Origin: Bryobacterales bacterium
Lineage (GTDB): Bacteria > Acidobacteriota > Terriglobia > Bryobacterales > UBA6623
Direction of reading: 5' to 3'
NCBI GenBank assembly: GCA_963422375.2
Contig: OY729428.2
Location: forward strand, 384,001-448,000
Length of the DNA stretch: 64,000 bases
The position numbers and the translations under genes were made by a program. Of the stretch, positions 1-64,000 are shown piece after piece (position 1 is the first letter of the stretch; every line of letters starts with the position of its first letter). A model generated the notes under the pieces. It saw only the letters and a list, made by a program, of their open reading frames with translations. It searched no databases and was not told where the DNA came from.

Positions 1-435
1 GAGACGCCTCTCGAACCGCAGGTCGCGATTCGTGAGAATCCCGACGAGCTTGTTTGCACGGGTCACCGGGACGCCCGAGATCCGGAAATGCGCCATCAGG
101 TCGAGCGCCTCCTGGATCTTCCGGTCCGGGGAAATGGTGATCGGATCGACGATCATCCCGGACTCGCTGCGCTTGACTCGATCAACCTCCTCGGCCTGCC
201 TCTCGACCGACATGTTCCGATGGATGACGCCCAAGCCGCCCTGCCGGGCCAAGGCGATCGCCAGCCTAGACTCGGTGACCGTGTCCATCGCCGCGCTCAG
301 GATCGGAATGTTGATGGATATGCCGCGAGTTACCTGGGTCGCGGTATCGACTTCGGACGGCAGGACCTCGCTATACGCGGGCACCAAGAGCACGTCGTCG
401 AACGTGAGCGCGAGTGGCAGCGGCTCGGTAACCAT
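1..435 (-). CDS. guaB: IMP dehydrogenase, N-terminal part (runs off the window edge)
   Basis: Manual translation from ATG at 435: [30 protein letters not shown]...[34 protein letters not shown]...[12 protein letters not shown]...[10 protein letters not shown], the classic IMPDH N-terminus and CBS region. Not in the ORF track. Confidence 0.97.
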
Positions 436-465
436 GAACAATTCTACTGAACGCGTCGAGAGTTA

Positions 466-860
466 TTACCGATTCAGACGATTGCAGGCGGCACCGTGGC
501 CATTGCCGCGATTGGAAGCTACCGCAGGCGAGTTCGGAGCCTGCAAGACGCTGATCGCGGCCTTGACGTCCGCATCGCGGGTGTAGCCGCAGCGCTTGCA
601 CACGTACCGCTTGCCTTGGCGGTGGCTCGCCTCCACCTCGGCGCAGCGATGCCACTGCTGCGACGTAAGGGCGGGATTTCACTTGCTCGAACCTGCGAAC
701 AGCCCAGTCTGCCATCCATGCAAGCTGCCCTAGCAGGAATCCCCGGGACTGGCTCAGCATCGAGCGATTCGGTCCAGTCTTGTGCCTGACGTTCGTTCCG
801 GGCGCATCGGCCGTGCCCTTAGGGGAACGCGTCATGCTGTTGATCTGCAAGGCCTGCGGC
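466..860 (-). pseudogene. tnpB: IS200/IS605-family TnpB C-terminal remnant (frameshifted)
   Basis: LQINSMTRSPKGTADAPGTNVRHKTGPNRSMLSQSRG, then after a frameshift near 680 NPALTSQQWHRC...RQGKRYVCKRCGYTRDADVKAAISVL. This matches the TnpB RuvC-II region, Zn ribbon and RuvC-III (DADxNAAxNI) pattern. Confidence 0.85.
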
Positions 861-933
861 CGCGCTCCCGGAGCGACCGAGCGGGCATTAAACCCGTTGA
901 AGGGAACTTTCGAAGGATCCGGGCCGGACGCCC

Positions 934-2088
934 ATGCCCGCGCTACCGTCCAGCCACCGACACTCTGGCAGAATAGAACCCGTGCTTGGAAGGCTCCTGC
1001 GATCCGCCGCGAGAAGCGGCATCCTGCTCGCGCTAGCGGTCGCGGCCGACGCCCAAGCGGAGGCTGTCCGGGTGGGCTTCATCGGACTGCGCCACGGCCA
1101 CGCCTGGCGCCAGCTCGCCGACATCTCCAAGATCGCCGCAGCGGAGTTCGTGGGCGTGGCGGAATCCATCCCCGGCCTCGTCGAGGAAGCCAAGAAAGTC
1201 CAGCCGGACGGCCGCTACTTCTCCGACTACCGGGAGTTCGTTCGCTCGCAGCGGCCTGAGATCGTCTGGGCCTTCGTCGAGAACAACCGGCACCTCGAGA
1301 TGGTGGAGCACCTCGCGCCGCTGGGAGTTCACGTGATCTTCGAGAAGCCGCTTGCCGGAACGCTCGCGGACGCCGAGCGCATTCGCAAACTGGCGCGCCG
1401 GCACGGCATCCAAGTCATGACGAACTACCAGATGGCCTGGTGGCCGTCGAATCACGAGGTCCGTCGCCTGGCCAGCGAGGGCAGGGTCGGCCGGGTCTGG
1501 CGCCTCCACGGGGTCGTAGGAAACGGCGGCCCCTCGCCGCGGGACCTGCGGCGCAAGGTGTTCTTCGACTGGCTTACCGACCCCGCCGGGAACGGCGGCG
1601 GCGCGCTGATCGATTTCGGCATCTACAGCGCGGTCTGGGCCGCATGGCACCTCGGCTTGCCGACCCACGTTTTTGCCGCGACCAGCCGACTGCAGCCGGA
1701 GCGCTTCCCAAAGGTCGAGGACAGCGCCACGCTGGTGCTGACCTACCCGCAGGGCGTGGGGCTGTTCGAGGGCAGCTGGAACCTGCCGCGCGGCTTCCAG
1801 CGGCTAGAGGTATTCGGTTTCGATGGCTCCCTGACGCTGGACCGCTTGTCCGCTCGGATCCGCGACGGGCGGAAGCGGGAGCAAGAACTGAAGCCCGCGC
1901 CGCTTGACGATATCAACGGCCATCCTGTCCGCTACATGATCGACCGCGTATCGAACGACAAGCCTCTGGAGCACATAGTCGCGCTGGACCTGAATGTCGA
2001 CGCGGTGCAAATCCTCGAGGCGGCCAAGATCTCGGCGCGCGAGCTTCGCGCGGTGCCCCTGCCCCTAGCGGGCGCGGAAACGAACTGA
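934..2088 (+). CDS. Gfo/Idh/MocA family oxidoreductase, probably exported
   Basis: VRVGFIGLRHGH Rossmann start, HVIFEKPLA, GGGALIDFGIY; hydrophobic signal-like N-terminus. The true start may be downstream. Confidence 0.9.
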   Translation: MPALPSSHRHSGRIEPVLGRLLRSAARSGILLALAVAADAQAEAVRVGFIGLRHGHAWRQLADISKIAAAEFVGVAESIPGLVEEAKKVQPDGRYFSDYREFVRSQRPEIVWAFVENNRHLEMVEHLAPLGVHVIFEKPLAGTLADAERIRKLARRHGIQVMTNYQMAWWPSNHEVRRLASEGRVGRVWRLHGVVGNGGPSPRDLRRKVFFDWLTDPAGNGGGALIDFGIYSAVWAAWHLGLPTHVFAATSRLQPERFPKVEDSATLVLTYPQGVGLFEGSWNLPRGFQRLEVFGFDGSLTLDRLSARIRDGRKREQELKPAPLDDINGHPVRYMIDRVSNDKPLEHIVALDLNVDAVQILEAAKISARELRAVPLPLAGAETN

Positions 2089-2090
2089 AA

Positions 2091-2110
2091 CGCCTCGACG
2101 GACCGAGGCG
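2091..2110. terminator. Possible hairpin between convergent genes
   Basis: cgcctcg-acggac-cgaggcg inverted repeat just after the stop at 2088; no U-tract. Confidence 0.3.
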
Positions 2111-2183
2111 GACGCCGACCGCTGTTCCCGCACGCACAGGGCCGGCGGCGGAGTAGGCAGGCGGGTCTCCTGACGAGGTCCCG

Positions 2184-3497
2184 CTAGCGGCTCGAAGCGC
2201 TTGCGGCCTCGCCGACGCCTCGGAACTCGTCCAAGCGCCTGCGGAGTTCAGCCACGATCTCGGGTTGCTCGCTCGCGACGTTGTAGCGCTCCGGCGGGTC
2301 CCGGTCCAAGTGAAACAGCTCGTCGCCATCGACCGTGCGCAGCTTCCAGGGCCCGACCCGGATGCCTTGCACGCCGCGCCCCCTGTGGTACACGAACTCG
2401 CGGCGCGGCGACTCGCCGGTGCGCCCGGCCCAAAGCGGCGCTAGGTCGTGGCCGTCCGCGCCCGCGGGCAGCTCGGCCCCGCCCGCGGCAATCAGAGTGG
2501 CGAAGAGGTCGAGGGTTGCGCCGACTTCCGCGCTGACCGAGCCCGGCGGCACGATCCCGGGCCAGCGGACGATGAGCGGCACGCGCACTCCCCCCTCGTA
2601 GGTGGTGTGCTTCGCGCCGCGCAACGGCCCGGGCGAGCCCGCGTGCCACGGGCGGACGCCCCCGGACAGCATGCGGCCGGGGAGGTTCAGCCAGGGACCG
2701 TTGTCGCTCGTGAACACGACGATCGTGCGGTCGCGCTGGCCGGTGTCGTCCAGAGCGCGCAAGATCTGCCCCGCTGACCAGTCGACGCCCTCGATCACGT
2801 CACCGTACAGGCCGCCCCTCGACGTCCCTCGGAAGCGCCCGGCGGTGCGCAACGGCAGGTGGGGCATGCTGTAGGCGAGGTACGCGAAGAACGGCCTGTC
2901 GGATTCCTCCCGGACGACGTCCACGACCTCCGCCGTGTAGCGCATCGTCAGCTGGTCCTGGTCCACCGGGTGCTCGGCCTTTTCCGCGTTCCGGTACAGC
3001 CACAGCGGCTCGTCGGTCTGCACCCACGGCTTGATCATGTCGTTCGAATAGGGCAGGCCGAACCAACGGTCGAAGCCCCGGCCGACGGGCAGGAATTCCT
3101 TGCTGGCGTAGCCCAGATGCCACTTGCCCGCCATGGCCGTGCGGTAGCCTGCCGCTCGCAGTGCCTGGGGCAGCGTCGTCAAGTCCGTCGGAATGCCGCC
3201 GCTACCTCCAACGCTGGTCGAACCGAGCTCGACGCGGCTCGGATAGCGGCCCAGCAGGAGCTGCACCCGGGCCGGCACGCAGGAAGGCGCCGAGTAGAAG
3301 GAAGTCATTCGCAGCCCCTCGGACGCGAGGCGGTCCAGGTTCGGCGTGCGGATTGTGGGATTGCCGAAGACTCCCAGGTCTCCGTACCCGAGGTCGTCGG
3401 CGAACAGGACCACGATATTCGGCGCGACGGCATCGGCGAGCGGGGCCGCCGGCGCGAGACAGATCAGGAGCAGCGCGATTCGACGCATCGGCGCCAT
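2184..3497 (-). CDS. Arylsulfatase-type sulfatase
   Basis: PNIVVLFADDLGYGD, SCVPAR (CxPxR formylglycine motif), GKWHLG, FTSDNG, YEGGVRVP; signal peptide. Confidence 0.95.
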   Translation of the reverse strand: MAPMRRIALLLICLAPAAPLADAVAPNIVVLFADDLGYGDLGVFGNPTIRTPNLDRLASEGLRMTSFYSAPSCVPARVQLLLGRYPSRVELGSTSVGGSGGIPTDLTTLPQALRAAGYRTAMAGKWHLGYASKEFLPVGRGFDRWFGLPYSNDMIKPWVQTDEPLWLYRNAEKAEHPVDQDQLTMRYTAEVVDVVREESDRPFFAYLAYSMPHLPLRTAGRFRGTSRGGLYGDVIEGVDWSAGQILRALDDTGQRDRTIVVFTSDNGPWLNLPGRMLSGGVRPWHAGSPGPLRGAKHTTYEGGVRVPLIVRWPGIVPPGSVSAEVGATLDLFATLIAAGGAELPAGADGHDLAPLWAGRTGESPRREFVYHRGRGVQGIRVGPWKLRTVDGDELFHLDRDPPERYNVASEQPEIVAELRRRLDEFRGVGEAASASSR

Positions 3498-4360
3498 TAT
3501 CGCGCTTTCGGGGGCGAAGCCGCTTCGTTGTCGATCAGGCGAGTCGATCCGAAGTAGGCGGCGACCGCGATCCGCACCGGACGGTCGATCCGGGTCACGG
3601 GCTCGAGCGTGACGGGATCCGCGATGTCGAAGTAGTCGAGCCGCAGCAGCGGCTGGCGCTCCAAGGCCGCCCGACCGCGCCTGCGCAGGAGGCCGCCGTC
3701 GGGCTCCCCGGCCTCGACCGCATCCCGGGCCGCCCGCAGCTCCCGGGGCAGAGCCGTCGCGGCGACCCGCTCGGCCGCGGTCAGGAGGGCGTTCCTCGAA
3801 CTCAGCGCGAGGCCGTCCGCCTCTCGGACGGTATCGACGCCGACGATCTCGACCGGCAGGTTCGTGTCATCGACCAAGCGGCGGATGATCACCAGCTGCT
3901 GGAAGTCCTTTTCGCCGAAGCAGGCGAAATCAGGCTGCACGATGTTGAGGAGCTTCAGCACTACGGTGGCCACGCCGCGGAAATGCCCGGGGCGACTCGC
4001 GCCGCAGAGGTAGGTATCGAGCCCGGCAAGGTCGATCGTGACGGCGGGCGGCCGCGGGTACATCTCGGCCGGGGTCGGCGCGAACAGGAGGTCAACCCCA
4101 TGCCGCGCGCAGGTCTGCAGGTCGGCCTCGATATCTCGGGGATAGCGGTCCAAGTCGTCCCTCCTGTCGAATTGCAGGGGGTTCACGAACAAGGTCGCGA
4201 CGAGCAGGTCGCAGGACTTCCGGGCGCGGTCGAAGAGTGCCGTGTGGCCGGCATGCAGGGCACCCATCGTGGGGACGCAGCCCACGCGCAGACCCGCCCG
4301 CCGGGCGCGGGCCACGCGTTGCCGGAGAGCCGCGATCTCGCCGATGCTCTCCGTGGGCAT
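3497..4360 (-). CDS. panC: Pantoate--beta-alanine ligase
   Basis: VPTMGALHAGH, FVNPLQF, RPGHFRGVATVV, FGEKDFQQ, GLALSSRN, RLIDN. Confidence 0.98.
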   Translation of the reverse strand: MPTESIGEIAALRQRVARARRAGLRVGCVPTMGALHAGHTALFDRARKSCDLLVATLFVNPLQFDRRDDLDRYPRDIEADLQTCARHGVDLLFAPTPAEMYPRPPAVTIDLAGLDTYLCGASRPGHFRGVATVVLKLLNIVQPDFACFGEKDFQQLVIIRRLVDDTNLPVEIVGVDTVREADGLALSSRNALLTAAERVAATALPRELRAARDAVEAGEPDGGLLRRRGRAALERQPLLRLDYFDIADPVTLEPVTRIDRPVRIAVAAYFGSTRLIDNEAASPPKAR

Positions 4361-4365
4361 CAAGC

Positions 4366-5196
4366 TTAGTCGGGCACCGTAGAGCGCGCCGCCCGCTTAG
4401 TGACGGGCGGGAAATCGCCGCCGCGCACCTCGCTGACGTAATCGGCGGCGGCCTTCGTCACCTGCTGCCCCAGCTTGGCGAACTGCTTGACGAAGCTAGG
4501 AACGAACTCGTCGTAGAGGCCGAGAATGTCGTGGGTGACGAGCACTTGGCCGTCGCAATGCGGGCCCGCTCCGATTCCGATGGTTGGAATGTCGAGGGTC
4601 GCGGTGACCTCGGCCGCCACGTCGACGGGAATCGATTCCAGCACGACGGCGAACGCACCGGCCGCCTCGAGGGCCCGGGCGCTCTCGAGGAGATCGTCCG
4701 CCTCGCGCCGGTTGCGCGCTTGCTTCAGGAAGCCGCCGATCTGATGCACGGACTGCGGGGTAAGGCCTAGGTGGCCCATGACCGGGACGCCGGCGTCGAC
4801 CAGCCGCTGCGTCACCTCCAGCACGGGATGGCCGCCCTCGATCTTGACGGCCTGCGCGCCGCCCTCCTGCAGCAGTCGCCCGGCGGCTCGCACCGCCTCG
4901 GGCACGCCCGCATGGCAGCTCAGGAAGGGCATATCCGCGACCACGAGCGCCCGCGAAGCCCCCCGCGACACGGCAGCCGCATGATGCACTACCGCGTCAA
5001 GAGTCACCGGAACGGTGTTGTCGTACCCGAGCACGACCATCCCGAGGGAGTCCCCTACCAGCAGCACGTCCACGCCGGCCCGGTCCAGCAGCCTGGCCAT
5101 CGTGAAGTCGTACGCGGTGAGCATGGCGATCTTCTCGCCGCCGCGCTTCATGCGCACAAGGTCGGGGGCCTTCACCGCCCGGTCGGCTCTTCGCAT
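4366..5196 (-). CDS. panB: 3-methyl-2-oxobutanoate hydroxymethyltransferase
   Basis: MLTAYD, LLVGDSLGMV, ADMPF, AVKIEGG, GHLGLTPQS, TIGIGAG, DGQVLV. Confidence 0.98.
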   Translation of the reverse strand: MRRADRAVKAPDLVRMKRGGEKIAMLTAYDFTMARLLDRAGVDVLLVGDSLGMVVLGYDNTVPVTLDAVVHHAAAVSRGASRALVVADMPFLSCHAGVPEAVRAAGRLLQEGGAQAVKIEGGHPVLEVTQRLVDAGVPVMGHLGLTPQSVHQIGGFLKQARNRREADDLLESARALEAAGAFAVVLESIPVDVAAEVTATLDIPTIGIGAGPHCDGQVLVTHDILGLYDEFVPSFVKQFAKLGQQVTKAAADYVSEVRGGDFPPVTKRAARSTVPD

Positions 5197-6581
5197 CTCA
5201 CCGATACCCGTCAAAGCCGAACGGCACCTTCGCCAGCGGAATCAAGCCGGCCAGCGCCAAGCGCGCCAACTCCGCGCACGCGCCCGGACTCCCTGAACGA
5301 ATCGAATCGACTCCAAACATCCTCGGGGGACCGGCCCGCCTGCGCTCGCTCCGATTTCATTGTACGTGGGCAGCAGCGGACCGAGGTCGCGCGATCACTG
5401 CGCGTCGGAACGCTGCCGCCCGGCGGTGGCTTGGCCTCCGGTCGGCCCGCCAAGCCAAATCCTGTCCCGGAGCTGCGGACCGACCTGCCCGGACAAGTAG
5501 AACAGCCTACGCTCGGGCAGCCTAGCTACAATCCTGACTAGATTACTAGGTACTATGATCCCCTTGACTAGAGTCCTTACGTCAACGCCATCCATTGCGC
5601 TGGACGAATAGATCCTTTTTCCTCAAGTGCCCTAGTTCCGACCCCTCGAGTTCGGGTTCATTTCAGATAGAGTTCCGGTTGGATGCTCGGTTTCAGAATG
5701 CGGAGCAGGCATCCAATTGACCACCTCCCAAGATTTGAGACACTCGAGCGGAATCTGATGCGCTCTCTTCCCCGTGCCGCCACCAAGGATGACTTCCATC
5801 AGCTCGGAGACTATGCACCTACGCTTTCTGAAGGCTCGAACACACCGGGCGGGACACCCGGGTACTCGCTCGCCGCTCGTTCTCGTGCCAAAGTCGCTAC
5901 CGCAGCCATTCACTCGACCTCCCGAATGAGACGTCCGCGGGAAGTTGAGAGGACAGCGGTCGACTAGGCCGAATGCGCTCCCGTCGTGGACCGACCGGGG
6001 CCTTCGACGGACAGAATGGTCCGATCGCCTCGGTTGAGGAGGCGTCCAGTTCATCCGACCGCAATGCCCGCCAACGTAGGTCAGGAAGGGAGCGGACGCC
6101 GGGGACCCCGAATGGACCGGAGAGTCGACTCCGAGAGCGAGACCGGCGAATTCCGCAGGAAGGCAGGCAGCGCGCCGGTCCGGAGGCGCCCCATTGGCGG
6201 CACGAAGAACGGTGCAGCTCGAGACCATGGAGACGATCGCTGCCTTTGGACGCCGGGATGGAGGGGAAACGCTTGGCTCTACCTGTCGAATCCGAGGTCC
6301 GAGCTACCCGGCCAGCCGGCCCGAGGCGGCGGGCCGCTTCACCGCAGTCAGCCCAAGAAGCGCGTCAGGCGCGTTCGAGGGACGACCACGCAGGCCGCTC
6401 AAATCTCACCTAGGGACGGGTCGGTCCAGCAGCCCCCGAAGATTCGCTTCCGGAAGCGCCGGCCTCGCGCCTCTCTGCTCTTCCGCGCCCCTGACTGCTC
6501 CGTTTCCCGACAGCCGATGCATCGAGCGATGCAAGGTGGTCCGGAGACGAGCGACGCGCCTCGTGGCTGCCGTACCCGGAT

Positions 6582-7004
6582 TCAGCCGAGTGATCGTTCA
6601 GGCCGGTTCTCGCGTAGGAATGTTGTAATGGATTCAAGCGACGCGCCGGGCTGGAAGACTGCCGCGACTCCCTTGTCCCGGAGCGCCGACACGTCCGTGT
6701 CGGGAATGATACCACCCAGCACCACCCTGATGTCCGACGCATCCGCCTGCTCGAGCAGGTCCAGCACTCGCGGCACGATCACCATGTGGGCCCCTGACAG
6801 GATCGACAGGCCGACGAATTCGACGTCCTCCTGCAACGCTGCGTTGACGATCTGCTCCGGTGTCTGGCGGAGCCCCGTGTAGATGACCTCCATCCCCGCG
6901 TCTCGCAGCGCCCGCGCAATCACCTTCGCCCCGCGGTCGTGCCCGTCGAGACCGGGCTTTGCGACCAGCACGCGAATAGGAGGCGCCTTCGGGCCCGGAT
7001 GCAT
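6582..7004 (-). CDS. Methylmalonyl-CoA mutase-type cobalamin-binding small subunit
   Basis: [36 protein letters not shown] (DxHxxG), [14 protein letters not shown]. Confidence 0.95.
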
Positions 7005-7159
7005 GCTGCGCACCATAGTACCAGCGTGCTGCCGGCCCCTTCCCCTGCCCGTGACCGTAGACTCCGGTCGCGAGTGCCCTCGGGCCAGCTGGCACTTCGG
7101 TCCAAGGGGCCCGTTGCTACAATGAGCGTCGCAAGGGCTGACATGTTCGAGCCGTCAAG

Positions 7160-9385
7160 ATGAGAGCGATAAGGTCCCTTTTCCCAGTCCCGGCCCTCCT
7201 GATGCTTCTCGCCCTGTCCGCTCTCCCCGAACAGGCGGCCGCGGACGCTTGGGCATCCTGGCGAGGCGCCGCCTCGGACGGCGTGTCGGCAGACACCGGC
7301 CTGCCGGAATCGTGGTCGGCCGACGGTGACAACCTCGTCTGGAAGGCTCCGTACGGCGGACGCTCGGCGCCGATCGTCGTCGGCGGGCGTGTCTGCATGA
7401 TCCGTCTCGCCGAGCCCGAGACAGTCGAGCGCTGGCAGGAGCAGATCGCCTGCCTTGACGCCGAGACGGGCGAGCTCGCCTGGGAGCACCGCTACAACGT
7501 ATTCCAAACCGACATTCCGCACCATCGCGTCGGCTGGGCCAGCTTGGTGGGGGACCCGGCCACCGGGAACGTCTTCGCGCACGGCGTCGAGGGCATGGTG
7601 ATCGCCTTCGATCCCGAGGGCTCGGTGCTATGGTCGCGCTCCACGTCCGAGGAGATCGGCCGGATCTCCGGATTCGGCGGGAGGACCGCGACGCCGGTCC
7701 TGGACGGAGACCTGCTGGTCGTGAGCTTCCTGTCGGCCGGGTGGGGCTCGACGTTCATTCCCCGGCACCGCTTCTACGCATTGGACAAGCGCACGGGGGA
7801 GACCGTCTGGCTCTCGACCCCCGGCAACGCGCCGTACGACACGACCTACACCGTGCCGGTTGTCCGGGAAATCGACGGCCAGAGGCTGCTGATCACCGGC
7901 AACGGGGACGGCGGCATCTACGGCATGCAGGTCGCCACGGGCCTCAAGGTCTGGGAGTTTCCGCTCTCGAAGCGAGGCATTAATTCCTCGGTTGTCGTCG
8001 ACGGGACGACGGTCTACGCGTCCCACAGCGAGGAGAACGTGGACGAGAGCACGTCGATGGGACGGCTCGTGGCCTTGGACGCGGGTCGGGTCGCCGACGG
8101 AATGCCGCAGCCGCTATGGACGGTGGACGGCTTCGCGGCCGGTTACGCTTCCCCGGCGATACAGGACGGAATTCTGTATGCCGTGGACAACTCTGCCAAT
8201 CTCGTCGCGTTTGACGGGTCCACCGGAGCGGAGCTCTGGAAGGAGAACATCGGCATCGCACAGCGCTCCTCCCCGATCATCGCGGACGGCAAGCTGTACG
8301 TGTCGGACGTAGACGGAAAGCTGCACATTTTCCGCCTAGCGGGGCGCGAGGCTCCGGAGCGGACCGACCTGGACGAGTTCGAGAACGAAGACGGCAGCGC
8401 GACGCAGATCAACGGGTCGCCGGCGGTCGCCAACGGCCGGGTCTATTTCATCACGAACAACACGCTCTACTGCATCGGCATGCCGAAGGGCTCCGCCGCA
8501 GCGGCCGCGCCCGTCGCGACCGAGCCTGCAAGAGCCCCTGCGGGAGCCCAGCCCACGCACCTGCAGGTCGTTCCGGGCGAGATCAACCTAGTCCCGGGCG
8601 GCGAGGCGCGCTTCGTCGCTCGCATGTACGATGCCCGGGGCCGTCTGATCGGCACGGGCCCAGCCGAATGGTCCACGGAGGGTGCATTGGAGGGCGAGCT
8701 AGGCCCGGAGGGAGCGTTCACCGCAAGCGGGGTCTTCCCGCAGGGAGGGCATGTCGTGGCGACAGCGCACGGGCTCAGCGGGAAGGCGCGGGTGGCCGTG
8801 CGCCCGTCCGGCGCGTTTCGCGAAGGCTTCGACCGCTACGCTCCCGATACCGTCCCCGACGGCTGGTCCGCGGCTCGCGGCCGCTACAAGGTCGTGGAAG
8901 TCGACGGGGAGAGGATGCTGCAGAAGCCGTCGGGCAATCCGCGCAGCTGGCGCACGACTGTGTACATCGGCACTCCCTCGCAGCGCGGCTACGAAGTCGA
9001 GGCCGAGATGATGTCCATGGAGCAGCGCAGGCGCATGGCGGACATGGGGCTGGTCTCGCACCGCTACACGCTGGCGCTGATGGGCAACGCCCAGAGCCTC
9101 ATGTTCCGCACCTGGATGTCCGAGCTGGACCGGTTCTCCGAGGAGATCCCGTTCGAATGGGATCCGGAGACCTGGTACCGCATGAAGTTCCGAGTCGAGC
9201 CGCACGCCGACGGCAGCACGTCAGTCCGCGGCAAGGTGTGGCCGCGGGACCAAGAGGAGCCGGGCGAATGGACCATCGAGGCAGTCGACCCGATCGGGCA
9301 CGCGCACGGCAGCCCGGGCATCTACGGTTACTCGTCCGCAGACATCTACTACGACAACGTGGCGGTCGCGCCCCTTGGCGACTGA
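7160..9385 (+). CDS. Secreted PQQ-like beta-propeller repeat protein with C-terminal Ig-like and beta-sandwich domains
   Basis: Signal peptide, WASWRG N-terminal motif, repeated LD..TGE..W and SP...dG.vY blades; C-terminal WYRMKFRV...GKVWP...PGIYG...YYDNV. Confidence 0.85.
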   Translation: MRAIRSLFPVPALLMLLALSALPEQAAADAWASWRGAASDGVSADTGLPESWSADGDNLVWKAPYGGRSAPIVVGGRVCMIRLAEPETVERWQEQIACLDAETGELAWEHRYNVFQTDIPHHRVGWASLVGDPATGNVFAHGVEGMVIAFDPEGSVLWSRSTSEEIGRISGFGGRTATPVLDGDLLVVSFLSAGWGSTFIPRHRFYALDKRTGETVWLSTPGNAPYDTTYTVPVVREIDGQRLLITGNGDGGIYGMQVATGLKVWEFPLSKRGINSSVVVDGTTVYASHSEENVDESTSMGRLVALDAGRVADGMPQPLWTVDGFAAGYASPAIQDGILYAVDNSANLVAFDGSTGAELWKENIGIAQRSSPIIADGKLYVSDVDGKLHIFRLAGREAPERTDLDEFENEDGSATQINGSPAVANGRVYFITNNTLYCIGMPKGSAAAAAPVATEPARAPAGAQPTHLQVVPGEINLVPGGEARFVARMYDARGRLIGTGPAEWSTEGALEGELGPEGAFTASGVFPQGGHVVATAHGLSGKARVAVRPSGAFREGFDRYAPDTVPDGWSAARGRYKVVEVDGERMLQKPSGNPRSWRTTVYIGTPSQRGYEVEAEMMSMEQRRRMADMGLVSHRYTLALMGNAQSLMFRTWMSELDRFSEEIPFEWDPETWYRMKFRVEPHADGSTSVRGKVWPRDQEEPGEWTIEAVDPIGHAHGSPGIYGYSSADIYYDNVAVAPLGD

Positions 9386-9411
9386 CCGCCTGTCCGACTA
9401 CGGAGAACCAC

Positions 9412-10839
9412 ATGATCGCTCGCCCCATTCCGAGCCTCTGCCTCGCCCTGGCCCTGGCCGGAGCGGGGAGCCGCACAGCGCCCGCCGCCGACTGGCCGAT
9501 GTGGGGCGGGAACCCGTCCCGCAACATGGTGTCGGCCGAGGAGGGCATTCCGCGCACCTGGGACCTGAAGACGAAGGACCGGGTGAAGTGGGTCGCGGAG
9601 ATCGGCTCGCAGTCCTACGGCAACCCGGTGGTCGCCGACGGCAGGGTCTTCCTGGGAACGAACAACGAGCTCCTGCGCGATCCGGAACAGGGCAACGACC
9701 GCGGCGTCCTCATGACATTCGACGAGGAGACCGGCGCGTTCCTGTGGCAGATGACGCACGAGAAGCTGGAGGCGGGGCGCGTGAACGACTGGCCCGAACA
9801 GGGCGTGTGCTCGTCGCCGGCGGTAGTGGACGGCATGGTCTACTACGTCTCGAATCGGGCCGAGGTGCTCGCGCTCGACGCCGCCGGTTTCCGGGACGGC
9901 GAGAACGACGGGCCCTACACGAACGAGCGGCACACCTCGGAGACCGACGGCGACGTCATCTGGGTGCTCGACATGTACAACGATCTGGGCGTCTTCCCGC
10001 ACAACATGGCGGCGACCTCGCCGCTCGTGGCGGGCGACCTGCTGTTCGTCAACACCTCCAACGGCGTGGACGAGAGCCATATCAATATTCCGTCGCCGCG
10101 CAGCCCCAGCTTTCTCGCCCTGAACCGGAATACCGGCGAAATCGTCTGGGAGGACCGCTCGCCGGGCCGCGGCATCCTCCACGGCCAGTGGTCCTCGCCG
10201 GCTTACGGCGACGCGGGCGGCAAGACCCAAGTGATCTTCGCCGGGGGCGACGGCTGGGTCTACAGCTTCGTGCCGGAATCGGGAGAGCTGATCTGGAAGT
10301 TCGACGCGAACCCCAAGGATTCGGAATGGAAGCAGGGCCGGGGTGACCGCAACAACATCATCGCCACGCCGGTCCTGCTGGACGGGACCGTGTACGTGGC
10401 CGTCGGCCAGGATCCGGAGCACGGCGAGGGCGTGGGCCACCTGTGGGCCATCGACGCCTCGGGCGCGGGGGACGTGACGGAGAGCCACGTGGTCTGGCAC
10501 CACCCCTTCCGGCGAACCGTCTCGACCGTGGCGATCCACGACGGAATCGTTTACGCCCCGAACTTCTCGGGCTTCTTCCACGCCCTTGACCTCGAGACCG
10601 GCAAGCTGCTCTGGGAGTACGACATGCTGGCGGCGGTGTGGGGATCGCCGTACGTCGTCGACGGCAAGGTCATGCTCGGCGACGAGGACGGCGACCTGAC
10701 CGTGCTGAAGACCGGCCGCGAAATGGAGGTGCTGTCCGAGGTCAACTTCGGCAACGTGATCTACTCCACCCCCGTGGCGGCGAACGGCAAGCTGTTCATC
10801 ATGACGAGATCGCACCTGTACGCGATCACGGCCGACTGA
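9412..10839 (+). CDS. Secreted PQQ-like beta-propeller repeat protein
   Basis: ATG at 9412 after GGAG; signal peptide; DWPMWGGNPSRN, GNPVVADGRVF, HGQWSSP and repeated TG..lW blades. Confidence 0.88.
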   Translation: MIARPIPSLCLALALAGAGSRTAPAADWPMWGGNPSRNMVSAEEGIPRTWDLKTKDRVKWVAEIGSQSYGNPVVADGRVFLGTNNELLRDPEQGNDRGVLMTFDEETGAFLWQMTHEKLEAGRVNDWPEQGVCSSPAVVDGMVYYVSNRAEVLALDAAGFRDGENDGPYTNERHTSETDGDVIWVLDMYNDLGVFPHNMAATSPLVAGDLLFVNTSNGVDESHINIPSPRSPSFLALNRNTGEIVWEDRSPGRGILHGQWSSPAYGDAGGKTQVIFAGGDGWVYSFVPESGELIWKFDANPKDSEWKQGRGDRNNIIATPVLLDGTVYVAVGQDPEHGEGVGHLWAIDASGAGDVTESHVVWHHPFRRTVSTVAIHDGIVYAPNFSGFFHALDLETGKLLWEYDMLAAVWGSPYVVDGKVMLGDEDGDLTVLKTGREMEVLSEVNFGNVIYSTPVAANGKLFIMTRSHLYAITAD

Positions 10840-10849
10840 GACGACCGCC

Positions 10850-11932
10850 ATGGCCGCTTTCGAGGAGCGGATCGATTCCGCCAGGGCCGCGCTCGACGCG
10901 CAGGTTCGCGAAACGATCGCCTGGCACTTCGACCCGGCGACCGGCTGCCCGTTCTGGCTCGACTTCGCGCGGGCCCGCCTCGGGTGGGACCCGCGCGACC
11001 GGATCGGCGGCTTCAGCGACCTGAAGCTGCTGCCGGCCTTCGAGGACGAGTGGCTGCGGGGCGGGCCGGTTCGGCGCTGGGTGCCGAAGGGACTGGCCCA
11101 CAAGCCCGTGTACGTCTTCGAGACAGGCGGGACGACAGGGGTCCCGAAGTCGCGCATCAACGTGGAGGACTTCCGCACGGACTACGCGGATTTCTCCAAG
11201 ACGCTCCCGGACGAGTTCTTCCCGCCCGGCTCGGACTGGCTGCACCTCGGCCCGAGCGGCCCGCGGCGGCTGCGTCTGGCGGTCGAGTACCTAGCCCAGG
11301 TTCGCGGCGGGATCTGCTTCTCGGTGGACCTCGATCCGCGGTGGGTGGTGAAGCTGCTCAAGCGGGGCCATTTCGAGGAAGCCGAGCGCTACAAGCAGCA
11401 CTGCATCGACCAGGCGCTGACGATCCTCAAGGCGCATCCGGGCGTCCGCTGCCTCTTCGCGACGCCGAAACTGCTGGAGGGGCTGTGCGAGCGCACCTCC
11501 CTCCGCAGGCACGGGATCACCGGGGTCTTCTGCGGGGGCACGGAGATGACGCCCGAATTCCATCGGTTCGCACGCGAGGAGCTGCTGGAAGGCGCCTATT
11601 TCGCAGCCACCTACGGCAACACGTTGATGGGGCTGGCTTGCCACAAGCCGTTCGATCCGGCGGACAACCACGCCATCATCTACTACCCGCCGCAACCGAG
11701 GGCGGTGCTCGAGGTCTGCGATCCCGACAGCTTGGATCAGGTCGTGGGCTACGGAGAGACCGGGCGGGCGGTCCTGACCACGCTGACCAAGGAGTTCTTC
11801 GTGCCGCGGTTCCCGGAGCGGGACAGCTGCGAGCGCGAGCCTCCAATCGAGCTGTACCCCTGGGACGGCGTTCGCAACGTGCGGCCGTTCCAGGACCCCA
11901 AGAGCGCCGGGGTCACGGTCGGCGTCTACTGA
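10850..11932 (+). CDS. EhpF-like truncated adenylate-forming (ANL-fold) protein
   Basis: WHFDPATGCPFWL, FETGGTTGVPK (P-loop-like), GGTEM, YGNTLMG, GETGR..LTTLTKEFFVPRFPERD. Family recognised from memory. Confidence 0.7.
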   Translation: MAAFEERIDSARAALDAQVRETIAWHFDPATGCPFWLDFARARLGWDPRDRIGGFSDLKLLPAFEDEWLRGGPVRRWVPKGLAHKPVYVFETGGTTGVPKSRINVEDFRTDYADFSKTLPDEFFPPGSDWLHLGPSGPRRLRLAVEYLAQVRGGICFSVDLDPRWVVKLLKRGHFEEAERYKQHCIDQALTILKAHPGVRCLFATPKLLEGLCERTSLRRHGITGVFCGGTEMTPEFHRFAREELLEGAYFAATYGNTLMGLACHKPFDPADNHAIIYYPPQPRAVLEVCDPDSLDQVVGYGETGRAVLTTLTKEFFVPRFPERDSCEREPPIELYPWDGVRNVRPFQDPKSAGVTVGVY

Positions 11933-11944
11933 GGCAGGAGGCGC

Positions 11945-12403
11945 ATGATGCGGACGCAGCGGGTCGCGATGCCGGCGCTCGTGCTGGCCTGCGTCACGAA
12001 TCTGGGCCCGGTTTCCCTTCACGCCGGCCAAGACGAGGCCGACTCGGTCAGGCAGCTGGTCGCCGCATACGCGGCGGCCCGAGAATCGAGGGATGCCGCC
12101 GCGATCCGGAAGCTGTTCACCGAGGACGCCGACCAGCTCGTCTCTTCCGGAGTCTGGCGCAGGGGCCGGGCGGTCCTGGTCGAGGGAATGCTGGGCAGCT
12201 CGCGTCGCAATCCCGGCAGCCGGACGCTGACGGTCGAGACCGTTCGGTTCCCCGAGGACACCTTGGCCATCGCGGATGCGCGCTACGAAATCAAGGGGGC
12301 GGACCGCAACCCCGACCGCAAGATGTGGAGCACCTTCATCTGCCTGAGCACTCCGGACGGATGGAGGATCGCGGCGATCCGGAACATGCTTCCGGCACGG
12401 TAA
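11945..12403 (+). CDS. SgcJ/EcaC-like NTF2-fold protein (DUF4440-like), secreted
   Basis: Signal peptide; [21 protein letters not shown]...AIAD, WRIAAIR. Confidence 0.8.
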
Positions 12404-12914
12404 CTGCGAGGCCGGGCGGCTAGCTTCGAGCACGCGGCTAGTTCTCTTGCGAGGCGAAAGTTCCGGCACCGACGGGCGGCTTCCAGCAGAGGCGTCCGCG
12501 CTACTTCCAAGCGCTGGGCCGCACTCCCAGGCCCAGCCCAAAGCCTCGGCAAGACGGCATCTTTCCGGTCACCCGTCCGAGAGCAAGCGCTATAATTACC
12601 TTCGTCACAATAGTGCTGCACGTAGGTCACGAATAGACACGAATTCGCGAGCTTCGAGTCCGTTCAATGTCGATTGTTTCGCTACGCAGGGGACCGAAAT
12701 GGAACTTGGACGGTGACTAAAGGCTCTTTTTGTTTCAGCTTGTTATTAATGCTCTCGAGCGTTGGAATGTGAGGCGCCCCGAGCAGATCCATCCAGCAAG
12801 GACCAGATCCTCCCCGCGGCCTTATCGGTCCTGAATAAAGTGCCATTGGACCGTGTAAATCAGATACAATCATACTTACCTCATAAGGACGCCAATTCGG
12901 AAAGTATAGTTCAT

Positions 12915-13966
12915 CCTGATTACCAACGAACGTCAGCCGAGGATATGCTATATTGGAGGAGGTCGGAAATCTCTGACAGGAAAGGGGATAGCAGATGAAA
13001 CGCAATCGCGTGCAATGCCAGAAGGGACTCAGCCCGGGCAAGTTCCTGCAGCGCTACGGCAGCGAGGGGCCATGCGAGCAGGCCGTCTTCAAGGCCCGCC
13101 GGCCGGACGGCTTCCGCTGCCCGGAGTGCGGCTCCCGACGGCACTGCCGCATCCGCTCCCGCAAGCTCTGGCAGTGCCATGCCTGCCACCGCCGGACCTC
13201 CCTCGTCGCCGGCACGATCTTCGCCGCCACCAAGCTGCCGCTGACCGTCCGGTTCCTGGCGATCCACCTGCTGACGCAGGGCCAGCACGGCGTTTCGTCG
13301 CTGGAACTGGCGCGGCAGCTGGGCGTGAGCCGGAACACGGCTTGGAAGATGAAGCACAAGCTCTTGCAAGTGATGAAGGAGCGCGACGAGCGCGTGCCGC
13401 CGGGCGGCATCGTGCAGGTGGACGACGCCTACTGGGGCCTGCTGGGGCGGGGAGCGGACCGGCGGCAAGCGCGGTCGCGGCGCGGCGGGCCAGACGCCGT
13501 TCGTCGCCGCCGTGCAGGTCACCCAGGTCACCGCCGACGGCAAGCCGGCAAGGATGCGCCTGAGCAGCGTGGCGGGCTTCCGCAAGAAGACGCTGGCAGC
13601 ATGGGCCGGACGGCACTTGCAGCCCGGCACGGAGGTGCATTCCGACGGCCCGGCCTGCTTCCGGGGCGTGGCCGACGCCGGCTGCGAGCACGTGCCGACC
13701 GTCACCGCAGGCGGGCAGCGGAGCTGCGGGGATTCCCGCTTCTTCCGGGTCAGCACGATGCTGGGGAACGTCAAGCAGTCCCTGGCGGGAACCTGCCATG
13801 CGCTCGACGGCAAGCACCTGCCGCGGTACCTCGCCGAGTTCCGCTACCGCTTCAACCGCCGCTACGATCTGCAGGTGCTGGTCCCCCGCCTGCTCCACGC
13901 CTCCGTGCGCACCCCGCCCATGCCTTACCGCCTCCTAACCTTGGCTGAGTCTTGTGGGTAATCAGG
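12915..13966 (+). mobile_element. IS1595-family insertion sequence, copy A (1052 bp)
   Basis: Imperfect TIRs cctgattaccaacgaacgtcagccgagg / (reverse complement) cctgattacccacaagactcagccaagg; perfect 8-bp TSD TAGTTCAT at 12907-12914 and 13967-13974. Confidence 0.95.
12995..13961 (+). pseudogene. IS1595 transposase, frameshifted
   Basis: Zn finger CPECG..WQCHAC, AGTIF..TKLPL, VQVDDAYWG; a 10-bp duplication at 13429-13448 shifts the frame to GGKRGRGA..TPFV...HSDG...KHLPRYLAEFRYRFNRR. Confidence 0.92.
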
Positions 13967-15864
13967 TAGTTCATTGAGCGGAAGTGCAGTGTTCCGCTTC
14001 GTATAGTCTACGAGCTTATCTTGGACTACCCAGATTGTGCGTCCACCCCAACTATTTGCTGCTTCCGACTTCGGAATCAATTACGATGCCATCCTTGCCC
14101 ACACTTGCTTAATATTGACACCGGGCGCATTGACACGGGTGTCACCGCCAATCAACTGTGTGTGCAGACACGACGACACTACGAAACGCACCTCGTATGT
14201 CCGTCCCTAGAGAACGATTTCCACCGGAGGTGGAACAAGTCATGACTTCAACAATGACAGGCGGAGCGTTCTCGCGAGTACTGCGCAGCACGTAGTCAAG
14301 TCGGTAATTGAATTGTCCGCTACCCTCGCTTGAATCCCGCAGAGTTATCTCCGACCAAATTGAAATCCTCTCGTCAGGCTTGAATCCGCCAACAGAACGG
14401 ACTCTATTTGCCAATTCACATTGGGACTGAGACACTCCACTAGCCGTGAAGGAGAGTAGACTGCGCGGACAGATTGCCGAATTATCGTCTTCCCTTGGCA
14501 GCCTTATTCAGCAGATACCACAAGGGAAGTATCCTCCTGTAGTGCGCTCAACGGTATCGTTGAAAAATGGTCTCAGCCTTTCTTCAGACGCTGACACTCG
14601 AGCCATGTCACGATTTCTACCGCCGTCACAAGTGGCATTCATGAACGGGCAACGGGCTAACCTACATGCATCCAAGTCAATCTGCGGCTGTCGTAGCCGC
14701 TGGGACGCATGTGATTGCCTCTGTCCTCTGAGGCGTTGATCGTACAGCTCCTCTACGATTTCCACAAGCTTCTCCTCAAGGCTTGGACAACGGAACGGAT
14801 CATTGGCGGAGGCACTGCATTGGCAAACTGCCGGTGCTGGTCGAGATCACGCACTACTCCGGTGCGACGACGGATTGGCCCTTCAAGAATATGCTTGTCG
14901 GGGAATCCTTGAAGCCTTGCGGCTTCCCTAGTCGTTATATACCGATCTTCGATCGGATGATACAGGGCTTCTCCACAACGCAATGTCGGGGCTAGATGAG
15001 CCCTCTGGAGTCGTCGAAATTTCGTCGTGTACTTACGAGTCATAGTTCGCAAAATATCGGGAGAAACTCCGGGTGATTTCGACAACAAAAGCCCCTATGA
15101 CACATAGGAAATTCGCGTCCTTTTTCGTAATATTGTAGCATCAATATGGTTCGGAATTAGCGGTGATAAATTTCCATTTATTTTTGGTAATGGAAGACCC
15201 TATAATACGCTGCCTACTGTCGGATTTGAGCTCGAAATCGCGAATGGAAATTCAAACGTATGTCCGCGTAAAACACAGACAATTACAGCTCGTCTTCGAC
15301 GCTGTTCCACGCCATGCCTGCTCGCGTCAATCACATCACAATGCATGTCATATTCTGGTCTCTTGAATTCCATGCGCAGCAACTCAACTAGTGAGCGGCC
15401 GTCTCCTGTGACCGTACGCAAGAACGTGGGGACTTGCTCAATCATAATCGCAGCCGGACGAATTACCTCAGCAAAGCGAATTAGGTCGAAAATAAGGGTG
15501 CCTCGGGGATCACTCAAGCCCTTTTTCTTTGGGAATTATATATCTGAGTGCCGACGACGCCATATCCGGCTAGAACTGCTCTGATTGGGGAAGTCGCCGT
15601 CTAGCTCGGATCTTTCGTGTGCGGCCGAGGTGGGCACCGAAAGGTCGGTTCGTATCTGAATGGCGCCTGCAAGCGGATCTCGCGACGCACGGACTGGAGA
15701 GGCCGCCTCGGACGCCCCGGTCGAACCCGGATTGCCGTGGAGAGGCTCCCCTTCCAGGACGGCTGCATCTATGAATAATCCGGGCTGGACACCGGTCGCG
15801 GGGCGGGATTCCGGATCCGGAGCGCCCTTCGCACCGAGTGTGAAGAGAGGCCGCAGCGGACCGG

Positions 15865-16741
15865 CTAGGCCGTGCTCGGGCCGCGACCGCGGCCTTGCCG
15901 ACCAGTTGCCGGTAGGTCAGCGTCCGGCCGACCGGGCCCCGCGCCATGCGCCGCATCCGTTCCGCCGTGTCGCAGTTGCGGGCGTTGCGCCGTCCCGCGA
16001 ACTCCGTGAGGTAGCGGCCCGAATGTTGGACGCTGATCCGGTGATAGGTTCCGTAGAGGCCGCGCTTGAACAGGGACCGGAACGACTCGATGCCGTTCGT
16101 ACGCGCTGTCCCGCGCACGTACTCGTCGCCGGAGTGCTTGACGCCCTCGTGCGCGAACTCCGCCATGCCGGCGCAGGCCGCCGCCTCGTCGAAGCGGACC
16201 TGCGCGCCCGGCGCGACCCGGCCGCGCACGAAGCCCTGCAGGTCGCCCTCGGTCGTGCCCGGCAGCGGCCGGGCGGCCACTTCGTTCGTGGCGCGGTCCC
16301 GCGCGCCCGCCACGGGGGTCTTGCCGACCGGCCCGCGCCCGGCACGCGCGAATGCGGTGCGCCAGGTGCACAGGCCGACTTCCGGCTGATGCCTGGGTCG
16401 CGGTGCAGCTTCATGCCGGAGACGCCCTTGAGGCCGGTGGTCAGCAGGAACAGGGCGATGGCCCGGACGCGGTAGCCGAGCTTGGTGTCGGCCATCACGC
16501 TGCCGGTGCGCACGGAAAAGCGCTTGCCGCAGCCGCGGCAACGGTACGGCATCGAAGGGTGGGCCGCGCCGGACTGCACGCTGGAGCCGCGGCAGCGGGG
16601 GCATGCCGGATCGTCCGGCCAGCGCATGGAGGCGAACCACTTTTCCGCGGATTCGTCATCGGGGAACATGGCGATCACTTCGATCAATGTGATGCCTTTA
16701 CGAAACCACTTCCCGGGACCTTTCTGCTTCGACTTCTTCAA
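15865..16741 (-). pseudogene. IS1595 transposase with frameshifts and an internal deletion
   Basis: RWPDDPACPRC, YRCRGCGKRFSVRTG, KGVSGMKLHRD; the EvDE motif region is missing; resumes at GKTPVAG...TNGIESF.SLFKRG..GTYH.IS...RYL.EF..R.N. The 3' end is approximate. Confidence 0.88.
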
Positions 16742-16764
16742 CTACTACCTCCTATATTGGAACT

Positions 16765-16794
16765 ATTCTATCAAGAAACTCCACAGACTGTCAA
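16765..16794 (-). promoter_or_regulatory. Sigma70-type promoter of the IS transposase
   Basis: TTGACA-18 bp-TAGAAT with an extended TG, followed by AGGAGG and the TTG start at 16741. Confidence 0.7.
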
Positions 16795-17573
16795 CAGATA
16801 TCCGGAAGAAATATCAAAATTGATTTATGGATTGATAATTTGCCAAATCGGTTGCTTAGGCACTCAGATATATAATTCCCTTTTCTTTCCAATTTGGCTA
16901 AACGGCTGGCACGGCGGTCCACCGTGGAGCAGCGCCAGCTCGTCTTTCCCAATCCCCAGAACGTCCAGCACGCGGTCAGGATCAATGTGTCGCACATCTG
17001 CCTGCCACACGATCTCATGACTTCCGTTACGGCGCAACGTGGCAGCGCAATGAGGATCGCTCTCTATTGCGCACACAGTCTCGAAGCCGGCGTCGGCAAC
17101 ACCTATGTCCATGCCGCCAGCTCCGGAGAACAGACTGACTGCTCTGAGTAGCGCGGATTGTCCGCGCTGGACTGTACCTGCTGCCGGGCTACCCGGATGC
17201 ATACGAGTACAGAGTAATATATTTTCAACGTCCACTCGCAACAGGTCCCGAGCGGCCAAGCCGCGACTCCTAGGTCTCGGTCGAGCGAACCCGGCCACGG
17301 ACTCACCGGCGCCTGCAGGGAGAATCCCTCCGCTCCATTCAAGGACGTAGCGACGACGTTCCCGACTTTGGGGCCAATCTGCGTCACCAGACCGCAGTCG
17401 CCGACGCCCGTGCGTGACTCGGGAAGGCATTTGCATGGCGCACGCGTCCCGCGGCCACTCTGGTGGAGCACTCTGAAGCGACGGCGGGCGAACTATTGCC
17501 AGCGTGGGCAGCCAGAGCCGAGCGGGTGCGTCCAGGTTTGCGCCCGGCGCTTCGATCCACGAAGATGTCTACC

Positions 17574-18842
17574 ATGAACCGTCGCCAGTTCCTCGGCACG
17601 GGCAGCTCGCTCGCTACCGCCGCCCAGCTCCGGTCGCAGGACGGCGATCGCATCGAGAGGGACAGGCAGGCCGCGCTGGACGCGCTGCGGCCCAGCCGGC
17701 GCGACCTGCAGTACGGGCTGCAGCTCCACAGGGAGTCGCTCGTCTTCGATGCCTACGGCTTCGCGCCGCGAGCCGCCATGGACGGGGACGCGGTGCGGGC
17801 GCTGGCGGCCGAGGGCGCCTCGGAAGCGGAGCTGCGGGACCAGCGCGAGGACATGACCATGACCCGCGCCGCCACCGTGGCAGCCGAACGCGCGGAGTTC
17901 ATCCGCGCTTGGAACGCCGCGGGCGTTACCTGCATATTCCAGAATTGCGGCGAGGAGAGCAGCGACCCGCTCCGCCTGATCAAGCGGCTGGCCCGATTCA
18001 CCTACCTTACGGACCACCTGCGCGGAATCTTGCGCCGGGCCGTCTCGCCGGACGACGTAGAGCGGGCTCGGGCCGAGGGCTCGGGCTGCCTGTATTTCAC
18101 CGGCAACGGAGTGCCGCTGACGCAGCAATGGAACTCGGTCGAGGACGAACTGCGCTACATCCGCATCTTCTTCCAGCTCGGAATCCGCATGATGCACGTC
18201 ACCTACAACCGGCGCAACCGGCTGGGCGACGGCTGCGCGGAAGCCGCGAACGGCGGCCTCAGCGACTTCGGGAGAGCCGCGATCGCCAGGATGAACGAGG
18301 TGGGCGTGGTCGTCGACGTCGCCCACTCGGGCTGGCAGACCAGCTTGGACTCGGCGCGCGCGTCGACAAGGCCCATGGTCGCGAGCCACACCACCTGCGG
18401 GGGAATCTACACCCACATACGGTCCAAGCCCGACGAAGTGATCCGCGCGATCGCGGACACCGGCGGATACGTCGGCATGTGCTGCATCCCTCGATTCCTG
18501 CGGGGCGCGGGAGACATCGGCGCCCTGCTGGATCACGTCGACTACGCCGTCGGGACGTTCGGGGCCGACCATGTGGCGATCGGCACGGACGTCGCCTACC
18601 GCTCCCGCTACACCGAGGCGGAGTCGCGCAAGGTGCCGGATCGAGGACCCGGCCGGACCCGCTTCGCCGCTCTATGGCCCGAGGACGATTTCGTGACGAC
18701 TCCTGCCATGACCCGCAGCCTCGCCTGGACCAACTGGCCTTTGTTCACGGTGGGCATGGTGCAGAGGGGCCACTCGGACGCGGTCATCCGCAAGGTCCTC
18801 GGCGGCAACGTGCTGAGGGTGGCCCGCGCAGCCCTGGGGTGA
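17574..18842 (+). CDS. Membrane dipeptidase (M19) family protein with Tat signal
   Basis: MNRRQFLG; LGIRMMHVTYNRRN, GLSDFG, VDVAHSG, ASHT, HVAIGTD, KVLGGN. Confidence 0.9.
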   Translation: MNRRQFLGTGSSLATAAQLRSQDGDRIERDRQAALDALRPSRRDLQYGLQLHRESLVFDAYGFAPRAAMDGDAVRALAAEGASEAELRDQREDMTMTRAATVAAERAEFIRAWNAAGVTCIFQNCGEESSDPLRLIKRLARFTYLTDHLRGILRRAVSPDDVERARAEGSGCLYFTGNGVPLTQQWNSVEDELRYIRIFFQLGIRMMHVTYNRRNRLGDGCAEAANGGLSDFGRAAIARMNEVGVVVDVAHSGWQTSLDSARASTRPMVASHTTCGGIYTHIRSKPDEVIRAIADTGGYVGMCCIPRFLRGAGDIGALLDHVDYAVGTFGADHVAIGTDVAYRSRYTEAESRKVPDRGPGRTRFAALWPEDDFVTTPAMTRSLAWTNWPLFTVGMVQRGHSDAVIRKVLGGNVLRVARAALG

Positions 18843-18968
18843 GTCGCGCCCGCGCGTCGCGTCGGGGGGAGCCGCGGGGCGCGACGAGCGCTGACCGACG
18901 CTCGCTCGCAGTCCTAGGTGCGGACGAAGGGCGGCGTCCTGCAACCCGCGATTCGCTACCCTTGTCGC

Positions 18969-20180
18969 GTGACGCGCAGGAATTTCGTCGCCGGCTCGGG
19001 CCTTTCGGCGCTCGCGGCCGGTCGCGTGATGGGCTCCAACGACCGGATCGGCGTCGGCATCCTCGGGTGCGGGCGGCGGAACCTTCTCGGACAGGTCCTC
19101 GAGTTCGGCGGGCAGGCCAATGCCGAGGTGCGCGCCGTTTGCGACATCTGGGAGCGGCAGCGCGAGGCGGCCGCGGCCAAGGTGCTCGACGCGACCGGTG
19201 CCAGCCCCGAGCGGGTTCACGACTACGAGGAGATGCTCGCTCGCGACGACATCGACGTCGTGGTGATCGGGACGCCGGACCACCAGCACTGCAGGCAGCT
19301 GATCGACGCCGTCGGGGCCGGCAAGGACGCCTACGTGGAGAAGCCGCTGGCCATGGATCTGAAGGAGCTGCGACAAGCTTGCGACGCGGTGAAGGCATCC
19401 CGACGGATCGCGCAGGTCGGGACGCAGGTGCGCAGCTTCCCTTCGGCGGTCGCCGCCCGCGCCTTCGTGCAGTCCGGAGGCCTCGGAAAGATCTTCAAGA
19501 TCGAGCAGTCGCGCAATTCCTACAAGCCCTACTGGTACCGCTACGCCGAGCGGCGCCTGGAGCCGAGCGAGACGGACTGGAAGCGATTCCTGATGCACCG
19601 AAGGCAGCGCCCGTGGGACTCGCAGCAGTACGCCGGCTGGTTCGGATACCGCGACTTCTCGCAGGGCCCGCACAGCAATCTGGGCGTGCATTTCTTCGAT
19701 CTCGTGCATTTCGTCACCGGAGCCGGACCGCCTGCCAGGGCCGTCACAATGGCCGGCTCGTTCCGCTGGAATCGCGACGGCTTCGACGTGCCGGACTCGG
19801 TGGAGACCACGCTGGAATATCCGGACGAGGGCTTTCTGGTCCGATACTGCTCGACGTTCGGAGTCCGCGGTCACAACTACCTCCGGTTCTTCGGGTCGCG
19901 CGGCATGATGGACGCGACCCGCTGGGGCGAGCCGTTCGTCGTCAGCGGGGACACGGTGGAAGACCCCGACCGGATCGGCGACGGCACGGTCATCGGCGAG
20001 GCCGAGAGCGTGCCGCACATGTTGAACTTCCTGGAGTGCGTGCGCTCCAGGCAGGAACCGCACGCCCCGATCGAGGCCGGCTACAGCCACTCCGTGGCGG
20101 CGATCCTGGCGGACGAAGCGTTCGTGCGTGGGGCGGGGGCCGAGTTCGACGCCCGAAAGCGGAGAATCCGCGGAGGCTAG
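18969..20180 (+). CDS. Gfo/Idh/MocA family oxidoreductase with Tat signal
   Basis: VTRRNFV, IGVGILGCG, IGTPDHQH, DAYVEKPL, QVGTQVRS. Confidence 0.92.
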   Translation: MTRRNFVAGSGLSALAAGRVMGSNDRIGVGILGCGRRNLLGQVLEFGGQANAEVRAVCDIWERQREAAAAKVLDATGASPERVHDYEEMLARDDIDVVVIGTPDHQHCRQLIDAVGAGKDAYVEKPLAMDLKELRQACDAVKASRRIAQVGTQVRSFPSAVAARAFVQSGGLGKIFKIEQSRNSYKPYWYRYAERRLEPSETDWKRFLMHRRQRPWDSQQYAGWFGYRDFSQGPHSNLGVHFFDLVHFVTGAGPPARAVTMAGSFRWNRDGFDVPDSVETTLEYPDEGFLVRYCSTFGVRGHNYLRFFGSRGMMDATRWGEPFVVSGDTVEDPDRIGDGTVIGEAESVPHMLNFLECVRSRQEPHAPIEAGYSHSVAAILADEAFVRGAGAEFDARKRRIRGG

Positions 20181-20256
20181 CCCATGCGCTCGGCCTCGAT
20201 ACGCTCGGGCCCGACGGCTCGGGCCGTCGCGGTGGCGGGACGGGCGAGCGGTCCGC

Positions 20257-21438
20257 TCATTTCCAGTCCGGCCATCCAAGCAGGCGTCGCTCGGACCAGT
20301 ACAGGTCGTGGTAATCGACGTCCTCGCTCGGCTTGCCCGGACGTGCCAAGGCGCGCGCAACCCGCTCGGCAACGGTCTCGGCGTCGTCCTCGGTCAGTAC
20401 CCGGAGATCGAGCCACAGTTGGCGCCTCCCGTTGTCGGCTCGCTGCACCCAGACCGGCGGGTCGCCTTCGCGAAGGAGGTTGGCGACGGCTTGCGCGGTC
20501 GCTTCGCAGTCGGCGGGGAGCGAGCAGACCACCGAGTACGGATTCGGCCCGCGCCGCAGCGGCAGCCGCCGGGCGAGGATGCGCGCGACCGCGTTCCAGA
20601 GGCGCCCCTGCGCCCCGGCGTCTCGCTCGTACCACGCCCTGAGGGCGACGATGCAGCCCACGATGCCCTCCTTGCCGACCTTCATCGCGCGGCCGATGCC
20701 GTAGTTCTGCAGGTAGCAGGCGCGGACCGGATCGACCTTGCCGCAGATCATGCCCGCCGTCGGTGCCCCCATCTGCTTGTGCGCGCTGGTGACCACGATG
20801 TCGGCCCCGGCTTCGAGAAACGGTCGGACATCGGGCCCGGCGGCTGTGTCCACGATGATCGGCACGCCTCTCGCAGCCGCCAGTTCCACGCAATCCTCCA
20901 GCGAGAGGAAGGCTCCGGCGGGATTGACGTCCCCCGAATCGACGTAGACAACAGCCGCGACACCGTCACCCAAGGCACCGCGGAGGTGATGCCGGTCGCA
21001 ATGGTTGGCCGTGCCGATGCGCTCGACCCGCGCGCCGCTGAGCCGGATCATCTGCGAGACCGGAGCGCCGAAATTGACATCGTGAGCGAGGGGCAGGACG
21101 ACGCGATCAGGCAGGCCGGCCGCGTCGGGAAGCCGGGAAATCCGCGCTAGGTCGGCCCCGGTCATGGCAGCGGCGGCAGCCACCGCCAGGGCGGCCGAGC
21201 ACGACGACGTGACGCAACCAGCCTCCGCCCCGGTGTACCGGCTGATGAACCGACTGGCGGACGCTTGCAGCTCGTCGATCTCGACGCTGATCCGCAGGGC
21301 GCAGTCGACGGCGGCCCGCACTTCTTCCGTGGCCGTGCCGGCGCCGAGGATCGTGGGCATGCCCATCGCGTTGAGCGCCCGGCGGACGCCGAGCCGACGG
21401 CAGAGCTCGTCGGGGTCCCGCACGCGCGCCGCCGGCAC
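20257..21438 (-). CDS. SelA-like/DgaE-like PLP-dependent enzyme
   Basis: LNAMGMPTILG, TGAEAGCVTSSC, IVDTAA, SAHKQMGAPTAG (PLP lysine), GIGRAMKVGKE. Start codon uncertain. Confidence 0.85.
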   Translation of the reverse strand: MPAARVRDPDELCRRLGVRRALNAMGMPTILGAGTATEEVRAAVDCALRISVEIDELQASASRFISRYTGAEAGCVTSSCSAALAVAAAAAMTGADLARISRLPDAAGLPDRVVLPLAHDVNFGAPVSQMIRLSGARVERIGTANHCDRHHLRGALGDGVAAVVYVDSGDVNPAGAFLSLEDCVELAAARGVPIIVDTAAGPDVRPFLEAGADIVVTSAHKQMGAPTAGMICGKVDPVRACYLQNYGIGRAMKVGKEGIVGCIVALRAWYERDAGAQGRLWNAVARILARRLPLRRGPNPYSVVCSLPADCEATAQAVANLLREGDPPVWVQRADNGRRQLWLDLRVLTEDDAETVAERVARALARPGKPSEDVDYHDLYWSERRLLGWPDWK

Positions 21439-21461
21439 GAGAAGCTTCCGCCGGAGGCGCG

Positions 21462-22322
21462 CTACGTGAGCGCGGCGGCGGCGGTCAGGTCGCGCCCCAA
21501 GATCGAGGGACACCAATAGCGCTCGATGTGCTCGATCACGAGCTCGGTCCCGCGAGCGTGATTCACGTAGGGCTCGTCCCGGGGATCGTACATGGCGTCA
21601 GTCAGGTCGCGAGCCAGCACCACGCTCTTGCCGAGCCGCACCTGCTGGCGGATGCCGAACGGGCGGCCCAAAACGCACATGTTGGCGTGGACGCCCATCA
21701 GGGCCACGCTCGAGATTCCCTTCCGCCCGAAGCAATTGAAAATCTCCTGGCCGTCGTCGCTGATGCCGTCCTCTGCGGCGATGTCGAGGCCGGGGTGCTG
21801 GCGGCTGTAGAAGCGCTTGCGCTCCCTGACAACCTCGTCGTCGCACGGATCCTTGTCCTGGATCGGCAGCGGGCCTTCGGACAGGGGATCCAAGTGGCAC
21901 CACTTGCCGATCGGGACCGGCGGCTCGGCATGCGGCGCGGCCTGCATGCGCTCGCGCTGGGGCAACCCGGCGTAGAAGTCCATGGTGCCGCTCGGCGCGT
22001 GGATTATGCATACGCCCAGTTCCCTAGCTCCGGCGACAACCCGGTTCATTTCGGGAATCATCGCCTCCAACCGACGCACCGAATTCCTGCAGTAGTGGTC
22101 GTCCCACATGTCGCAGATGATGACAGCGGTCTCGGACGCCTTCCAGAGCAGGTCCGTCTCGACCGGCTCTGCCGTGCCGCCCTCCGCTCGCGAGCGGGCG
22201 CCGAGCTTGAGGGTCGTGCCGTCGCGGGGGCCGGGCTTGAAGAGGCCGCGGAATGCCAGCGAGCCCGCGGCCCCGCCAAGAGCGCCCGCTACCAGCGCCT
22301 GCCTGCGATTGACGCCTGCCAT
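21462..22322 (-). CDS. Isochorismatase-like cysteine hydrolase with Tat signal
   Basis: NRRQAL, TAVIICDMWD, IIHAPS, MGVHANMCVLGRPFG, RDLTDAMY. Confidence 0.85.
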   Translation of the reverse strand: MAGVNRRQALVAGALGGAAGSLAFRGLFKPGPRDGTTLKLGARSRAEGGTAEPVETDLLWKASETAVIICDMWDDHYCRNSVRRLEAMIPEMNRVVAGARELGVCIIHAPSGTMDFYAGLPQRERMQAAPHAEPPVPIGKWCHLDPLSEGPLPIQDKDPCDDEVVRERKRFYSRQHPGLDIAAEDGISDDGQEIFNCFGRKGISSVALMGVHANMCVLGRPFGIRQQVRLGKSVVLARDLTDAMYDPRDEPYVNHARGTELVIEHIERYWCPSILGRDLTAAAALT

Positions 22323-22493
22323 GCCGATTGCTAGTCCATTCTACGCGCGCCGGCCCATCGACGGGAGGCCACCAGAGTACCGGCCCCGATCAGCCGCATG
22401 CGCCCCTTCGTCAAGGTCCCGCTTGAGAATCCGAACGGTTGCTAGGGCACCTCGCTCCGCGTTCCGGCAACGCGCCGTCGGCAGGGGCAACGG

Positions 22494-23849
22494 TCAGAGC
22501 AGTTCGAATACCTCGACGGCGGTCCGGATCTCGTCCCTCGGCAGCAGCGAAGCGTGATGAGCGACAGTCTGGCGCACTCTGGGCCGCCCGTCCCCGAATC
22601 CCGTCGCGGTAGGCGGGCCGTTCAGCACGAGCGGGATCATCTCGCGGCTGAAGCGCTCGACCGGCTCGCGCTCCGCGGCCCGGACGCCCATGCGGAGGAC
22701 CACTTCGGGCGGATCCGGGCTGGGTGCCGCCGCGGGCCCGTGGCAGGCGCCAGCGCCGAGGATCTCGGCGTGAACCTCCTGGAAGGGCAAGCCGAGGCCG
22801 TCCAGCCTCGCTTGGACCATCGCCGCGGCCGCGCGGGCCTTCTCGACCGCCTGGGGCCAGCTGTAGACCAGAGACCCCACCGCTTGGTACCCGGCCGCGT
22901 ACGTCAGGGATGTCTTGAGGGTAGGCGGGCGCGGGCCTCCGCGCACGCCTTCAACCGCCACCCGGTCGGGCCCGGCGTCGCGCAAGCGCAGGCTGGTGAA
23001 GTCGGCCCGGCAGTCGGGTGTGAGGTACGCCTTCGGATCGCCTAGCTCGTACAGCAGCTGCTCCTTGATCGAGGGCACCGTCACGCGGCCGCCGGTGCCC
23101 GGATGCTTCGTCACGACGAAGTCTCCGCTCTCGCGGGCCTCGACCACCGGGAATCCGATGTCCGCCATGTCCGGAACCGACTGCCAGCCCAGACAGAGAT
23201 TCCCTCCCGTGCACTGGGCGCCGCATTCGAGAATGTGGCCCGCCACCGTGCCCGCCGCGAGCCGGTCCCAGTCACGCTCTCCCCAGCCGAATTCGTGAAT
23301 CATGGGAGCGAGGGCCAGGGCCGTGTCGGTCGAGCGGCCCGCGATCACGACCCGCGCTCCGGTCGCGAGGGCCTCGGCCAGGGGGAACCCGCCGATGTAC
23401 ACATGCGCGCTGAGGAGGTGATCCCGGATCTCGCCCAACGCCCGGCCCGTGTCGATGTCGTCGAAGCGCACGCCGCGCGCCGCCATCGCGTCGATGGTCG
23501 GCCCGATGTCGTCTCCGAGGACCACCGCCACCTCGACTCCGCCAATGCCCGCGGCCGCGGCGCGATCGAGAATCGCCCGGGCGCAGGCCTCCGGATTCAC
23601 GCCGCCGGCGTTGGTCACGACCCTGACGTCGTCAGCTATCAGGCGCGGCAGCAGGGCGGCCACCAAGTCCGCGGCGTCCGTCGCGTACCCTCTGGTGGGA
23701 TCCCGTCGTCGCTGCTTCTCCAAGATCGACATCGTCACCTCGGAGAGATAGTCGAGCACCAAGTAGTCGACGGGCCCCCCCTCCACCAGGCGCCGGGGCG
23801 CCTCGAGCCAGTCGCCCCAGAAACCCTGGCCGTTCGCGATGCGGATCAA
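22494..23849 (-). CDS. Acyclic terpene utilisation AtuA family protein (DUF1446)
   Basis: IRIANGQGFWGD, DYLSEVTM, TNAGGVNP, GHILECGAQCTGGN, KEQLLYE, YLTPD; TTG start with a GGAGG RBS. Confidence 0.9.
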   Translation of the reverse strand: MIRIANGQGFWGDWLEAPRRLVEGGPVDYLVLDYLSEVTMSILEKQRRRDPTRGYATDAADLVAALLPRLIADDVRVVTNAGGVNPEACARAILDRAAAAGIGGVEVAVVLGDDIGPTIDAMAARGVRFDDIDTGRALGEIRDHLLSAHVYIGGFPLAEALATGARVVIAGRSTDTALALAPMIHEFGWGERDWDRLAAGTVAGHILECGAQCTGGNLCLGWQSVPDMADIGFPVVEARESGDFVVTKHPGTGGRVTVPSIKEQLLYELGDPKAYLTPDCRADFTSLRLRDAGPDRVAVEGVRGGPRPPTLKTSLTYAAGYQAVGSLVYSWPQAVEKARAAAAMVQARLDGLGLPFQEVHAEILGAGACHGPAAAPSPDPPEVVLRMGVRAAEREPVERFSREMIPLVLNGPPTATGFGDGRPRVRQTVAHHASLLPRDEIRTAVEVFELL

Positions 23850-23893
23850 CGGGCCCCTCCTTCGGCGTCGTTGCCAGGACTCTCCCCGCCGGT

Positions 23894-24514
23894 TCAGTGG
23901 CGGAGCCGGCCGTTCCCGCGAGCGAGCCTCTCGCGTTCCTCGCGCCTGGCCCTCTTGGCGACCACTCCCTGCAGGTAGCCGGTCAGCAGTTCGACCCGCT
24001 GGACCTCGCTGCGCGACGACAGCAGCCTCTGCTTGGTGTCCAGTTCCAGCGGCAAGCCCGCAGCGATCCGAAAGCTCAGCCAAGGATGGTTCGGATTCCA
24101 GTCCTCCTGCGGGGAATCGGTAAGCCGACGCACCCGAGTCGCGACGTCGATCAGCGCCCCGACCGCGGACGAGCTGACCTGCGCCGGCGAGTCGTCAGCG
24201 AAGTACTCCACCGCGCCCTGGATGCACTCTTCGGACGAGTCGAGCATTCGGATCAGGAATCGGCGCGACCCGGCAGCTCGAATGTTGAACCGTCCGTCGT
24301 CGAACCGCTGGGTCACTTCCCGGACCGTCGCGGCACAGCCGACCTGCTCCAGCGAGTCTCCGCTCTGTCGGACGACGCCGAACTCGGTCCGGTCCGCGAG
24401 CGCGTTGGAAACCATCACCCGATAGCGAGGCTCGAAGATGTGGAGAGGCAGCACTTCCCCCGGCACGAGCACTAGATCGAGCGGGAACAGGGGCAGGAGG
24501 GCTTTCTCGGCCAT
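23894..24514 (-). CDS. Lon protease substrate-binding domain protein
   Basis: LPLFPL..VL.PG..LPLHIFEPRYR.M, KQRLL. Confidence 0.92.
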   Translation of the reverse strand: MAEKALLPLFPLDLVLVPGEVLPLHIFEPRYRVMVSNALADRTEFGVVRQSGDSLEQVGCAATVREVTQRFDDGRFNIRAAGSRRFLIRMLDSSEECIQGAVEYFADDSPAQVSSSAVGALIDVATRVRRLTDSPQEDWNPNHPWLSFRIAAGLPLELDTKQRLLSSRSEVQRVELLTGYLQGVVAKRARREERERLARGNGRLRH

Positions 24515-24785
24515 CGTTCAGTATGCATTCTCGCCGGAGCGCCGGACGGGGAATATTCGGATGCCCGGGGGACGCAGGCCCTTCGGCGCGGAAGAGCTCG
24601 TTGCGATCGGCCGGACGGCCAAATCCACCCTCTCGCGTTCCGCCGGGGCTCGGCGGGCCGCTCCCGCGGAGTCGCCCGGCAAGCGAGACAGGGCGACGCG
24701 AAGAGCGGATCCGGATCCGGCGCCCTTCAATCGGGTCGACCGTCGCGCTCTACACTACATCAAGGGCCGGGTCGACGGCAACGAC

Positions 24786-25568
24786 TTGCAACTCCAAGGC
24801 AAGACCGTCCTGATCACCGGAGCCTCGTCGGGCATCGGCCGCGCTTGCGCGCTGCGTTGCGCCCGGGACGGCGCCAAGCTCATCCTCGCTGGTCGCCGCC
24901 GCGAAGCGCTCGAGGAGGCCGCGAGGGAAGCGGGCGGGGCGACCGTGATGACGGCGGATCTCGGAACGCCGGAAGGACCCCCGGGACTTTGCGATCAGGT
25001 GCTCGGGACGGGACGCGCCATCGACGTGCTGGTCCACAGCGCCGGAGTGGGAATGTACGCCCCGTCGTTCGACAGCGAGCCGGAACCGGCCCGTGCGCTG
25101 CTCGCGCTGAATTTCCTCGCCCCGGTCGAGATCAACCGCAGGCTGCTGCCGCTCGTCCCTGCCGGGGGCTCGGTGGTCCTGGTGAGTTCCATCGCCGGCA
25201 AGATCTCGCTGCCGGGCATGGCCGTCTACTCCGCTTCGAAGCATGCCTTGAACGCCTACGCCAACGTTCTGCGCACCGAAATGCGCGGACGGGGCATCCA
25301 TGTGCTGAGCGCATGCCCCGGCTACGTCTCGACCCCCTTCACGAAGAATATGCTGCGAGGCGCCGCGCCTGCCGCTCTCCCGGGGCGGGAGCGATTCGGC
25401 ATCAGCGCGGAGCAATGCGCCGAGGCGATTCTCATGGGGGTTATCCGGCGCAAGCGCACCGTCGTCGTGCCTAGAGCCGGCTGGCTGCTCGTGGCGGCCG
25501 AGCGCCTGCTCCCCGCGACAGCGCACGCGCTCGCGGCACGGCACCTTGCCAGCCGGGGCGACGGGTGA
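24786..25568 (+). CDS. Short-chain dehydrogenase/reductase
   Basis: ITGASSGIG, SAGVG, VSSIAG, YSASK, PGYVST. Confidence 0.93.
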   Translation: MQLQGKTVLITGASSGIGRACALRCARDGAKLILAGRRREALEEAAREAGGATVMTADLGTPEGPPGLCDQVLGTGRAIDVLVHSAGVGMYAPSFDSEPEPARALLALNFLAPVEINRRLLPLVPAGGSVVLVSSIAGKISLPGMAVYSASKHALNAYANVLRTEMRGRGIHVLSACPGYVSTPFTKNMLRGAAPAALPGRERFGISAEQCAEAILMGVIRRKRTVVVPRAGWLLVAAERLLPATAHALAARHLASRGDG

Positions 25569-26137
25569 CGCGGAACGCGCCGTCCGGCGGTCCGCGGGAA
25601 CGCCCCCGCCGACCGGGGGCGATCTTTCTGGCGGGCTTCATGGGCTGCGGGAAGTCCACCGTGGGCGCGGCCGTGGCACAGGCGCTGGGCTGGGCGTTCG
25701 TCGACCTGGACGAGGAGATCGAGCGGGCCGCCGACCGGTCGATCCCGGACCTCTTCCAAGGGGAAGGCGAGACCGGCTTCCGGGATCGCGAGCACGAGGC
25801 CCTGCGACGGCAGACCGCGCGATGCCTTGCAGGCGAGCGAGCGATCATCGCGCTGGGAGGCGGCACGTACGCCTATTCCAGAAACCGCGACCTGCTCAGG
25901 GAAACCGGCCTGACGGTCTGGCTGGACGCCCCCGGGGAGACGCTGTGGGTTCGCGTGCGGCGCTCGCCGCACCGCCCGCTCGCCCGCGACCGGGCCGAAT
26001 TCCTGCGTCTCCACGCGGCTCGCAGGGAGTCCTACGCGCAAGCGGACGTCCGGATCGACGCTTCGGGCGGGCCGCGGGCGGTGACGGGCGAGGTGCTGCG
26101 GCTACGATGGGTGCAGGGTCTGACCGGGGATGCCTGA
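25565..26137 (+). CDS. aroK: Shikimate kinase
   Basis: GFMGCGKSTVG, FVDLD, GETGFR, ALGGG, RPL. Confidence 0.95.
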   Translation: MTRNAPSGGPRERPRRPGAIFLAGFMGCGKSTVGAAVAQALGWAFVDLDEEIERAADRSIPDLFQGEGETGFRDREHEALRRQTARCLAGERAIIALGGGTYAYSRNRDLLRETGLTVWLDAPGETLWVRVRRSPHRPLARDRAEFLRLHAARRESYAQADVRIDASGGPRAVTGEVLRLRWVQGLTGDA

Positions 26138-26816
26138 TCCCGTCATCCGAGCCGAAGGGCTCGGGAAGACGTTCCGCTCGGGCAGGCAGGCGCTGACCAT
26201 CTTCTCCGGGCTCACGTTCCAAATCAACCAAGGCGAGAGCGTCGCCCTCGTGGGCGAGTCCGGAGCGGGCAAGTCCACCCTTCTGCACATGCTGGGGGGG
26301 CTCGAGAAGCCCTCGACCGGCAGCATCTATTTTCGAGGCACGGGGCTCGGCTCCCTGAGCGAGACCCGCCTCGCAGCCTACCGGAACCGCGACATAGGCT
26401 ACGTCTGGCAGGGCTGCCACCTGCTGCCCGAATTCACGGCCCTCGAGAACGTGGCGCTGCCCCTGCGGATTCACGGCGCGCCGGAGGCGGCGAGCTTGGA
26501 AGCGGCCGAGCGCCTGCTCGGGCGCGTTGGCCTTGCCAAGCGCGTCGACCACCAGCCGGGCGAGATGTCCGGCGGGGAGCAGCAGCGCGTCGCCATCGCC
26601 CGCGCCCTGGTGTCCGAGCCGCTGCTGCTGCTGGCCGACGAGCCGACCGGCAATCTCGACGAGCGCACCGGCGCGGGGGTCATGCGCGTGCTGCTCGACC
26701 TGGTGCGCGCCGACGGCTTGGCGATCCTGCTCGCGACGCACAACCCGGCATTCGCCGCGCTTTGCGACCGGATCTTCCGCTTCGAGCACGGACAGCTGCG
26801 CCAGGCGGGCCGCTAG
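26130..26816 (+). CDS. lolD: LolD-like ABC transporter ATP-binding protein
   Basis: GESGAGKST, HLLPEFTALENV, MSGGEQQRVAIARAL, ADEPTGNLD, ATHN. Confidence 0.8.
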   Translation: MPDPVIRAEGLGKTFRSGRQALTIFSGLTFQINQGESVALVGESGAGKSTLLHMLGGLEKPSTGSIYFRGTGLGSLSETRLAAYRNRDIGYVWQGCHLLPEFTALENVALPLRIHGAPEAASLEAAERLLGRVGLAKRVDHQPGEMSGGEQQRVAIARALVSEPLLLLADEPTGNLDERTGAGVMRVLLDLVRADGLAILLATHNPAFAALCDRIFRFEHGQLRQAGR

Positions 26817-26826
26817 CGCGCGCCGG

Positions 26827-29052
26827 TCAAGCGGAGGCCGCGCCGAGCGGGAGCTGGGGCGACGAATCCCCCGCGACGGACCGGATGCGCTCGCTCAGCT
26901 TGGACCAGCGCCGGGCGGTGGAGGCGTTCTGCACGGCCCGCCGGACGGCGCTCGGCTGGCCGACGACCACCACGAGCCGCTTGCCGCGCGTGATGCCCGT
27001 GTAGATCAGGTTCCGCTGCAGCATGACGAAGTGCTTGTTCATTATCGGCAGCACGACCGCCGGGTACTCCGATCCCTGGCTCTTGTGAATCGTCGTGGCA
27101 TAGGCGGGAACCAGAGAGTCGAGATCCCTGAGCGAATACTGGACCGCCCGACCGTCGAAGGAGACCTCGATCTGCTCCTCCTCGTGGTTGAGGGCGTCGA
27201 TGTAGCCGATGTCGCCGTTATAGACCTCCTTGTCGTAATCGTTCTCCACCTGCATGACCTTGTCGCCCTTGGCGAAGGTCCAGCCGTGCCGCTCGACCCT
27301 GTCGGGCCCGCTCGGGTTCAGCACCCTCTGGAGTTCCAGATTCAGCGCCTTCGCGCCGACGCCGCCGCGATTCATCGGGCACAGCACCTGGATTTCGCGG
27401 ATGGGATCGAGTCCGAAGCGCTTGGGGATGCGCGTCCGAACGAGCTCGATCATGCGCTGGACTGCCGTCTCGGGCTCTTCCGCACGCACGAAGTAGAAGT
27501 CGCTCTCGCCGTCCGGCTTCGCCATTTCGGGCATCTCGCCCCGGTTGACGCGGTGCGCGTTCAGCACGATGCGGCTCTCGGCGGCCTGCCGGAAGACTTC
27601 AACGAGCCGCGCCACGGGCACGACGCCGCTCTCGATCATGTCGGCAAGCACCTGGCCCGGCCCGACGGAGGGCAGCTGGTCGACATCGCCCACGGCCAGC
27701 AGCGCGGATTCCTCGGGCAGGGCTTTCACGAGCGAGTGCATCAGAGGCACGTCCACCATGGAGGTCTCGTCGATGACCAGCAGGTCGCACTCCAGCGGGT
27801 TGTCCGAGTTCCGCCGGAAGCCCCCGCGGACCGGGTCGAACTCCAGCAGGCGATGGATGGTCTTGGCCTCCATGTCCGCCGTCTCGCTCAAGCGTTTGGC
27901 GGCCCGGCCGGTTGGCGCGCAGAGACTGATCTCCATGCCCTTGGCGAGGAGAATCTTCAGGATCGCGTCGACGATCGTAGTTTTCCCCACGCCCGGCCCG
28001 CCGGTGATCACCATGACCTTGGAGCCGAGCGCGGCCCGCACCGCCTCGGCCTGGCTCGCGGCCAGGGAGAGACGCAGCCGGCGCTCGACCCAGGGAACGG
28101 CCCGTTGCGTCTCGATCGCCGGCCAAGGCAGCGCCCCTCTCAGCAGCGCGCCCAGCCCCTCGGCGATGCCCTGCTCGGCCCGGTACAAGCGCTTGAGGAA
28201 GACGCAAGTCCTAGCCCCGATGGTGTCCACGACGACGCTGCCCTGGTCGACCTCCGCCTGCAAGGCGGGCTCGATCAGTTCGAGGGGCACGTCAAGGATC
28301 TGGCGCGCCAGCTCCAGCAACTCCTCCCGGGGCAGGCCGCAATGACCCTCGCTCGTGGCTTCGCTCAGGGCGTGGCTGATTCCCGCTCGAATCCGCTTGG
28401 GGGACTCGCGCGCGATGCCCAGCTTGGCGGCGATGGCATCGGCGACGGCGAAACCGATGCCGCGGATGTCGCGAGCCAGCCGGTAGGGGTTCTCCGACAT
28501 CACCTCCAACGCATCGGCTCCATAGACCTTGTAGATCCGCGCGGCCCGCGCAGTGCCCACGCCGTGGCCGTGCAGGAACACCATGATTTCCCGCACGACC
28601 TTCTGCTCGTCCCAAGCGGCGCTGATCCGGCCGGCCCGCACGGGCCCGATCCCCGACACCTCTCTCAGTCGCTCCGGCTCGCTCTCGATAACGTCGAATA
28701 CCCTGTCGCCAAACTCCGCGACAAGCTTCCGCGCGTACACCGGCCCGATGCCGGGAATCGCTCCCGAACCTAGGTACTTCTCAATGCCCCCGCTCGAGTC
28801 CGGCGCCGAGGTCTTGATGTAGGACGCCTCGAACTGGAGGCCGTGGGCACGGTCGTTCAACCACTGACCCGACGCGGTGATCCATTCTCCGGGACTCACG
28901 GACGGCGTGCGCCCGACCACGGCCTGCGGCTCCCGGTGCCCCCGCGCCTGCACCTTGAGCACGCAGAAGCCATTCTCCTCGTTGTGGAAGACCACCCGCT
29001 CGACGAGACCGGAAAGCACCTCGCGATCGGGAGAGGACGTCTTCTTGATCAC
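26827..29052 (-). CDS. recD2: ATP-dependent RecD2-like DNA helicase
   Basis: VFHNEENGF, YLGSGAIPGIGP (HhH), NPYRLA, ITGGPGVGKT, IDETSM, VGDVDQLPSVGPG, TIHKSQGSEY, YTGITR. Confidence 0.95.
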   Translation of the reverse strand: MIKKTSSPDREVLSGLVERVVFHNEENGFCVLKVQARGHREPQAVVGRTPSVSPGEWITASGQWLNDRAHGLQFEASYIKTSAPDSSGGIEKYLGSGAIPGIGPVYARKLVAEFGDRVFDVIESEPERLREVSGIGPVRAGRISAAWDEQKVVREIMVFLHGHGVGTARAARIYKVYGADALEVMSENPYRLARDIRGIGFAVADAIAAKLGIARESPKRIRAGISHALSEATSEGHCGLPREELLELARQILDVPLELIEPALQAEVDQGSVVVDTIGARTCVFLKRLYRAEQGIAEGLGALLRGALPWPAIETQRAVPWVERRLRLSLAASQAEAVRAALGSKVMVITGGPGVGKTTIVDAILKILLAKGMEISLCAPTGRAAKRLSETADMEAKTIHRLLEFDPVRGGFRRNSDNPLECDLLVIDETSMVDVPLMHSLVKALPEESALLAVGDVDQLPSVGPGQVLADMIESGVVPVARLVEVFRQAAESRIVLNAHRVNRGEMPEMAKPDGESDFYFVRAEEPETAVQRMIELVRTRIPKRFGLDPIREIQVLCPMNRGGVGAKALNLELQRVLNPSGPDRVERHGWTFAKGDKVMQVENDYDKEVYNGDIGYIDALNHEEEQIEVSFDGRAVQYSLRDLDSLVPAYATTIHKSQGSEYPAVVLPIMNKHFVMLQRNLIYTGITRGKRLVVVVGQPSAVRRAVQNASTARRWSKLSERIRSVAGDSSPQLPLGAASA

Positions 29053-29279
29053 GGTGCCGGATCGTCGCGGCAGGCCTCCGGCCATGGACCGAGGGGCGGA
29101 AGCTTCCCAATCCGAGCCTAGCGCATGCGGTCCGAGAACGGGCCGGCCCCGCGCCATCGCCAGCCAACGGCGGACGGACGGAACCAAAGGCGGTGGCCGC
29201 GAGGCCTGATGCTGCCCTCGCCAGGGCTGTTCGGCAGGATCGCTTCCCTCGGGACCGGGTTCGCGCTCCAACGGCGGTT

Positions 29280-31938
29280 CAGCGATTCTCAATGGGGCAT
29301 TTGGGGATTTCCAGAGTGTCTGAGAAAGGTGTCGAAGGCAGTCTGGCACTTGACTTTTCCTTGCGGCATTTGTGAGCTAGGGTGCAGGCCCCATGTCCTG
29401 GACTCGCTGCCGAGCGCCTTCCGCGAGACGGTCGCAACAAGCGCTACGAGGTCAGCGACGCCGCCGGCTGCGCCCCGGCCTGCTTCTTCACCCGGTGCGA
29501 GTCGTTGCTCGCGTTCCAGCGGCGCATGGAGCGGGACGGCTCCCGCTCCAACTGCCGGACCCTGTTCGGCGCGGGCCGCATCCCCTGCGACAACCGGATC
29601 CGCAACTTGCTCGACCGGCCGCGATCCGGCCGCGTTCGACCCGCCGTTCCGGCCGTGCCTGGAAACCGTGGCCGCGCAGGGCGCGCTCGAGCCCTTCCAG
29701 CGCCTCGACGAGCGCCTGCCGGCGGCTCCGGACGGCGTCCGGTTCCACCGCTCCGACACGGTGCGTTGCCCGCACTGCCCGCAGTGCTCGGTGCGGCACC
29801 TTGGCAGCGAGCGCCGGCCGCATCACTTCCACGCCATGGTCGCGGCCACCGCGGTAGCCGACGGCCACGCCACCGTCCTGCCGCTGATGCCCGAGTTCGT
29901 GCGCCCGCAGCAGGACGCGGCCGCGACCCGCGCCGACATGAGCGAGGACGAGCGCAAGCGGGACTGCGAGCGCAACGCCGCCAAGCGCTGGATCGCCGCT
30001 CACGGCGCCTGGCTGCAGGCCTGCCGCCCCGTCCTGCCGGGCGACGACCTGTACTGCTGCCAGCCGGCCTGCGAGGCCGCCGCGGCGGCCGGCATGGACT
30101 GCATCCGGGTACCTGATTACCAACGAACGTCAGCCGAGGATATGCTATCCTGGAGGAGGTCGGAAATCTCTGATAGGAAAGGGGATAGCAGATGAAACGC
30201 AATCGCGTGCAATGCCAGAAGGGACTCAGTCCGGGCAAGTTCCTGCAGCGCTACGGCAGCGAGGGGCCATGCGAGCAGGCCGTCTTCAAGGCCCGCCGGC
30301 CGGACGGCTTCCGCTGCCCGGAGTGCGGCTCCCGACGGCACTGCCGCATCCGCTCCCGCAAGCTCTGGCAGTGCCATGCCTGCCACCGCCGGACCTCCCT
30401 CGTCGCCGGCACGATCTTCGCCGCCACCAAGCTGCCGCTGACCGTCCGGTTCCTGGCGATCCACCTGCTGACGCAGGGCCAGCACGGCGTTTCGTCGCTG
30501 GAACTGGCGCGGCAGCTGGGCGTGAGCCGGAACACGGCTTGGAAGATGAAGCACAAGCTCTTGCAAGTGATGAAGGAGCGCGACGAGCGCGTGCCGCCGG
30601 GCGGCATCGTGCAGGTGGACGACGCCTACTGGGGCCTGCTGGGGCGGGGAGCGGACCGGCGGCAAGCGCGGTCGCGGCGCGGCGGGCCAGACGCCGTTCG
30701 TCGCCGCCGTGCAGGTCACCCAGGTCACCGCCGACGGCAAGCCGGCAAGGATGCGCCTGAGCAGCGTGGCGGGCTTCCGCAAGAAGACGCTGGCAGCATG
30801 GGCCGGACGGCACTTGCAGCCCGGCACGGAGGTGCATTCCGACGGCCCGGCCTGCTTCCGGGGCGTGGCCGACGCCGGCTGCGAGCACGTGCCGACCGTC
30901 ACCGCAGGCGGGCAGCGGAGCTGCGGGGATTCCCGCTTCTTCCGGGTCAGCACGATGCTGGGGAACGTCAAGCAGTCCCTGGCGGGAACCTGCCATGCGC
31001 TCGACGGCAAGCACCTGCCGCGGTACCTCGCCGAGTTCCGCTACCGCTTCAACCGCCGCTACGATCCGGAGGCGCTGGTCCCCCGCCTGCTCCACGCCTC
31101 CGTGCGCACCCCGCCCAGGCCTTACCGCCTCCTAACCTTGGCTGAGTCTTGTGGGTAATCAGGTCCGAATATGCAAGCCCGGATCCCACAGGCGCTTGCA
31201 CGAGGTGCCGGAGAGCCGACGGGCGAGCGGCGCGGTGCGCTCGACCGGCTGGCTGCCGCGGCGCGGGAAGGGCAAGCGGTCCGAGCGGCACCGTTTCCGC
31301 CGGACGGCCGCGGTGCCCCTGCGCCAGGGCCGCGACGCCCTGCGGGGCACTTGGCTCGAGTACGCCGTGGAGCGCGACGGCAAGCGCGCCTGCGCCAGCA
31401 GCTTCTTCACCGGTCTCGCGGTCAGCGCGGACAACGCGGAGCGGATCGCGCGGGCCGGCCGGGCGCGCTGGAAGATCGAGAACGAGGGCTTCACGAGGGC
31501 TTCAACTGCCTGGCGCGGCACGGCCGCAACTTCAAGCGCAACTTCGGGCACGGCAAGGACGGGCCGGCCAACGTGCCGGCCGTGCCGAACCCGTTCGCCT
31601 TCGCGCTCCACGCCGTGGTGCAGCGCGTCTGCGCGCTGCGGCAGCAGTGCCGGCGCAAGCTGGTCACGCGCCGCGCCCTGTTCCGGGAGCTGCAGGTCGC
31701 GCTGCGCCGGTTCCGCTTCCCGGACTGGCCGACCGTCGCAGCCGGCTACCGCCGGAGTGCGTCCGGCCGCGGGCTCGGCACTCGGCCGACCCGCGACGCG
31801 GGCCGCGCCACGGCCCTGCCCGCCGTCCGACCCTCCCGCGGGGCGGCCTCGGGAGCGCAACCTCTCGGTCAACTGATTCACCTCATCCTCCGAAACAACG
31901 TTCACGCACCCCCTTGACGGCCAAATTTAGAACCGCTG
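29280..31938 (+). mobile_element. ISNCY-like DDE insertion sequence, copy 1 (degenerate, interrupted by IS1595 copy B)
   Basis: Ends cagcgattctcaat / (reverse complement) cagcggttctaaat; 9-bp TSD ACGGCGGTT at 29271-29279 and 31939-31947; transposase motifs VLPLMPEF, DCERNAAKRW, GDDLY, GRARWKIENEGF, NFGHG. Confidence 0.9.
30112..31163 (+). mobile_element. IS1595-family insertion sequence, copy B (1052 bp), nested
   Basis: Near-identical to 12915-13966 including the frameshift. Flanks TCCGGGTA / TCCGAATA match at 6 of 8 positions. The empty site is seen in the copy at about 57475-57495. Confidence 0.95.
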
Positions 31939-32400
31939 ACGGCGGTTCGTGCGACTGGCCCGCTGCAACGGGCGGGGGCGCTGACCGCTCGGGCTCGTAG
32001 CGAGAGCAAGCCGCCACCCCGGCCCCAATCAGGGCCAGCAGCAGCATGAGGAGGGTCATGGCCACGCCGAAGACCCAGCGCATCGTCTTCAATTCTGCTA
32101 GCAGTGCATTGCGGAGGGCCTCCCAATCCCTGTCCCTGTCGTCGATCCGGTTCTCCAGCGAGGACATCCTCGTTCGCATCTCCGACCGCAGGGCATCGTT
32201 TCTTGTCCCTGTCTCAGACCGGAGGGACTCGATCAATCCTTGGAAGTGGTCGTGGCGAGGGGGCCACGCATTCTCGCGCGCGTCGAGGAGTCTGCGGGTC
32301 TCGGCTCGGCCCTCTTCGATCTTCTTCTCGATCTCCGTCCGTAACGAATCCAGATTCTCTTGGATCCGGGCCTCCAGGTCGGCTTGGGATTCGTGGCGAC
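31939..32400 (-). pseudogene. Coiled-coil protein with a C-terminal transmembrane helix, truncated by the IS
   Basis: LEARIQENLDSLRTEIEKKIEE...LRSEMRTRMSSLENRID...LKTMRWVFGVAMTLLMLLLALIGAGV; the frame is cut at the IS TSD. Start unknown. Confidence 0.6.
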
Positions 32401-33414
32401 GCCCGTCGGCAGCGGCAGCCGCGCGCCTTAGCAATTGAGGTGGCTTGGGCGGGACCGGCTTGGCTCGCGACCCGTCCGCCGTCCCGCTTCTAAGCCGGGG
32501 GCGATCCCTGCGTGACGGTCCGCCCCGGGACCGGCGCGGCTTGCTCTGCCACCTTGGCGGGCTTGGAAGGGCTGTGGCGCGTGGGCCGTCGCTAGCGTCA
32601 GGTCTACCGCAGGCAACGGAGGGCCGCCGTCCGGGACCCATCTCCAGTCGCGCGCCGAGGTCGCGGTTCGGGGCCTTCGGCCCGTCAGGGGCGCTCGGGG
32701 CGTTGCCGGCAGCTTGCCCGGAGGTTGGGCTGCAGCCGGGAAACTCGGAACTGTCGGGCCGGTCGCGCGGCGGTCAGCGGGTTCGGCCAGAAGCGGGCAG
32801 AATTGGGAACGGTCATGCCCTTGCCTTGTCAGGCTCCCTTGAATTCATTGCGGTTTGACGTAGCCGCCAAGCGGACAAGGAGCCGAAGCACCGCTCGCTG
32901 AATTGCGCTGGCACGCACTTTGGCTGTCTCGCAATGTCTGCTTGGAAGTGCCGCACCTGTGGCATCCATCCGCCAAGCCCGCCAGGCTAGGAAGGGATCT
33001 GGACAGTCTGGGTAGCGCTTAGGGGACCGCCGAGTCCGCCGCTTGCCGCGGGCCGGGGGTCCGGCAATTCCAGGCCTAGCGCGTGAATTGGTTGCACGGG
33101 TCCCCCCGACTCGCTTGACGCGGAATCCGAGAACGCCTGTCCAGCCGTTCCGGCCAGGCCGCCTCTCCAGTCGGGATTCCGGCCCACCCAGGGACGCACT
33201 CCTGCTCCTTCAGCGCCGGCATGCGCTCGCGAACCCGACGGGTAATGGGTCCGCAAGCTTACGCGCATGGGAGCGCCCATGCCTGTGCTCCCTCGGACCG
33301 CTCGGCGTTTCACGCCGGACAGGTTCCCATCGGTGCCGCGAAGTGCGCGGCCTGCGGAGTCGACGGCGCCCACGCCGTGCGCTCCCGGAGATCTGGTAGA
33401 TTCAGCACTTGGGA

Positions 33415-34353
33415 ATGTCGGCGCGCATCCTCGACGGCAGGGCGATCCGCGACAGCGTGCTGACAGAACTCGCGGGCGAAGTCGCCCGCGCCGCCGGCCT
33501 GGGTGTTCGACCCGGCCTCGCTGCCGTGCTGGTGGGCGATGACCCGGCCTCGGGAATCTATGTCCGCAACAAGATCCGCGCCTGCGACAGAATCGGCATG
33601 TTCTCGGAGACGTTGAGACTGCCGGCGGCCGCCACCACGGACGAAGTGCTCGCCATCGTAGAGGACCTCAACGCACGGGACGCCATCGACGGGATCCTCG
33701 TCCAGCTACCGCTCCCTGCCCAAGTCGACTACAGGAGAGTGCTTGCGGCAGTGGTGCCGGCGAAGGACGTCGACGGCTTTCATCCGATCAACGCCGGCAA
33801 GCTGGCCACCGGACAGACGTCCCTCGCTCCCTGCACGCCCCGCGGCCTGATCGAAATCCTGCGCAGGAGCGCGATCCCCATCAAGGGCCGCCACGCGGTG
33901 GTCGTGGGCCGCAGTAACATCGTGGGCAAGCCCGCCGCCCTGCTGTTGCTGGCCGAGCACGCGACCGTGACGATCTGCCATTCCCGGACCCCGGACCTCG
34001 CCTCTGTCTGCCGACGGGCCGACATTCTGGTGGCAGCGGCCGGCCGGCCGGCCATGATCACGCGCGAGCACATCCGAGAGGGCGCCGTCGTGCTGGATGT
34101 CGGCATCAATCGCATCGTCGACGCCGGAATCGCCGCGGACCTGCTGGCGCACTCCCCCCGGCGTCTGCAGAAATTCCGGGCGACCGGGAGCGCGCTCGTC
34201 GGGGACGTGCATCCGGGGCATGTGAGGGAAGCGGCCTCGGCCTACACGCCCGTGCCGGGAGGCGTCGGCCCCCTCACGATCGCGATGCTGATGTCGAACA
34301 CACTGCAAGCGGCCAAGCGCCGCCTGCCCGGCCTCGGCCGCTCTGCGGCATGA
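33415..34353 (+). CDS. folD: Methylenetetrahydrofolate dehydrogenase/cyclohydrolase
   Basis: PGLAAVLVGDDPAS..YVRNK, GILVQLPLP, KDVDGFHP, PCTP, GRSNIVGKP, TPVPGGVGPLTIAML. Confidence 0.98.
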   Translation: MSARILDGRAIRDSVLTELAGEVARAAGLGVRPGLAAVLVGDDPASGIYVRNKIRACDRIGMFSETLRLPAAATTDEVLAIVEDLNARDAIDGILVQLPLPAQVDYRRVLAAVVPAKDVDGFHPINAGKLATGQTSLAPCTPRGLIEILRRSAIPIKGRHAVVVGRSNIVGKPAALLLLAEHATVTICHSRTPDLASVCRRADILVAAAGRPAMITREHIREGAVVLDVGINRIVDAGIAADLLAHSPRRLQKFRATGSALVGDVHPGHVREAASAYTPVPGGVGPLTIAMLMSNTLQAAKRRLPGLGRSAA

Positions 34354-35309
34354 GCCTCGAACGCTACGGCTGGAATGCCTTCTTCGAGTCCCAGCTCCCC
34401 GGTCCGGCCGGCACGGAGCCGGGGCGCGTCCGGCTCGCGACGGCCAGGAGGGCGCAAGTCTACTCCTCCGACGGAACGGTTGACGTCGGGCTGCCCCGCA
34501 ATGTGGGCACGGCGGCCGTCGGCGACTGGCTGCTTTTCTACCGCGCCAGCCGCATCGCTGCGAGGATTCTCCGGCCGCGCGGCGTCCTCGCGCGCAACCG
34601 TCCCGGCCACGCCTCGCGCCGCCAAGTGCTGGCCTCGAACGTAGACGCCGTGCTCGTCGTTGCGGGCCTGGACCGGCCGGTCAGCGACAGGCTGATCGAA
34701 CGCTACTTGGTGTGCGTGCGCGAGTCCGGGGCCAAGGCAGTGATCGTTCTCAACAAGACCGACCTCTGCGCGGATGCGGGCGCCGCGGCCGACCGATGCG
34801 CCGCGGCCCATCCGGCGTGCCAAGTCGTGGCCGCCAGCGCGGCTACGGGAGAGGGCCTGGGCGATGTCGAGCGCCTGCTTCCCCCGGCCGGGACAACCGC
34901 GCTTGCCGGGCCGTCCGGCGTCGGGAAGTCGTCCGTAGTGAACGCACTGCTGCGAACCGAGCGCCTGCAGGTCGGTGCCGTGCGAAACCGCGACCGCCGC
35001 GGGAAGCACACCACGACACGGCGGGAACTGGTGGAGCATCCGGCCGGCTGGCTGCTCATGGACATACCCGGCATCCGGGAGATTTACCCTTGGAGCAGCC
35101 TCGAGGCGGTGGACCAAGTCTTCTCCGAGATTTCGGAACTGGCGAAGGACTGCCTGTACAGGGACTGCCGGCACCGCGGCGAGCCGGGCTGCTTGGTTCG
35201 CCCGGCACTGGACAGCGGCCGGATCGCCCCCGAGCGGCTCGCAAGCTACCTGGAGCTTCGGGGGGAGCAAGAGGAACTGGCGCGAAGCATCGACGCGGCC
35301 CGCAAGTGA
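34350..35309 (+). CDS. rsgA: Ribosome small subunit-dependent GTPase A
   Basis: AVGDW, LNKTDL, GPSGVGKSS, RGKHTTT, DIPGIRE, C.YRDC.H..EPGC. Confidence 0.95.
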   Translation: MSLERYGWNAFFESQLPGPAGTEPGRVRLATARRAQVYSSDGTVDVGLPRNVGTAAVGDWLLFYRASRIAARILRPRGVLARNRPGHASRRQVLASNVDAVLVVAGLDRPVSDRLIERYLVCVRESGAKAVIVLNKTDLCADAGAAADRCAAAHPACQVVAASAATGEGLGDVERLLPPAGTTALAGPSGVGKSSVVNALLRTERLQVGAVRNRDRRGKHTTTRRELVEHPAGWLLMDIPGIREIYPWSSLEAVDQVFSEISELAKDCLYRDCRHRGEPGCLVRPALDSGRIAPERLASYLELRGEQEELARSIDAARK

Positions 35310-35337
35310 GCGGAGCCCGACGGTCCCCTTCCGGGGC

Positions 35338-35988
35338 TCACAGCCTGCGCGCCATGAGGTTGAAGCCGTCCTGGCTCAGGCGCTCCTTGGCAGCCTCGGC
35401 TTCCGCGTCGTTCTTGAACGGCCCGACGTACACGCGGAACAGGCCGTTCGACTCCGGCATGATGTGGGCGCGGAAGCCCTCGCGGCGCAGCCAGTCCACG
35501 AGGGACTTGGCGTTCCCGCTCACGCTCAAGGCCGCCACTTGATAGTGCAGCGCGGCCGCTGCCGACGCGGTCTTCCGCGGCGCTTGCGGGACGGGCTTCG
35601 AGACCGCCCGCGACGGCGGCGCCGACGCGGGTGGCGGCCGCTTGACGGCAGGGTCCGGCCGGGCCCGCCCCGGCGCGTCGCCTCCCGCGGCGCTAGGGGC
35701 AGACTCGCGGCTTGCAGGCACCGGGGATTCGGCGGCAGCGCTGGCGGCCGGGTCGGCCGGCGCGAGCAAGACATCCGGAACCTTCACGGGCTCGGGCCGG
35801 CGCGGAGCAGGATTGTCGAGGAATGACAGCAGGCCCGGCTCGCTCCGGAGGCCTCGGCCGTAGCCTGCTTTAAAGCCCGTGAAATAGGCCACCCCGACCG
35901 CCGCCGCGAGCACCGCGACAACTATCAAGACCTGCTTGATCCCGAAGAATACTTCGACTTCGCCTTTGGGCTTCGCCTCCCCGGGCAT
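35338..35988 (-). CDS. SPOR-domain membrane protein
   Basis: N-terminal TM, Pro/Ala-rich linker, YQVAAL...FRVYVGPF SPOR domain. Confidence 0.88.
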   Translation of the reverse strand: MPGEAKPKGEVEVFFGIKQVLIVVAVLAAAVGVAYFTGFKAGYGRGLRSEPGLLSFLDNPAPRRPEPVKVPDVLLAPADPAASAAAESPVPASRESAPSAAGGDAPGRARPDPAVKRPPPASAPPSRAVSKPVPQAPRKTASAAAALHYQVAALSVSGNAKSLVDWLRREGFRAHIMPESNGLFRVYVGPFKNDAEAEAAKERLSQDGFNLMARRL

Positions 35989-36023
35989 GCCCCGATCCTA
36001 CACTGATTCCGACAATCTTGCTA

Positions 36024-36800
36024 CTACTTGTTTGAAACGTCCCTGCCGTCCATCGTCTCCGCCCATTTCGAAAGGCCGCGGAACAAGTCCACCGGCAGGG
36101 GCAGCACGACCGTGGTGTTCTTCTCGGCCCCGATCTCGGTCAGGGTCTGCAGGTAGCGCAGCGTGATCGATGCCGGCTGGGTGCTCAGCGTCTCGGCGGC
36201 GCTGGTCAGTTTCGCGGCGGCCTGCAGCTCGCCGTCGGCGTGGATAATCTTGGCCCGGCGCTCGCGCTCTGCCTCGGCCTGCCGCGCGATGGCGCGGATC
36301 ATTTGCTCGGGAAGGTCGACGTGCTTGACCTCCACCACCTGAACCTTGATGCCCCAGGTTCCGGTCTGCTCGTCCAGAGTCGACTGGAGCCTGGAATTCA
36401 GCTTCTCCCGCTCGCTGAGCAGCTCGTCCAGCTCCGCCTCGCCGAGAACGGAGCGGAGGCGGGTCTGCGCGAGCTGGGAGGTGGCATGGACGTAGTGCTT
36501 GACCTCCACCACGGCCTTGGCCGGATCCAGCACGCGGAAGAACACGACGGCGCTGACCTTGACGGTCACGTTGTCGCGCGTCACGACGTCCTGCGAAGGC
36601 ACTTCGAGAGTCTCGACCCGCAGCGGAATGCGGACGATGCGGTCGAGCGGGCGGAACACGAAGATGAGGCCCGGGCCCTTCGGGGTCGGCAGCAGCCGCC
36701 CGAGCCGAAAAATCACGCCGCGCTCGTACTCGGTGAGAACCTTGATGCTGTTGATCAGGTAGAGGGCGATGATTCCGGCGACGATGAATGGAAGCTCCAT
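36024..36800 (-). CDS. Slipin / SPFH (band 7) protein
   Basis: [49 protein letters not shown]. Confidence 0.95.
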
Positions 36801-36930
36801 GGGACTCTCCTTCAAGCGCGTGGCGCGGCCGCGCCCTCCGGGGCGGGCACGGCGAAGCCTACGCCTAGAATTCTAGCCCATCGCTTCCGGATCCCGGGCC
36901 CGGGCCTCTCGGCGACGCGGATCGCGGCCG

Positions 36931-38259
36931 CTACTGGACGCTGCCGTTCCCGCTCGGCTCCACCTCGAGCGTCATGCCATCGACCGCGACGACGCGGACG
37001 CCCTGCCCCGCCGCCACCTCCGACCGGGAGCGCGCGCTCCAGTGCTCCCCGTGCACGAACACCGTGCCGGTTGGAGCGACGGCGGTTTTCGCCTCGCCGA
37101 GCTCCCCGACCATCGCCTCGGCGCCGGTCGCAACCTTGAATCGGAACGAGCGAATCGCGAGCTGCAGCAGGAACACGCTGATCGCCGCGAACGGCAGCGT
37201 TATCGCCACGGCCGGCCCCCAGCCGATCTGCAGTTCGGGCACGTCGGTGTCAACGAGAATGACGATTCCCAGCACCATCGCGACCGCGCCGCCCGCGGCG
37301 AGGATGCCGTTCACCGGGGTCATCGCCTCGATGACGAAGAAGGCCACCGCCAGCAGGATCAGGACGGCTCCGGCCGCGTTGATCGGCAGCAGCGAGAGCG
37401 CCATCAGGCCCACGATGAGGAGAATCCCGCCGAGCACGCCCGGAATCACCAGACCGGGGCTCGTGAACTCGATGTAGACGCCGGCAAGACCGAGGACCAG
37501 CACGAGCAGGGCGAGGCTCGGATTGGTGAGAGGGAGCAGGATGCGCTGGCGCAGGCTCGGAACGTAGGCGCGCAGCTCCGGGGAGGACAGGTCCAAGACC
37601 TCCTCCGTCCCGTCGAACCGCACGACGGTCCGTCCGTCAAGCTGCTCCAGGAGGTCGTGAACGTCCTGCGCGACCACCTCGATCAGACTCGCGTCAAGGG
37701 CGTCCAGCTCAGTGAACGACTTGCTCTCCAGCACGGCCTTGACGGCCAGCTCGCTGTTTCTCCCCCGCTTGTCGGTAACCGCCCGCAGCGACGCGGCAGT
37801 GTCGTTCTCGACCTTCTGCTTCATCGGGCCCTGGAGCTCGCCGCCCATCGCCAAGACCGGCTGAGCGGCCCCTGTGTTCGTGCCGGGCGCCATGGCGGCG
37901 ATGTCGGCCGAGACGAGGATGATGAATCCGGCCGAGGCGGCGTGCCCCCCACTCGGCGACACGTACGCAATCACAGGGACAGGGGAGGCGAGGATCGACT
38001 GGACGATCTCGTTCGTCGCTTCGAGCAAGCCGCCCGGCGTGTTGAGCGTCAGCAGGACCGCCGCGTCGCCGGACTCGCCCGCCTGGTGCAGGGCCTCGGC
38101 CACGATCTCGCGGGTCAGCGGGTGGATGACCGTGTCGATATCCAGCACCAAGACGCGCCCGGCTCGCGCGCCCGAGGCCGTTCCGAGCGCCGCCGCGACC
38201 GCCAACGCCACGGACAGGGCCGCTCGACAGACGGAACTCGATCCTCCAGACGCTCGCAT
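36931..38259 (-). CDS. nfeD: NfeD long-form membrane serine protease
   Basis: LNTPGG, AASAG, AMAPGTNTGAA.P, multiple TMs, C-terminal OB fold (G.VFVHGE.W.A); adjacent to slipin. Confidence 0.93.
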   Translation of the reverse strand: MRASGGSSSVCRAALSVALAVAAALGTASGARAGRVLVLDIDTVIHPLTREIVAEALHQAGESGDAAVLLTLNTPGGLLEATNEIVQSILASPVPVIAYVSPSGGHAASAGFIILVSADIAAMAPGTNTGAAQPVLAMGGELQGPMKQKVENDTAASLRAVTDKRGRNSELAVKAVLESKSFTELDALDASLIEVVAQDVHDLLEQLDGRTVVRFDGTEEVLDLSSPELRAYVPSLRQRILLPLTNPSLALLVLVLGLAGVYIEFTSPGLVIPGVLGGILLIVGLMALSLLPINAAGAVLILLAVAFFVIEAMTPVNGILAAGGAVAMVLGIVILVDTDVPELQIGWGPAVAITLPFAAISVFLLQLAIRSFRFKVATGAEAMVGELGEAKTAVAPTGTVFVHGEHWSARSRSEVAAGQGVRVVAVDGMTLEVEPSGNGSVQ

Positions 38260-38586
38260 CGCGCCCTAAGTGTAATGCAGGCAGCCGGATCAACGGGCCG
38301 GGCCGTCGGAGGCGGCGGCCGCGGCGACGCGCTGTCAGAAGCGGATCCCAAGGCGGGGGCAGCCCGCCCGGCGGGGCCGGATGCCTCGCCGCGACCGCCC
38401 GACCGGGAAGGCAGCCGGACGGAAACCGAGCCCGGTCGGATCCGACAGCGCGGCGCGATGGCAGGCGAGCGCGAGACGCTCGAAATGCCGGTCCACCGCA
38501 TATCGTGCATTCGTCGCAGTGCGTAGCACAACATGTTGAATCGACGGCCCGAGGAACGCGGCAGCGGGTTACAATGGGGCGCTCGG

Positions 38587-40569
38587 ATGAACCGGCTCGG
38601 ACTCAGGCTCGGCAGGCCCGAGAGAGTGCTGGCCGTACTGGCAGCAGGCACCTTCCTCCTCTGGGTTCTGCAGTCGGCCGTCCCGTCCCTCGCCCCCTAC
38701 CGTCGGTTCGCGCTGGCCCTCCTGCTGATTCTCGGCGGCTTGGTCGGCATGGTGCGCCTCGTGGGCGCCGGCCAGTGGCTGGCGCGCAAGGTCCTGTGGA
38801 GGGTCCGCCACCGCATGGTCGCGGTGTTCTTCTTCGTCGGCGTGCTGCCCATCTCGCTCGGAGCGCTGCTCGTGCTCTGGGGGGTGCTGCTGCTGATGGG
38901 CCCCCTGCTGGCGTACGTGGTGGGCTCGCAGTTCCGGACCGAGGCCGAACGCCTCGAATCCGCCGCCGGGCTGCTGCACCGGCAGCTGCACGACGAGCCG
39001 CCGGCCGAGCGCAAGGCGGCCATCGAGCGACTGCACGCGTACGCCGCCGAGGATTTCCCCGGCCTCGCGATCGTGGCGGAATTCGACGGAACGAGGACAT
39101 CGCATCCCGTAGGAGCGCTGCCGGGAGCCATCCCCGCCGAAGCCGGCGCGCTCCTCGGGCTGGTGCGGCAGGGGGAGAGCCTCTACCTCGCGGCCGCGGC
39201 GGGAGGCAGTCCGCCGGACGGCAGGGTGGCTCTCGCCGTCCCGCTGACGGAGGCTCTCGTGCGCGACATCATGGCGGGCATCGGCCTCATCGGCGTCAGC
39301 TTGGCAGTCGCCGGCGATCTCGGGCCCGACGCGCTGCCGGACTTCGTCGAGCCCGCCGGAGAGGCGAGCGGCCTGGCCGACACGAGCGGGATTCCCCCTC
39401 CCCGGCACCCGCTGGACTGGCAGATCCGCTGGCCAGTCCAAGCGGAGTTCGTGGACTGGGGCTCGGGCCGGGTCCTGTCCACGGTGTACCCGCTCTTCAC
39501 GCGCACCTCGGCCCTGTGGGCCACCATCTTCGCCGACCAGGCGGAAGGCTCGTTCCGCCTCTTCTCGTTCCTCGGCATCTGCCTCGCCATAGCGTTCGCA
39601 GCCAACCTGCTGGTCTCCCTGTTCATCGCGACGGCGCTGACGCGGACGCTCACGGGCGCCGTCAACGACCTCTACGTGGGCACGGAGCGCGTCGACGCAG
39701 GGGACTTCAGCTACAGGATCCCGGTCAGGGGCAGCGACCAGATCAGCGATCTCTCGCGGGCGTTCAACGCGATGACTGGCTCCCTCGAGGGCCTGATCGA
39801 GGAATCGAAGCGCCGCCAGCAGCTGGAGGCGGAGATCAAGATCGCGCGCGAGGTGCAGGCGAGACTGTTCCCCGCGCACGCGCCCGAGCTCGCGGGCCTT
39901 GAGATTCTCGGCATCTGCCGCCCGGCCCGGTCCGTGTCGGGAGACTTCTTCGACTACGTGGATCTGGAGGACGGGTGCCTGGCGATCAGCTTCGGCGACG
40001 TGTCGGGCAAGGGCATCTCGGCCGCACTCGTGATGGCGTCGCTGCACTCGATCATCCGCACGCAGCTGGTGCTCCTCCAGCGGGCGGCGTCGCAGCCGCT
40101 GGACCGCTCCGCCGCCCAGGTCGTGGAGCGCGCCAACCGCCAGCTGTGCGACGAGACCGCCCCCGAGAAGTTCTCGACCCTGTTCTTCGGGGCCTACGAC
40201 TCGCGGAGCGGGACGCTAGCGTACTCGAATGCAGGGCACCCGCCTCCCCTGCTCCTGAGGAACGGCGGCTTGACGCCGCTCGAGGTCAACGGCATGATCG
40301 TCGGGGTATTCCCGGAGGCCGAGTATTCCGCCACGAACCTCGCGCTGGAGCCCGGCGACCTACTGGTGGCCTACACCGACGGACTCACCGAGCCTGAGAA
40401 CGGATCCGGCGAGGAGTTCGGCGAGCAGCGGCTGCGCACCACCCTGCGAGAGCGCGCGGACAGCCCGTCGCGGGAACTCATCGAGGGCGTGATGAACGAC
40501 GTCAAGGCGTGGACGGGCGCATTGACCCTCCAAGACGACATGACCATGCTAGTCGTTAGAAGGCGATGA
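38587..40569 (+). CDS. Membrane HAMP + PP2C (SpoIIE/RsbU-type) phosphatase
   Basis: TMs, HAMP (GDFSYRI...FNAM), VSGDFFD, GDVSGKG, NAGH, YTDGLTE, DDMT. Confidence 0.93.
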   Translation: MNRLGLRLGRPERVLAVLAAGTFLLWVLQSAVPSLAPYRRFALALLLILGGLVGMVRLVGAGQWLARKVLWRVRHRMVAVFFFVGVLPISLGALLVLWGVLLLMGPLLAYVVGSQFRTEAERLESAAGLLHRQLHDEPPAERKAAIERLHAYAAEDFPGLAIVAEFDGTRTSHPVGALPGAIPAEAGALLGLVRQGESLYLAAAAGGSPPDGRVALAVPLTEALVRDIMAGIGLIGVSLAVAGDLGPDALPDFVEPAGEASGLADTSGIPPPRHPLDWQIRWPVQAEFVDWGSGRVLSTVYPLFTRTSALWATIFADQAEGSFRLFSFLGICLAIAFAANLLVSLFIATALTRTLTGAVNDLYVGTERVDAGDFSYRIPVRGSDQISDLSRAFNAMTGSLEGLIEESKRRQQLEAEIKIAREVQARLFPAHAPELAGLEILGICRPARSVSGDFFDYVDLEDGCLAISFGDVSGKGISAALVMASLHSIIRTQLVLLQRAASQPLDRSAAQVVERANRQLCDETAPEKFSTLFFGAYDSRSGTLAYSNAGHPPPLLLRNGGLTPLEVNGMIVGVFPEAEYSATNLALEPGDLLVAYTDGLTEPENGSGEEFGEQRLRTTLRERADSPSRELIEGVMNDVKAWTGALTLQDDMTMLVVRRR

Positions 40570-41597
40570 TCCGGCGGGCATTCTATGCGACGCACCTGCG
40601 ACGCATCGCGATACTGCTAGCCTTCACGCAGGCCGTGCTCGTCGCCGGCACGATCGGCTTCCGGCTCATCGAGGGCTCACAGTGGTTTGACAGCTTCTAC
40701 ATGGCGCTGATCACAGTGACCACGATCGGCTACGGGGAAACCATCGAGCTGAGCCAGGGCGGGCGGCTGTTCAATTCCCTCCTCATCTTCGCGGGATTCC
40801 TGGCCGTGTTCGTCGCCATCGGGGTCACGACTGACACGCTGATCCAACTCGAACTACAGAGTTTCTTCAGCCGAAAGAGGACGAAGCGCATGATCAACAA
40901 GATGTCCGGCCACTTCATCGTTTGCGGACTCGGCCGGGTGGGGCGGGCGGTCATCGAGCGGCTCCAGCGGAGCGACGCGAAGATCGTGGCGATCGACAGC
41001 GACCCGTCGCGTGAATCGTGGGCGCTGGACCACGACGTTGCCCTCCTACCGGAGGACGCGACACTCGACGTCACCTTGGCGCGAGCGGGGGCGCAGCGCG
41101 CGAGAGGCTTGGTCGCCGCCACTAGCAGCGACGCGGTCAACGTGTACATCACCCTGTCGTCGCGGGTGCTGAACCCGGACCTGCGCATCGGAGCCCGGGC
41201 GAGCGACGAGGAGTCGCGCCAGAAGCTGCTCCAGGCGGGTGCGAACACGGTGTTCACCCCGTACACGTTCACCGGATTCCGCATCGCCCAGGCGCTGCTG
41301 CATCCCGAGGTCGCGAACTTCCTGGACCTCGCCACGGCCGTCGAGAATCCCGACTTCGAGGTCGACATCGACGAGCACCGCGTCGGCAGGCGCAGCCGGT
41401 ACGCCGGGCTGGCCGTCGGCACCGTACGTTCCCAGTGGGGGGAGGGGTGGGGCCTCATCTTGCTCGCCCTCAAGGCCGGCGACCGCCCGGTCCAGTTCAA
41501 CCCGCCGGACAGCACCCGGATCGAAGCCGGCTGCGTGATGATCGTGATGGGCCAGAGGCACACGCTGAACCGGCTGAAGAAGGAGCTTGCAGATTGA
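40566..41597 (+). CDS. Potassium channel with RCK (TrkA-N/C) domains
   Basis: TVTTIGYG selectivity filter; HFIVCGLGRVG. Confidence 0.93.
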   Translation: MIRRAFYATHLRRIAILLAFTQAVLVAGTIGFRLIEGSQWFDSFYMALITVTTIGYGETIELSQGGRLFNSLLIFAGFLAVFVAIGVTTDTLIQLELQSFFSRKRTKRMINKMSGHFIVCGLGRVGRAVIERLQRSDAKIVAIDSDPSRESWALDHDVALLPEDATLDVTLARAGAQRARGLVAATSSDAVNVYITLSSRVLNPDLRIGARASDEESRQKLLQAGANTVFTPYTFTGFRIAQALLHPEVANFLDLATAVENPDFEVDIDEHRVGRRSRYAGLAVGTVRSQWGEGWGLILLALKAGDRPVQFNPPDSTRIEAGCVMIVMGQRHTLNRLKKELAD

Positions 41598-43159
41598 TGC
41601 TGCGCGTCCTGACGGCGGCCGAGATGCGCGCGGCGGACCGGGCAACGATCATCGACCGCGGCATCCCCAGCCTCGTGCTGATGGAGAGCGCGGCCAGCGC
41701 CGTCACGCGCCACATGCTCGCGACGCTTCCCGATCTCGGCCGCGAGAAGGTGCTCGTCCTGTGCGGCAAGGGCAACAACGGCGGCGACGGCCTGGCCGCG
41801 GCGCGGCAGCTCCTGCTGCAGTTTCCCCGCCTGGACCTGCACGTCGCGCTCCTGGCGCCGCCGGATTCGCTGTCCGCAGACGCGAGGGCCAACCTGCGGA
41901 TGCTCGAGGCCCAGGATTGCCGGGCCGCGATCGCCGCGACTCCGGAGGCCTGGCACGAGCGGCTGGCCGACGTGGCCGACTCGAGCGTCATCGTCGACGC
42001 GATTCTGGGCACCGGCCTCAAGGGCCCCGCCCGGGGGCTGGCCGCCCGGGTCGTCGCGGACGCGAACGCCGGCTTCCGCAACGCGCGCGTCGTCGCGGTG
42101 GACATGCCGAGCGGCCTCGGCAGCGATTCCGGCAGCTGGCCCGGGGAATGCATGCGGGCCGACTGGACCGTGACATTCACCGCTCCGAAGGCCAGCCAAG
42201 TGCTGCCGCCGTCCTGCGACCGGGTGGGCCGGCTGGAGGTGGCGCGGATCGGCACGGCCGACTCGGTGCTGGCCGCCCTGCCCGGCCCGCGCCTGATGCT
42301 GTGCGAGGCGTCGGACGCCATCGAGTACTGCCGGCCGCGGAGCCGGGCGGCCCACAAGGCAAGCTACGGGCACGTGATCGCCATCGGCGGCTCGGCGTCC
42401 AAGCCCGGAGCGATCCTCATGGCGGGGACGGCCGCCCTGCGCGCCGGCGCGGGACTGGTGACCGTCGCCACCGCGGCCGGGGCGTCGGAAGCCGTCATCT
42501 CCGCGACGCCCGAGCTGATGCTGGAGCCGGGACGGGAGCGAGCCGACGGCTCTCTGGGGCCGGACGCCTTCGACGACGGCCTGCTCGACGGCAAGACCGT
42601 CGCGGCCGTGGGGCCCGGCCTGGGCAGCGCGGACGCGAATCGCGAACTGGCGCGGAGGATCTACCGCGAGTGCCGGCTGCCGCTGGTGGTGGACGCGGAC
42701 GGGCTGAGGGCGGTGAGGGCCGGGGCGACGCCCCGGCGCGAAGCGCCCACCGTCCTCACGCCGCACCCCGGGGAGATGGCGCGCATGACCGGCCGATCGA
42801 CCGCGGAGATCCAGGCGGACAGGGTCCGCGCGGCGAGGGCCGCGGCCGCGGACACGGGAGCGTGCGTCGTGCTGAAGGGCCAGCGCTCCCTGATCGCGTC
42901 GCCGGACGGCGACGTGGCCGTCAGCCCCACGGGCACGCCGGGCATGGCGACGGCCGGCTCGGGCGACGTGCTGACCGGGATGGTCGCCGCGCACCTGGCG
43001 CAGTTCCCGGACCGGCCGGTTTTCCCCACCGTGGCGGCGGCGGTCTACCTGCACGGCCTGGCGGGCGAGCTGGCGGCCGCCGAGCTCGGGGAGCAGGGCA
43101 TGCTGGCGACCGACATCGGCAACTGCCTCGCCCAGGCGCGAGGAGCCCTGGCGGCGTGA
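41597..43159 (+). CDS. nnr: Bifunctional NAD(P)HX epimerase/dehydratase
   Basis: LMESA, CGKGNNGGDG, DAILGTG, VDMPSG, GPGLG, DADG, LTPHPGE, ATAGSGDVLTG. Confidence 0.96.
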   Translation: MLRVLTAAEMRAADRATIIDRGIPSLVLMESAASAVTRHMLATLPDLGREKVLVLCGKGNNGGDGLAAARQLLLQFPRLDLHVALLAPPDSLSADARANLRMLEAQDCRAAIAATPEAWHERLADVADSSVIVDAILGTGLKGPARGLAARVVADANAGFRNARVVAVDMPSGLGSDSGSWPGECMRADWTVTFTAPKASQVLPPSCDRVGRLEVARIGTADSVLAALPGPRLMLCEASDAIEYCRPRSRAAHKASYGHVIAIGGSASKPGAILMAGTAALRAGAGLVTVATAAGASEAVISATPELMLEPGRERADGSLGPDAFDDGLLDGKTVAAVGPGLGSADANRELARRIYRECRLPLVVDADGLRAVRAGATPRREAPTVLTPHPGEMARMTGRSTAEIQADRVRAARAAAADTGACVVLKGQRSLIASPDGDVAVSPTGTPGMATAGSGDVLTGMVAAHLAQFPDRPVFPTVAAAVYLHGLAGELAAAELGEQGMLATDIGNCLAQARGALAA

Positions 43160-43626
43160 CGCTGCGCACGGAATCGGCGGACGAGACCTTCGCGGCGGGC
43201 GCGCGCATAGCCGCCCGGTTGCGCCCCCCGGCCGTGGTGATGCTGGTCGGCGACCTCGGCGTGGGCAAGACCACCCTCGCCAAGGGGATCGTGTCGGCGC
43301 TCGGAGCCGCGCCGGCCGAGGACGTGCTCAGCCCCACGTTCTCCCTCGTCCACGCATACGGCTCGGACCCAAAGGTCTATCACCTCGATCTCTACCGGCT
43401 CGATACCGTGCCGGAGCTCGAGACGCTGGGCCTCGAGGACATCTGGGACGAGCGCGCCGTCGTGGTGGTGGAGTGGGGGGAGAAGTTCGATCGCCAGATG
43501 CCAGGCGAGCGGCTCGAGGTCCGCATGGAATACGACGGCGAGGACTCGCGCGTCATCCGAATCGAGGAGCCGTCGCGGCAGCCCGGGCGCGGGCGAGCCG
43601 TCGGTATAATTCCGAGCGGGCCGTGA
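43156..43626 (+). CDS. tsaE: tRNA t6A biosynthesis ATPase
   Basis: GTG start overlapping the nnr stop; GDLGVGKTT, SPTFSLV, YHLDLYRL, VEW. Confidence 0.96.
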   Translation: MTLRTESADETFAAGARIAARLRPPAVVMLVGDLGVGKTTLAKGIVSALGAAPAEDVLSPTFSLVHAYGSDPKVYHLDLYRLDTVPELETLGLEDIWDERAVVVVEWGEKFDRQMPGERLEVRMEYDGEDSRVIRIEEPSRQPGRGRAVGIIPSGP

Positions 43627-44210
43627 TCGCAGCACTGCGCGGAACGCTGGCGGACAAGCAGGCCGGGAAGGTGATTGTCGACGCCGGCGGCGTCGGCTAC
43701 GAAGTCTCTATCCCCGTCGAGACCTACAGCCGCCTCGGAGAGCCGGGCGAGGAGATCTCGCTCCATATCCACACGCATATGCGCGAGAACATCCTGGCGC
43801 TGTTCGGCTTCCACAGCCGCAGCGACAAGGAGCTCTTCGAGAGGTTCCTCGACGTCGCCGGTGTCGGCCCGCGCCTGGCCCTCGCGCTCCTGTCGGGCCT
43901 GACCGCGCCGGAACTGGTCCGGGCGATCCGCTCGGGCGACTTGAAGCGGCTCGTCCGCATTCCCGGCGTCGGCAAGAAGACGGGCGAGCGGATTGTCCTA
44001 GAATTGAGGGACAAGCTCGACGCATTCGACGGCATCGAGGACGGCGCGCAGCGGGAACTGGCCGTCGATGACGACGTGGTCTCCGTGCTGGTCAATCTCG
44101 GCTCCAGCGAGGACAGCGCCGCCCGGGCTGTCCGCGAGGCGCGCCGCAAGGGGGCGTCGGACCGGTTCGACGAGCTGTTCCGCCTAGCGATGACGTCGCT
44201 CAAGCGCTAG
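43623..44210 (+). CDS. ruvA: Holliday junction branch migration protein RuvA
   Basis: IAALRGTL, GVGYEV, LFGF, VAGVGPRLA, IPGVGKKTGERIVLELRDK. Confidence 0.97.
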   Translation: MIAALRGTLADKQAGKVIVDAGGVGYEVSIPVETYSRLGEPGEEISLHIHTHMRENILALFGFHSRSDKELFERFLDVAGVGPRLALALLSGLTAPELVRAIRSGDLKRLVRIPGVGKKTGERIVLELRDKLDAFDGIEDGAQRELAVDDDVVSVLVNLGSSEDSAARAVREARRKGASDRFDELFRLAMTSLKR

Positions 44211-44218
44211 CAGGCGCC

Positions 44219-45244
44219 ATGGCCCGGAAGCGCATCATAAGCCCGGAAGAGTCGGACCAAGACCGCCACTTCGACGTGGCGCTGCGTCCGAAGCGCCTCG
44301 CGGAATTCGTCGGCCAGAGCGCGCTCAAGGAAAACCTGGCCATCGCGATCGAGGCGGCGACTAAGCGCGAGGAGGCGCTCGACCACGTGCAGCTGTACGG
44401 CCCGCCCGGCCTCGGCAAGACGACCCTCGCGACGATCATCGCCAACGAGCTGGGCGTACAGGCCGACTACACCTCGGGCCCGGTGCTGCAGAGGAAGCTC
44501 GACCTGACGGGCATCCTGACGACCCTGAAGGAGCGCCAAGTCTTCTTCATCGACGAGATCCACCGCCTGCTGCCGGACGTCGAGGAAATGCTCTACTCGG
44601 CCATGGAGGACTTTCGCGTAGACCTCATCGTGGGCCAGGGCCCCGGAGCCCGCATGCACTCGATCCCAGTGAAGCCCTTCACCGCGATCGGAGCCACCAC
44701 GCGGCAGGGGCTGATCAGCGCGCCCCTGCGGTCGCGATTCGGCATCACCGCCCGGATCAACCCTTACGACACGGTCGACCTGACCCGGATCGTCTTCCGC
44801 TCGGCGGGGCTGCTCGAGGTCGAGCTCGGAGAAGAGGCCGCCGAGGAGATCGCGAGGAGATCGCGAGGCACGCCGCGCATCGCGAACCGGCTGCTGCGCC
44901 GGGTAAGGGACTACTGCGATGTCCGGGCAGAGGGCCGGGTCGACCACGAGACGGCCAGCGCGGCGCTCGATATGCTGGAGGTGGATCCGCTCGGCCTCGA
45001 CGAAGTGGATCGCAAGATCATGGAGACAGTACTCGCGAAGTACTCCGGAGGCCCGGTCGGCCTGACCACTATCTCGGCTTCGGTGGGCGAGGAGCCCAGC
45101 ACGATCGAGGAAGTCTACGAGCCCTACCTGATGCAGCTCGGCTTCCTCGACCGGACGCCCCGCGGCCGCGTCGGGACGATGACGGCGTACGAGCACTTCA
45201 ACCTGGCGCCGCCCGCCGGGCGGCAGCCCACCCTGCAGTTCTAG
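44219..45244 (+). CDS. ruvB: Holliday junction DNA helicase RuvB
   Basis: LRPK...FVGQ, GPPGLGKTTLA, FIDEIHRL, GATTR, RGTPRIANRLLRRVRD, RTPRGR. Confidence 0.98.
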   Translation: MARKRIISPEESDQDRHFDVALRPKRLAEFVGQSALKENLAIAIEAATKREEALDHVQLYGPPGLGKTTLATIIANELGVQADYTSGPVLQRKLDLTGILTTLKERQVFFIDEIHRLLPDVEEMLYSAMEDFRVDLIVGQGPGARMHSIPVKPFTAIGATTRQGLISAPLRSRFGITARINPYDTVDLTRIVFRSAGLLEVELGEEAAEEIARRSRGTPRIANRLLRRVRDYCDVRAEGRVDHETASAALDMLEVDPLGLDEVDRKIMETVLAKYSGGPVGLTTISASVGEEPSTIEEVYEPYLMQLGFLDRTPRGRVGTMTAYEHFNLAPPAGRQPTLQF

Positions 45245-45253
45245 TGAGCCTTC

Positions 45254-45889
45254 GTGAGGCGCGCTCCGCACTACATCGCGATCGAGGGTCCGCTGCGGGT
45301 CGGAAAGACCAGGCTGGCGACGGCGCTGGCTCAGCACATCCGCGGCCGCGCCCTGCTCGACCCGGCCCCGAACCCGCACCTCGAGGCCTTCTACCGGGGC
45401 CGGGCGGGCGCGGCCTTCCGCGCCCAAATGCACTTCCTGATCGGGCGCTACAGCCGTCTGGCCGAGGCCAACGTGGAGCGGGCGCACCTGCCCGTCGTCT
45501 CGGACTACCTGTTCGAGAAGGACAAGCTGTTCGCCTACCTCAACCTGGACGATGACGAGATCTCGATCTACGACGACTTCTACAAGCACTTCAAGAGCCG
45601 GCTGCCCGAACCCGATCTCGCCGTCTATCTCAAGGCCGGGCCGGAACACCTCAGGGCGCAGCTCGCGGCGGGCAAGCCCGGGTTCGAGTCGGGTATCGCC
45701 GACGCGTACCTGCAGCGCGCGGTGCGGGCGTTCGACCATTTCTTCAGCCGCTACAAGTCTGCCGACGTGCTGGTCGTCGACGCCGCCCAGGCGGACATCG
45801 AGAACAGCCCCGACGACCTCCGCAACCTGCTCGAGGAGCTGGGCAAGCCCGTAACCGGCACGCAGTTCTTCCTGCCGCTCGGCTCCTAG
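45254..45889 (+). CDS. Deoxynucleoside kinase family protein
   Basis: YIAIEGPLRVGKT, NPHL..FY, DYLFEKD.LFA..NL, PDLAVYL. Confidence 0.88.
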   Translation: MRRAPHYIAIEGPLRVGKTRLATALAQHIRGRALLDPAPNPHLEAFYRGRAGAAFRAQMHFLIGRYSRLAEANVERAHLPVVSDYLFEKDKLFAYLNLDDDEISIYDDFYKHFKSRLPEPDLAVYLKAGPEHLRAQLAAGKPGFESGIADAYLQRAVRAFDHFFSRYKSADVLVVDAAQADIENSPDDLRNLLEELGKPVTGTQFFLPLGS

Positions 45890-45944
45890 CCAGGGCGGGC
45901 CAGCCGAAGATCCCGCTCCTTTCCCGGACCCGACCGAAACCCCC

Positions 45945-46811
45945 ATGCCCATCGACTGGACCAGCCTGCTCGCCGCATTCGGAGGCGGCCTCTTCGCCGC
46001 CGCGATCGGCACGCTGCCTTCGTTCGTGTTCACCGGCTTGCTCGTGCTGACCGGCGCTGCCGTGGCGGCTTCCGGCGGCGGCACCGGCGTGCTGGAGCAC
46101 GTCGCCTTCGGTCCCGTGTTCGGCCCGCACGTCGCGTTCGGAGGCGGCGCGGCGGCGACGGCCTACGCGTACCGCCGCGGCCTGATCCCCAGCGGCCGCG
46201 AGATCGCGCTTCCGCTGATGGGCCTGGACCGCCCCGACGTGCTGCTTGTCGGCGGTTGCTTCGGCGTCGCCGGCTACCTCCTCAACGCCGTATGGCAGCT
46301 GGCCGGTCTCGGTCCGCGGACCGACACGGTCGCGATGACGGTAGTGGTGTCCGCCATGATCGCGAGAGTCGCCTTCGGTCGCAGCGGTCTCGCGAGCAGG
46401 CCGTTCAAGCCGGACGAGCGGCACCACTGGGTGCGCCACCAGGAACGGCCAGCCCAATGCGCGTCCATCGGGCTCGGCGCCGGGCTGCTGGGCGCCTTCA
46501 TGGCGCTCGAGTTCGGGGCGGAGCGAGGCGGCGACGTCCTTGGTTTCGGCATCGCCGCAACGTCGCTGGTGTTCTCCCAGTTCGGGCTGAAGGTCCCGGT
46601 GACCCATCACATGGCGCTGCCGGCGGCGGCGGCGGCGCTGGCCTCGGGGAACATCCTCGCGGGCGCGGCCTTCGGGATTGTCGGGGCCTTCGCCGGCGAG
46701 GCCTTCTCGCGTGTGTTCCACCAGCACGGCGACACCCATGTCGACCCGCCCGCCGCCGGAATCGCGATCAGCGTGGCGCTAGCGAGGCTGATGTGGCCCC
46801 TCGGCCCGTAG
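45945..46811 (+). CDS. Conserved multi-pass membrane protein (permease-like)
   Basis: About 8-9 Gly/Ala-rich TMs; AFGPVFGPHVAFGGG, PVTHH, DTHVDPPA. Confidence 0.75.
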   Translation: MPIDWTSLLAAFGGGLFAAAIGTLPSFVFTGLLVLTGAAVAASGGGTGVLEHVAFGPVFGPHVAFGGGAAATAYAYRRGLIPSGREIALPLMGLDRPDVLLVGGCFGVAGYLLNAVWQLAGLGPRTDTVAMTVVVSAMIARVAFGRSGLASRPFKPDERHHWVRHQERPAQCASIGLGAGLLGAFMALEFGAERGGDVLGFGIAATSLVFSQFGLKVPVTHHMALPAAAAALASGNILAGAAFGIVGAFAGEAFSRVFHQHGDTHVDPPAAGIAISVALARLMWPLGP

Positions 46812-46904
46812 GCCCGCTCGGAGCGCCGCCAGCCCGAACGCCCGCGCCGCGGAGGCCTCGTCGCCCACCGGGCATGGCGGCAAAGTGTATGCTTAAGGCT
46901 GCTT

Positions 46905-48128
46905 ATGGGCTCGCGCTTCAAGGTCAGCGTCATCTGCAGCTCGTTCCTCGTGACGATCCTGCTGGTCGTGGGCGCGGTCCTCGGCAAGAGCGAGGAGCAG
47001 GAAGGAGCCTACCGCCCGCTCGCCGTGTACACGGAAATCCTTGCCCGGATCAAGAGCGATTACGTCGAGGAACCCGACATCCCGAGGGTCACGCGGGGGG
47101 CGATCCAAGGCTTGGTCGAGTATCTCGACCCGGCGTCGAGCTATCTCGTTCCGGACCAGTACGCCGCCTATCGCGAGGCCCTCGAATCGAGCGACGGCGG
47201 CACGGGGCTCGCCACGGGCATGGTAGTGCGAAAGCAAGGGACCTACACGAGCGTGCTGGCCGTGCTGCCGGGCTCCCCGGCCGCGAAGGCCGGCATCCGC
47301 ATGGACGACCTGCTGGACGCGGTCGACAACGTCAGCACGCGGGTGATGCCGCCGGCCTACTTGAAGGCGGTGCTCAGCGGGGACCCGGGCACGGAGGTCA
47401 CGGTGATGGTACGTCCCTCGTCGGACTACGACTCGCCCGTCGAGCGCACGCTGGTGCGCTACGAGCCGACTCTTCCGCCGGTGGAGTGGCGCTTGCGCGA
47501 CGACGGCGTCGGCTACATCGACGCGGACGCACTCGAGGCCGAGCAGGTGGCGCAGATCGGGAACGCCGCCAGGAGCTTGGAAACCGAGGGCGCGGAGAAG
47601 CTGATCCTCGACCTGCGCGGCAACGCCGTCGGCACGCCGGACGACGGCGTGGCGCTCGCCAACCTGTTCCTCGACGAAGGCACGATCGCGACGCTCGCCG
47701 GCCAGAGCTTCTCTGAGAAGATCTTCGCGGCCGACCCGGATTCCACCGTGACATCCCTGCCGGTGGCGCTGATCGTGGACCGTCCCACGGCCGGGGCGGC
47801 GGAGATCGCGGCGGCCGCGATCCAGCAAAACGACCGAGGCGAGGTCGTCGGCGAGGACTCCACCGGGCTGGCAGCCCTGCAGGAGACCATCGGACTAGAG
47901 GACGGCGCCGCCCTCATCCTGTCCGTCGCGACCTACCGCGGACCGGACGGGGAGGCGATCCACAACGAGGGAGTCGAGCCCGACCTCCCGGTCTCGCCCC
48001 GCGCCCTACGCCGCTACCGCGACATCCAGCACCGGATATTCGATTCGGAACAAGCCCGGCGCGCCGAAGAGGAGCGGGAGGGCGACCCCTTCCTCGAGAA
48101 GGCTCTCGAGGCCCTGAGCGGGCCGTAG
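46905..48128 (+). CDS. S41 (CtpA-like) PDZ peptidase homolog, probably inactive
   Basis: DYVEEPD, LDP.SSY, GSPAAKAGI (PDZ), LILDLRGN; the catalytic motifs read TAGAAE and STGLA. Confidence 0.88.
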   Translation: MGSRFKVSVICSSFLVTILLVVGAVLGKSEEQEGAYRPLAVYTEILARIKSDYVEEPDIPRVTRGAIQGLVEYLDPASSYLVPDQYAAYREALESSDGGTGLATGMVVRKQGTYTSVLAVLPGSPAAKAGIRMDDLLDAVDNVSTRVMPPAYLKAVLSGDPGTEVTVMVRPSSDYDSPVERTLVRYEPTLPPVEWRLRDDGVGYIDADALEAEQVAQIGNAARSLETEGAEKLILDLRGNAVGTPDDGVALANLFLDEGTIATLAGQSFSEKIFAADPDSTVTSLPVALIVDRPTAGAAEIAAAAIQQNDRGEVVGEDSTGLAALQETIGLEDGAALILSVATYRGPDGEAIHNEGVEPDLPVSPRALRRYRDIQHRIFDSEQARRAEEEREGDPFLEKALEALSGP

Positions 48129-48156
48129 TAGCCCGCCGCCCGGCGGCCATGCCGGG

Positions 48157-48495
48157 CTACTGCACCAATGTGCCGCGATTGACGGGCACGTCCCTGGGAT
48201 TCTCGATCCGAATCTCGCCGAAGGCGGACTCGTACTGCGCCACGTTCTGCGCGAGCACCAGATGGAGGGCCTTGGCCTGCTGAGGGCTCATGTACACGCC
48301 TTGGAATGACTGGAACGTGACATCGTTGCCGTCGCCCATCTTGAGGCGCCCGAACTGCAGGAAGAAGTCCCAGACGCTGACGTTGACCTGCACGCTGTTG
48401 GCGTAGCCCTCGCGGTAATCCTCCTGGCGCACGACTCGAACCTGGTCGTGCCGGGGGCGCTCCTGCACGGCGCCGGCCGGGGGCTTGGTGTCCAT
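48157..48495 (-). CDS. DUF3467 family protein
   Basis: YANSVQVNVSVWDFFLQFG, VYMSPQQAKAL..VL..NV..YE..FG.I. Confidence 0.88.
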   Translation of the reverse strand: MDTKPPAGAVQERPRHDQVRVVRQEDYREGYANSVQVNVSVWDFFLQFGRLKMGDGNDVTFQSFQGVYMSPQQAKALHLVLAQNVAQYESAFGEIRIENPRDVPVNRGTLVQ

Positions 48496-48879
48496 ACCTG
48501 ACTATTATGCATCCCCTGTCGGCTTGCGGAACGGGTCGCGAGGTGGCGGAACAGCCGGGCCACTCGGAGGGCCCGCGGCGGCACGGGCCAGTCTGCGGAG
48601 CACGCACGGGCACGAGCGAGGCCTAGGCAGGCGCGGCCAAACTCCCGCTGCCAGCGGCCCGCCGCGCGGCGGCCGCGGTCGAATGATGCCTGCGAGGCCT
48701 CGGGGTCGGCGGGGGCCGACAGGCCCGGTCGGCCAATGCCGCCCGCTGGATCGCCAAGCGGGCTCGCAGCGCCGCACGGCGCTGCGGATCCCAGCCGGCG
48801 CGGGCCGGCCGCACGGAATGCCGGGGCGCAAGCCGGCGCGGGCGGGCACCCGGTCTCTCTGGTAGGTTGAAGAGCCCGC

Positions 48880-50298
48880 GTGTTCCAACGCCATCAGCAG
48901 CGCGCGATCCTGCTGTTCGCTGCGGCCGACGCTGCCCTAGCGTCGATTTCCTTCGCCGCGGCCTACTGGACGCGCACCGGACTGCCGATAAGGGAGTTCC
49001 GGCTCGAGGCACCGACCGGGACGCTCGCCTTTATCGCCGCCACGGCGTCCGTCGTGATCTCCGGCAGGGTCACCGGAGCGTACGCCAGCCTATACGAAGC
49101 GGGCGTCCCCGGGGCCGTCGGCGCCACGGCGCGGCAGGCCGCGGCAACCGCGCTGTCGCTGCTGGCGTTCCTGTACCTGCTGAACCTGGACGTGCCTGTC
49201 AGCCGCCTATTCCTAGCCTTCTTCTTCGGCTTCCTGCTCGCGCTGCAGGTGGTCCAGCGCGTTCTGGCCGCCCGGTTTCGCGGCCAGCTGCGCAGGGCGC
49301 TCGGGACCGTGACGTCGGTCGTGGTTGTCGGCGACGGCGACAAGGCGGCGGAGATCGCGCGGCAGCTGGAATCCTCGGAGCGCCACGGCGTGCGGCTGCT
49401 CGGGATCGTCGGCTGCGGCGACCGGCTCGGGCGCGCCGTCACGCTGGGCCGGACCTACCGGGTCCGCCCGCTGGCCGAGCTGCCCGCCATGCTGGCCGGC
49501 GAGGCCATCGACGAGGTGCTGTTCGCCGTCTCCGGCGAGCGTCTGGGCGATCTCGAGGACGCGTTCATCCTGTGCGGCGAGCACGGCATCAAGACGCGGG
49601 TAGCGGCGGACTTCTTCCCCCACGCCCACAGCCGGGCGCGCTTCGACCGCCTCGGCGACCGCCCGATCCTGACCTTCTCGATCGGTCCCGACGACGACCT
49701 CCGGCTGCTCGCCAAGCGGTGCGCCGACCTGCTCGCCGCCGCCGCGGGCCTCGCGGCGCTGTGCCTGCCAATGGCCTTGGTCGCGTTGCTGGTAAGGACG
49801 ACCTCGACGGGGCCGGCACTCTTCCGCCAGCGGCGCTGCGGGCTGAACGGAAGGGTGTTCACCTGCTACAAGTTCCGCTCGATGGTCGCGGACGCGGAGG
49901 CGCGCCGCGAGGATCTGGAGCACCTCAACGAGAAGGACGGCCCGGCGTTCAAGATCCGCGACGACCCCCGCCTTACGCCGGTCGGAGGGTTCCTGCGACG
50001 CTACTCGGTCGACGAGTGGCCCCAGCTCTGGAACATCCTGCGGGGCGACATGTCGTTCGTCGGGCCGCGGCCGGCGGTCCCGTCGGAAGTGCAACGGTAC
50101 GAGACGTGGCAGCGCCGTCGGCTGCGCATGCGTCCGGGCCTGACCTGCCTGTGGGCGATCCGCGGACGGGACCGCCTCGACTTCGAGACGTGGATGCAGC
50201 TCGACCTGGAATACATCGATAGCTGGTCGCTCCTGCTCGATGCGAAGATCCTCGCCCTGACGGTGCCCGTAGTGCTGGCCGGCCGCGGCGCGAGCTGA
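48880..50298 (+). CDS. Polyprenyl-phosphate sugar-1-phosphate transferase (WcaJ/WbaP-like)
   Basis: N-terminal TMs, CoA-binding-like domain, KRCADL, FRQRRCG.NG..F..YKFRSM, DPRLT..G.FLR..S.DE.PQL.N, GDMSFVGPRP, PGLT. Confidence 0.95.
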   Translation: MFQRHQQRAILLFAAADAALASISFAAAYWTRTGLPIREFRLEAPTGTLAFIAATASVVISGRVTGAYASLYEAGVPGAVGATARQAAATALSLLAFLYLLNLDVPVSRLFLAFFFGFLLALQVVQRVLAARFRGQLRRALGTVTSVVVVGDGDKAAEIARQLESSERHGVRLLGIVGCGDRLGRAVTLGRTYRVRPLAELPAMLAGEAIDEVLFAVSGERLGDLEDAFILCGEHGIKTRVAADFFPHAHSRARFDRLGDRPILTFSIGPDDDLRLLAKRCADLLAAAAGLAALCLPMALVALLVRTTSTGPALFRQRRCGLNGRVFTCYKFRSMVADAEARREDLEHLNEKDGPAFKIRDDPRLTPVGGFLRRYSVDEWPQLWNILRGDMSFVGPRPAVPSEVQRYETWQRRRLRMRPGLTCLWAIRGRDRLDFETWMQLDLEYIDSWSLLLDAKILALTVPVVLAGRGAS

Positions 50299-50386
50299 AG
50301 CGGGCGCGCGGAGAGCGCCCCCGCGACGGCACCGGAGGCCGCCCGTGAGGCACCTTGGTATCCTCGTAGGCTCCCGGGATTCCCCC

Positions 50387-53335
50387 ATGCGCCCAGCCGC
50401 CCTCCGAACACTCGCCGCGACGCTTTGCGCAGCCTCCCTGCTCCCGGGCCAGTCGTCAACGCAGACGACGCTGCGCAACCCTCCCCCGGGAGCCACCCAC
50501 GCGCTGCTGGTGACCTTCGGCGTCGGCGCCAAGACCCAGACCGCCTGGGACGGGAGCCTAGAGGTCGAGAACGGCGAGCTGGTGGAGCTGATCGGCTACG
50601 AGATGGGGCGGGACGACGTGATCCACCCGCCGCGACGGTGGGAGATGTCCACGCGACCGGCCTTTCCGTTCAGCCGCCGGAACCATGACGAGGGCATTCT
50701 CCAGGATTTGCCGCCCGACACCTACCTGACGCCGCGGTTCTACGTGTACCTCAACGGCTCGCCCGCCACCGAAGTCGCGTTCCGAACGGAGCAGGGAGAC
50801 TTCTCGGTCCGCGTGGCGGACCTGCCCGCGGTCGGAGGGGCGGAATTCGTGGACGGCAGGGCCCGCGTGGCGCGGGCCCCGATCGCGGCGCTGCTAGGCC
50901 GGGGAGACCCCGGGCCGCCAGACAGGCGGCTGACGGACAATGACTTCGCTTCCGTCGAGGTGGCCTCGGACGATTCGGTTTGGGTCGCCTACAGCGGGTT
51001 CGACGGGGATTCCGACCGAGTCTACGCGGACCGGCTGCTGCCCGGGCAGCCCGTGGGCTCTCCGAACGGCCCTAGTGCAGTGAGCGGGGCCGGCGGAGAC
51101 GTCTATCGCACGACCGTCGCCGAAGACGCGGAGGGCAAGATCTGGGTGGCATGGTCCGAGCAGGTCGGGGGCAACTGGGATCTCTACGCCCGCGCGTTCG
51201 ACGGCGAGGGCTGGGGCCGGATCGAGCGGCTGACGTCAGCCGCCCAGCCCGACATCCACCACAAGGCCGCGCGCGACCCGCAGGGAGGGATTCACCTGGT
51301 GTGGCAGGGCGCCCGCGGCAACCGCTTCGGCATTTTCCACAGGAGCTACGACGTCCGGACGGGCTGGAGCGAGGCCGCGCGCGTGAGTTCGCCCTCGGCA
51401 GGCAACTGCTGGGAACCGTCGATCGCGATCGACAGCACCGGCACGGTGTCGGTGGCATGGGACCAGTACAGCGAGGCGACGGGCTACGACGTATACCTGG
51501 CGAGGAAGGCCGGAGCGAATTGGGACGCCCCCCGGCCGGTCGCGCGCACCGGGCGATTCGAAGCCTACGCCACCGTGACGGCGGACTCGCAGGACCGTAT
51601 CTGGATCGCGTGGCACGAATCCGGGATCAACTGGGGCAAGGACTGGGGATACCCGTTCGACATCCAGGCGAACGCCACCGGCCTGTACAACTCGCGCAGC
51701 ATCCGCATGGCCGTCTACGACCGGGGCCAGCTGCGCGCTCCGGCCGCGAGTCTCGCGGCGTCCCTGCCCGACCCCGGTCCCGGCAACAATTTCTACGAGT
51801 ACCCGCAGCTAGCCGTCGACGGAGCCAACAGGATCTGGGCGCTCTTCCGCCACCGGCGGCCGATGCAGCACAACGTCTACTGGCGCACGCCGTCGCATCA
51901 CGCCCTGTGGGAGGTCTACGCCAGCTATTACGACGGCGAGTCGTGGTCGCCGATGCTCCTGCTGCCCTATTCGACCGGGCGAGCGGACATGCGGGTCGAG
52001 ACCGCAACGGACTCTTCCGGGCGCCTGGTCGCTGCGTACCCCACTGACCGGCGCAGCTTCCGGGACTTCGTCAACGTGATGCTCGACATCTTCGTGACGC
52101 GCCTGCCCGCACCGGAGGGCGGCACGGCCTCCCACCGGCTGCGCGGTTACCAGTTGCCGCCCGCGGAGGCCGCCCGCCAGCCGCCGAACCGGCCCGGGCG
52201 CGAGATGGCCGCGAGCGAGCCAGTCCACCCCAACGACGAGCGGGACGTGGCGAGGATCCGGAACTACGTCTACGAGATCGGCGGCCGACGCTACAAGATC
52301 TACCGCGGGGACATGCACCGCCACACCGAAATCTCCTGGGACGGCTACAACGACGGCTCCACCGAAGACACCTACCGCTACGCCATCGATCCCGGGGCGC
52401 TGGACTTCCTAGCGATCACCGAGCACAACTTCGGCGTCGCCGACGAGTACGACTGGTTCCGCAGCCAGAAGTACGCGGACATCTTCCGGGTGGGTTCATC
52501 CTTCGTGCCGCTGTTCGCCTACGAACGCTCGATCAAGTACCCCAACGGCCACCGCAACGTGGTCTTCCCGTACCGCGGCGCGCCGATCCTCGACTACCAG
52601 CACTACGAATGGGGGCCGAACGCGAGCTACGCCCGCCAGGGCCCGGAGCGATTCTTCGCGTACCTCCGCAAGTACAAGGGCATCGCCATGGCGCACACGT
52701 CGGGCACCGACATGGGCACCGACTGGGCCGACTACGACCCCGAGGTGGAGCCGATCGTCGAGATTTACCAGAGCGACCGCAACAGCTACGAATGCGAGGG
52801 CTGCTGGCGCTCGGCGCCGACGGACGAGCCCAAGAAGCAGTTCGGTGGCTACAGGCCCGACGGGATGGTCTCGGCGGCCTGGGCGAAGGGCTACCGACTC
52901 GGCGTGCAGGCGAGTTCTGACCACCTCGCCGTGCATACGTCGTACTCGATGCTGCTGGCCGAGGAGAACTCGCGCAACTCCCTGGTCAGCGCGATCCGGG
53001 CGCGGCGGACCTACGGGGCGACGGACAACATCATCGTGGATTTCCGGCTTGTCGACGGCACCCGCGAATACCTCATGGGGGAGGAGGCGGCCATCGCCGG
53101 ACCGCCGACCTTCCGCATGCACGTGGAAGGCACCGACAGGCTCGGGGAGATCGAGGTCGTCAAGAACAACCAGCGCGTCTACCGGCAGACCCCCGGAACG
53201 CAGGTCGCAGACTTCGAGTACCGCGACAGCGGCACGCCGGGCGAGGAAGCGGACTTCTACTACGTGCGCGTGCGCCAGTCCGACCGCGACAAGCAGGTGG
53301 CTTGGAGCTCGCCCATCTGGGTAACCGGGCGCTAG
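50387..53335 (+). CDS. Large secreted protein: beta-propeller-like repeats plus a PHP-like metallohydrolase (DUF3604/CehA-McbA-like)
   Basis: Signal peptide; D..G.iWvAW repeats; GDMHRHTEIS.DG, DFLAITEH, GHRNV, ASSDH, RRTYGAT, YYVRVRQ...AWSSPIWV. Confidence 0.78.
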   Translation: MRPAALRTLAATLCAASLLPGQSSTQTTLRNPPPGATHALLVTFGVGAKTQTAWDGSLEVENGELVELIGYEMGRDDVIHPPRRWEMSTRPAFPFSRRNHDEGILQDLPPDTYLTPRFYVYLNGSPATEVAFRTEQGDFSVRVADLPAVGGAEFVDGRARVARAPIAALLGRGDPGPPDRRLTDNDFASVEVASDDSVWVAYSGFDGDSDRVYADRLLPGQPVGSPNGPSAVSGAGGDVYRTTVAEDAEGKIWVAWSEQVGGNWDLYARAFDGEGWGRIERLTSAAQPDIHHKAARDPQGGIHLVWQGARGNRFGIFHRSYDVRTGWSEAARVSSPSAGNCWEPSIAIDSTGTVSVAWDQYSEATGYDVYLARKAGANWDAPRPVARTGRFEAYATVTADSQDRIWIAWHESGINWGKDWGYPFDIQANATGLYNSRSIRMAVYDRGQLRAPAASLAASLPDPGPGNNFYEYPQLAVDGANRIWALFRHRRPMQHNVYWRTPSHHALWEVYASYYDGESWSPMLLLPYSTGRADMRVETATDSSGRLVAAYPTDRRSFRDFVNVMLDIFVTRLPAPEGGTASHRLRGYQLPPAEAARQPPNRPGREMAASEPVHPNDERDVARIRNYVYEIGGRRYKIYRGDMHRHTEISWDGYNDGSTEDTYRYAIDPGALDFLAITEHNFGVADEYDWFRSQKYADIFRVGSSFVPLFAYERSIKYPNGHRNVVFPYRGAPILDYQHYEWGPNASYARQGPERFFAYLRKYKGIAMAHTSGTDMGTDWADYDPEVEPIVEIYQSDRNSYECEGCWRSAPTDEPKKQFGGYRPDGMVSAAWAKGYRLGVQASSDHLAVHTSYSMLLAEENSRNSLVSAIRARRTYGATDNIIVDFRLVDGTREYLMGEEAAIAGPPTFRMHVEGTDRLGEIEVVKNNQRVYRQTPGTQVADFEYRDSGTPGEEADFYYVRVRQSDRDKQVAWSSPIWVTGR

Positions 53336-53486
53336 CCGCGGGCTCCGGGCCGGGGCCCGCAGGCGTCAACGCAGGAGGGGCTTCCCGCCGACGCGGGAAC
53401 CAGCCGCCCCGGCAGCGCCGCGTTCGGAATGCCCCGGAAGGGGATTTCGTCTGGACCGGGCGGCGCGCTCGCCCGAGGCTCCGGCC

Positions 53487-54497
53487 TTACACCGCGAAGC
53501 CGTGCTGCCTGCGGTGGTGCGGCCCGTCGAACTGCTGCGTCGACTTGAACCTCTCGTGCCGGCCGTCGCCGGCCACGTCGGCGACTCGCGACACTAGCAC
53601 CGCCTTGGCCTCGTCGGTCATCGGCTTGAAGTTCCGCCCGACCGCGATATCGGCCTTCAGCTCTTCCAAGGAGCGGATCCCTACCACGACCGTGGAAACC
53701 GGCAAGCTGAGGGCGTAGCGCCGGCACTCGGCATGCGTGAGCGAGGTCTTCGACGGGAGCTCGCCTCGGGGCGACCCGCCGCCAAGGCTCTTCATGCCCA
53801 CCACGCCCACGTCGAGCGCCAAGCACAGGGGGACGACTTCCTTCTGGAAGCTGCGGTAGTGCGCGTCCATTACGTTGATGGGCATCTGGGACGTGTCCCA
53901 GTCATAGGGCTTGTTGAGCATCTTGGCGTGGATGCTGGGATCCTTGTGCCCAGTGAAACCGATGTAGCGCACCTTGCCGGCCTTGCGCGCTTCGAGGGCC
54001 GCCTTGAGGCCGCCCTTGTCGAACACCCAGTCGGGGTCGGAGTCGTAGACCATCTCGTGGAACTGCCACAGGTCGATACGGTCGGTCTTCATGCGCCGCA
54101 AGCTGTCCTCGAGGTTGCTCATGGAGCCCTTGTAGTCGCGCTCGCAGTTCTTGGTCATCAGGAAGACCTTGTCGCGCTTGCCGGGCTCGGACATGGCACG
54201 GCCCATGATCTCCTCGGACCCGCCGTCGTGGTAGTCCCAGGCGTTGTCGAAGAAGGTCATTCCCTCGTCGATCGCCGCATGCATGATCCGAATCGCTTCC
54301 GACTTGTCCTGGACCGCGCCGATGTGCCAGCCGCCGAGGCACAGGATCGAAACCTGCTCGCCGGTGCGGCCCAAGCGCCGTGTGGGCAGGCCGTTCGGGC
54401 TGTCCTGCTGGGCCAGCGCCTGCTGGGCCAGCGCGCCGGCGGCAGCGCTTCCGAACATTCCCTGGAAGAACGAGCGACGAGTAGCGTCGAGCGGCAT
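53487..54497 (-). CDS. Aldo/keto reductase with Tat signal
   Basis: TRRSFF, RRLGRTGEQVS, FFDNAWDY..G.SE, FLMTK, SLRRMKTDRIDL, GKVRYIGFTGH. Confidence 0.93.
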   Translation of the reverse strand: MPLDATRRSFFQGMFGSAAAGALAQQALAQQDSPNGLPTRRLGRTGEQVSILCLGGWHIGAVQDKSEAIRIMHAAIDEGMTFFDNAWDYHDGGSEEIMGRAMSEPGKRDKVFLMTKNCERDYKGSMSNLEDSLRRMKTDRIDLWQFHEMVYDSDPDWVFDKGGLKAALEARKAGKVRYIGFTGHKDPSIHAKMLNKPYDWDTSQMPINVMDAHYRSFQKEVVPLCLALDVGVVGMKSLGGGSPRGELPSKTSLTHAECRRYALSLPVSTVVVGIRSLEELKADIAVGRNFKPMTDEAKAVLVSRVADVAGDGRHERFKSTQQFDGPHHRRQHGFAV

Positions 54498-54744
54498 CGT
54501 GAACCTCCTGCGCCGGTGCGACGCCGCCCCATGGTACAGGATTCCGCGCCAGCGGGCTCGAGACTCGGACTCCAGCGGCCGGGACGCCCCGTCGTCCGGC
54601 GGACGGGCCTCGAGTGCGCCGAACGCCCTTGCCGGCTTGCGGGACCGGGAACCGCCGCGAACGGACGGTAGGCGATGATGGAGGTCCGTGTTTCGCGCCG
54701 GCCCGGTTTCGCCCGCGAGACCCGGCTCGGCACCAACAAGTCCA

Positions 54745-56378
54745 ATGAACGTCTCGAGAGCCGTCGCGAAGATGCTCAAGCAGGAAGGCGTGGAGCGGCT
54801 TTTCGCCTATCCGGTCAATCCGGTGATCGAGAGCTGCGCCGAGGAGAACATCCGAACCGTGATCGTGCGGCAGGAGCGGACCGGCCTGCACATGGCGGAC
54901 GCGGTCGGCCGCCTCAGTTCCGGACGCAAGGTGGGTGTGTTCGCCATGCAACACGGCCCCGGCGCGGAGAACTCGTTCGGCGGGGTCGCGCAAGCCTACA
55001 GCGAATCGGTCCCGCTGATGGTCCTGCCCGCCGGCTACGCGCGCGGGCGCGCCGGCGTGCACCCGCACTTCGGCTCGCTGGAGAACTACCGCGGCGTCAC
55101 CAAGTCGGTCGAGCGGGTCACGGTCCCGGCCGCGGTGCCCGGCGCGCCTTCACGCAGGCCAAGAACGGCCGCCCGGGCCCCTGCATGGTCGAGATCCCCT
55201 GGGATCTATTCGGCTCCGAGTTCCCCGGCGGGCTGGACTACCGCCCGTCGATTCGCACCCTCAGCGGGCCGGACCCCGACGCCGTGCGCGAGGCAGCGCG
55301 GATTCTAGTCGACGCGGACCTTCCGGTGATCTACGCGGGGCAAGGAGTCCACTACGGGAAGGCTTGGCGGGAACTTCGGGAATTGGTCGACCTACTCGAG
55401 GCCCCCGTGACCACCAGCATCGAGGGCAAGAGCGCGATTCCGGAATCGCATCCGCTCTCGCTGCAGTCCGGCGGCAGGGCCTACTCCAAGGCAATGGACG
55501 TATTCCTCCGCCGTGCCGACATTGTTCTCGGCGTCGGCGCCAGCTTCACGCAGACGGCCTTCGGCATACCGTGGGGCAACTACCTCGCGGACACGACCGT
55601 GATCCAGTCCACGGTTGACACGGCGGACCTGCACAAGGACGTGCCAATCGACCTCGGGCTCGTGGGCGACGCGCGTCTCACCCTCGCGGCCCTCGTCGAC
55701 GAAGTCCGCCGCCTGCTCCCGGAGCCGCGTGGCCGCGCTGCGTCGCTAGCGAGCGAGATCGCCGCGATCCACGGCGAGTGGCGCGCCGCGTGGAGCGCGA
55801 AGCTCGACTCCGAGGACACGCCGATCAATCCCTACCGCGTCATTCGCGACCTGCTGAACACGGTCGACGTGGCCAATGCGATCATCACCCATGACGCGGG
55901 GAGCCCGCGTGACCAGCTGACGCCGTTCTGGGAGTGCCAGGCTCCGCTGAGCTACATCGGCTGGGGCAAGACTACGCAGCTCGGCTACGGGCTGGGCCTG
56001 GCCATGGGGGCCAAGCTGGAACATCCCGACAAGCTCTGCATCAACTGGTGGGGCGACGCCGCGATCGGATTCACCGGAATGGACTTCGAGACCGCGGTGC
56101 GAGAGCGCATACCGATCCTATCCGTGCTGTCGAACAACTTCTGCATGGCGATCGAGCTTCCGATCATGCGGACAGCGACTAGAAAGTACGGCAGCACCGA
56201 CATCTCCGGCAACTACGCGGCATTCGCGAACGCGCTTGGCGGATACGGGGAGAGAGTCAGCGACCCCGCGGAAATCGTTCCTGCGATCCGTCGCGGAATC
56301 GCCAAGACAGAGCAGGGAGTGCCTGCCCTGCTCGAGTTCATCACGTCGAAGGAGCAGGAGATCTCGCGGTTCGCGTAG
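54745..56378 (+). pseudogene. Thiamine-diphosphate-dependent enzyme (acetolactate synthase-like), frameshifted near 55140
   Basis: Frame 1: RQERTGLHMADA, QHGPGAEN. Frame 2: RRAFTQAKNGRPGP.MVEIP, PVIYAGQG, HDAGSPRDQ, GDAAIG. The frameshift may be a sequencing error. Confidence 0.85.
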
Positions 56379-56605
56379 CGCTTCGCCGGCGCGGCAGGTG
56401 GCGCTCGATATTGCTCAGGGATGGGCGCGGTCGAGGTGCGGGCGGAGCGGGACCTCGTATGCCGGACAGCGGCTCCGTCGCTGCCGGGCATCACTGTTCG
56501 AGGCCCGGCCCGCTTTACCAGGACGGTGCCGAGGCCGTCGCCAAGCATCGGGGTCCGAGAACCCGCTTCGGAGCTCGTCGCTGAGCACAGCCTTCGCCCG
56601 GAACG

Positions 56606-58347
56606 CAGCGGTTCTAAATTTGGCCGTCAAGGGGTGCGTGAACGTTGTTTCGGAGGATGAGGTGAATCAGTTGACCGAGAGGTTGCGCTCCGGAGGCCGC
56701 CCCGCGGGAGCGTCGGACGGCGGGCAGGGCCGTGGCGCGGCCCGCGTCGCGGGTCCGCGGAGTGCCGAGCCCGCGGCCGGACGCACTCCGGCGGTAGCCG
56801 GCTGCGACGGTCGGCCGCTGGCCGGACGCTGCCGGCACGAAACTGCGCGGAGTCCAGGCCCCGGCCGCCTGGCAGCCCGGAGGCGCGCGTCCGGCGCGCA
56901 CCGCCGCCAGCAGAGTCGGCCGGTCCGGAAAGCGGAACCAGCGCAGCGCGACCTCCAGCTCCTGGAACAGGGCGCGGCGCGTGACCGGCTGGCGCCGGCA
57001 CTGCTGCCACAGCGCACAGACGCACTGCACCACGGCCTGCACCACGGCCTGCACCACGGCGTGGAGCGCGAAGGCGAACAGGTTCGGCACGGCCGGCACG
57101 TTGGCCAGCCCTTCCTTGCCGTGCCCGAAGTTGCAGTTGCGGCCGTGCCGCGCCAGGCAGTTGAAGCCCTCGTTCTCGATCTTCCAGCGCGCCCGGCCGG
57201 CCCGCGCGATCCGCTCCGCGTTGTCCGCGTTGTCCGCGAGACCGGTGAAGAAGCTGCTGGCGCAGGTGCGCTTGCCGCCGCGCTCCATGGCGTACTCGAT
57301 CCAAGTGCCCCGCAGGGCGTCGCGGCCCTTGCGCAGGGGCACCGCGGCCGTCCGGCGGAAACGGTGCCGCTCGGACCGCTTGCCCTTCCCGCGCTGCGGC
57401 AGCCCGCCGGTCGAGCGCACCGCGCCGCTCGCCCGCCGGCTCTCCGGCACCTCGTGCAAGTGCTTGCGGGATCCGGGCTTGCATACCCGGATGCAGTCCA
57501 TGCCGGCCGCCGCGGCGGCCTCGCAGACCGGCTGGCAGCAGTGCAGGTCGTCGCCCGGCAGGACGGGGCGGCAGGCCTGCAGCCAGGCGCCGCGAGCGGC
57601 GAGCCAGCGTTTGGCGGCGTTGCGCTCGCAGTCCCGCTTGCGCTCGTCCTCGCTCATGTCGGCGCGGGTCGCGGCCACGTCCTGCTGCGGGCACGCGAAC
57701 TCGGGCATCAGCGGCAGGACCGTGGCGTGGCCGTCGGCCACCGCGGTGGCCGCGACCATGGCGTGGAAGTGATGCGGCCGGCGCTCGCTGCCGACGCGCC
57801 GCACCGAGCACTGCGGGCAATGCACCCTGTCGGAGCGGTGGAACCGGACGCCGTCCGGAGCCGCCGGCAGGCGCCCGTCGAGGCGCTGGAAGGGCGCGAG
57901 CGCGCCCTGCGCGGCCACGGTTGCGAGGCACGGCCGGAACAGCGGGTCGAACGCGGCCGGGTCGCGGTCGTCGAGCAAGTTGCGGATCCGCTTGTCGCAG
58001 GGGCTGCGGCCCGCGCCGAACAGGGTCCGGCAGTTGGAGCGCGAGCCGTCCCGCTCCATGCGCCGCTGGAACGCGAGCAACGACTCGCACCGGGTGCAGA
58101 AGCAGGCCGGGGCGCACCAGGGCGCAACCGGCGGCGTCGCTGACCTCGTAGCGCTTGTTGCTGCGACCCTCGCGCCGGTCGGGCCGGCCGGCGGCCGTCT
58201 CGCGGAAGGCGCTCGGCAGCGCGTCCAGGACATGGGGCATTCACCCTAGCTCACACATTCCGCTAGCAAAAGTCAAGTGCCAGACTGCCTGCGACACCTT
58301 TCTCAGACACTCTGGAAATCCCCAAAGGCCCAAATTGAGAATCGCTG
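56606..58347 (-). mobile_element. ISNCY-like insertion sequence, copy 2 (degenerate)
   Basis: Same ends as 29280-31938, inverted; transposase frameshifted by a 10-bp duplication at 58107-58126; no matching TSD. Confidence 0.9.
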
Positions 58348-58718
58348 CTGCCCGACGCGACTGCGGAGACTGCCCTGCCGGCCGTCCAGCAGGAGCTCGC
58401 TCTCTCGCTCGGGCCTATGCTCGCCCCCGCCAGCGGCGAGAGCACCGGCTGGTCCGCACATCCCGGCCCCGTCCGAACTTCCGCTCGATGCGACTTCCGC
58501 CCTTCGCGGGCCGCTACTGGATGGCCCCGGGCAGCTTCGTGCCCGCCTCCCTTGGCGCGATAACTGGCATGGCGCCACCTCCGGGAACAAGCCTTCCCTC
58601 CGGAGGCCGGAATCTTGGGCGCGCTCGCCAGACCTCGGGGCGGAACTCAACCCTTGGAATCGCAGCGAGTCTAGCGACCTGATTCTCGCAACGAGACTGA
58701 GTGGCCGGCGCGCTTCCT

Positions 58719-60143
58719 CTACGCTCCGGGCCTCGAGGGCCCGCTCTCGAGCCGCGACCGCATGGCCTGCAGGATGTCGGCGTGGCTCGCGTCCGCGGCC
58801 AAGTTCGTGAATTCGCGCGGGTCGTTCTCGTGGTCGTAGAGCTCGTCGCCGCCGCCGTCGCCCTCCCAGCGGATGTAACGGTAGCGGGCGGTCCGGACCG
58901 TGCGGCCATAGATCCGGTCCTCCCACTGGACCTGCGAGAACGCCGAGTCCTTGACCGAACCAGCAGGATCGTCGAGAAGAGGCCCGAGGCTGACCCCTTC
59001 CAAGTCCGCCGGGGGCTCGAGACCGCACAAGTCCGCCAGTGTCGGGTACAGATCCACGAACTCGACCAAGGCGCGGGACGACTCGCCCGCGCCGCGAGCG
59101 CCGGGAGCGGAAACGATCAGAGGCGCCCGGACCGAATCCTCCATCAGGCTCATCTTCTGCCAGTGGGTGTGCTCGCCGAGATGCCAGCCGTGATCCCCGA
59201 AGAAGACGACGACGGTACGGTCGGCGAGGCCGAGACTCTCCAGCTCTCCGAGGACCCTGCCGACCTGCTCGTCCATGAAGGACACCGACGCGTAGTAGCC
59301 GCGGAGCGCCAGGCGCTGGTTCTCCTCGCTCATGCCCATCTGGTGCCAGAGAAACGGGCGCAGATTCTTGGCGGGAGCCGGAATGTCGTCCAGATCGTCG
59401 GGTGGGTTCGAGACCAGCTCGATCTCGTCGAGCGGGTACATGTCGAAGAAGCGCGAAGGGGCGACGAAGGGCGTGTGCGGCCGCACGAAGCCCAGCCCTA
59501 GGAAGAACGGCTGGCCAGCGGACTCGCGCAGCAAGCGGATCGCCGTGTCGGCGGCCGCGCTGTCCGCCTGGCCCTCGGCGTCCGCCGTCTGGACCCACTG
59601 CATCTTGAGCCCGTGCCGCAGGTCCGGATTCGGGTCGCCGCCGGGGCCGACGCTCTCGTTCTCGAGGCCGGGAGGGCTGATCGAGACGTCCCAGGACGGG
59701 GGATCCTGGTGGGTCATCGTGCCCACGCCTCCGGGCACGCCCATGTGGAAGAGCTTGCCGACCCGCATCGACCTCCGGCCGGAGTTCCTGAACATCTGGG
59801 GCAGCGTAACGGTGCCGGGCCGCCATTCGCGGAAATCGACCTTGCGATTGGTGACGACGCCGACGGTGTCCGGACGCAGGCCCGTCATCAGGGAGGCGCG
59901 GCTCGGGCCGCAAAACGGGAACTGGCAGTAGGCGTTGTCGAAACGCACGCCGCGCGAGGCTAGCCGGTCGATGTGAGGCGACTTGACCGCGGGGTGGCCG
60001 TAGCATCCCAGCGTCCCCGTGAGATCGTCGGAGGCGATGAAGAGGACGTTCAGGGGCGGGGTGTCGCGGGAGCAGGCGCCAGCCCCGGCGGCAAGCGAGG
60101 CTGCGAACTCCCGGCGCGAAATCAAGGCGGGCACGTCGGCCAT
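58719..60143 (-). CDS. Sulfatase (iduronate-2-sulfatase/choline sulfatase-like), Tat/lipoprotein signal
   Basis: SRREF...GACS, NVLFIASDDL, CGPSRASLMTG, GKLFH, RPHTPF, GDHGWHLGEH. Confidence 0.93.
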   Translation of the reverse strand: MADVPALISRREFAASLAAGAGACSRDTPPLNVLFIASDDLTGTLGCYGHPAVKSPHIDRLASRGVRFDNAYCQFPFCGPSRASLMTGLRPDTVGVVTNRKVDFREWRPGTVTLPQMFRNSGRRSMRVGKLFHMGVPGGVGTMTHQDPPSWDVSISPPGLENESVGPGGDPNPDLRHGLKMQWVQTADAEGQADSAAADTAIRLLRESAGQPFFLGLGFVRPHTPFVAPSRFFDMYPLDEIELVSNPPDDLDDIPAPAKNLRPFLWHQMGMSEENQRLALRGYYASVSFMDEQVGRVLGELESLGLADRTVVVFFGDHGWHLGEHTHWQKMSLMEDSVRAPLIVSAPGARGAGESSRALVEFVDLYPTLADLCGLEPPADLEGVSLGPLLDDPAGSVKDSAFSQVQWEDRIYGRTVRTARYRYIRWEGDGGGDELYDHENDPREFTNLAADASHADILQAMRSRLESGPSRPGA

Positions 60144-60218
60144 TATGCTGCACCACCGGCTTCGGCGGCCGGGCAACCGGACGGCGCGGCGACGGGCGGC
60201 GCGCGAGCCACCCTGGAA

Positions 60219-61547
60219 TCAGCGATTGAAGATCTTCACCCGGAAGTAGGGCTTGTCTTTCTCGGCCGGGTCCATCACGTAGTCCTGGTAGGTCAGCATC
60301 GGGTCGTAGTCGCGCCACAGCCAAGCCATCGCCTCGGGCAGTTCCGCGTCTCCGTAGGTCGTGCTGTGCTGGGCGTTGCCGAAACTGAAGTGGAAGTCGT
60401 ACTCCTGCATCTTCAGGGAGTTCGCCAGCTGGATGTTCTGCAGCGGCCAGCTGCCGTGGGCGTTCTCGAGGTCGTAGCTGCCGTCCTCGAGCCAGATCCG
60501 GATGTTCTTCCTTTCCCGCTTGCGGATCAGGAACGGCCAAATGTTGCCGCCGTCGAGAATCTCGGACGGGTCGCGGTCGCCGAACCGCCCCAAGGGGTAG
60601 TCGCCGAAGGGATTCTCCTGACCCCAGCGCCACTGGATGCTGGCGTAGCTTCCGATCCTCGACAGGACCCGGCTGAACTCGTGCGGCCGGAACCAAGCGG
60701 AGTTGAGCGAGCAGATCCCGCCGGACGACTGCCCGCCGATAGCCCTGCTGTAGCCGTCGTCGCGCAGACGATAGGTCTTGCTGACCTCGGGGAAGATCTC
60801 GTCCGCCACCATCCTGTTGTAGTCGTCGTTGAACGTGTCGTAGAGCAGGCTGCGCATGTGCCCGATCGCCCGCGGGGCGTACGACGCCGCGTTGTCGTGG
60901 GAACCGATATAGCCGGGAGCGACCAGCACGAGCACCATCGGAGGGAGCTTGCGCTTGTGGACGAGGTTCTCGACCACTGTCATGATCCGGGACCGCTTCT
61001 CGCGCTCCAAGAAGCGGTGGCCGTCCTGCCAGACCATCACGGCCGAGGGCTTCGACGCCTCGACGCCCGGCGACGCGTAAACCCAGTAGGAGACCCTCCA
61101 GCCGCGGTAGGTCTCGCTCTCGTGAAAGAGCTCGTCCGAGAGCTCGCCGCGCGGGACGCCCTGCTGCGGGTAGGAGTCCTCGCCGTAAGCCGCGGTGTCC
61201 CAGCGCCTGCCTCCGAGGATGCTGCGGTCCACGCGGTAGTAATGCGCATGAGAGGTTCCAGTGCGCAGGCGGTCGCCGTGGATCCACAGGCCGCCCGGAA
61301 GCTCCCGCATCGGCGGGGCGGGCTCGTCGTCTACGTACAGGTGCGGGCGAGAATCGGACTCGATCGCCCAGACGAACTCGGGCCCGTACGCGGCAACGGC
61401 CGAGCCGCCCGTCAGAGCGTCGCGCGGAAAGTGATCCCGAACGCCGCCAGCGACTTGGGCGGCGTCCGCATTCGAAGTCGCCAGCTCGTACAGGCGGTGC
61501 TTGTCTTGGTCGGTCATCCAGCTCGGGCCGGCCTTCAGCCGGACCAA
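60219..61547 (-). CDS. Enterochelin esterase-like alpha/beta hydrolase
   Basis: VPRGEL, YWVY.SP, MVWQDG, GGQSSGG nucleophile elbow, G.W..QN, EAMAWLWR. Start may be 61517. Confidence 0.85.
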   Translation of the reverse strand: MVRLKAGPSWMTDQDKHRLYELATSNADAAQVAGGVRDHFPRDALTGGSAVAAYGPEFVWAIESDSRPHLYVDDEPAPPMRELPGGLWIHGDRLRTGTSHAHYYRVDRSILGGRRWDTAAYGEDSYPQQGVPRGELSDELFHESETYRGWRVSYWVYASPGVEASKPSAVMVWQDGHRFLEREKRSRIMTVVENLVHKRKLPPMVLVLVAPGYIGSHDNAASYAPRAIGHMRSLLYDTFNDDYNRMVADEIFPEVSKTYRLRDDGYSRAIGGQSSGGICSLNSAWFRPHEFSRVLSRIGSYASIQWRWGQENPFGDYPLGRFGDRDPSEILDGGNIWPFLIRKRERKNIRIWLEDGSYDLENAHGSWPLQNIQLANSLKMQEYDFHFSFGNAQHSTTYGDAELPEAMAWLWRDYDPMLTYQDYVMDPAEKDKPYFRVKIFNR

Positions 61548-61679
61548 AGCAGGATATCAATTGCGGCCCCCGCGAGTTCCTCGCGCCTGGTGCCGGAACC
61601 GCGCCCGGTCCCCGGCAGGCGATAGCGGCGGGATACGGACGCTGCCCGCCCGCCGGGCGGCGCTATACTCCTTCTCGGC

Positions 61680-62528
61680 ATGCGAAGGCGAGTCGCGACA
61701 CTCCTGCTGGCATTGGCCGCGGCCGCGGCCGCGCAGCAGCATGACACCGAGGAATGGGTCCAGCTGTTTAACGGCAGGAATCTGGACGGCTGGATTCCGA
61801 AGGTCCGCGGCTTCGAGGCCGGGGAGAACTTCGGCAATACGTTCCGTGTCAGGGACGGCGCCCTGCAGACAGGCTACGAGGCCTACGGCGACAGCTTCAA
61901 CGCGCGATTCGGCCACATCTTCTACGAGCGCCCGTTCTCGCACTACATCCTTGCCGCGGAGTACCGGTTCGTCGGGGAGCAGGCGGCCGGCGGCCCGCGC
62001 TGGGCGGTGCGCAACAGCGGCATCATGGTCCATTCCCCGGCCCCGGACAGCATGGGCCGCGACCAGACCTTCCCCATCTCGATCGAGATCCAGCTTCTGG
62101 GAGGCACCGGCGAGCGCGAACGCACCACCGCGAACCTCTGCACGCCCGGGACGAACGTCGTCTTCGACGGCAAGCTCGTCACGCGGCACTGCACGAACTC
62201 CAAGTCGAAGACCTACCACGGCGACCAGTGGGTCCGGGCCGAGGTCATGGTCCTCGGTAGTTCCGTGATTCGCCACATCCTCGAGGGCGAGGTGGTTCTC
62301 CAGTACGAGATGCCCCAGATCGGGGGAGGCAACGTCGACGGGCACGACCCGGCCCTCAAGCGCGACGGCAGGTTGCTCGAGAGCGGGTACATCTCGCTGC
62401 AGAGCGAGAGCCATCCCGTGGAGTTCCGCAAGGTCGAGCTCCTGAACCTCGCGGGATGCATGGACCCGAAGGCGTCGAACTACAAGTCGTACTTCGTCAA
62501 GTCCGAGCCGGAGACCTGTCGCCCCTAG
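61680..62528 (+). CDS. DUF1080 (3-keto-disaccharide hydrolase-like) secreted protein
   Basis: Signal peptide; WVQLFNGRNLDGW, NSGIM, IEIQL, GYISLQSE, FRKV. Confidence 0.9.
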   Translation: MRRRVATLLLALAAAAAAQQHDTEEWVQLFNGRNLDGWIPKVRGFEAGENFGNTFRVRDGALQTGYEAYGDSFNARFGHIFYERPFSHYILAAEYRFVGEQAAGGPRWAVRNSGIMVHSPAPDSMGRDQTFPISIEIQLLGGTGERERTTANLCTPGTNVVFDGKLVTRHCTNSKSKTYHGDQWVRAEVMVLGSSVIRHILEGEVVLQYEMPQIGGGNVDGHDPALKRDGRLLESGYISLQSESHPVEFRKVELLNLAGCMDPKASNYKSYFVKSEPETCRP

Positions 62529-62548
62529 CCCGGGCGGCGGCGAGCCGT

Positions 62549-63409
62549 TCAGCCGGGGCGGACCGCAGAGACGATGGGTGCCGGTTCGTAGGTTCCCAGC
62601 ACAGCTTGGAACTCGGTCATCTCTTCGAGGTGGCGCATGGCGTTGGAGCAATTCGTGTCGTCCGGCGAGGCGAGGATGTCGACGTAGAACAGGTATTCGT
62701 ACGGTCGGCCCTTAAGCGGCCGCGACTCGATCTTGGTCAGGCTGATGTCGCGCAGGGCGAACGCGCTCAGGCACCTGAAGAGCGCTCCGGGCACGTTCTT
62801 CGTAACGAACACGAGCGAGGTCTTGCGCGGCCCGCCCTGGACGAGGCTGACGGAGCGTTGCGGCCCCAGCAAGAAGAAGCGAGTGTAGTTCTCGCGGTCG
62901 TCCTCGATTGACGCCTGCAGGATCTTCGCTCCGTAGAACTCGGCCGCGGCCGAAGAGGCGACGGCTCCCAAGCTGTCGTCGGCCCCTTCCATCACGGTCT
63001 TGACGCTGCCCCCGGTGTCGTAATGGCTTTCGGCGCGAATCCTCGGGTGACCTCGGAAGAACTCGAGGCACTGGGATAGGGCTACGGGGTGCGAAATGGC
63101 CCGCTCGATCCGGTCCAGCGCGGACTCAGGCCGCCCGATCAGGTTATGCACGATGCGGACATGGGTTTCCGCGAGGATGGCCGGCTTGAAGTGCAGCAGA
63201 TTGTCATAGTTCTCGTGGACCGAGCCATACAACGTATTTTCGACCGGGATGACCGCGTAGTCCGCGATGCGGCGACGCAGTGTGTCGAACGCGTCGAAAA
63301 ACTTCTCGCATGGGGCGAACTCGACGTCGCGTCCAGCAAGGATCTGGCCGCAAGCCAATTCGCTGAACGCCCCGCGGGCACCTTGGAATGCGACCCTGAC
63401 CCGATCCAT
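62549..63409 (-). CDS. pheA: Prephenate dehydratase
   Basis: VAFQGARGAFSE, PVENT..GSV, SHPVALSQC, NYTRF, PGAL, LTKIESRP, FYVD, LGTY. Confidence 0.96.
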   Translation of the reverse strand: MDRVRVAFQGARGAFSELACGQILAGRDVEFAPCEKFFDAFDTLRRRIADYAVIPVENTLYGSVHENYDNLLHFKPAILAETHVRIVHNLIGRPESALDRIERAISHPVALSQCLEFFRGHPRIRAESHYDTGGSVKTVMEGADDSLGAVASSAAAEFYGAKILQASIEDDRENYTRFFLLGPQRSVSLVQGGPRKTSLVFVTKNVPGALFRCLSAFALRDISLTKIESRPLKGRPYEYLFYVDILASPDDTNCSNAMRHLEEMTEFQAVLGTYEPAPIVSAVRPG

Positions 63410-63559
63410 CAACGTATGCAGCGGACTGCGCACGCTGCACGCGAGCAGTTCCGATGCACCGCCCGCCTAGATTATACGGCCCTGACGCGGTCGACAGCGG
63501 TGCCGTCAAGTAACGGCGGACAGAGCGTGGCGGCCACCCCAGTCCGAGCTTCCGCCCCA

Positions 63560-64000
63560 AGCTCCGGAGGCCGTCATGCGCGCCGAAACAAGCTTCGAGA
63601 CGGTTGCCTCCATCAGGGTCACGCTGCACTGGATCTGCACAGCCAGTTCTGGTAGCAGGCGTCGCAGGCGAACGGTGTGCAACTCTCCATCAGAACCGGC
63701 GATCGCAATCTCCCGGAACAGTCGATCGCTTTGAGTCAGAGATTCCATCGTCCTAGCGGGCGCTAGATGCTCCCGCGTCCAGCACTCAATGCTCGCCGCC
63801 GACATAGGCGTCGTCGACCTGCACCATGCACTCCTACGGGCGATCGCCCTCGCAGCCGTGCGTGACCTGCATGAGCCTGTGCCCGAGCTTCCAAGCCGAA
63901 ATATGGTTCACACCCCGCTGGCAAGCCGGTTTGAGCGCCGAGATGCCATTCTTCCCTTGCGAGAGCAGGTAGATGGCAAAGGACCAGACGGCCAGCGACA
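63560..64000 (-). pseudogene. Highly decayed IS1595 transposase remnant (continues beyond the window)
   Basis: SLAVWSFAIYLLSQGKNGISAL...SAWKLGHRLMQ...*..VQVDDAYVGGE*; homologous to copies A and B. Left boundary approximate. Confidence 0.8.

Follow-up and report, generated by a model that had tools for sequence, protein, structure and literature searches.

The insertion sequence (IS) copies at this locus differ from one another at sites that read CTGG or CCAG in one copy and CCGG in another, which raises the question of whether the differences have a direction, and whether the process behind them acts on all unselected DNA or on repeats only. The window, the whole stretch of 64,000 nucleotides that was analysed, comes from a 6.0-Mb Bryobacterales genome of 67% GC in which repeats total 868 kb. 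Its relevant features are as follows.

441..860, minus strand: degenerate repeat fragment with an SQSRG allele
12914..13967, plus strand: IS1595 copy A
14777..17145, minus strand: C5 cytosine methyltransferase pseudogene with in-frame stops, interrupted by an F0 copy
15531..16881, minus strand: divergent, decayed copy of a second IS1595 family (F0, ~120-150 copies) inside the methylase gene
29280..30111, plus strand: left half of copy 1 of F3, a DDE transposase IS with ~50 genomic pieces
30112..31164, plus strand: IS1595 copy B, family F1 (~107 copies), nested in F3 copy 1
31164..31938, plus strand: right half of F3 copy 1
56606..58347, minus strand: F3 copy 2, inverted relative to copy 1
58107..58126, minus strand: 10-bp tandem duplication in which an ancestral CTGG unit adjoins a derived CCGG unit

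Alleles of the IS copies in the window

The CTGG to CCGG differences are confirmed as real and directional. Aligned with each other, the two F3 copies differ by 68 substitutions. At least five CTGG/CCAG versus CCGG differences, split over both copies, had been noted, and five are found in the last part of the transposase, one of which (gaCTGG/gaCCGG) adjoins a deletion. The right half of copy 1 has CCGG near 31565, 31685 and 31709, and CTGG near 31661 and 31726. The units at 58107..58126 do differ by CCAG/CCGG, but this duplication is common to ~20 copies. The 25 kb separating the F3 copies are intact, ordinary housekeeping DNA.

Odd residues attributed to the same change recur in other copies. 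IS1595 copy B carries W36R, W86R, L213P and the W>R change in FWV, which are present in 14/98, 71/99, 83/97 and 80/81 copies, respectively. The IS at 15.5 kb belongs to the second IS1595 family, where W>R is found in 87/101 and Q>R in 86/98 copies. The predicted killing of transposases through W>R and L>P is borne out. The median number of damaging changes per copy is 13 to 36, and no intact transposase is present among the 71, 87 and 22 full-length copies of three families. IS1595 copies A and B share a near-identical middle part of ~800 bp and differ in alleles at both ends, as expected for a long conversion tract.

Two family labels did not survive profile searches. The intact homolog of the supposed ISNCY element matches the DDE_Tnp_1_assoc, DDE_Tnp_1 and IS4 models weakly, below cut-off, making F3 weakly IS4/ISAs1-like at most. 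The SQSRG allele ascribed to a TnpB sits at window position 754, outside the region for which it was described, and no Pfam or NCBIfam model confirms TnpB; TCCTGG is kept in 1/10 related fragments of this repeat.

Direction and context of the bias

Alleles were polarised with intact homologs found elsewhere in the genus as the outgroup, in which the transposase positions are conserved. This replaced counting against the majority consensus, in which alleles shared by copies acted as a confounder. Before the counts, sites belonging to strong linkage blocks were dropped (56, 2, 5, 16, 48, 20 and 7 in seven families). Seven sites above 80%, three C>T and four C>A, were taken as mispolarised and left out of the fits; they do appear in the site table.

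Against this outgroup, the T>C direction is upheld. A damaging C allele is carried by at least 10% of copies at 19/31 CTGG sites, compared with 41/457 sites where T stands in another context (odds ratio 16, p 1.5e-11), an enrichment far above chance. CTGG, the context originally proposed, is the strongest of several and not the sole one: GTA, GTG, A>C at AAG/ATG, TTC>TGC, TTC>TTG and TT[CG] contexts are also driven. The bias all but vanishes for T>C ahead of a pyrimidine, with means of 0.001-0.03 compared with 0.39 at CTGG. Values in between are 0.24 at GTAG, 0.13 at GTGG and 0.07 at CTGA, with 0.005 for NTY as a whole. Sites of the same context also fare differently. Seven of the 31 CTGG sites are untouched, the changed fraction at the identical 7-mer GCTGGCC spans 0 to 0.84, and identical contexts in general range from 0% to 90% changed.

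Frequency spectra at non-synonymous sites of three families show seeding and spread in one direction. Sites with alleles at 5-60% versus 0-5% frequency number 50 versus 58 for T>C and 35 versus 50 for T>G, against 3 versus 90 for C>T and 4 versus 38 for C>A. AT>GC therefore stands at 85 versus 108 sites and GC>AT at 7 versus 128 (asymmetry p 3e-16). C>T alleles arise equally often and almost never spread, and the polarised families show no excess of C>T at CCGG. Rare variants within IS copies lean toward GC. Because rare T>G contexts correlate with hot T>G contexts (rho 0.73), mutation may account for part of the T>G arm, and fast unbiased conversion also fits T>G taken by itself.

In four relatives, shared damaging A>C alleles occur at 21/902 sites versus 2/1039 for C>T, copies below 90% identity having been dropped (8/11 in G008 and 1/10 in G015). 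A clear CTGG arm is absent from relatives with vsr at the same locus (0/10 in G015, 0/18 and 0/18 in G044, 1/46 in G003), whose families are small and give low power.

Single-copy, low-copy and intact DNA

The proposal that unselected DNA at large is pushed toward CCGG is contradicted by single-copy pseudogenes. In the three pseudogenes that make up this control, CTGG changed at 0/62 sites (~24 expected at the IS mean), T>C at 3/1573 and C>T at 15/1868, which is C>T-biased decay. IS copies within the same three pseudogenes show CTGG changes at 9/24, T>C at 31/476 and C>T at 4/593 sites (p 3e-6 and 3e-17 for the contrast), although these copies could have had their alleles already at insertion. 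The methylase pseudogene of the window was left unpolarised owing to too few close homologs, and a class of 70 'pseudo' ORFs was discarded as mostly antisense frames and upstream extensions.

Low-copy repeats behave likewise. In 59 low-copy repeat pairs there is no enrichment (C[Y]GG 31/520 versus N[Y]Y 394/6803), this tally leaving out a prophage-like triplicate that dominated the first tally of 85 pairs; in high-copy families, enrichment is 1.8 to 5.7 fold. The process is confined to multi-copy repeats. Genome-wide, neither motif is depleted, with observed/expected values of 1.04 for CCGG and 1.06 for CTGG. Intact genes are clean: among 239 intact orthologs, drawn from 478 ORFs in 660 kb of G005, W C|TGG>CGG is found in 4/548 and L CTG|G>CCG in 3/917 cases. 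A CCTGG>CCCGG change at the 27F site of 16S was considered as a sign of artefact and rejected, being common to 22/23 16S sequences of the genus; the lone exception is 77% identical and probably foreign.

Exchange between copies

The copies are mosaics in which linkage is mostly within 1-5 bp and almost nil beyond ~20-40 bp. For IS1595, r2 is 0.17 at distances of 1-3 bp and declines to 0.02 past 40 bp, against a null of 0.011. Rare alleles are carried together more often at 6-30 bp than beyond 300 bp (36/160 versus 46/2811, 15/98 versus 28/1472 and 4/28 versus 12/570). The units of short tandem duplications differ at 25/87 hot versus 32/1085 cold positions; their allele order is uninformative (8 AT-first versus 5 GC-first). 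The 8-bp target duplications are retained in 45/83 full F1 copies. In F0, the number of private mutations in a copy declines as its load of derived alleles rises (rho -0.49, p 5e-6), and this relation is negative in 5/5 families and significant in two. F3 copies below 85% identity carry fewer derived alleles than expected (observed/expected 0.63-0.76).

Several observations run against a conversion reading. Rare-allele clustering in F1 is weak (2/408 versus 8/4020), derived alleles are as frequent as expected in F0 copies below 85% identity (observed/expected 1.05-1.16), genomic distance has no effect on copy similarity, and no clear 5'/3' patch polarity is found around driven sites. In addition, the fitted CTGG seeding rate of 0.016 exceeds the pseudogene T>C rate of 0.002.

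Biased conversion and its alternatives

We consider biased gene conversion between IS copies the probable explanation of this pattern. The copies would recombine with each other without crossing over, and heteroduplex mismatches would be resolved in one direction. A T>C or A>C mutation arising once in any copy would then be copied into others, and C>T and C>A mutations would be erased. A crude fit suggests ~10 conversion events per site per copy while 0.2-1.6% of sites mutated. The outcome would be a destruction of transposases that depends on copy number, probably as a side effect of repair and not as an evolved defence.

An editor resembling repeat-induced point mutation (RIP), one that detects repeated DNA and introduces T>C and A>C mutations afresh, would account for the limitation to repeats, the full load of divergent F0 copies, the irrelevance of distance and the high fitted seeding rate. 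Such an editor is nevertheless unlikely. It should not leave identical contexts anywhere from 0 to 90% changed, spare repeats of two to four copies, or let private mutations drop as the load climbs, and recombination is visible independently. At CTGG, uniform hypermutation has a log-likelihood of -165 to -225 versus -53 for biased conversion, a rejection by more than 100 units, and the alleles behave as existing ones spreading between copies. Still less probable is that dead copies accumulate errors while being transposed in trans and are then shuffled by unbiased recombination. A few copies that are almost identical and have target duplications of their own do indicate recent movement or long conversion, and the neutral classes C>G and T>A require unbiased conversion, but the failure of equally frequent C>T alleles to spread is left unexplained, the joint fit penalises unbiased models by 90 to 300 log-likelihood units, and none of the full-length copies could serve as an intact helper.

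Organism-level selection that favours GC content or dead transposases might filter unbiased conversion, and frequency spectra alone do not tell drive from selection (PMC4450053). We hold this very improbable given that T>C before pyrimidines is hardly driven, that copies already carry many damaging changes and that pseudogenes drift toward AT. A genome-wide Vsr or polymerase mutator that drives all unselected DNA to CCGG, the form in which the process was originally proposed, is largely refuted and has a negligible chance of being correct: Vsr overexpression is reported as mutagenic in E. coli (PMC2715241) and rare IS variants lean toward GC, but the single-copy pseudogenes and the genome-wide CTGG frequency show no trace of it. 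The original interpretation as a whole is partly supported. An artefact of sequencing, polishing or assembly is as remote as the genome-wide mutator. The order of alleles along single copies rests on the assembly, two Hi-C runs having given 6 and 17 partial reads, but intact genes are clean and the same IS alleles recur in contigs from two runs, one of 2023 and one of 2015 that belongs to another study; the 2023 run, which may be the source sample, has 0 differences over 9.8 kb of unique DNA.

Candidate repair enzymes

The genome carries an intact vsr (PF03852 at 105 bits) whose product matches structure 1cw0 (E 1e-29) and keeps RPD and HGCFWH, the catalytic motifs of 1cw0. The gene is an orphan with no adjoining methylase gene, beside what we take to be a nucleoside phosphorylase-like gene; in G022, a methylase match does adjoin vsr. 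Of the repair genes whose presence had been proposed as a check, Vsr, MutS and MutL are found, the latter two intact, whereas a genome search did not find NucS and no CCGG methylase is identified among 18 C5-methylase matches. A MutY-like gene is present, its match of 282 bits lying just below the cut-off of 286.5.

The predicted Vsr-like activity has a candidate for one arm of the bias. Given conversion, we lean slightly toward the orphan Vsr as the driver of the T:G to C:G arm, strongest at CTGG/CCGG, where its very-short-patch repair would turn T:G into C:G; CTGG as the top T>C context is a genomic signature that fits this preference. A Mug/UDG-family glycosylase or a MutSL bias is the alternative to Vsr. 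The second arm, A>C, cannot be attributed to Vsr, and the chances are about even that MutY drives it by converting A:G to C:G. Tentatively, Vsr and MutY acting on inter-copy heteroduplexes might form a ratchet that senses copy number, in which more copies mean faster fixation of W>R, L>P, K>Q and F>C, ending in a family devoid of active transposase.

Implications

On this reading, these families document GC-biased gene conversion in a bacterium with unusual directness. The ~100 dead copies form a population within one genome, for which the single-copy pseudogenes supply an internal control. Reading the bias separately for each mismatch type and context yields the enzyme predictions of Vsr on T:G in CTGG and MutY on A:G. 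The process would offer a route to IS extinction that depends on copy number. The majority consensus of such families encodes dead proteins, and copy trees and ages mislead. If the proposed mechanism is true, bacteria have a functional analogue of RIP that works toward GC, and sequence footprints would reveal which enzymes carry out their GC-biased gene conversion. No report of directional conversion among IS copies was found in the literature searched, which lay outside most subscription journals and supplements.

Comparison with known systems

The existence and the enzyme of bacterial GC-biased gene conversion are debated on mostly correlational evidence, and the account of Lassalle et al. 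2015 (PMC4450053), built on GC-recombination correlation and core-gene alleles, leaves the enzyme open. As in that account, G/C fixation here is linked to recombination and can drive harmful alleles against AT-biased mutation; unlike it, the present case has paralogous copies within one genome, allele frequency spectra and an internal non-repeat control. Linkage decay, rare-allele tracts, two-allele duplications and target duplications agree with non-reciprocal exchange, AT>GC alleles attain higher frequencies than those of the GC>AT class, and the effect is absent without a conversion partner (three pseudogenes, 59 low-copy pairs). The G/C preference is, however, not independent of context. 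With T>C before C/T hardly driven and CTGG, GTA, GTG and TT[CG] driven, this is a context-specific variant of GC-biased gene conversion.

A repair bias of Vsr is known from phage lambda crosses. Known Vsr systems (E. coli Dcm/Vsr, Neisseria, Caulobacter) share the T:G to C:G conversion, with CTGG/CCGG documented as the substrate of Neisseria V.NgoAXIV (PMC6116569) and a precedent for an orphan gene in VsrA of Caulobacter (PMC12907096); as described there, Vsr guards against 5mC deamination, whereas in the present genome its substrate would be heteroduplexes formed between IS copies. The vsr gene here also differs in having no methylase gene beside it. MutY-type short-patch repair in recombination heteroduplexes is known from the pneumococcal ami36 marker. 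In H. pylori, MutY converts A:G to C:G in heteroduplexes and leaves fine mosaics and lower linkage, described there after inter-strain transformation (PMC2582958). Here the exchange is among IS copies, and a genome search did not find comEC.

Fungal RIP depends on repeats, is directional and destroys mobile elements, writing new C>T into any duplication. The present process likewise acts on repeats only but runs in the AT>GC direction, spreads existing alleles and requires many copies; simple duplications and all motif sites are not hit alike. Gene conversion among degraded IS copies in Wolbachia was reportedly described by Cordaux in 2009 as homogenisation. As in a related account of Wolbachia IS (PMC3205602), dead IS copies exchange sequence here; the accessible part of that account describes no directional bias, whereas the exchange here runs toward G and C.

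Elements and their genomic setting

The source genome (6.0 Mb, 67% GC; the window is G000:C2:384001-448000) contains 867,810 bases of repeats in 548 regions, mostly 88-96% identical, and matches of 99-100% are very scarce. Its closest protein matches bear the label Bryobacterales. The window holds copies of three transposable element families.

12914 and 30112: IS1595 family F1, copies A and B (B nested in F3 copy 1)
15531: IS1595 family F0
29280..31938 (+): DDE transposase element F3, copy 1
56606..58347 (-): F3, copy 2, inverted relative to copy 1

The assignment of F3 to ISNCY in the original prediction could not be confirmed. Ordinary housekeeping genes, which we take to include folD, rsgA and ruvAB-like genes, occupy the 25 kb between the F3 copies, and the inverted pair (29280-58347) is a possible substrate for inversion of this core segment. 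The F3 copy at L238:484-3516 lies directly upstream of an apparently intact gene, presumably homoserine acetyltransferase-like, with both in a single open frame. A segment of about 45 kb, at a guess prophage-like, occurs in three near-identical copies (G000:C1:1-22000 and 1824000-1844793, C2:1307800-1350200, C3:1-28700 and 479700-494768) and carries a C5 methylase (L003-L005). Two of the copies are located at contig ends, where the assembly consequently breaks.

Direction and context of the derived alleles

The CTGG/CCAG versus CCGG differences described between the window F3 copies are present, accounting for five of the 68 substitutions that separate the pair. Alleles were polarised against intact homologs in congeneric genomes, and only positions where at least 75% of these homologs agree were retained.

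Non-synonymous sites by derived-allele frequency (zero / 0-5 / 5-10 / 10-30 / 30-60 / over 60%)
T>C: 353 / 58 / 17 / 20 / 13 / 27
T>G: 415 / 50 / 14 / 11 / 10 / 4
C>T: 528 / 90 / 2 / 0 / 1 / 3
C>A: 800 / 38 / 1 / 1 / 2 / 4
C>G: 795 / 45 / 11 / 5 / 5 / 2
T>A: 486 / 14 / 2 / 1 / 1 / 0

At these sites C>T and T>C alleles arise equally often, yet the C>T alleles remain rare. Seven sites have C>T or C>A frequencies above 80%, and these probably represent ancestral residues specific to the lineage. CTGG is the strongest T context, with a mean derived frequency of 0.39 and a derived allele at 10% or more in 19/31 sites, compared to 41/457 other T sites (odds ratio 16, p 1.5e-11). It is followed by GTA (0.24), GTG (0.13) and other CTG (0.07), and T before a pyrimidine averages 0.001-0.03. 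A second driven class is T>G at TT[CG], which yields K>Q and F>C changes, and a weaker class is C>G at TCC (F>L). Certain CTGG changes are fixed or almost fixed within a family. No full-length copy is undamaged: the smallest damaging loads in three families are 7, 6 and 27 (71, 87 and 22 copies); the value for F3 is too high, since it includes residues that were polarised in a second frame.

An assembly or sequencing artefact was considered and rejected, since 239 intact orthologs compared with the related genome G005 are clean (tryptophan C|TGG>CGG, 4/548; leucine CTG|G>CCG, 3/917) and contigs of two sequencing runs carry the IS alleles. Run X1 comes from a different study and year; run X2, which may be the source sample of the assembly, has contigs that exactly match 9.8 kb of unique DNA, and at many IS sites they contain both alleles. 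How the alleles are arranged within an individual copy is taken from the assembly.

Restriction to high-copy repeats

The original prediction envisaged a push of unselected DNA toward CCGG. The motif effect holds within repeats but not outside them, and genome-wide CCGG and CTGG frequencies revealed no skew. As a single-copy control, limited to three genes, we used TonB-dependent receptor genes split by IS elements, whose intact orthologs are 83-93% identical. All three now bear frameshifts, and one has stops. CTGG>CCGG occurred at 0/62 of their sites, with T>C at 3/1573, T>G at 5/1676, C>T at 15/1868 and C>A at 9/2457, a spectrum of ordinary decay leaning to AT. The three IS copies inside these pseudogenes show CTGG changes at 9/24 sites, T>C at 31/476 and C>T at 4/593. 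Low-copy repeat pairs exhibit no CTGG enrichment (31/520 versus 394/6803); in high-copy families it is 1.8 to 5.7 fold. For a general process this corresponds in essence to the outcome that the original prediction named as a refutation, and within repeats the motif is confirmed.

Exchange between copies

The relationships of the 88-89 full IS1595 copies do not fit a tree. For the 82 sites polymorphic at 10% or more, r2 is 0.17 at 1-3 bp and declines to 0.07 at 4-20 bp and to 0.02 past 40 bp (null 0.011); four gametes are seen for almost every pair of sites. Recurrent hot spots could also yield this pattern, and therefore exchange was tested further. Rare alleles are carried together across tens of bases, clearly in F3 and two further families (F4, F7) and weakly in F1. 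Copies A and B of F1 are nearly identical across about 800 bp, and the ends of copy A do not match. The same 7-mer at different sites has derived frequencies from 0 to 0.84, and copies rich in derived alleles have fewer private mutations. Adjacent units of short tandem duplications, including 58107-58126, carry both alleles at 25/87 hot versus 32/1085 cold positions. Target duplications are retained in 45/83 F1 copies, indicating that exchange is mostly without crossover.

In F0, F1 and a further IS family (F8), short tandem duplications are of fewer kinds than deletions but have reached more copies (in F1, 17 kinds with 82 carriers, versus 25 with 39). This may point to a loop repair that favours insertions when conversion takes place. 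IS1595 copies of the related genome G021 (L140-L148) resemble block mosaics of two isoforms and look like an earlier stage of inter-copy recombination.

A crude per-site simulation, whose numbers are rough because constant copy number and site independence are assumed, scored uniform CTGG hypermutation at -165 to -225, no conversion at -177, unbiased conversion at -101 and biased conversion at -53. When all classes are fitted jointly, the optimum lies at about 10 conversions per site per copy. The corresponding bias is 0.75 for CTGG, 0.5 for the remaining T>C changes and 0.3 for T>G, and it lies between -0.3 and -0.6 for C>A and C>T. Several points count against biased conversion: divergent F0 copies are affected in full, genomic distance between copies has no effect, the fitted CTGG seeding rate exceeds the pseudogene rate, the T>G arm may be partly mutational, and the control comprises three genes.

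Candidate enzymes

The genome encodes one intact, orphan Vsr, an enzyme of the kind put forward in the original prediction, and Vsr is present in 24/24 relatives of the genus searched. Of the other repair genes that the prediction proposed to look for, MutS and MutL are present and NucS was not found, nor was comEC. None of the 18 C5-methylase matches could be tied to CCGG. There are also two UDG-family genes and a MutY-like gene scoring slightly below the cut-off. No patch polarity was seen around driven sites.

The vsr gene (L002:1285-1722; L138, L256) adjoins a gene that is presumably nucleoside phosphorylase-like, as it does in about nine relatives; in G022 it adjoins a C5 methylase match, a candidate cognate methylase. 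C5 methylase genes are often broken or split, several of the 18 having stops or frameshifts (e.g. G000:C2:3046024, C2:3168304, C1:1832772), and the one in the window (14777-17145) has a high AT content and is interrupted by an IS. G000:C2:2840093-2843392 contains a motif of DnaE2-like polymerases.

Where two IS copies differ by T/C, pairing would give a T:G mismatch, and Vsr would convert it to C:G; where they differ by A/C, the mismatch would be A:G, and MutY would likewise convert it to C:G. C:C mismatches escape mismatch repair, which could account for the weakness of the C>G class. We infer Vsr and MutY to be the acting enzymes. A Neisseria Vsr cleaves T:G within CTGG/CCGG (PMC6116569), Vsr-like orphan genes are documented (PMC12907096), and MutY leaves short patches where a recombination heteroduplex contains an A:G mismatch (PMC2582958).

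Related genomes

In the young IS families of G046, G021, G044 and G015, 21/902 sites have shared damaging A>C alleles (T>G on the other strand), versus 2/1039 for C>T, with a non-tree distribution where inspected. The CTGG arm is not visible in the relatives' families, which are small and young (0/18, 0/10, 0/18 and 0/10; 1/46 in G003), and the relatives do not support a simple link from vsr presence to this arm.

The 16S rRNA 27F site (L001, G000:C1:1573013-1574505; L073-L094) reads GAGTTTGATCCCGGCTCAG in 22/23 sequences of the genus, with CCTGG>CCCGG altering a U that is usually conserved, and thus standard 27F primers mismatch the genus. The 16S sequence of G011 has 77% identity and probably stems from contamination.

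Comparison with known systems

The AT>GC drive is real, strong, restricted to repeats and context-specific, and it has inactivated whole IS families. The RIP-like reading in the original prediction captures this outcome, but the drive departs from RIP in two defining features. It works like GC-biased gene conversion, although the classical process lacks such context dependence. The literature searched yielded no report of such a drive among IS copies.
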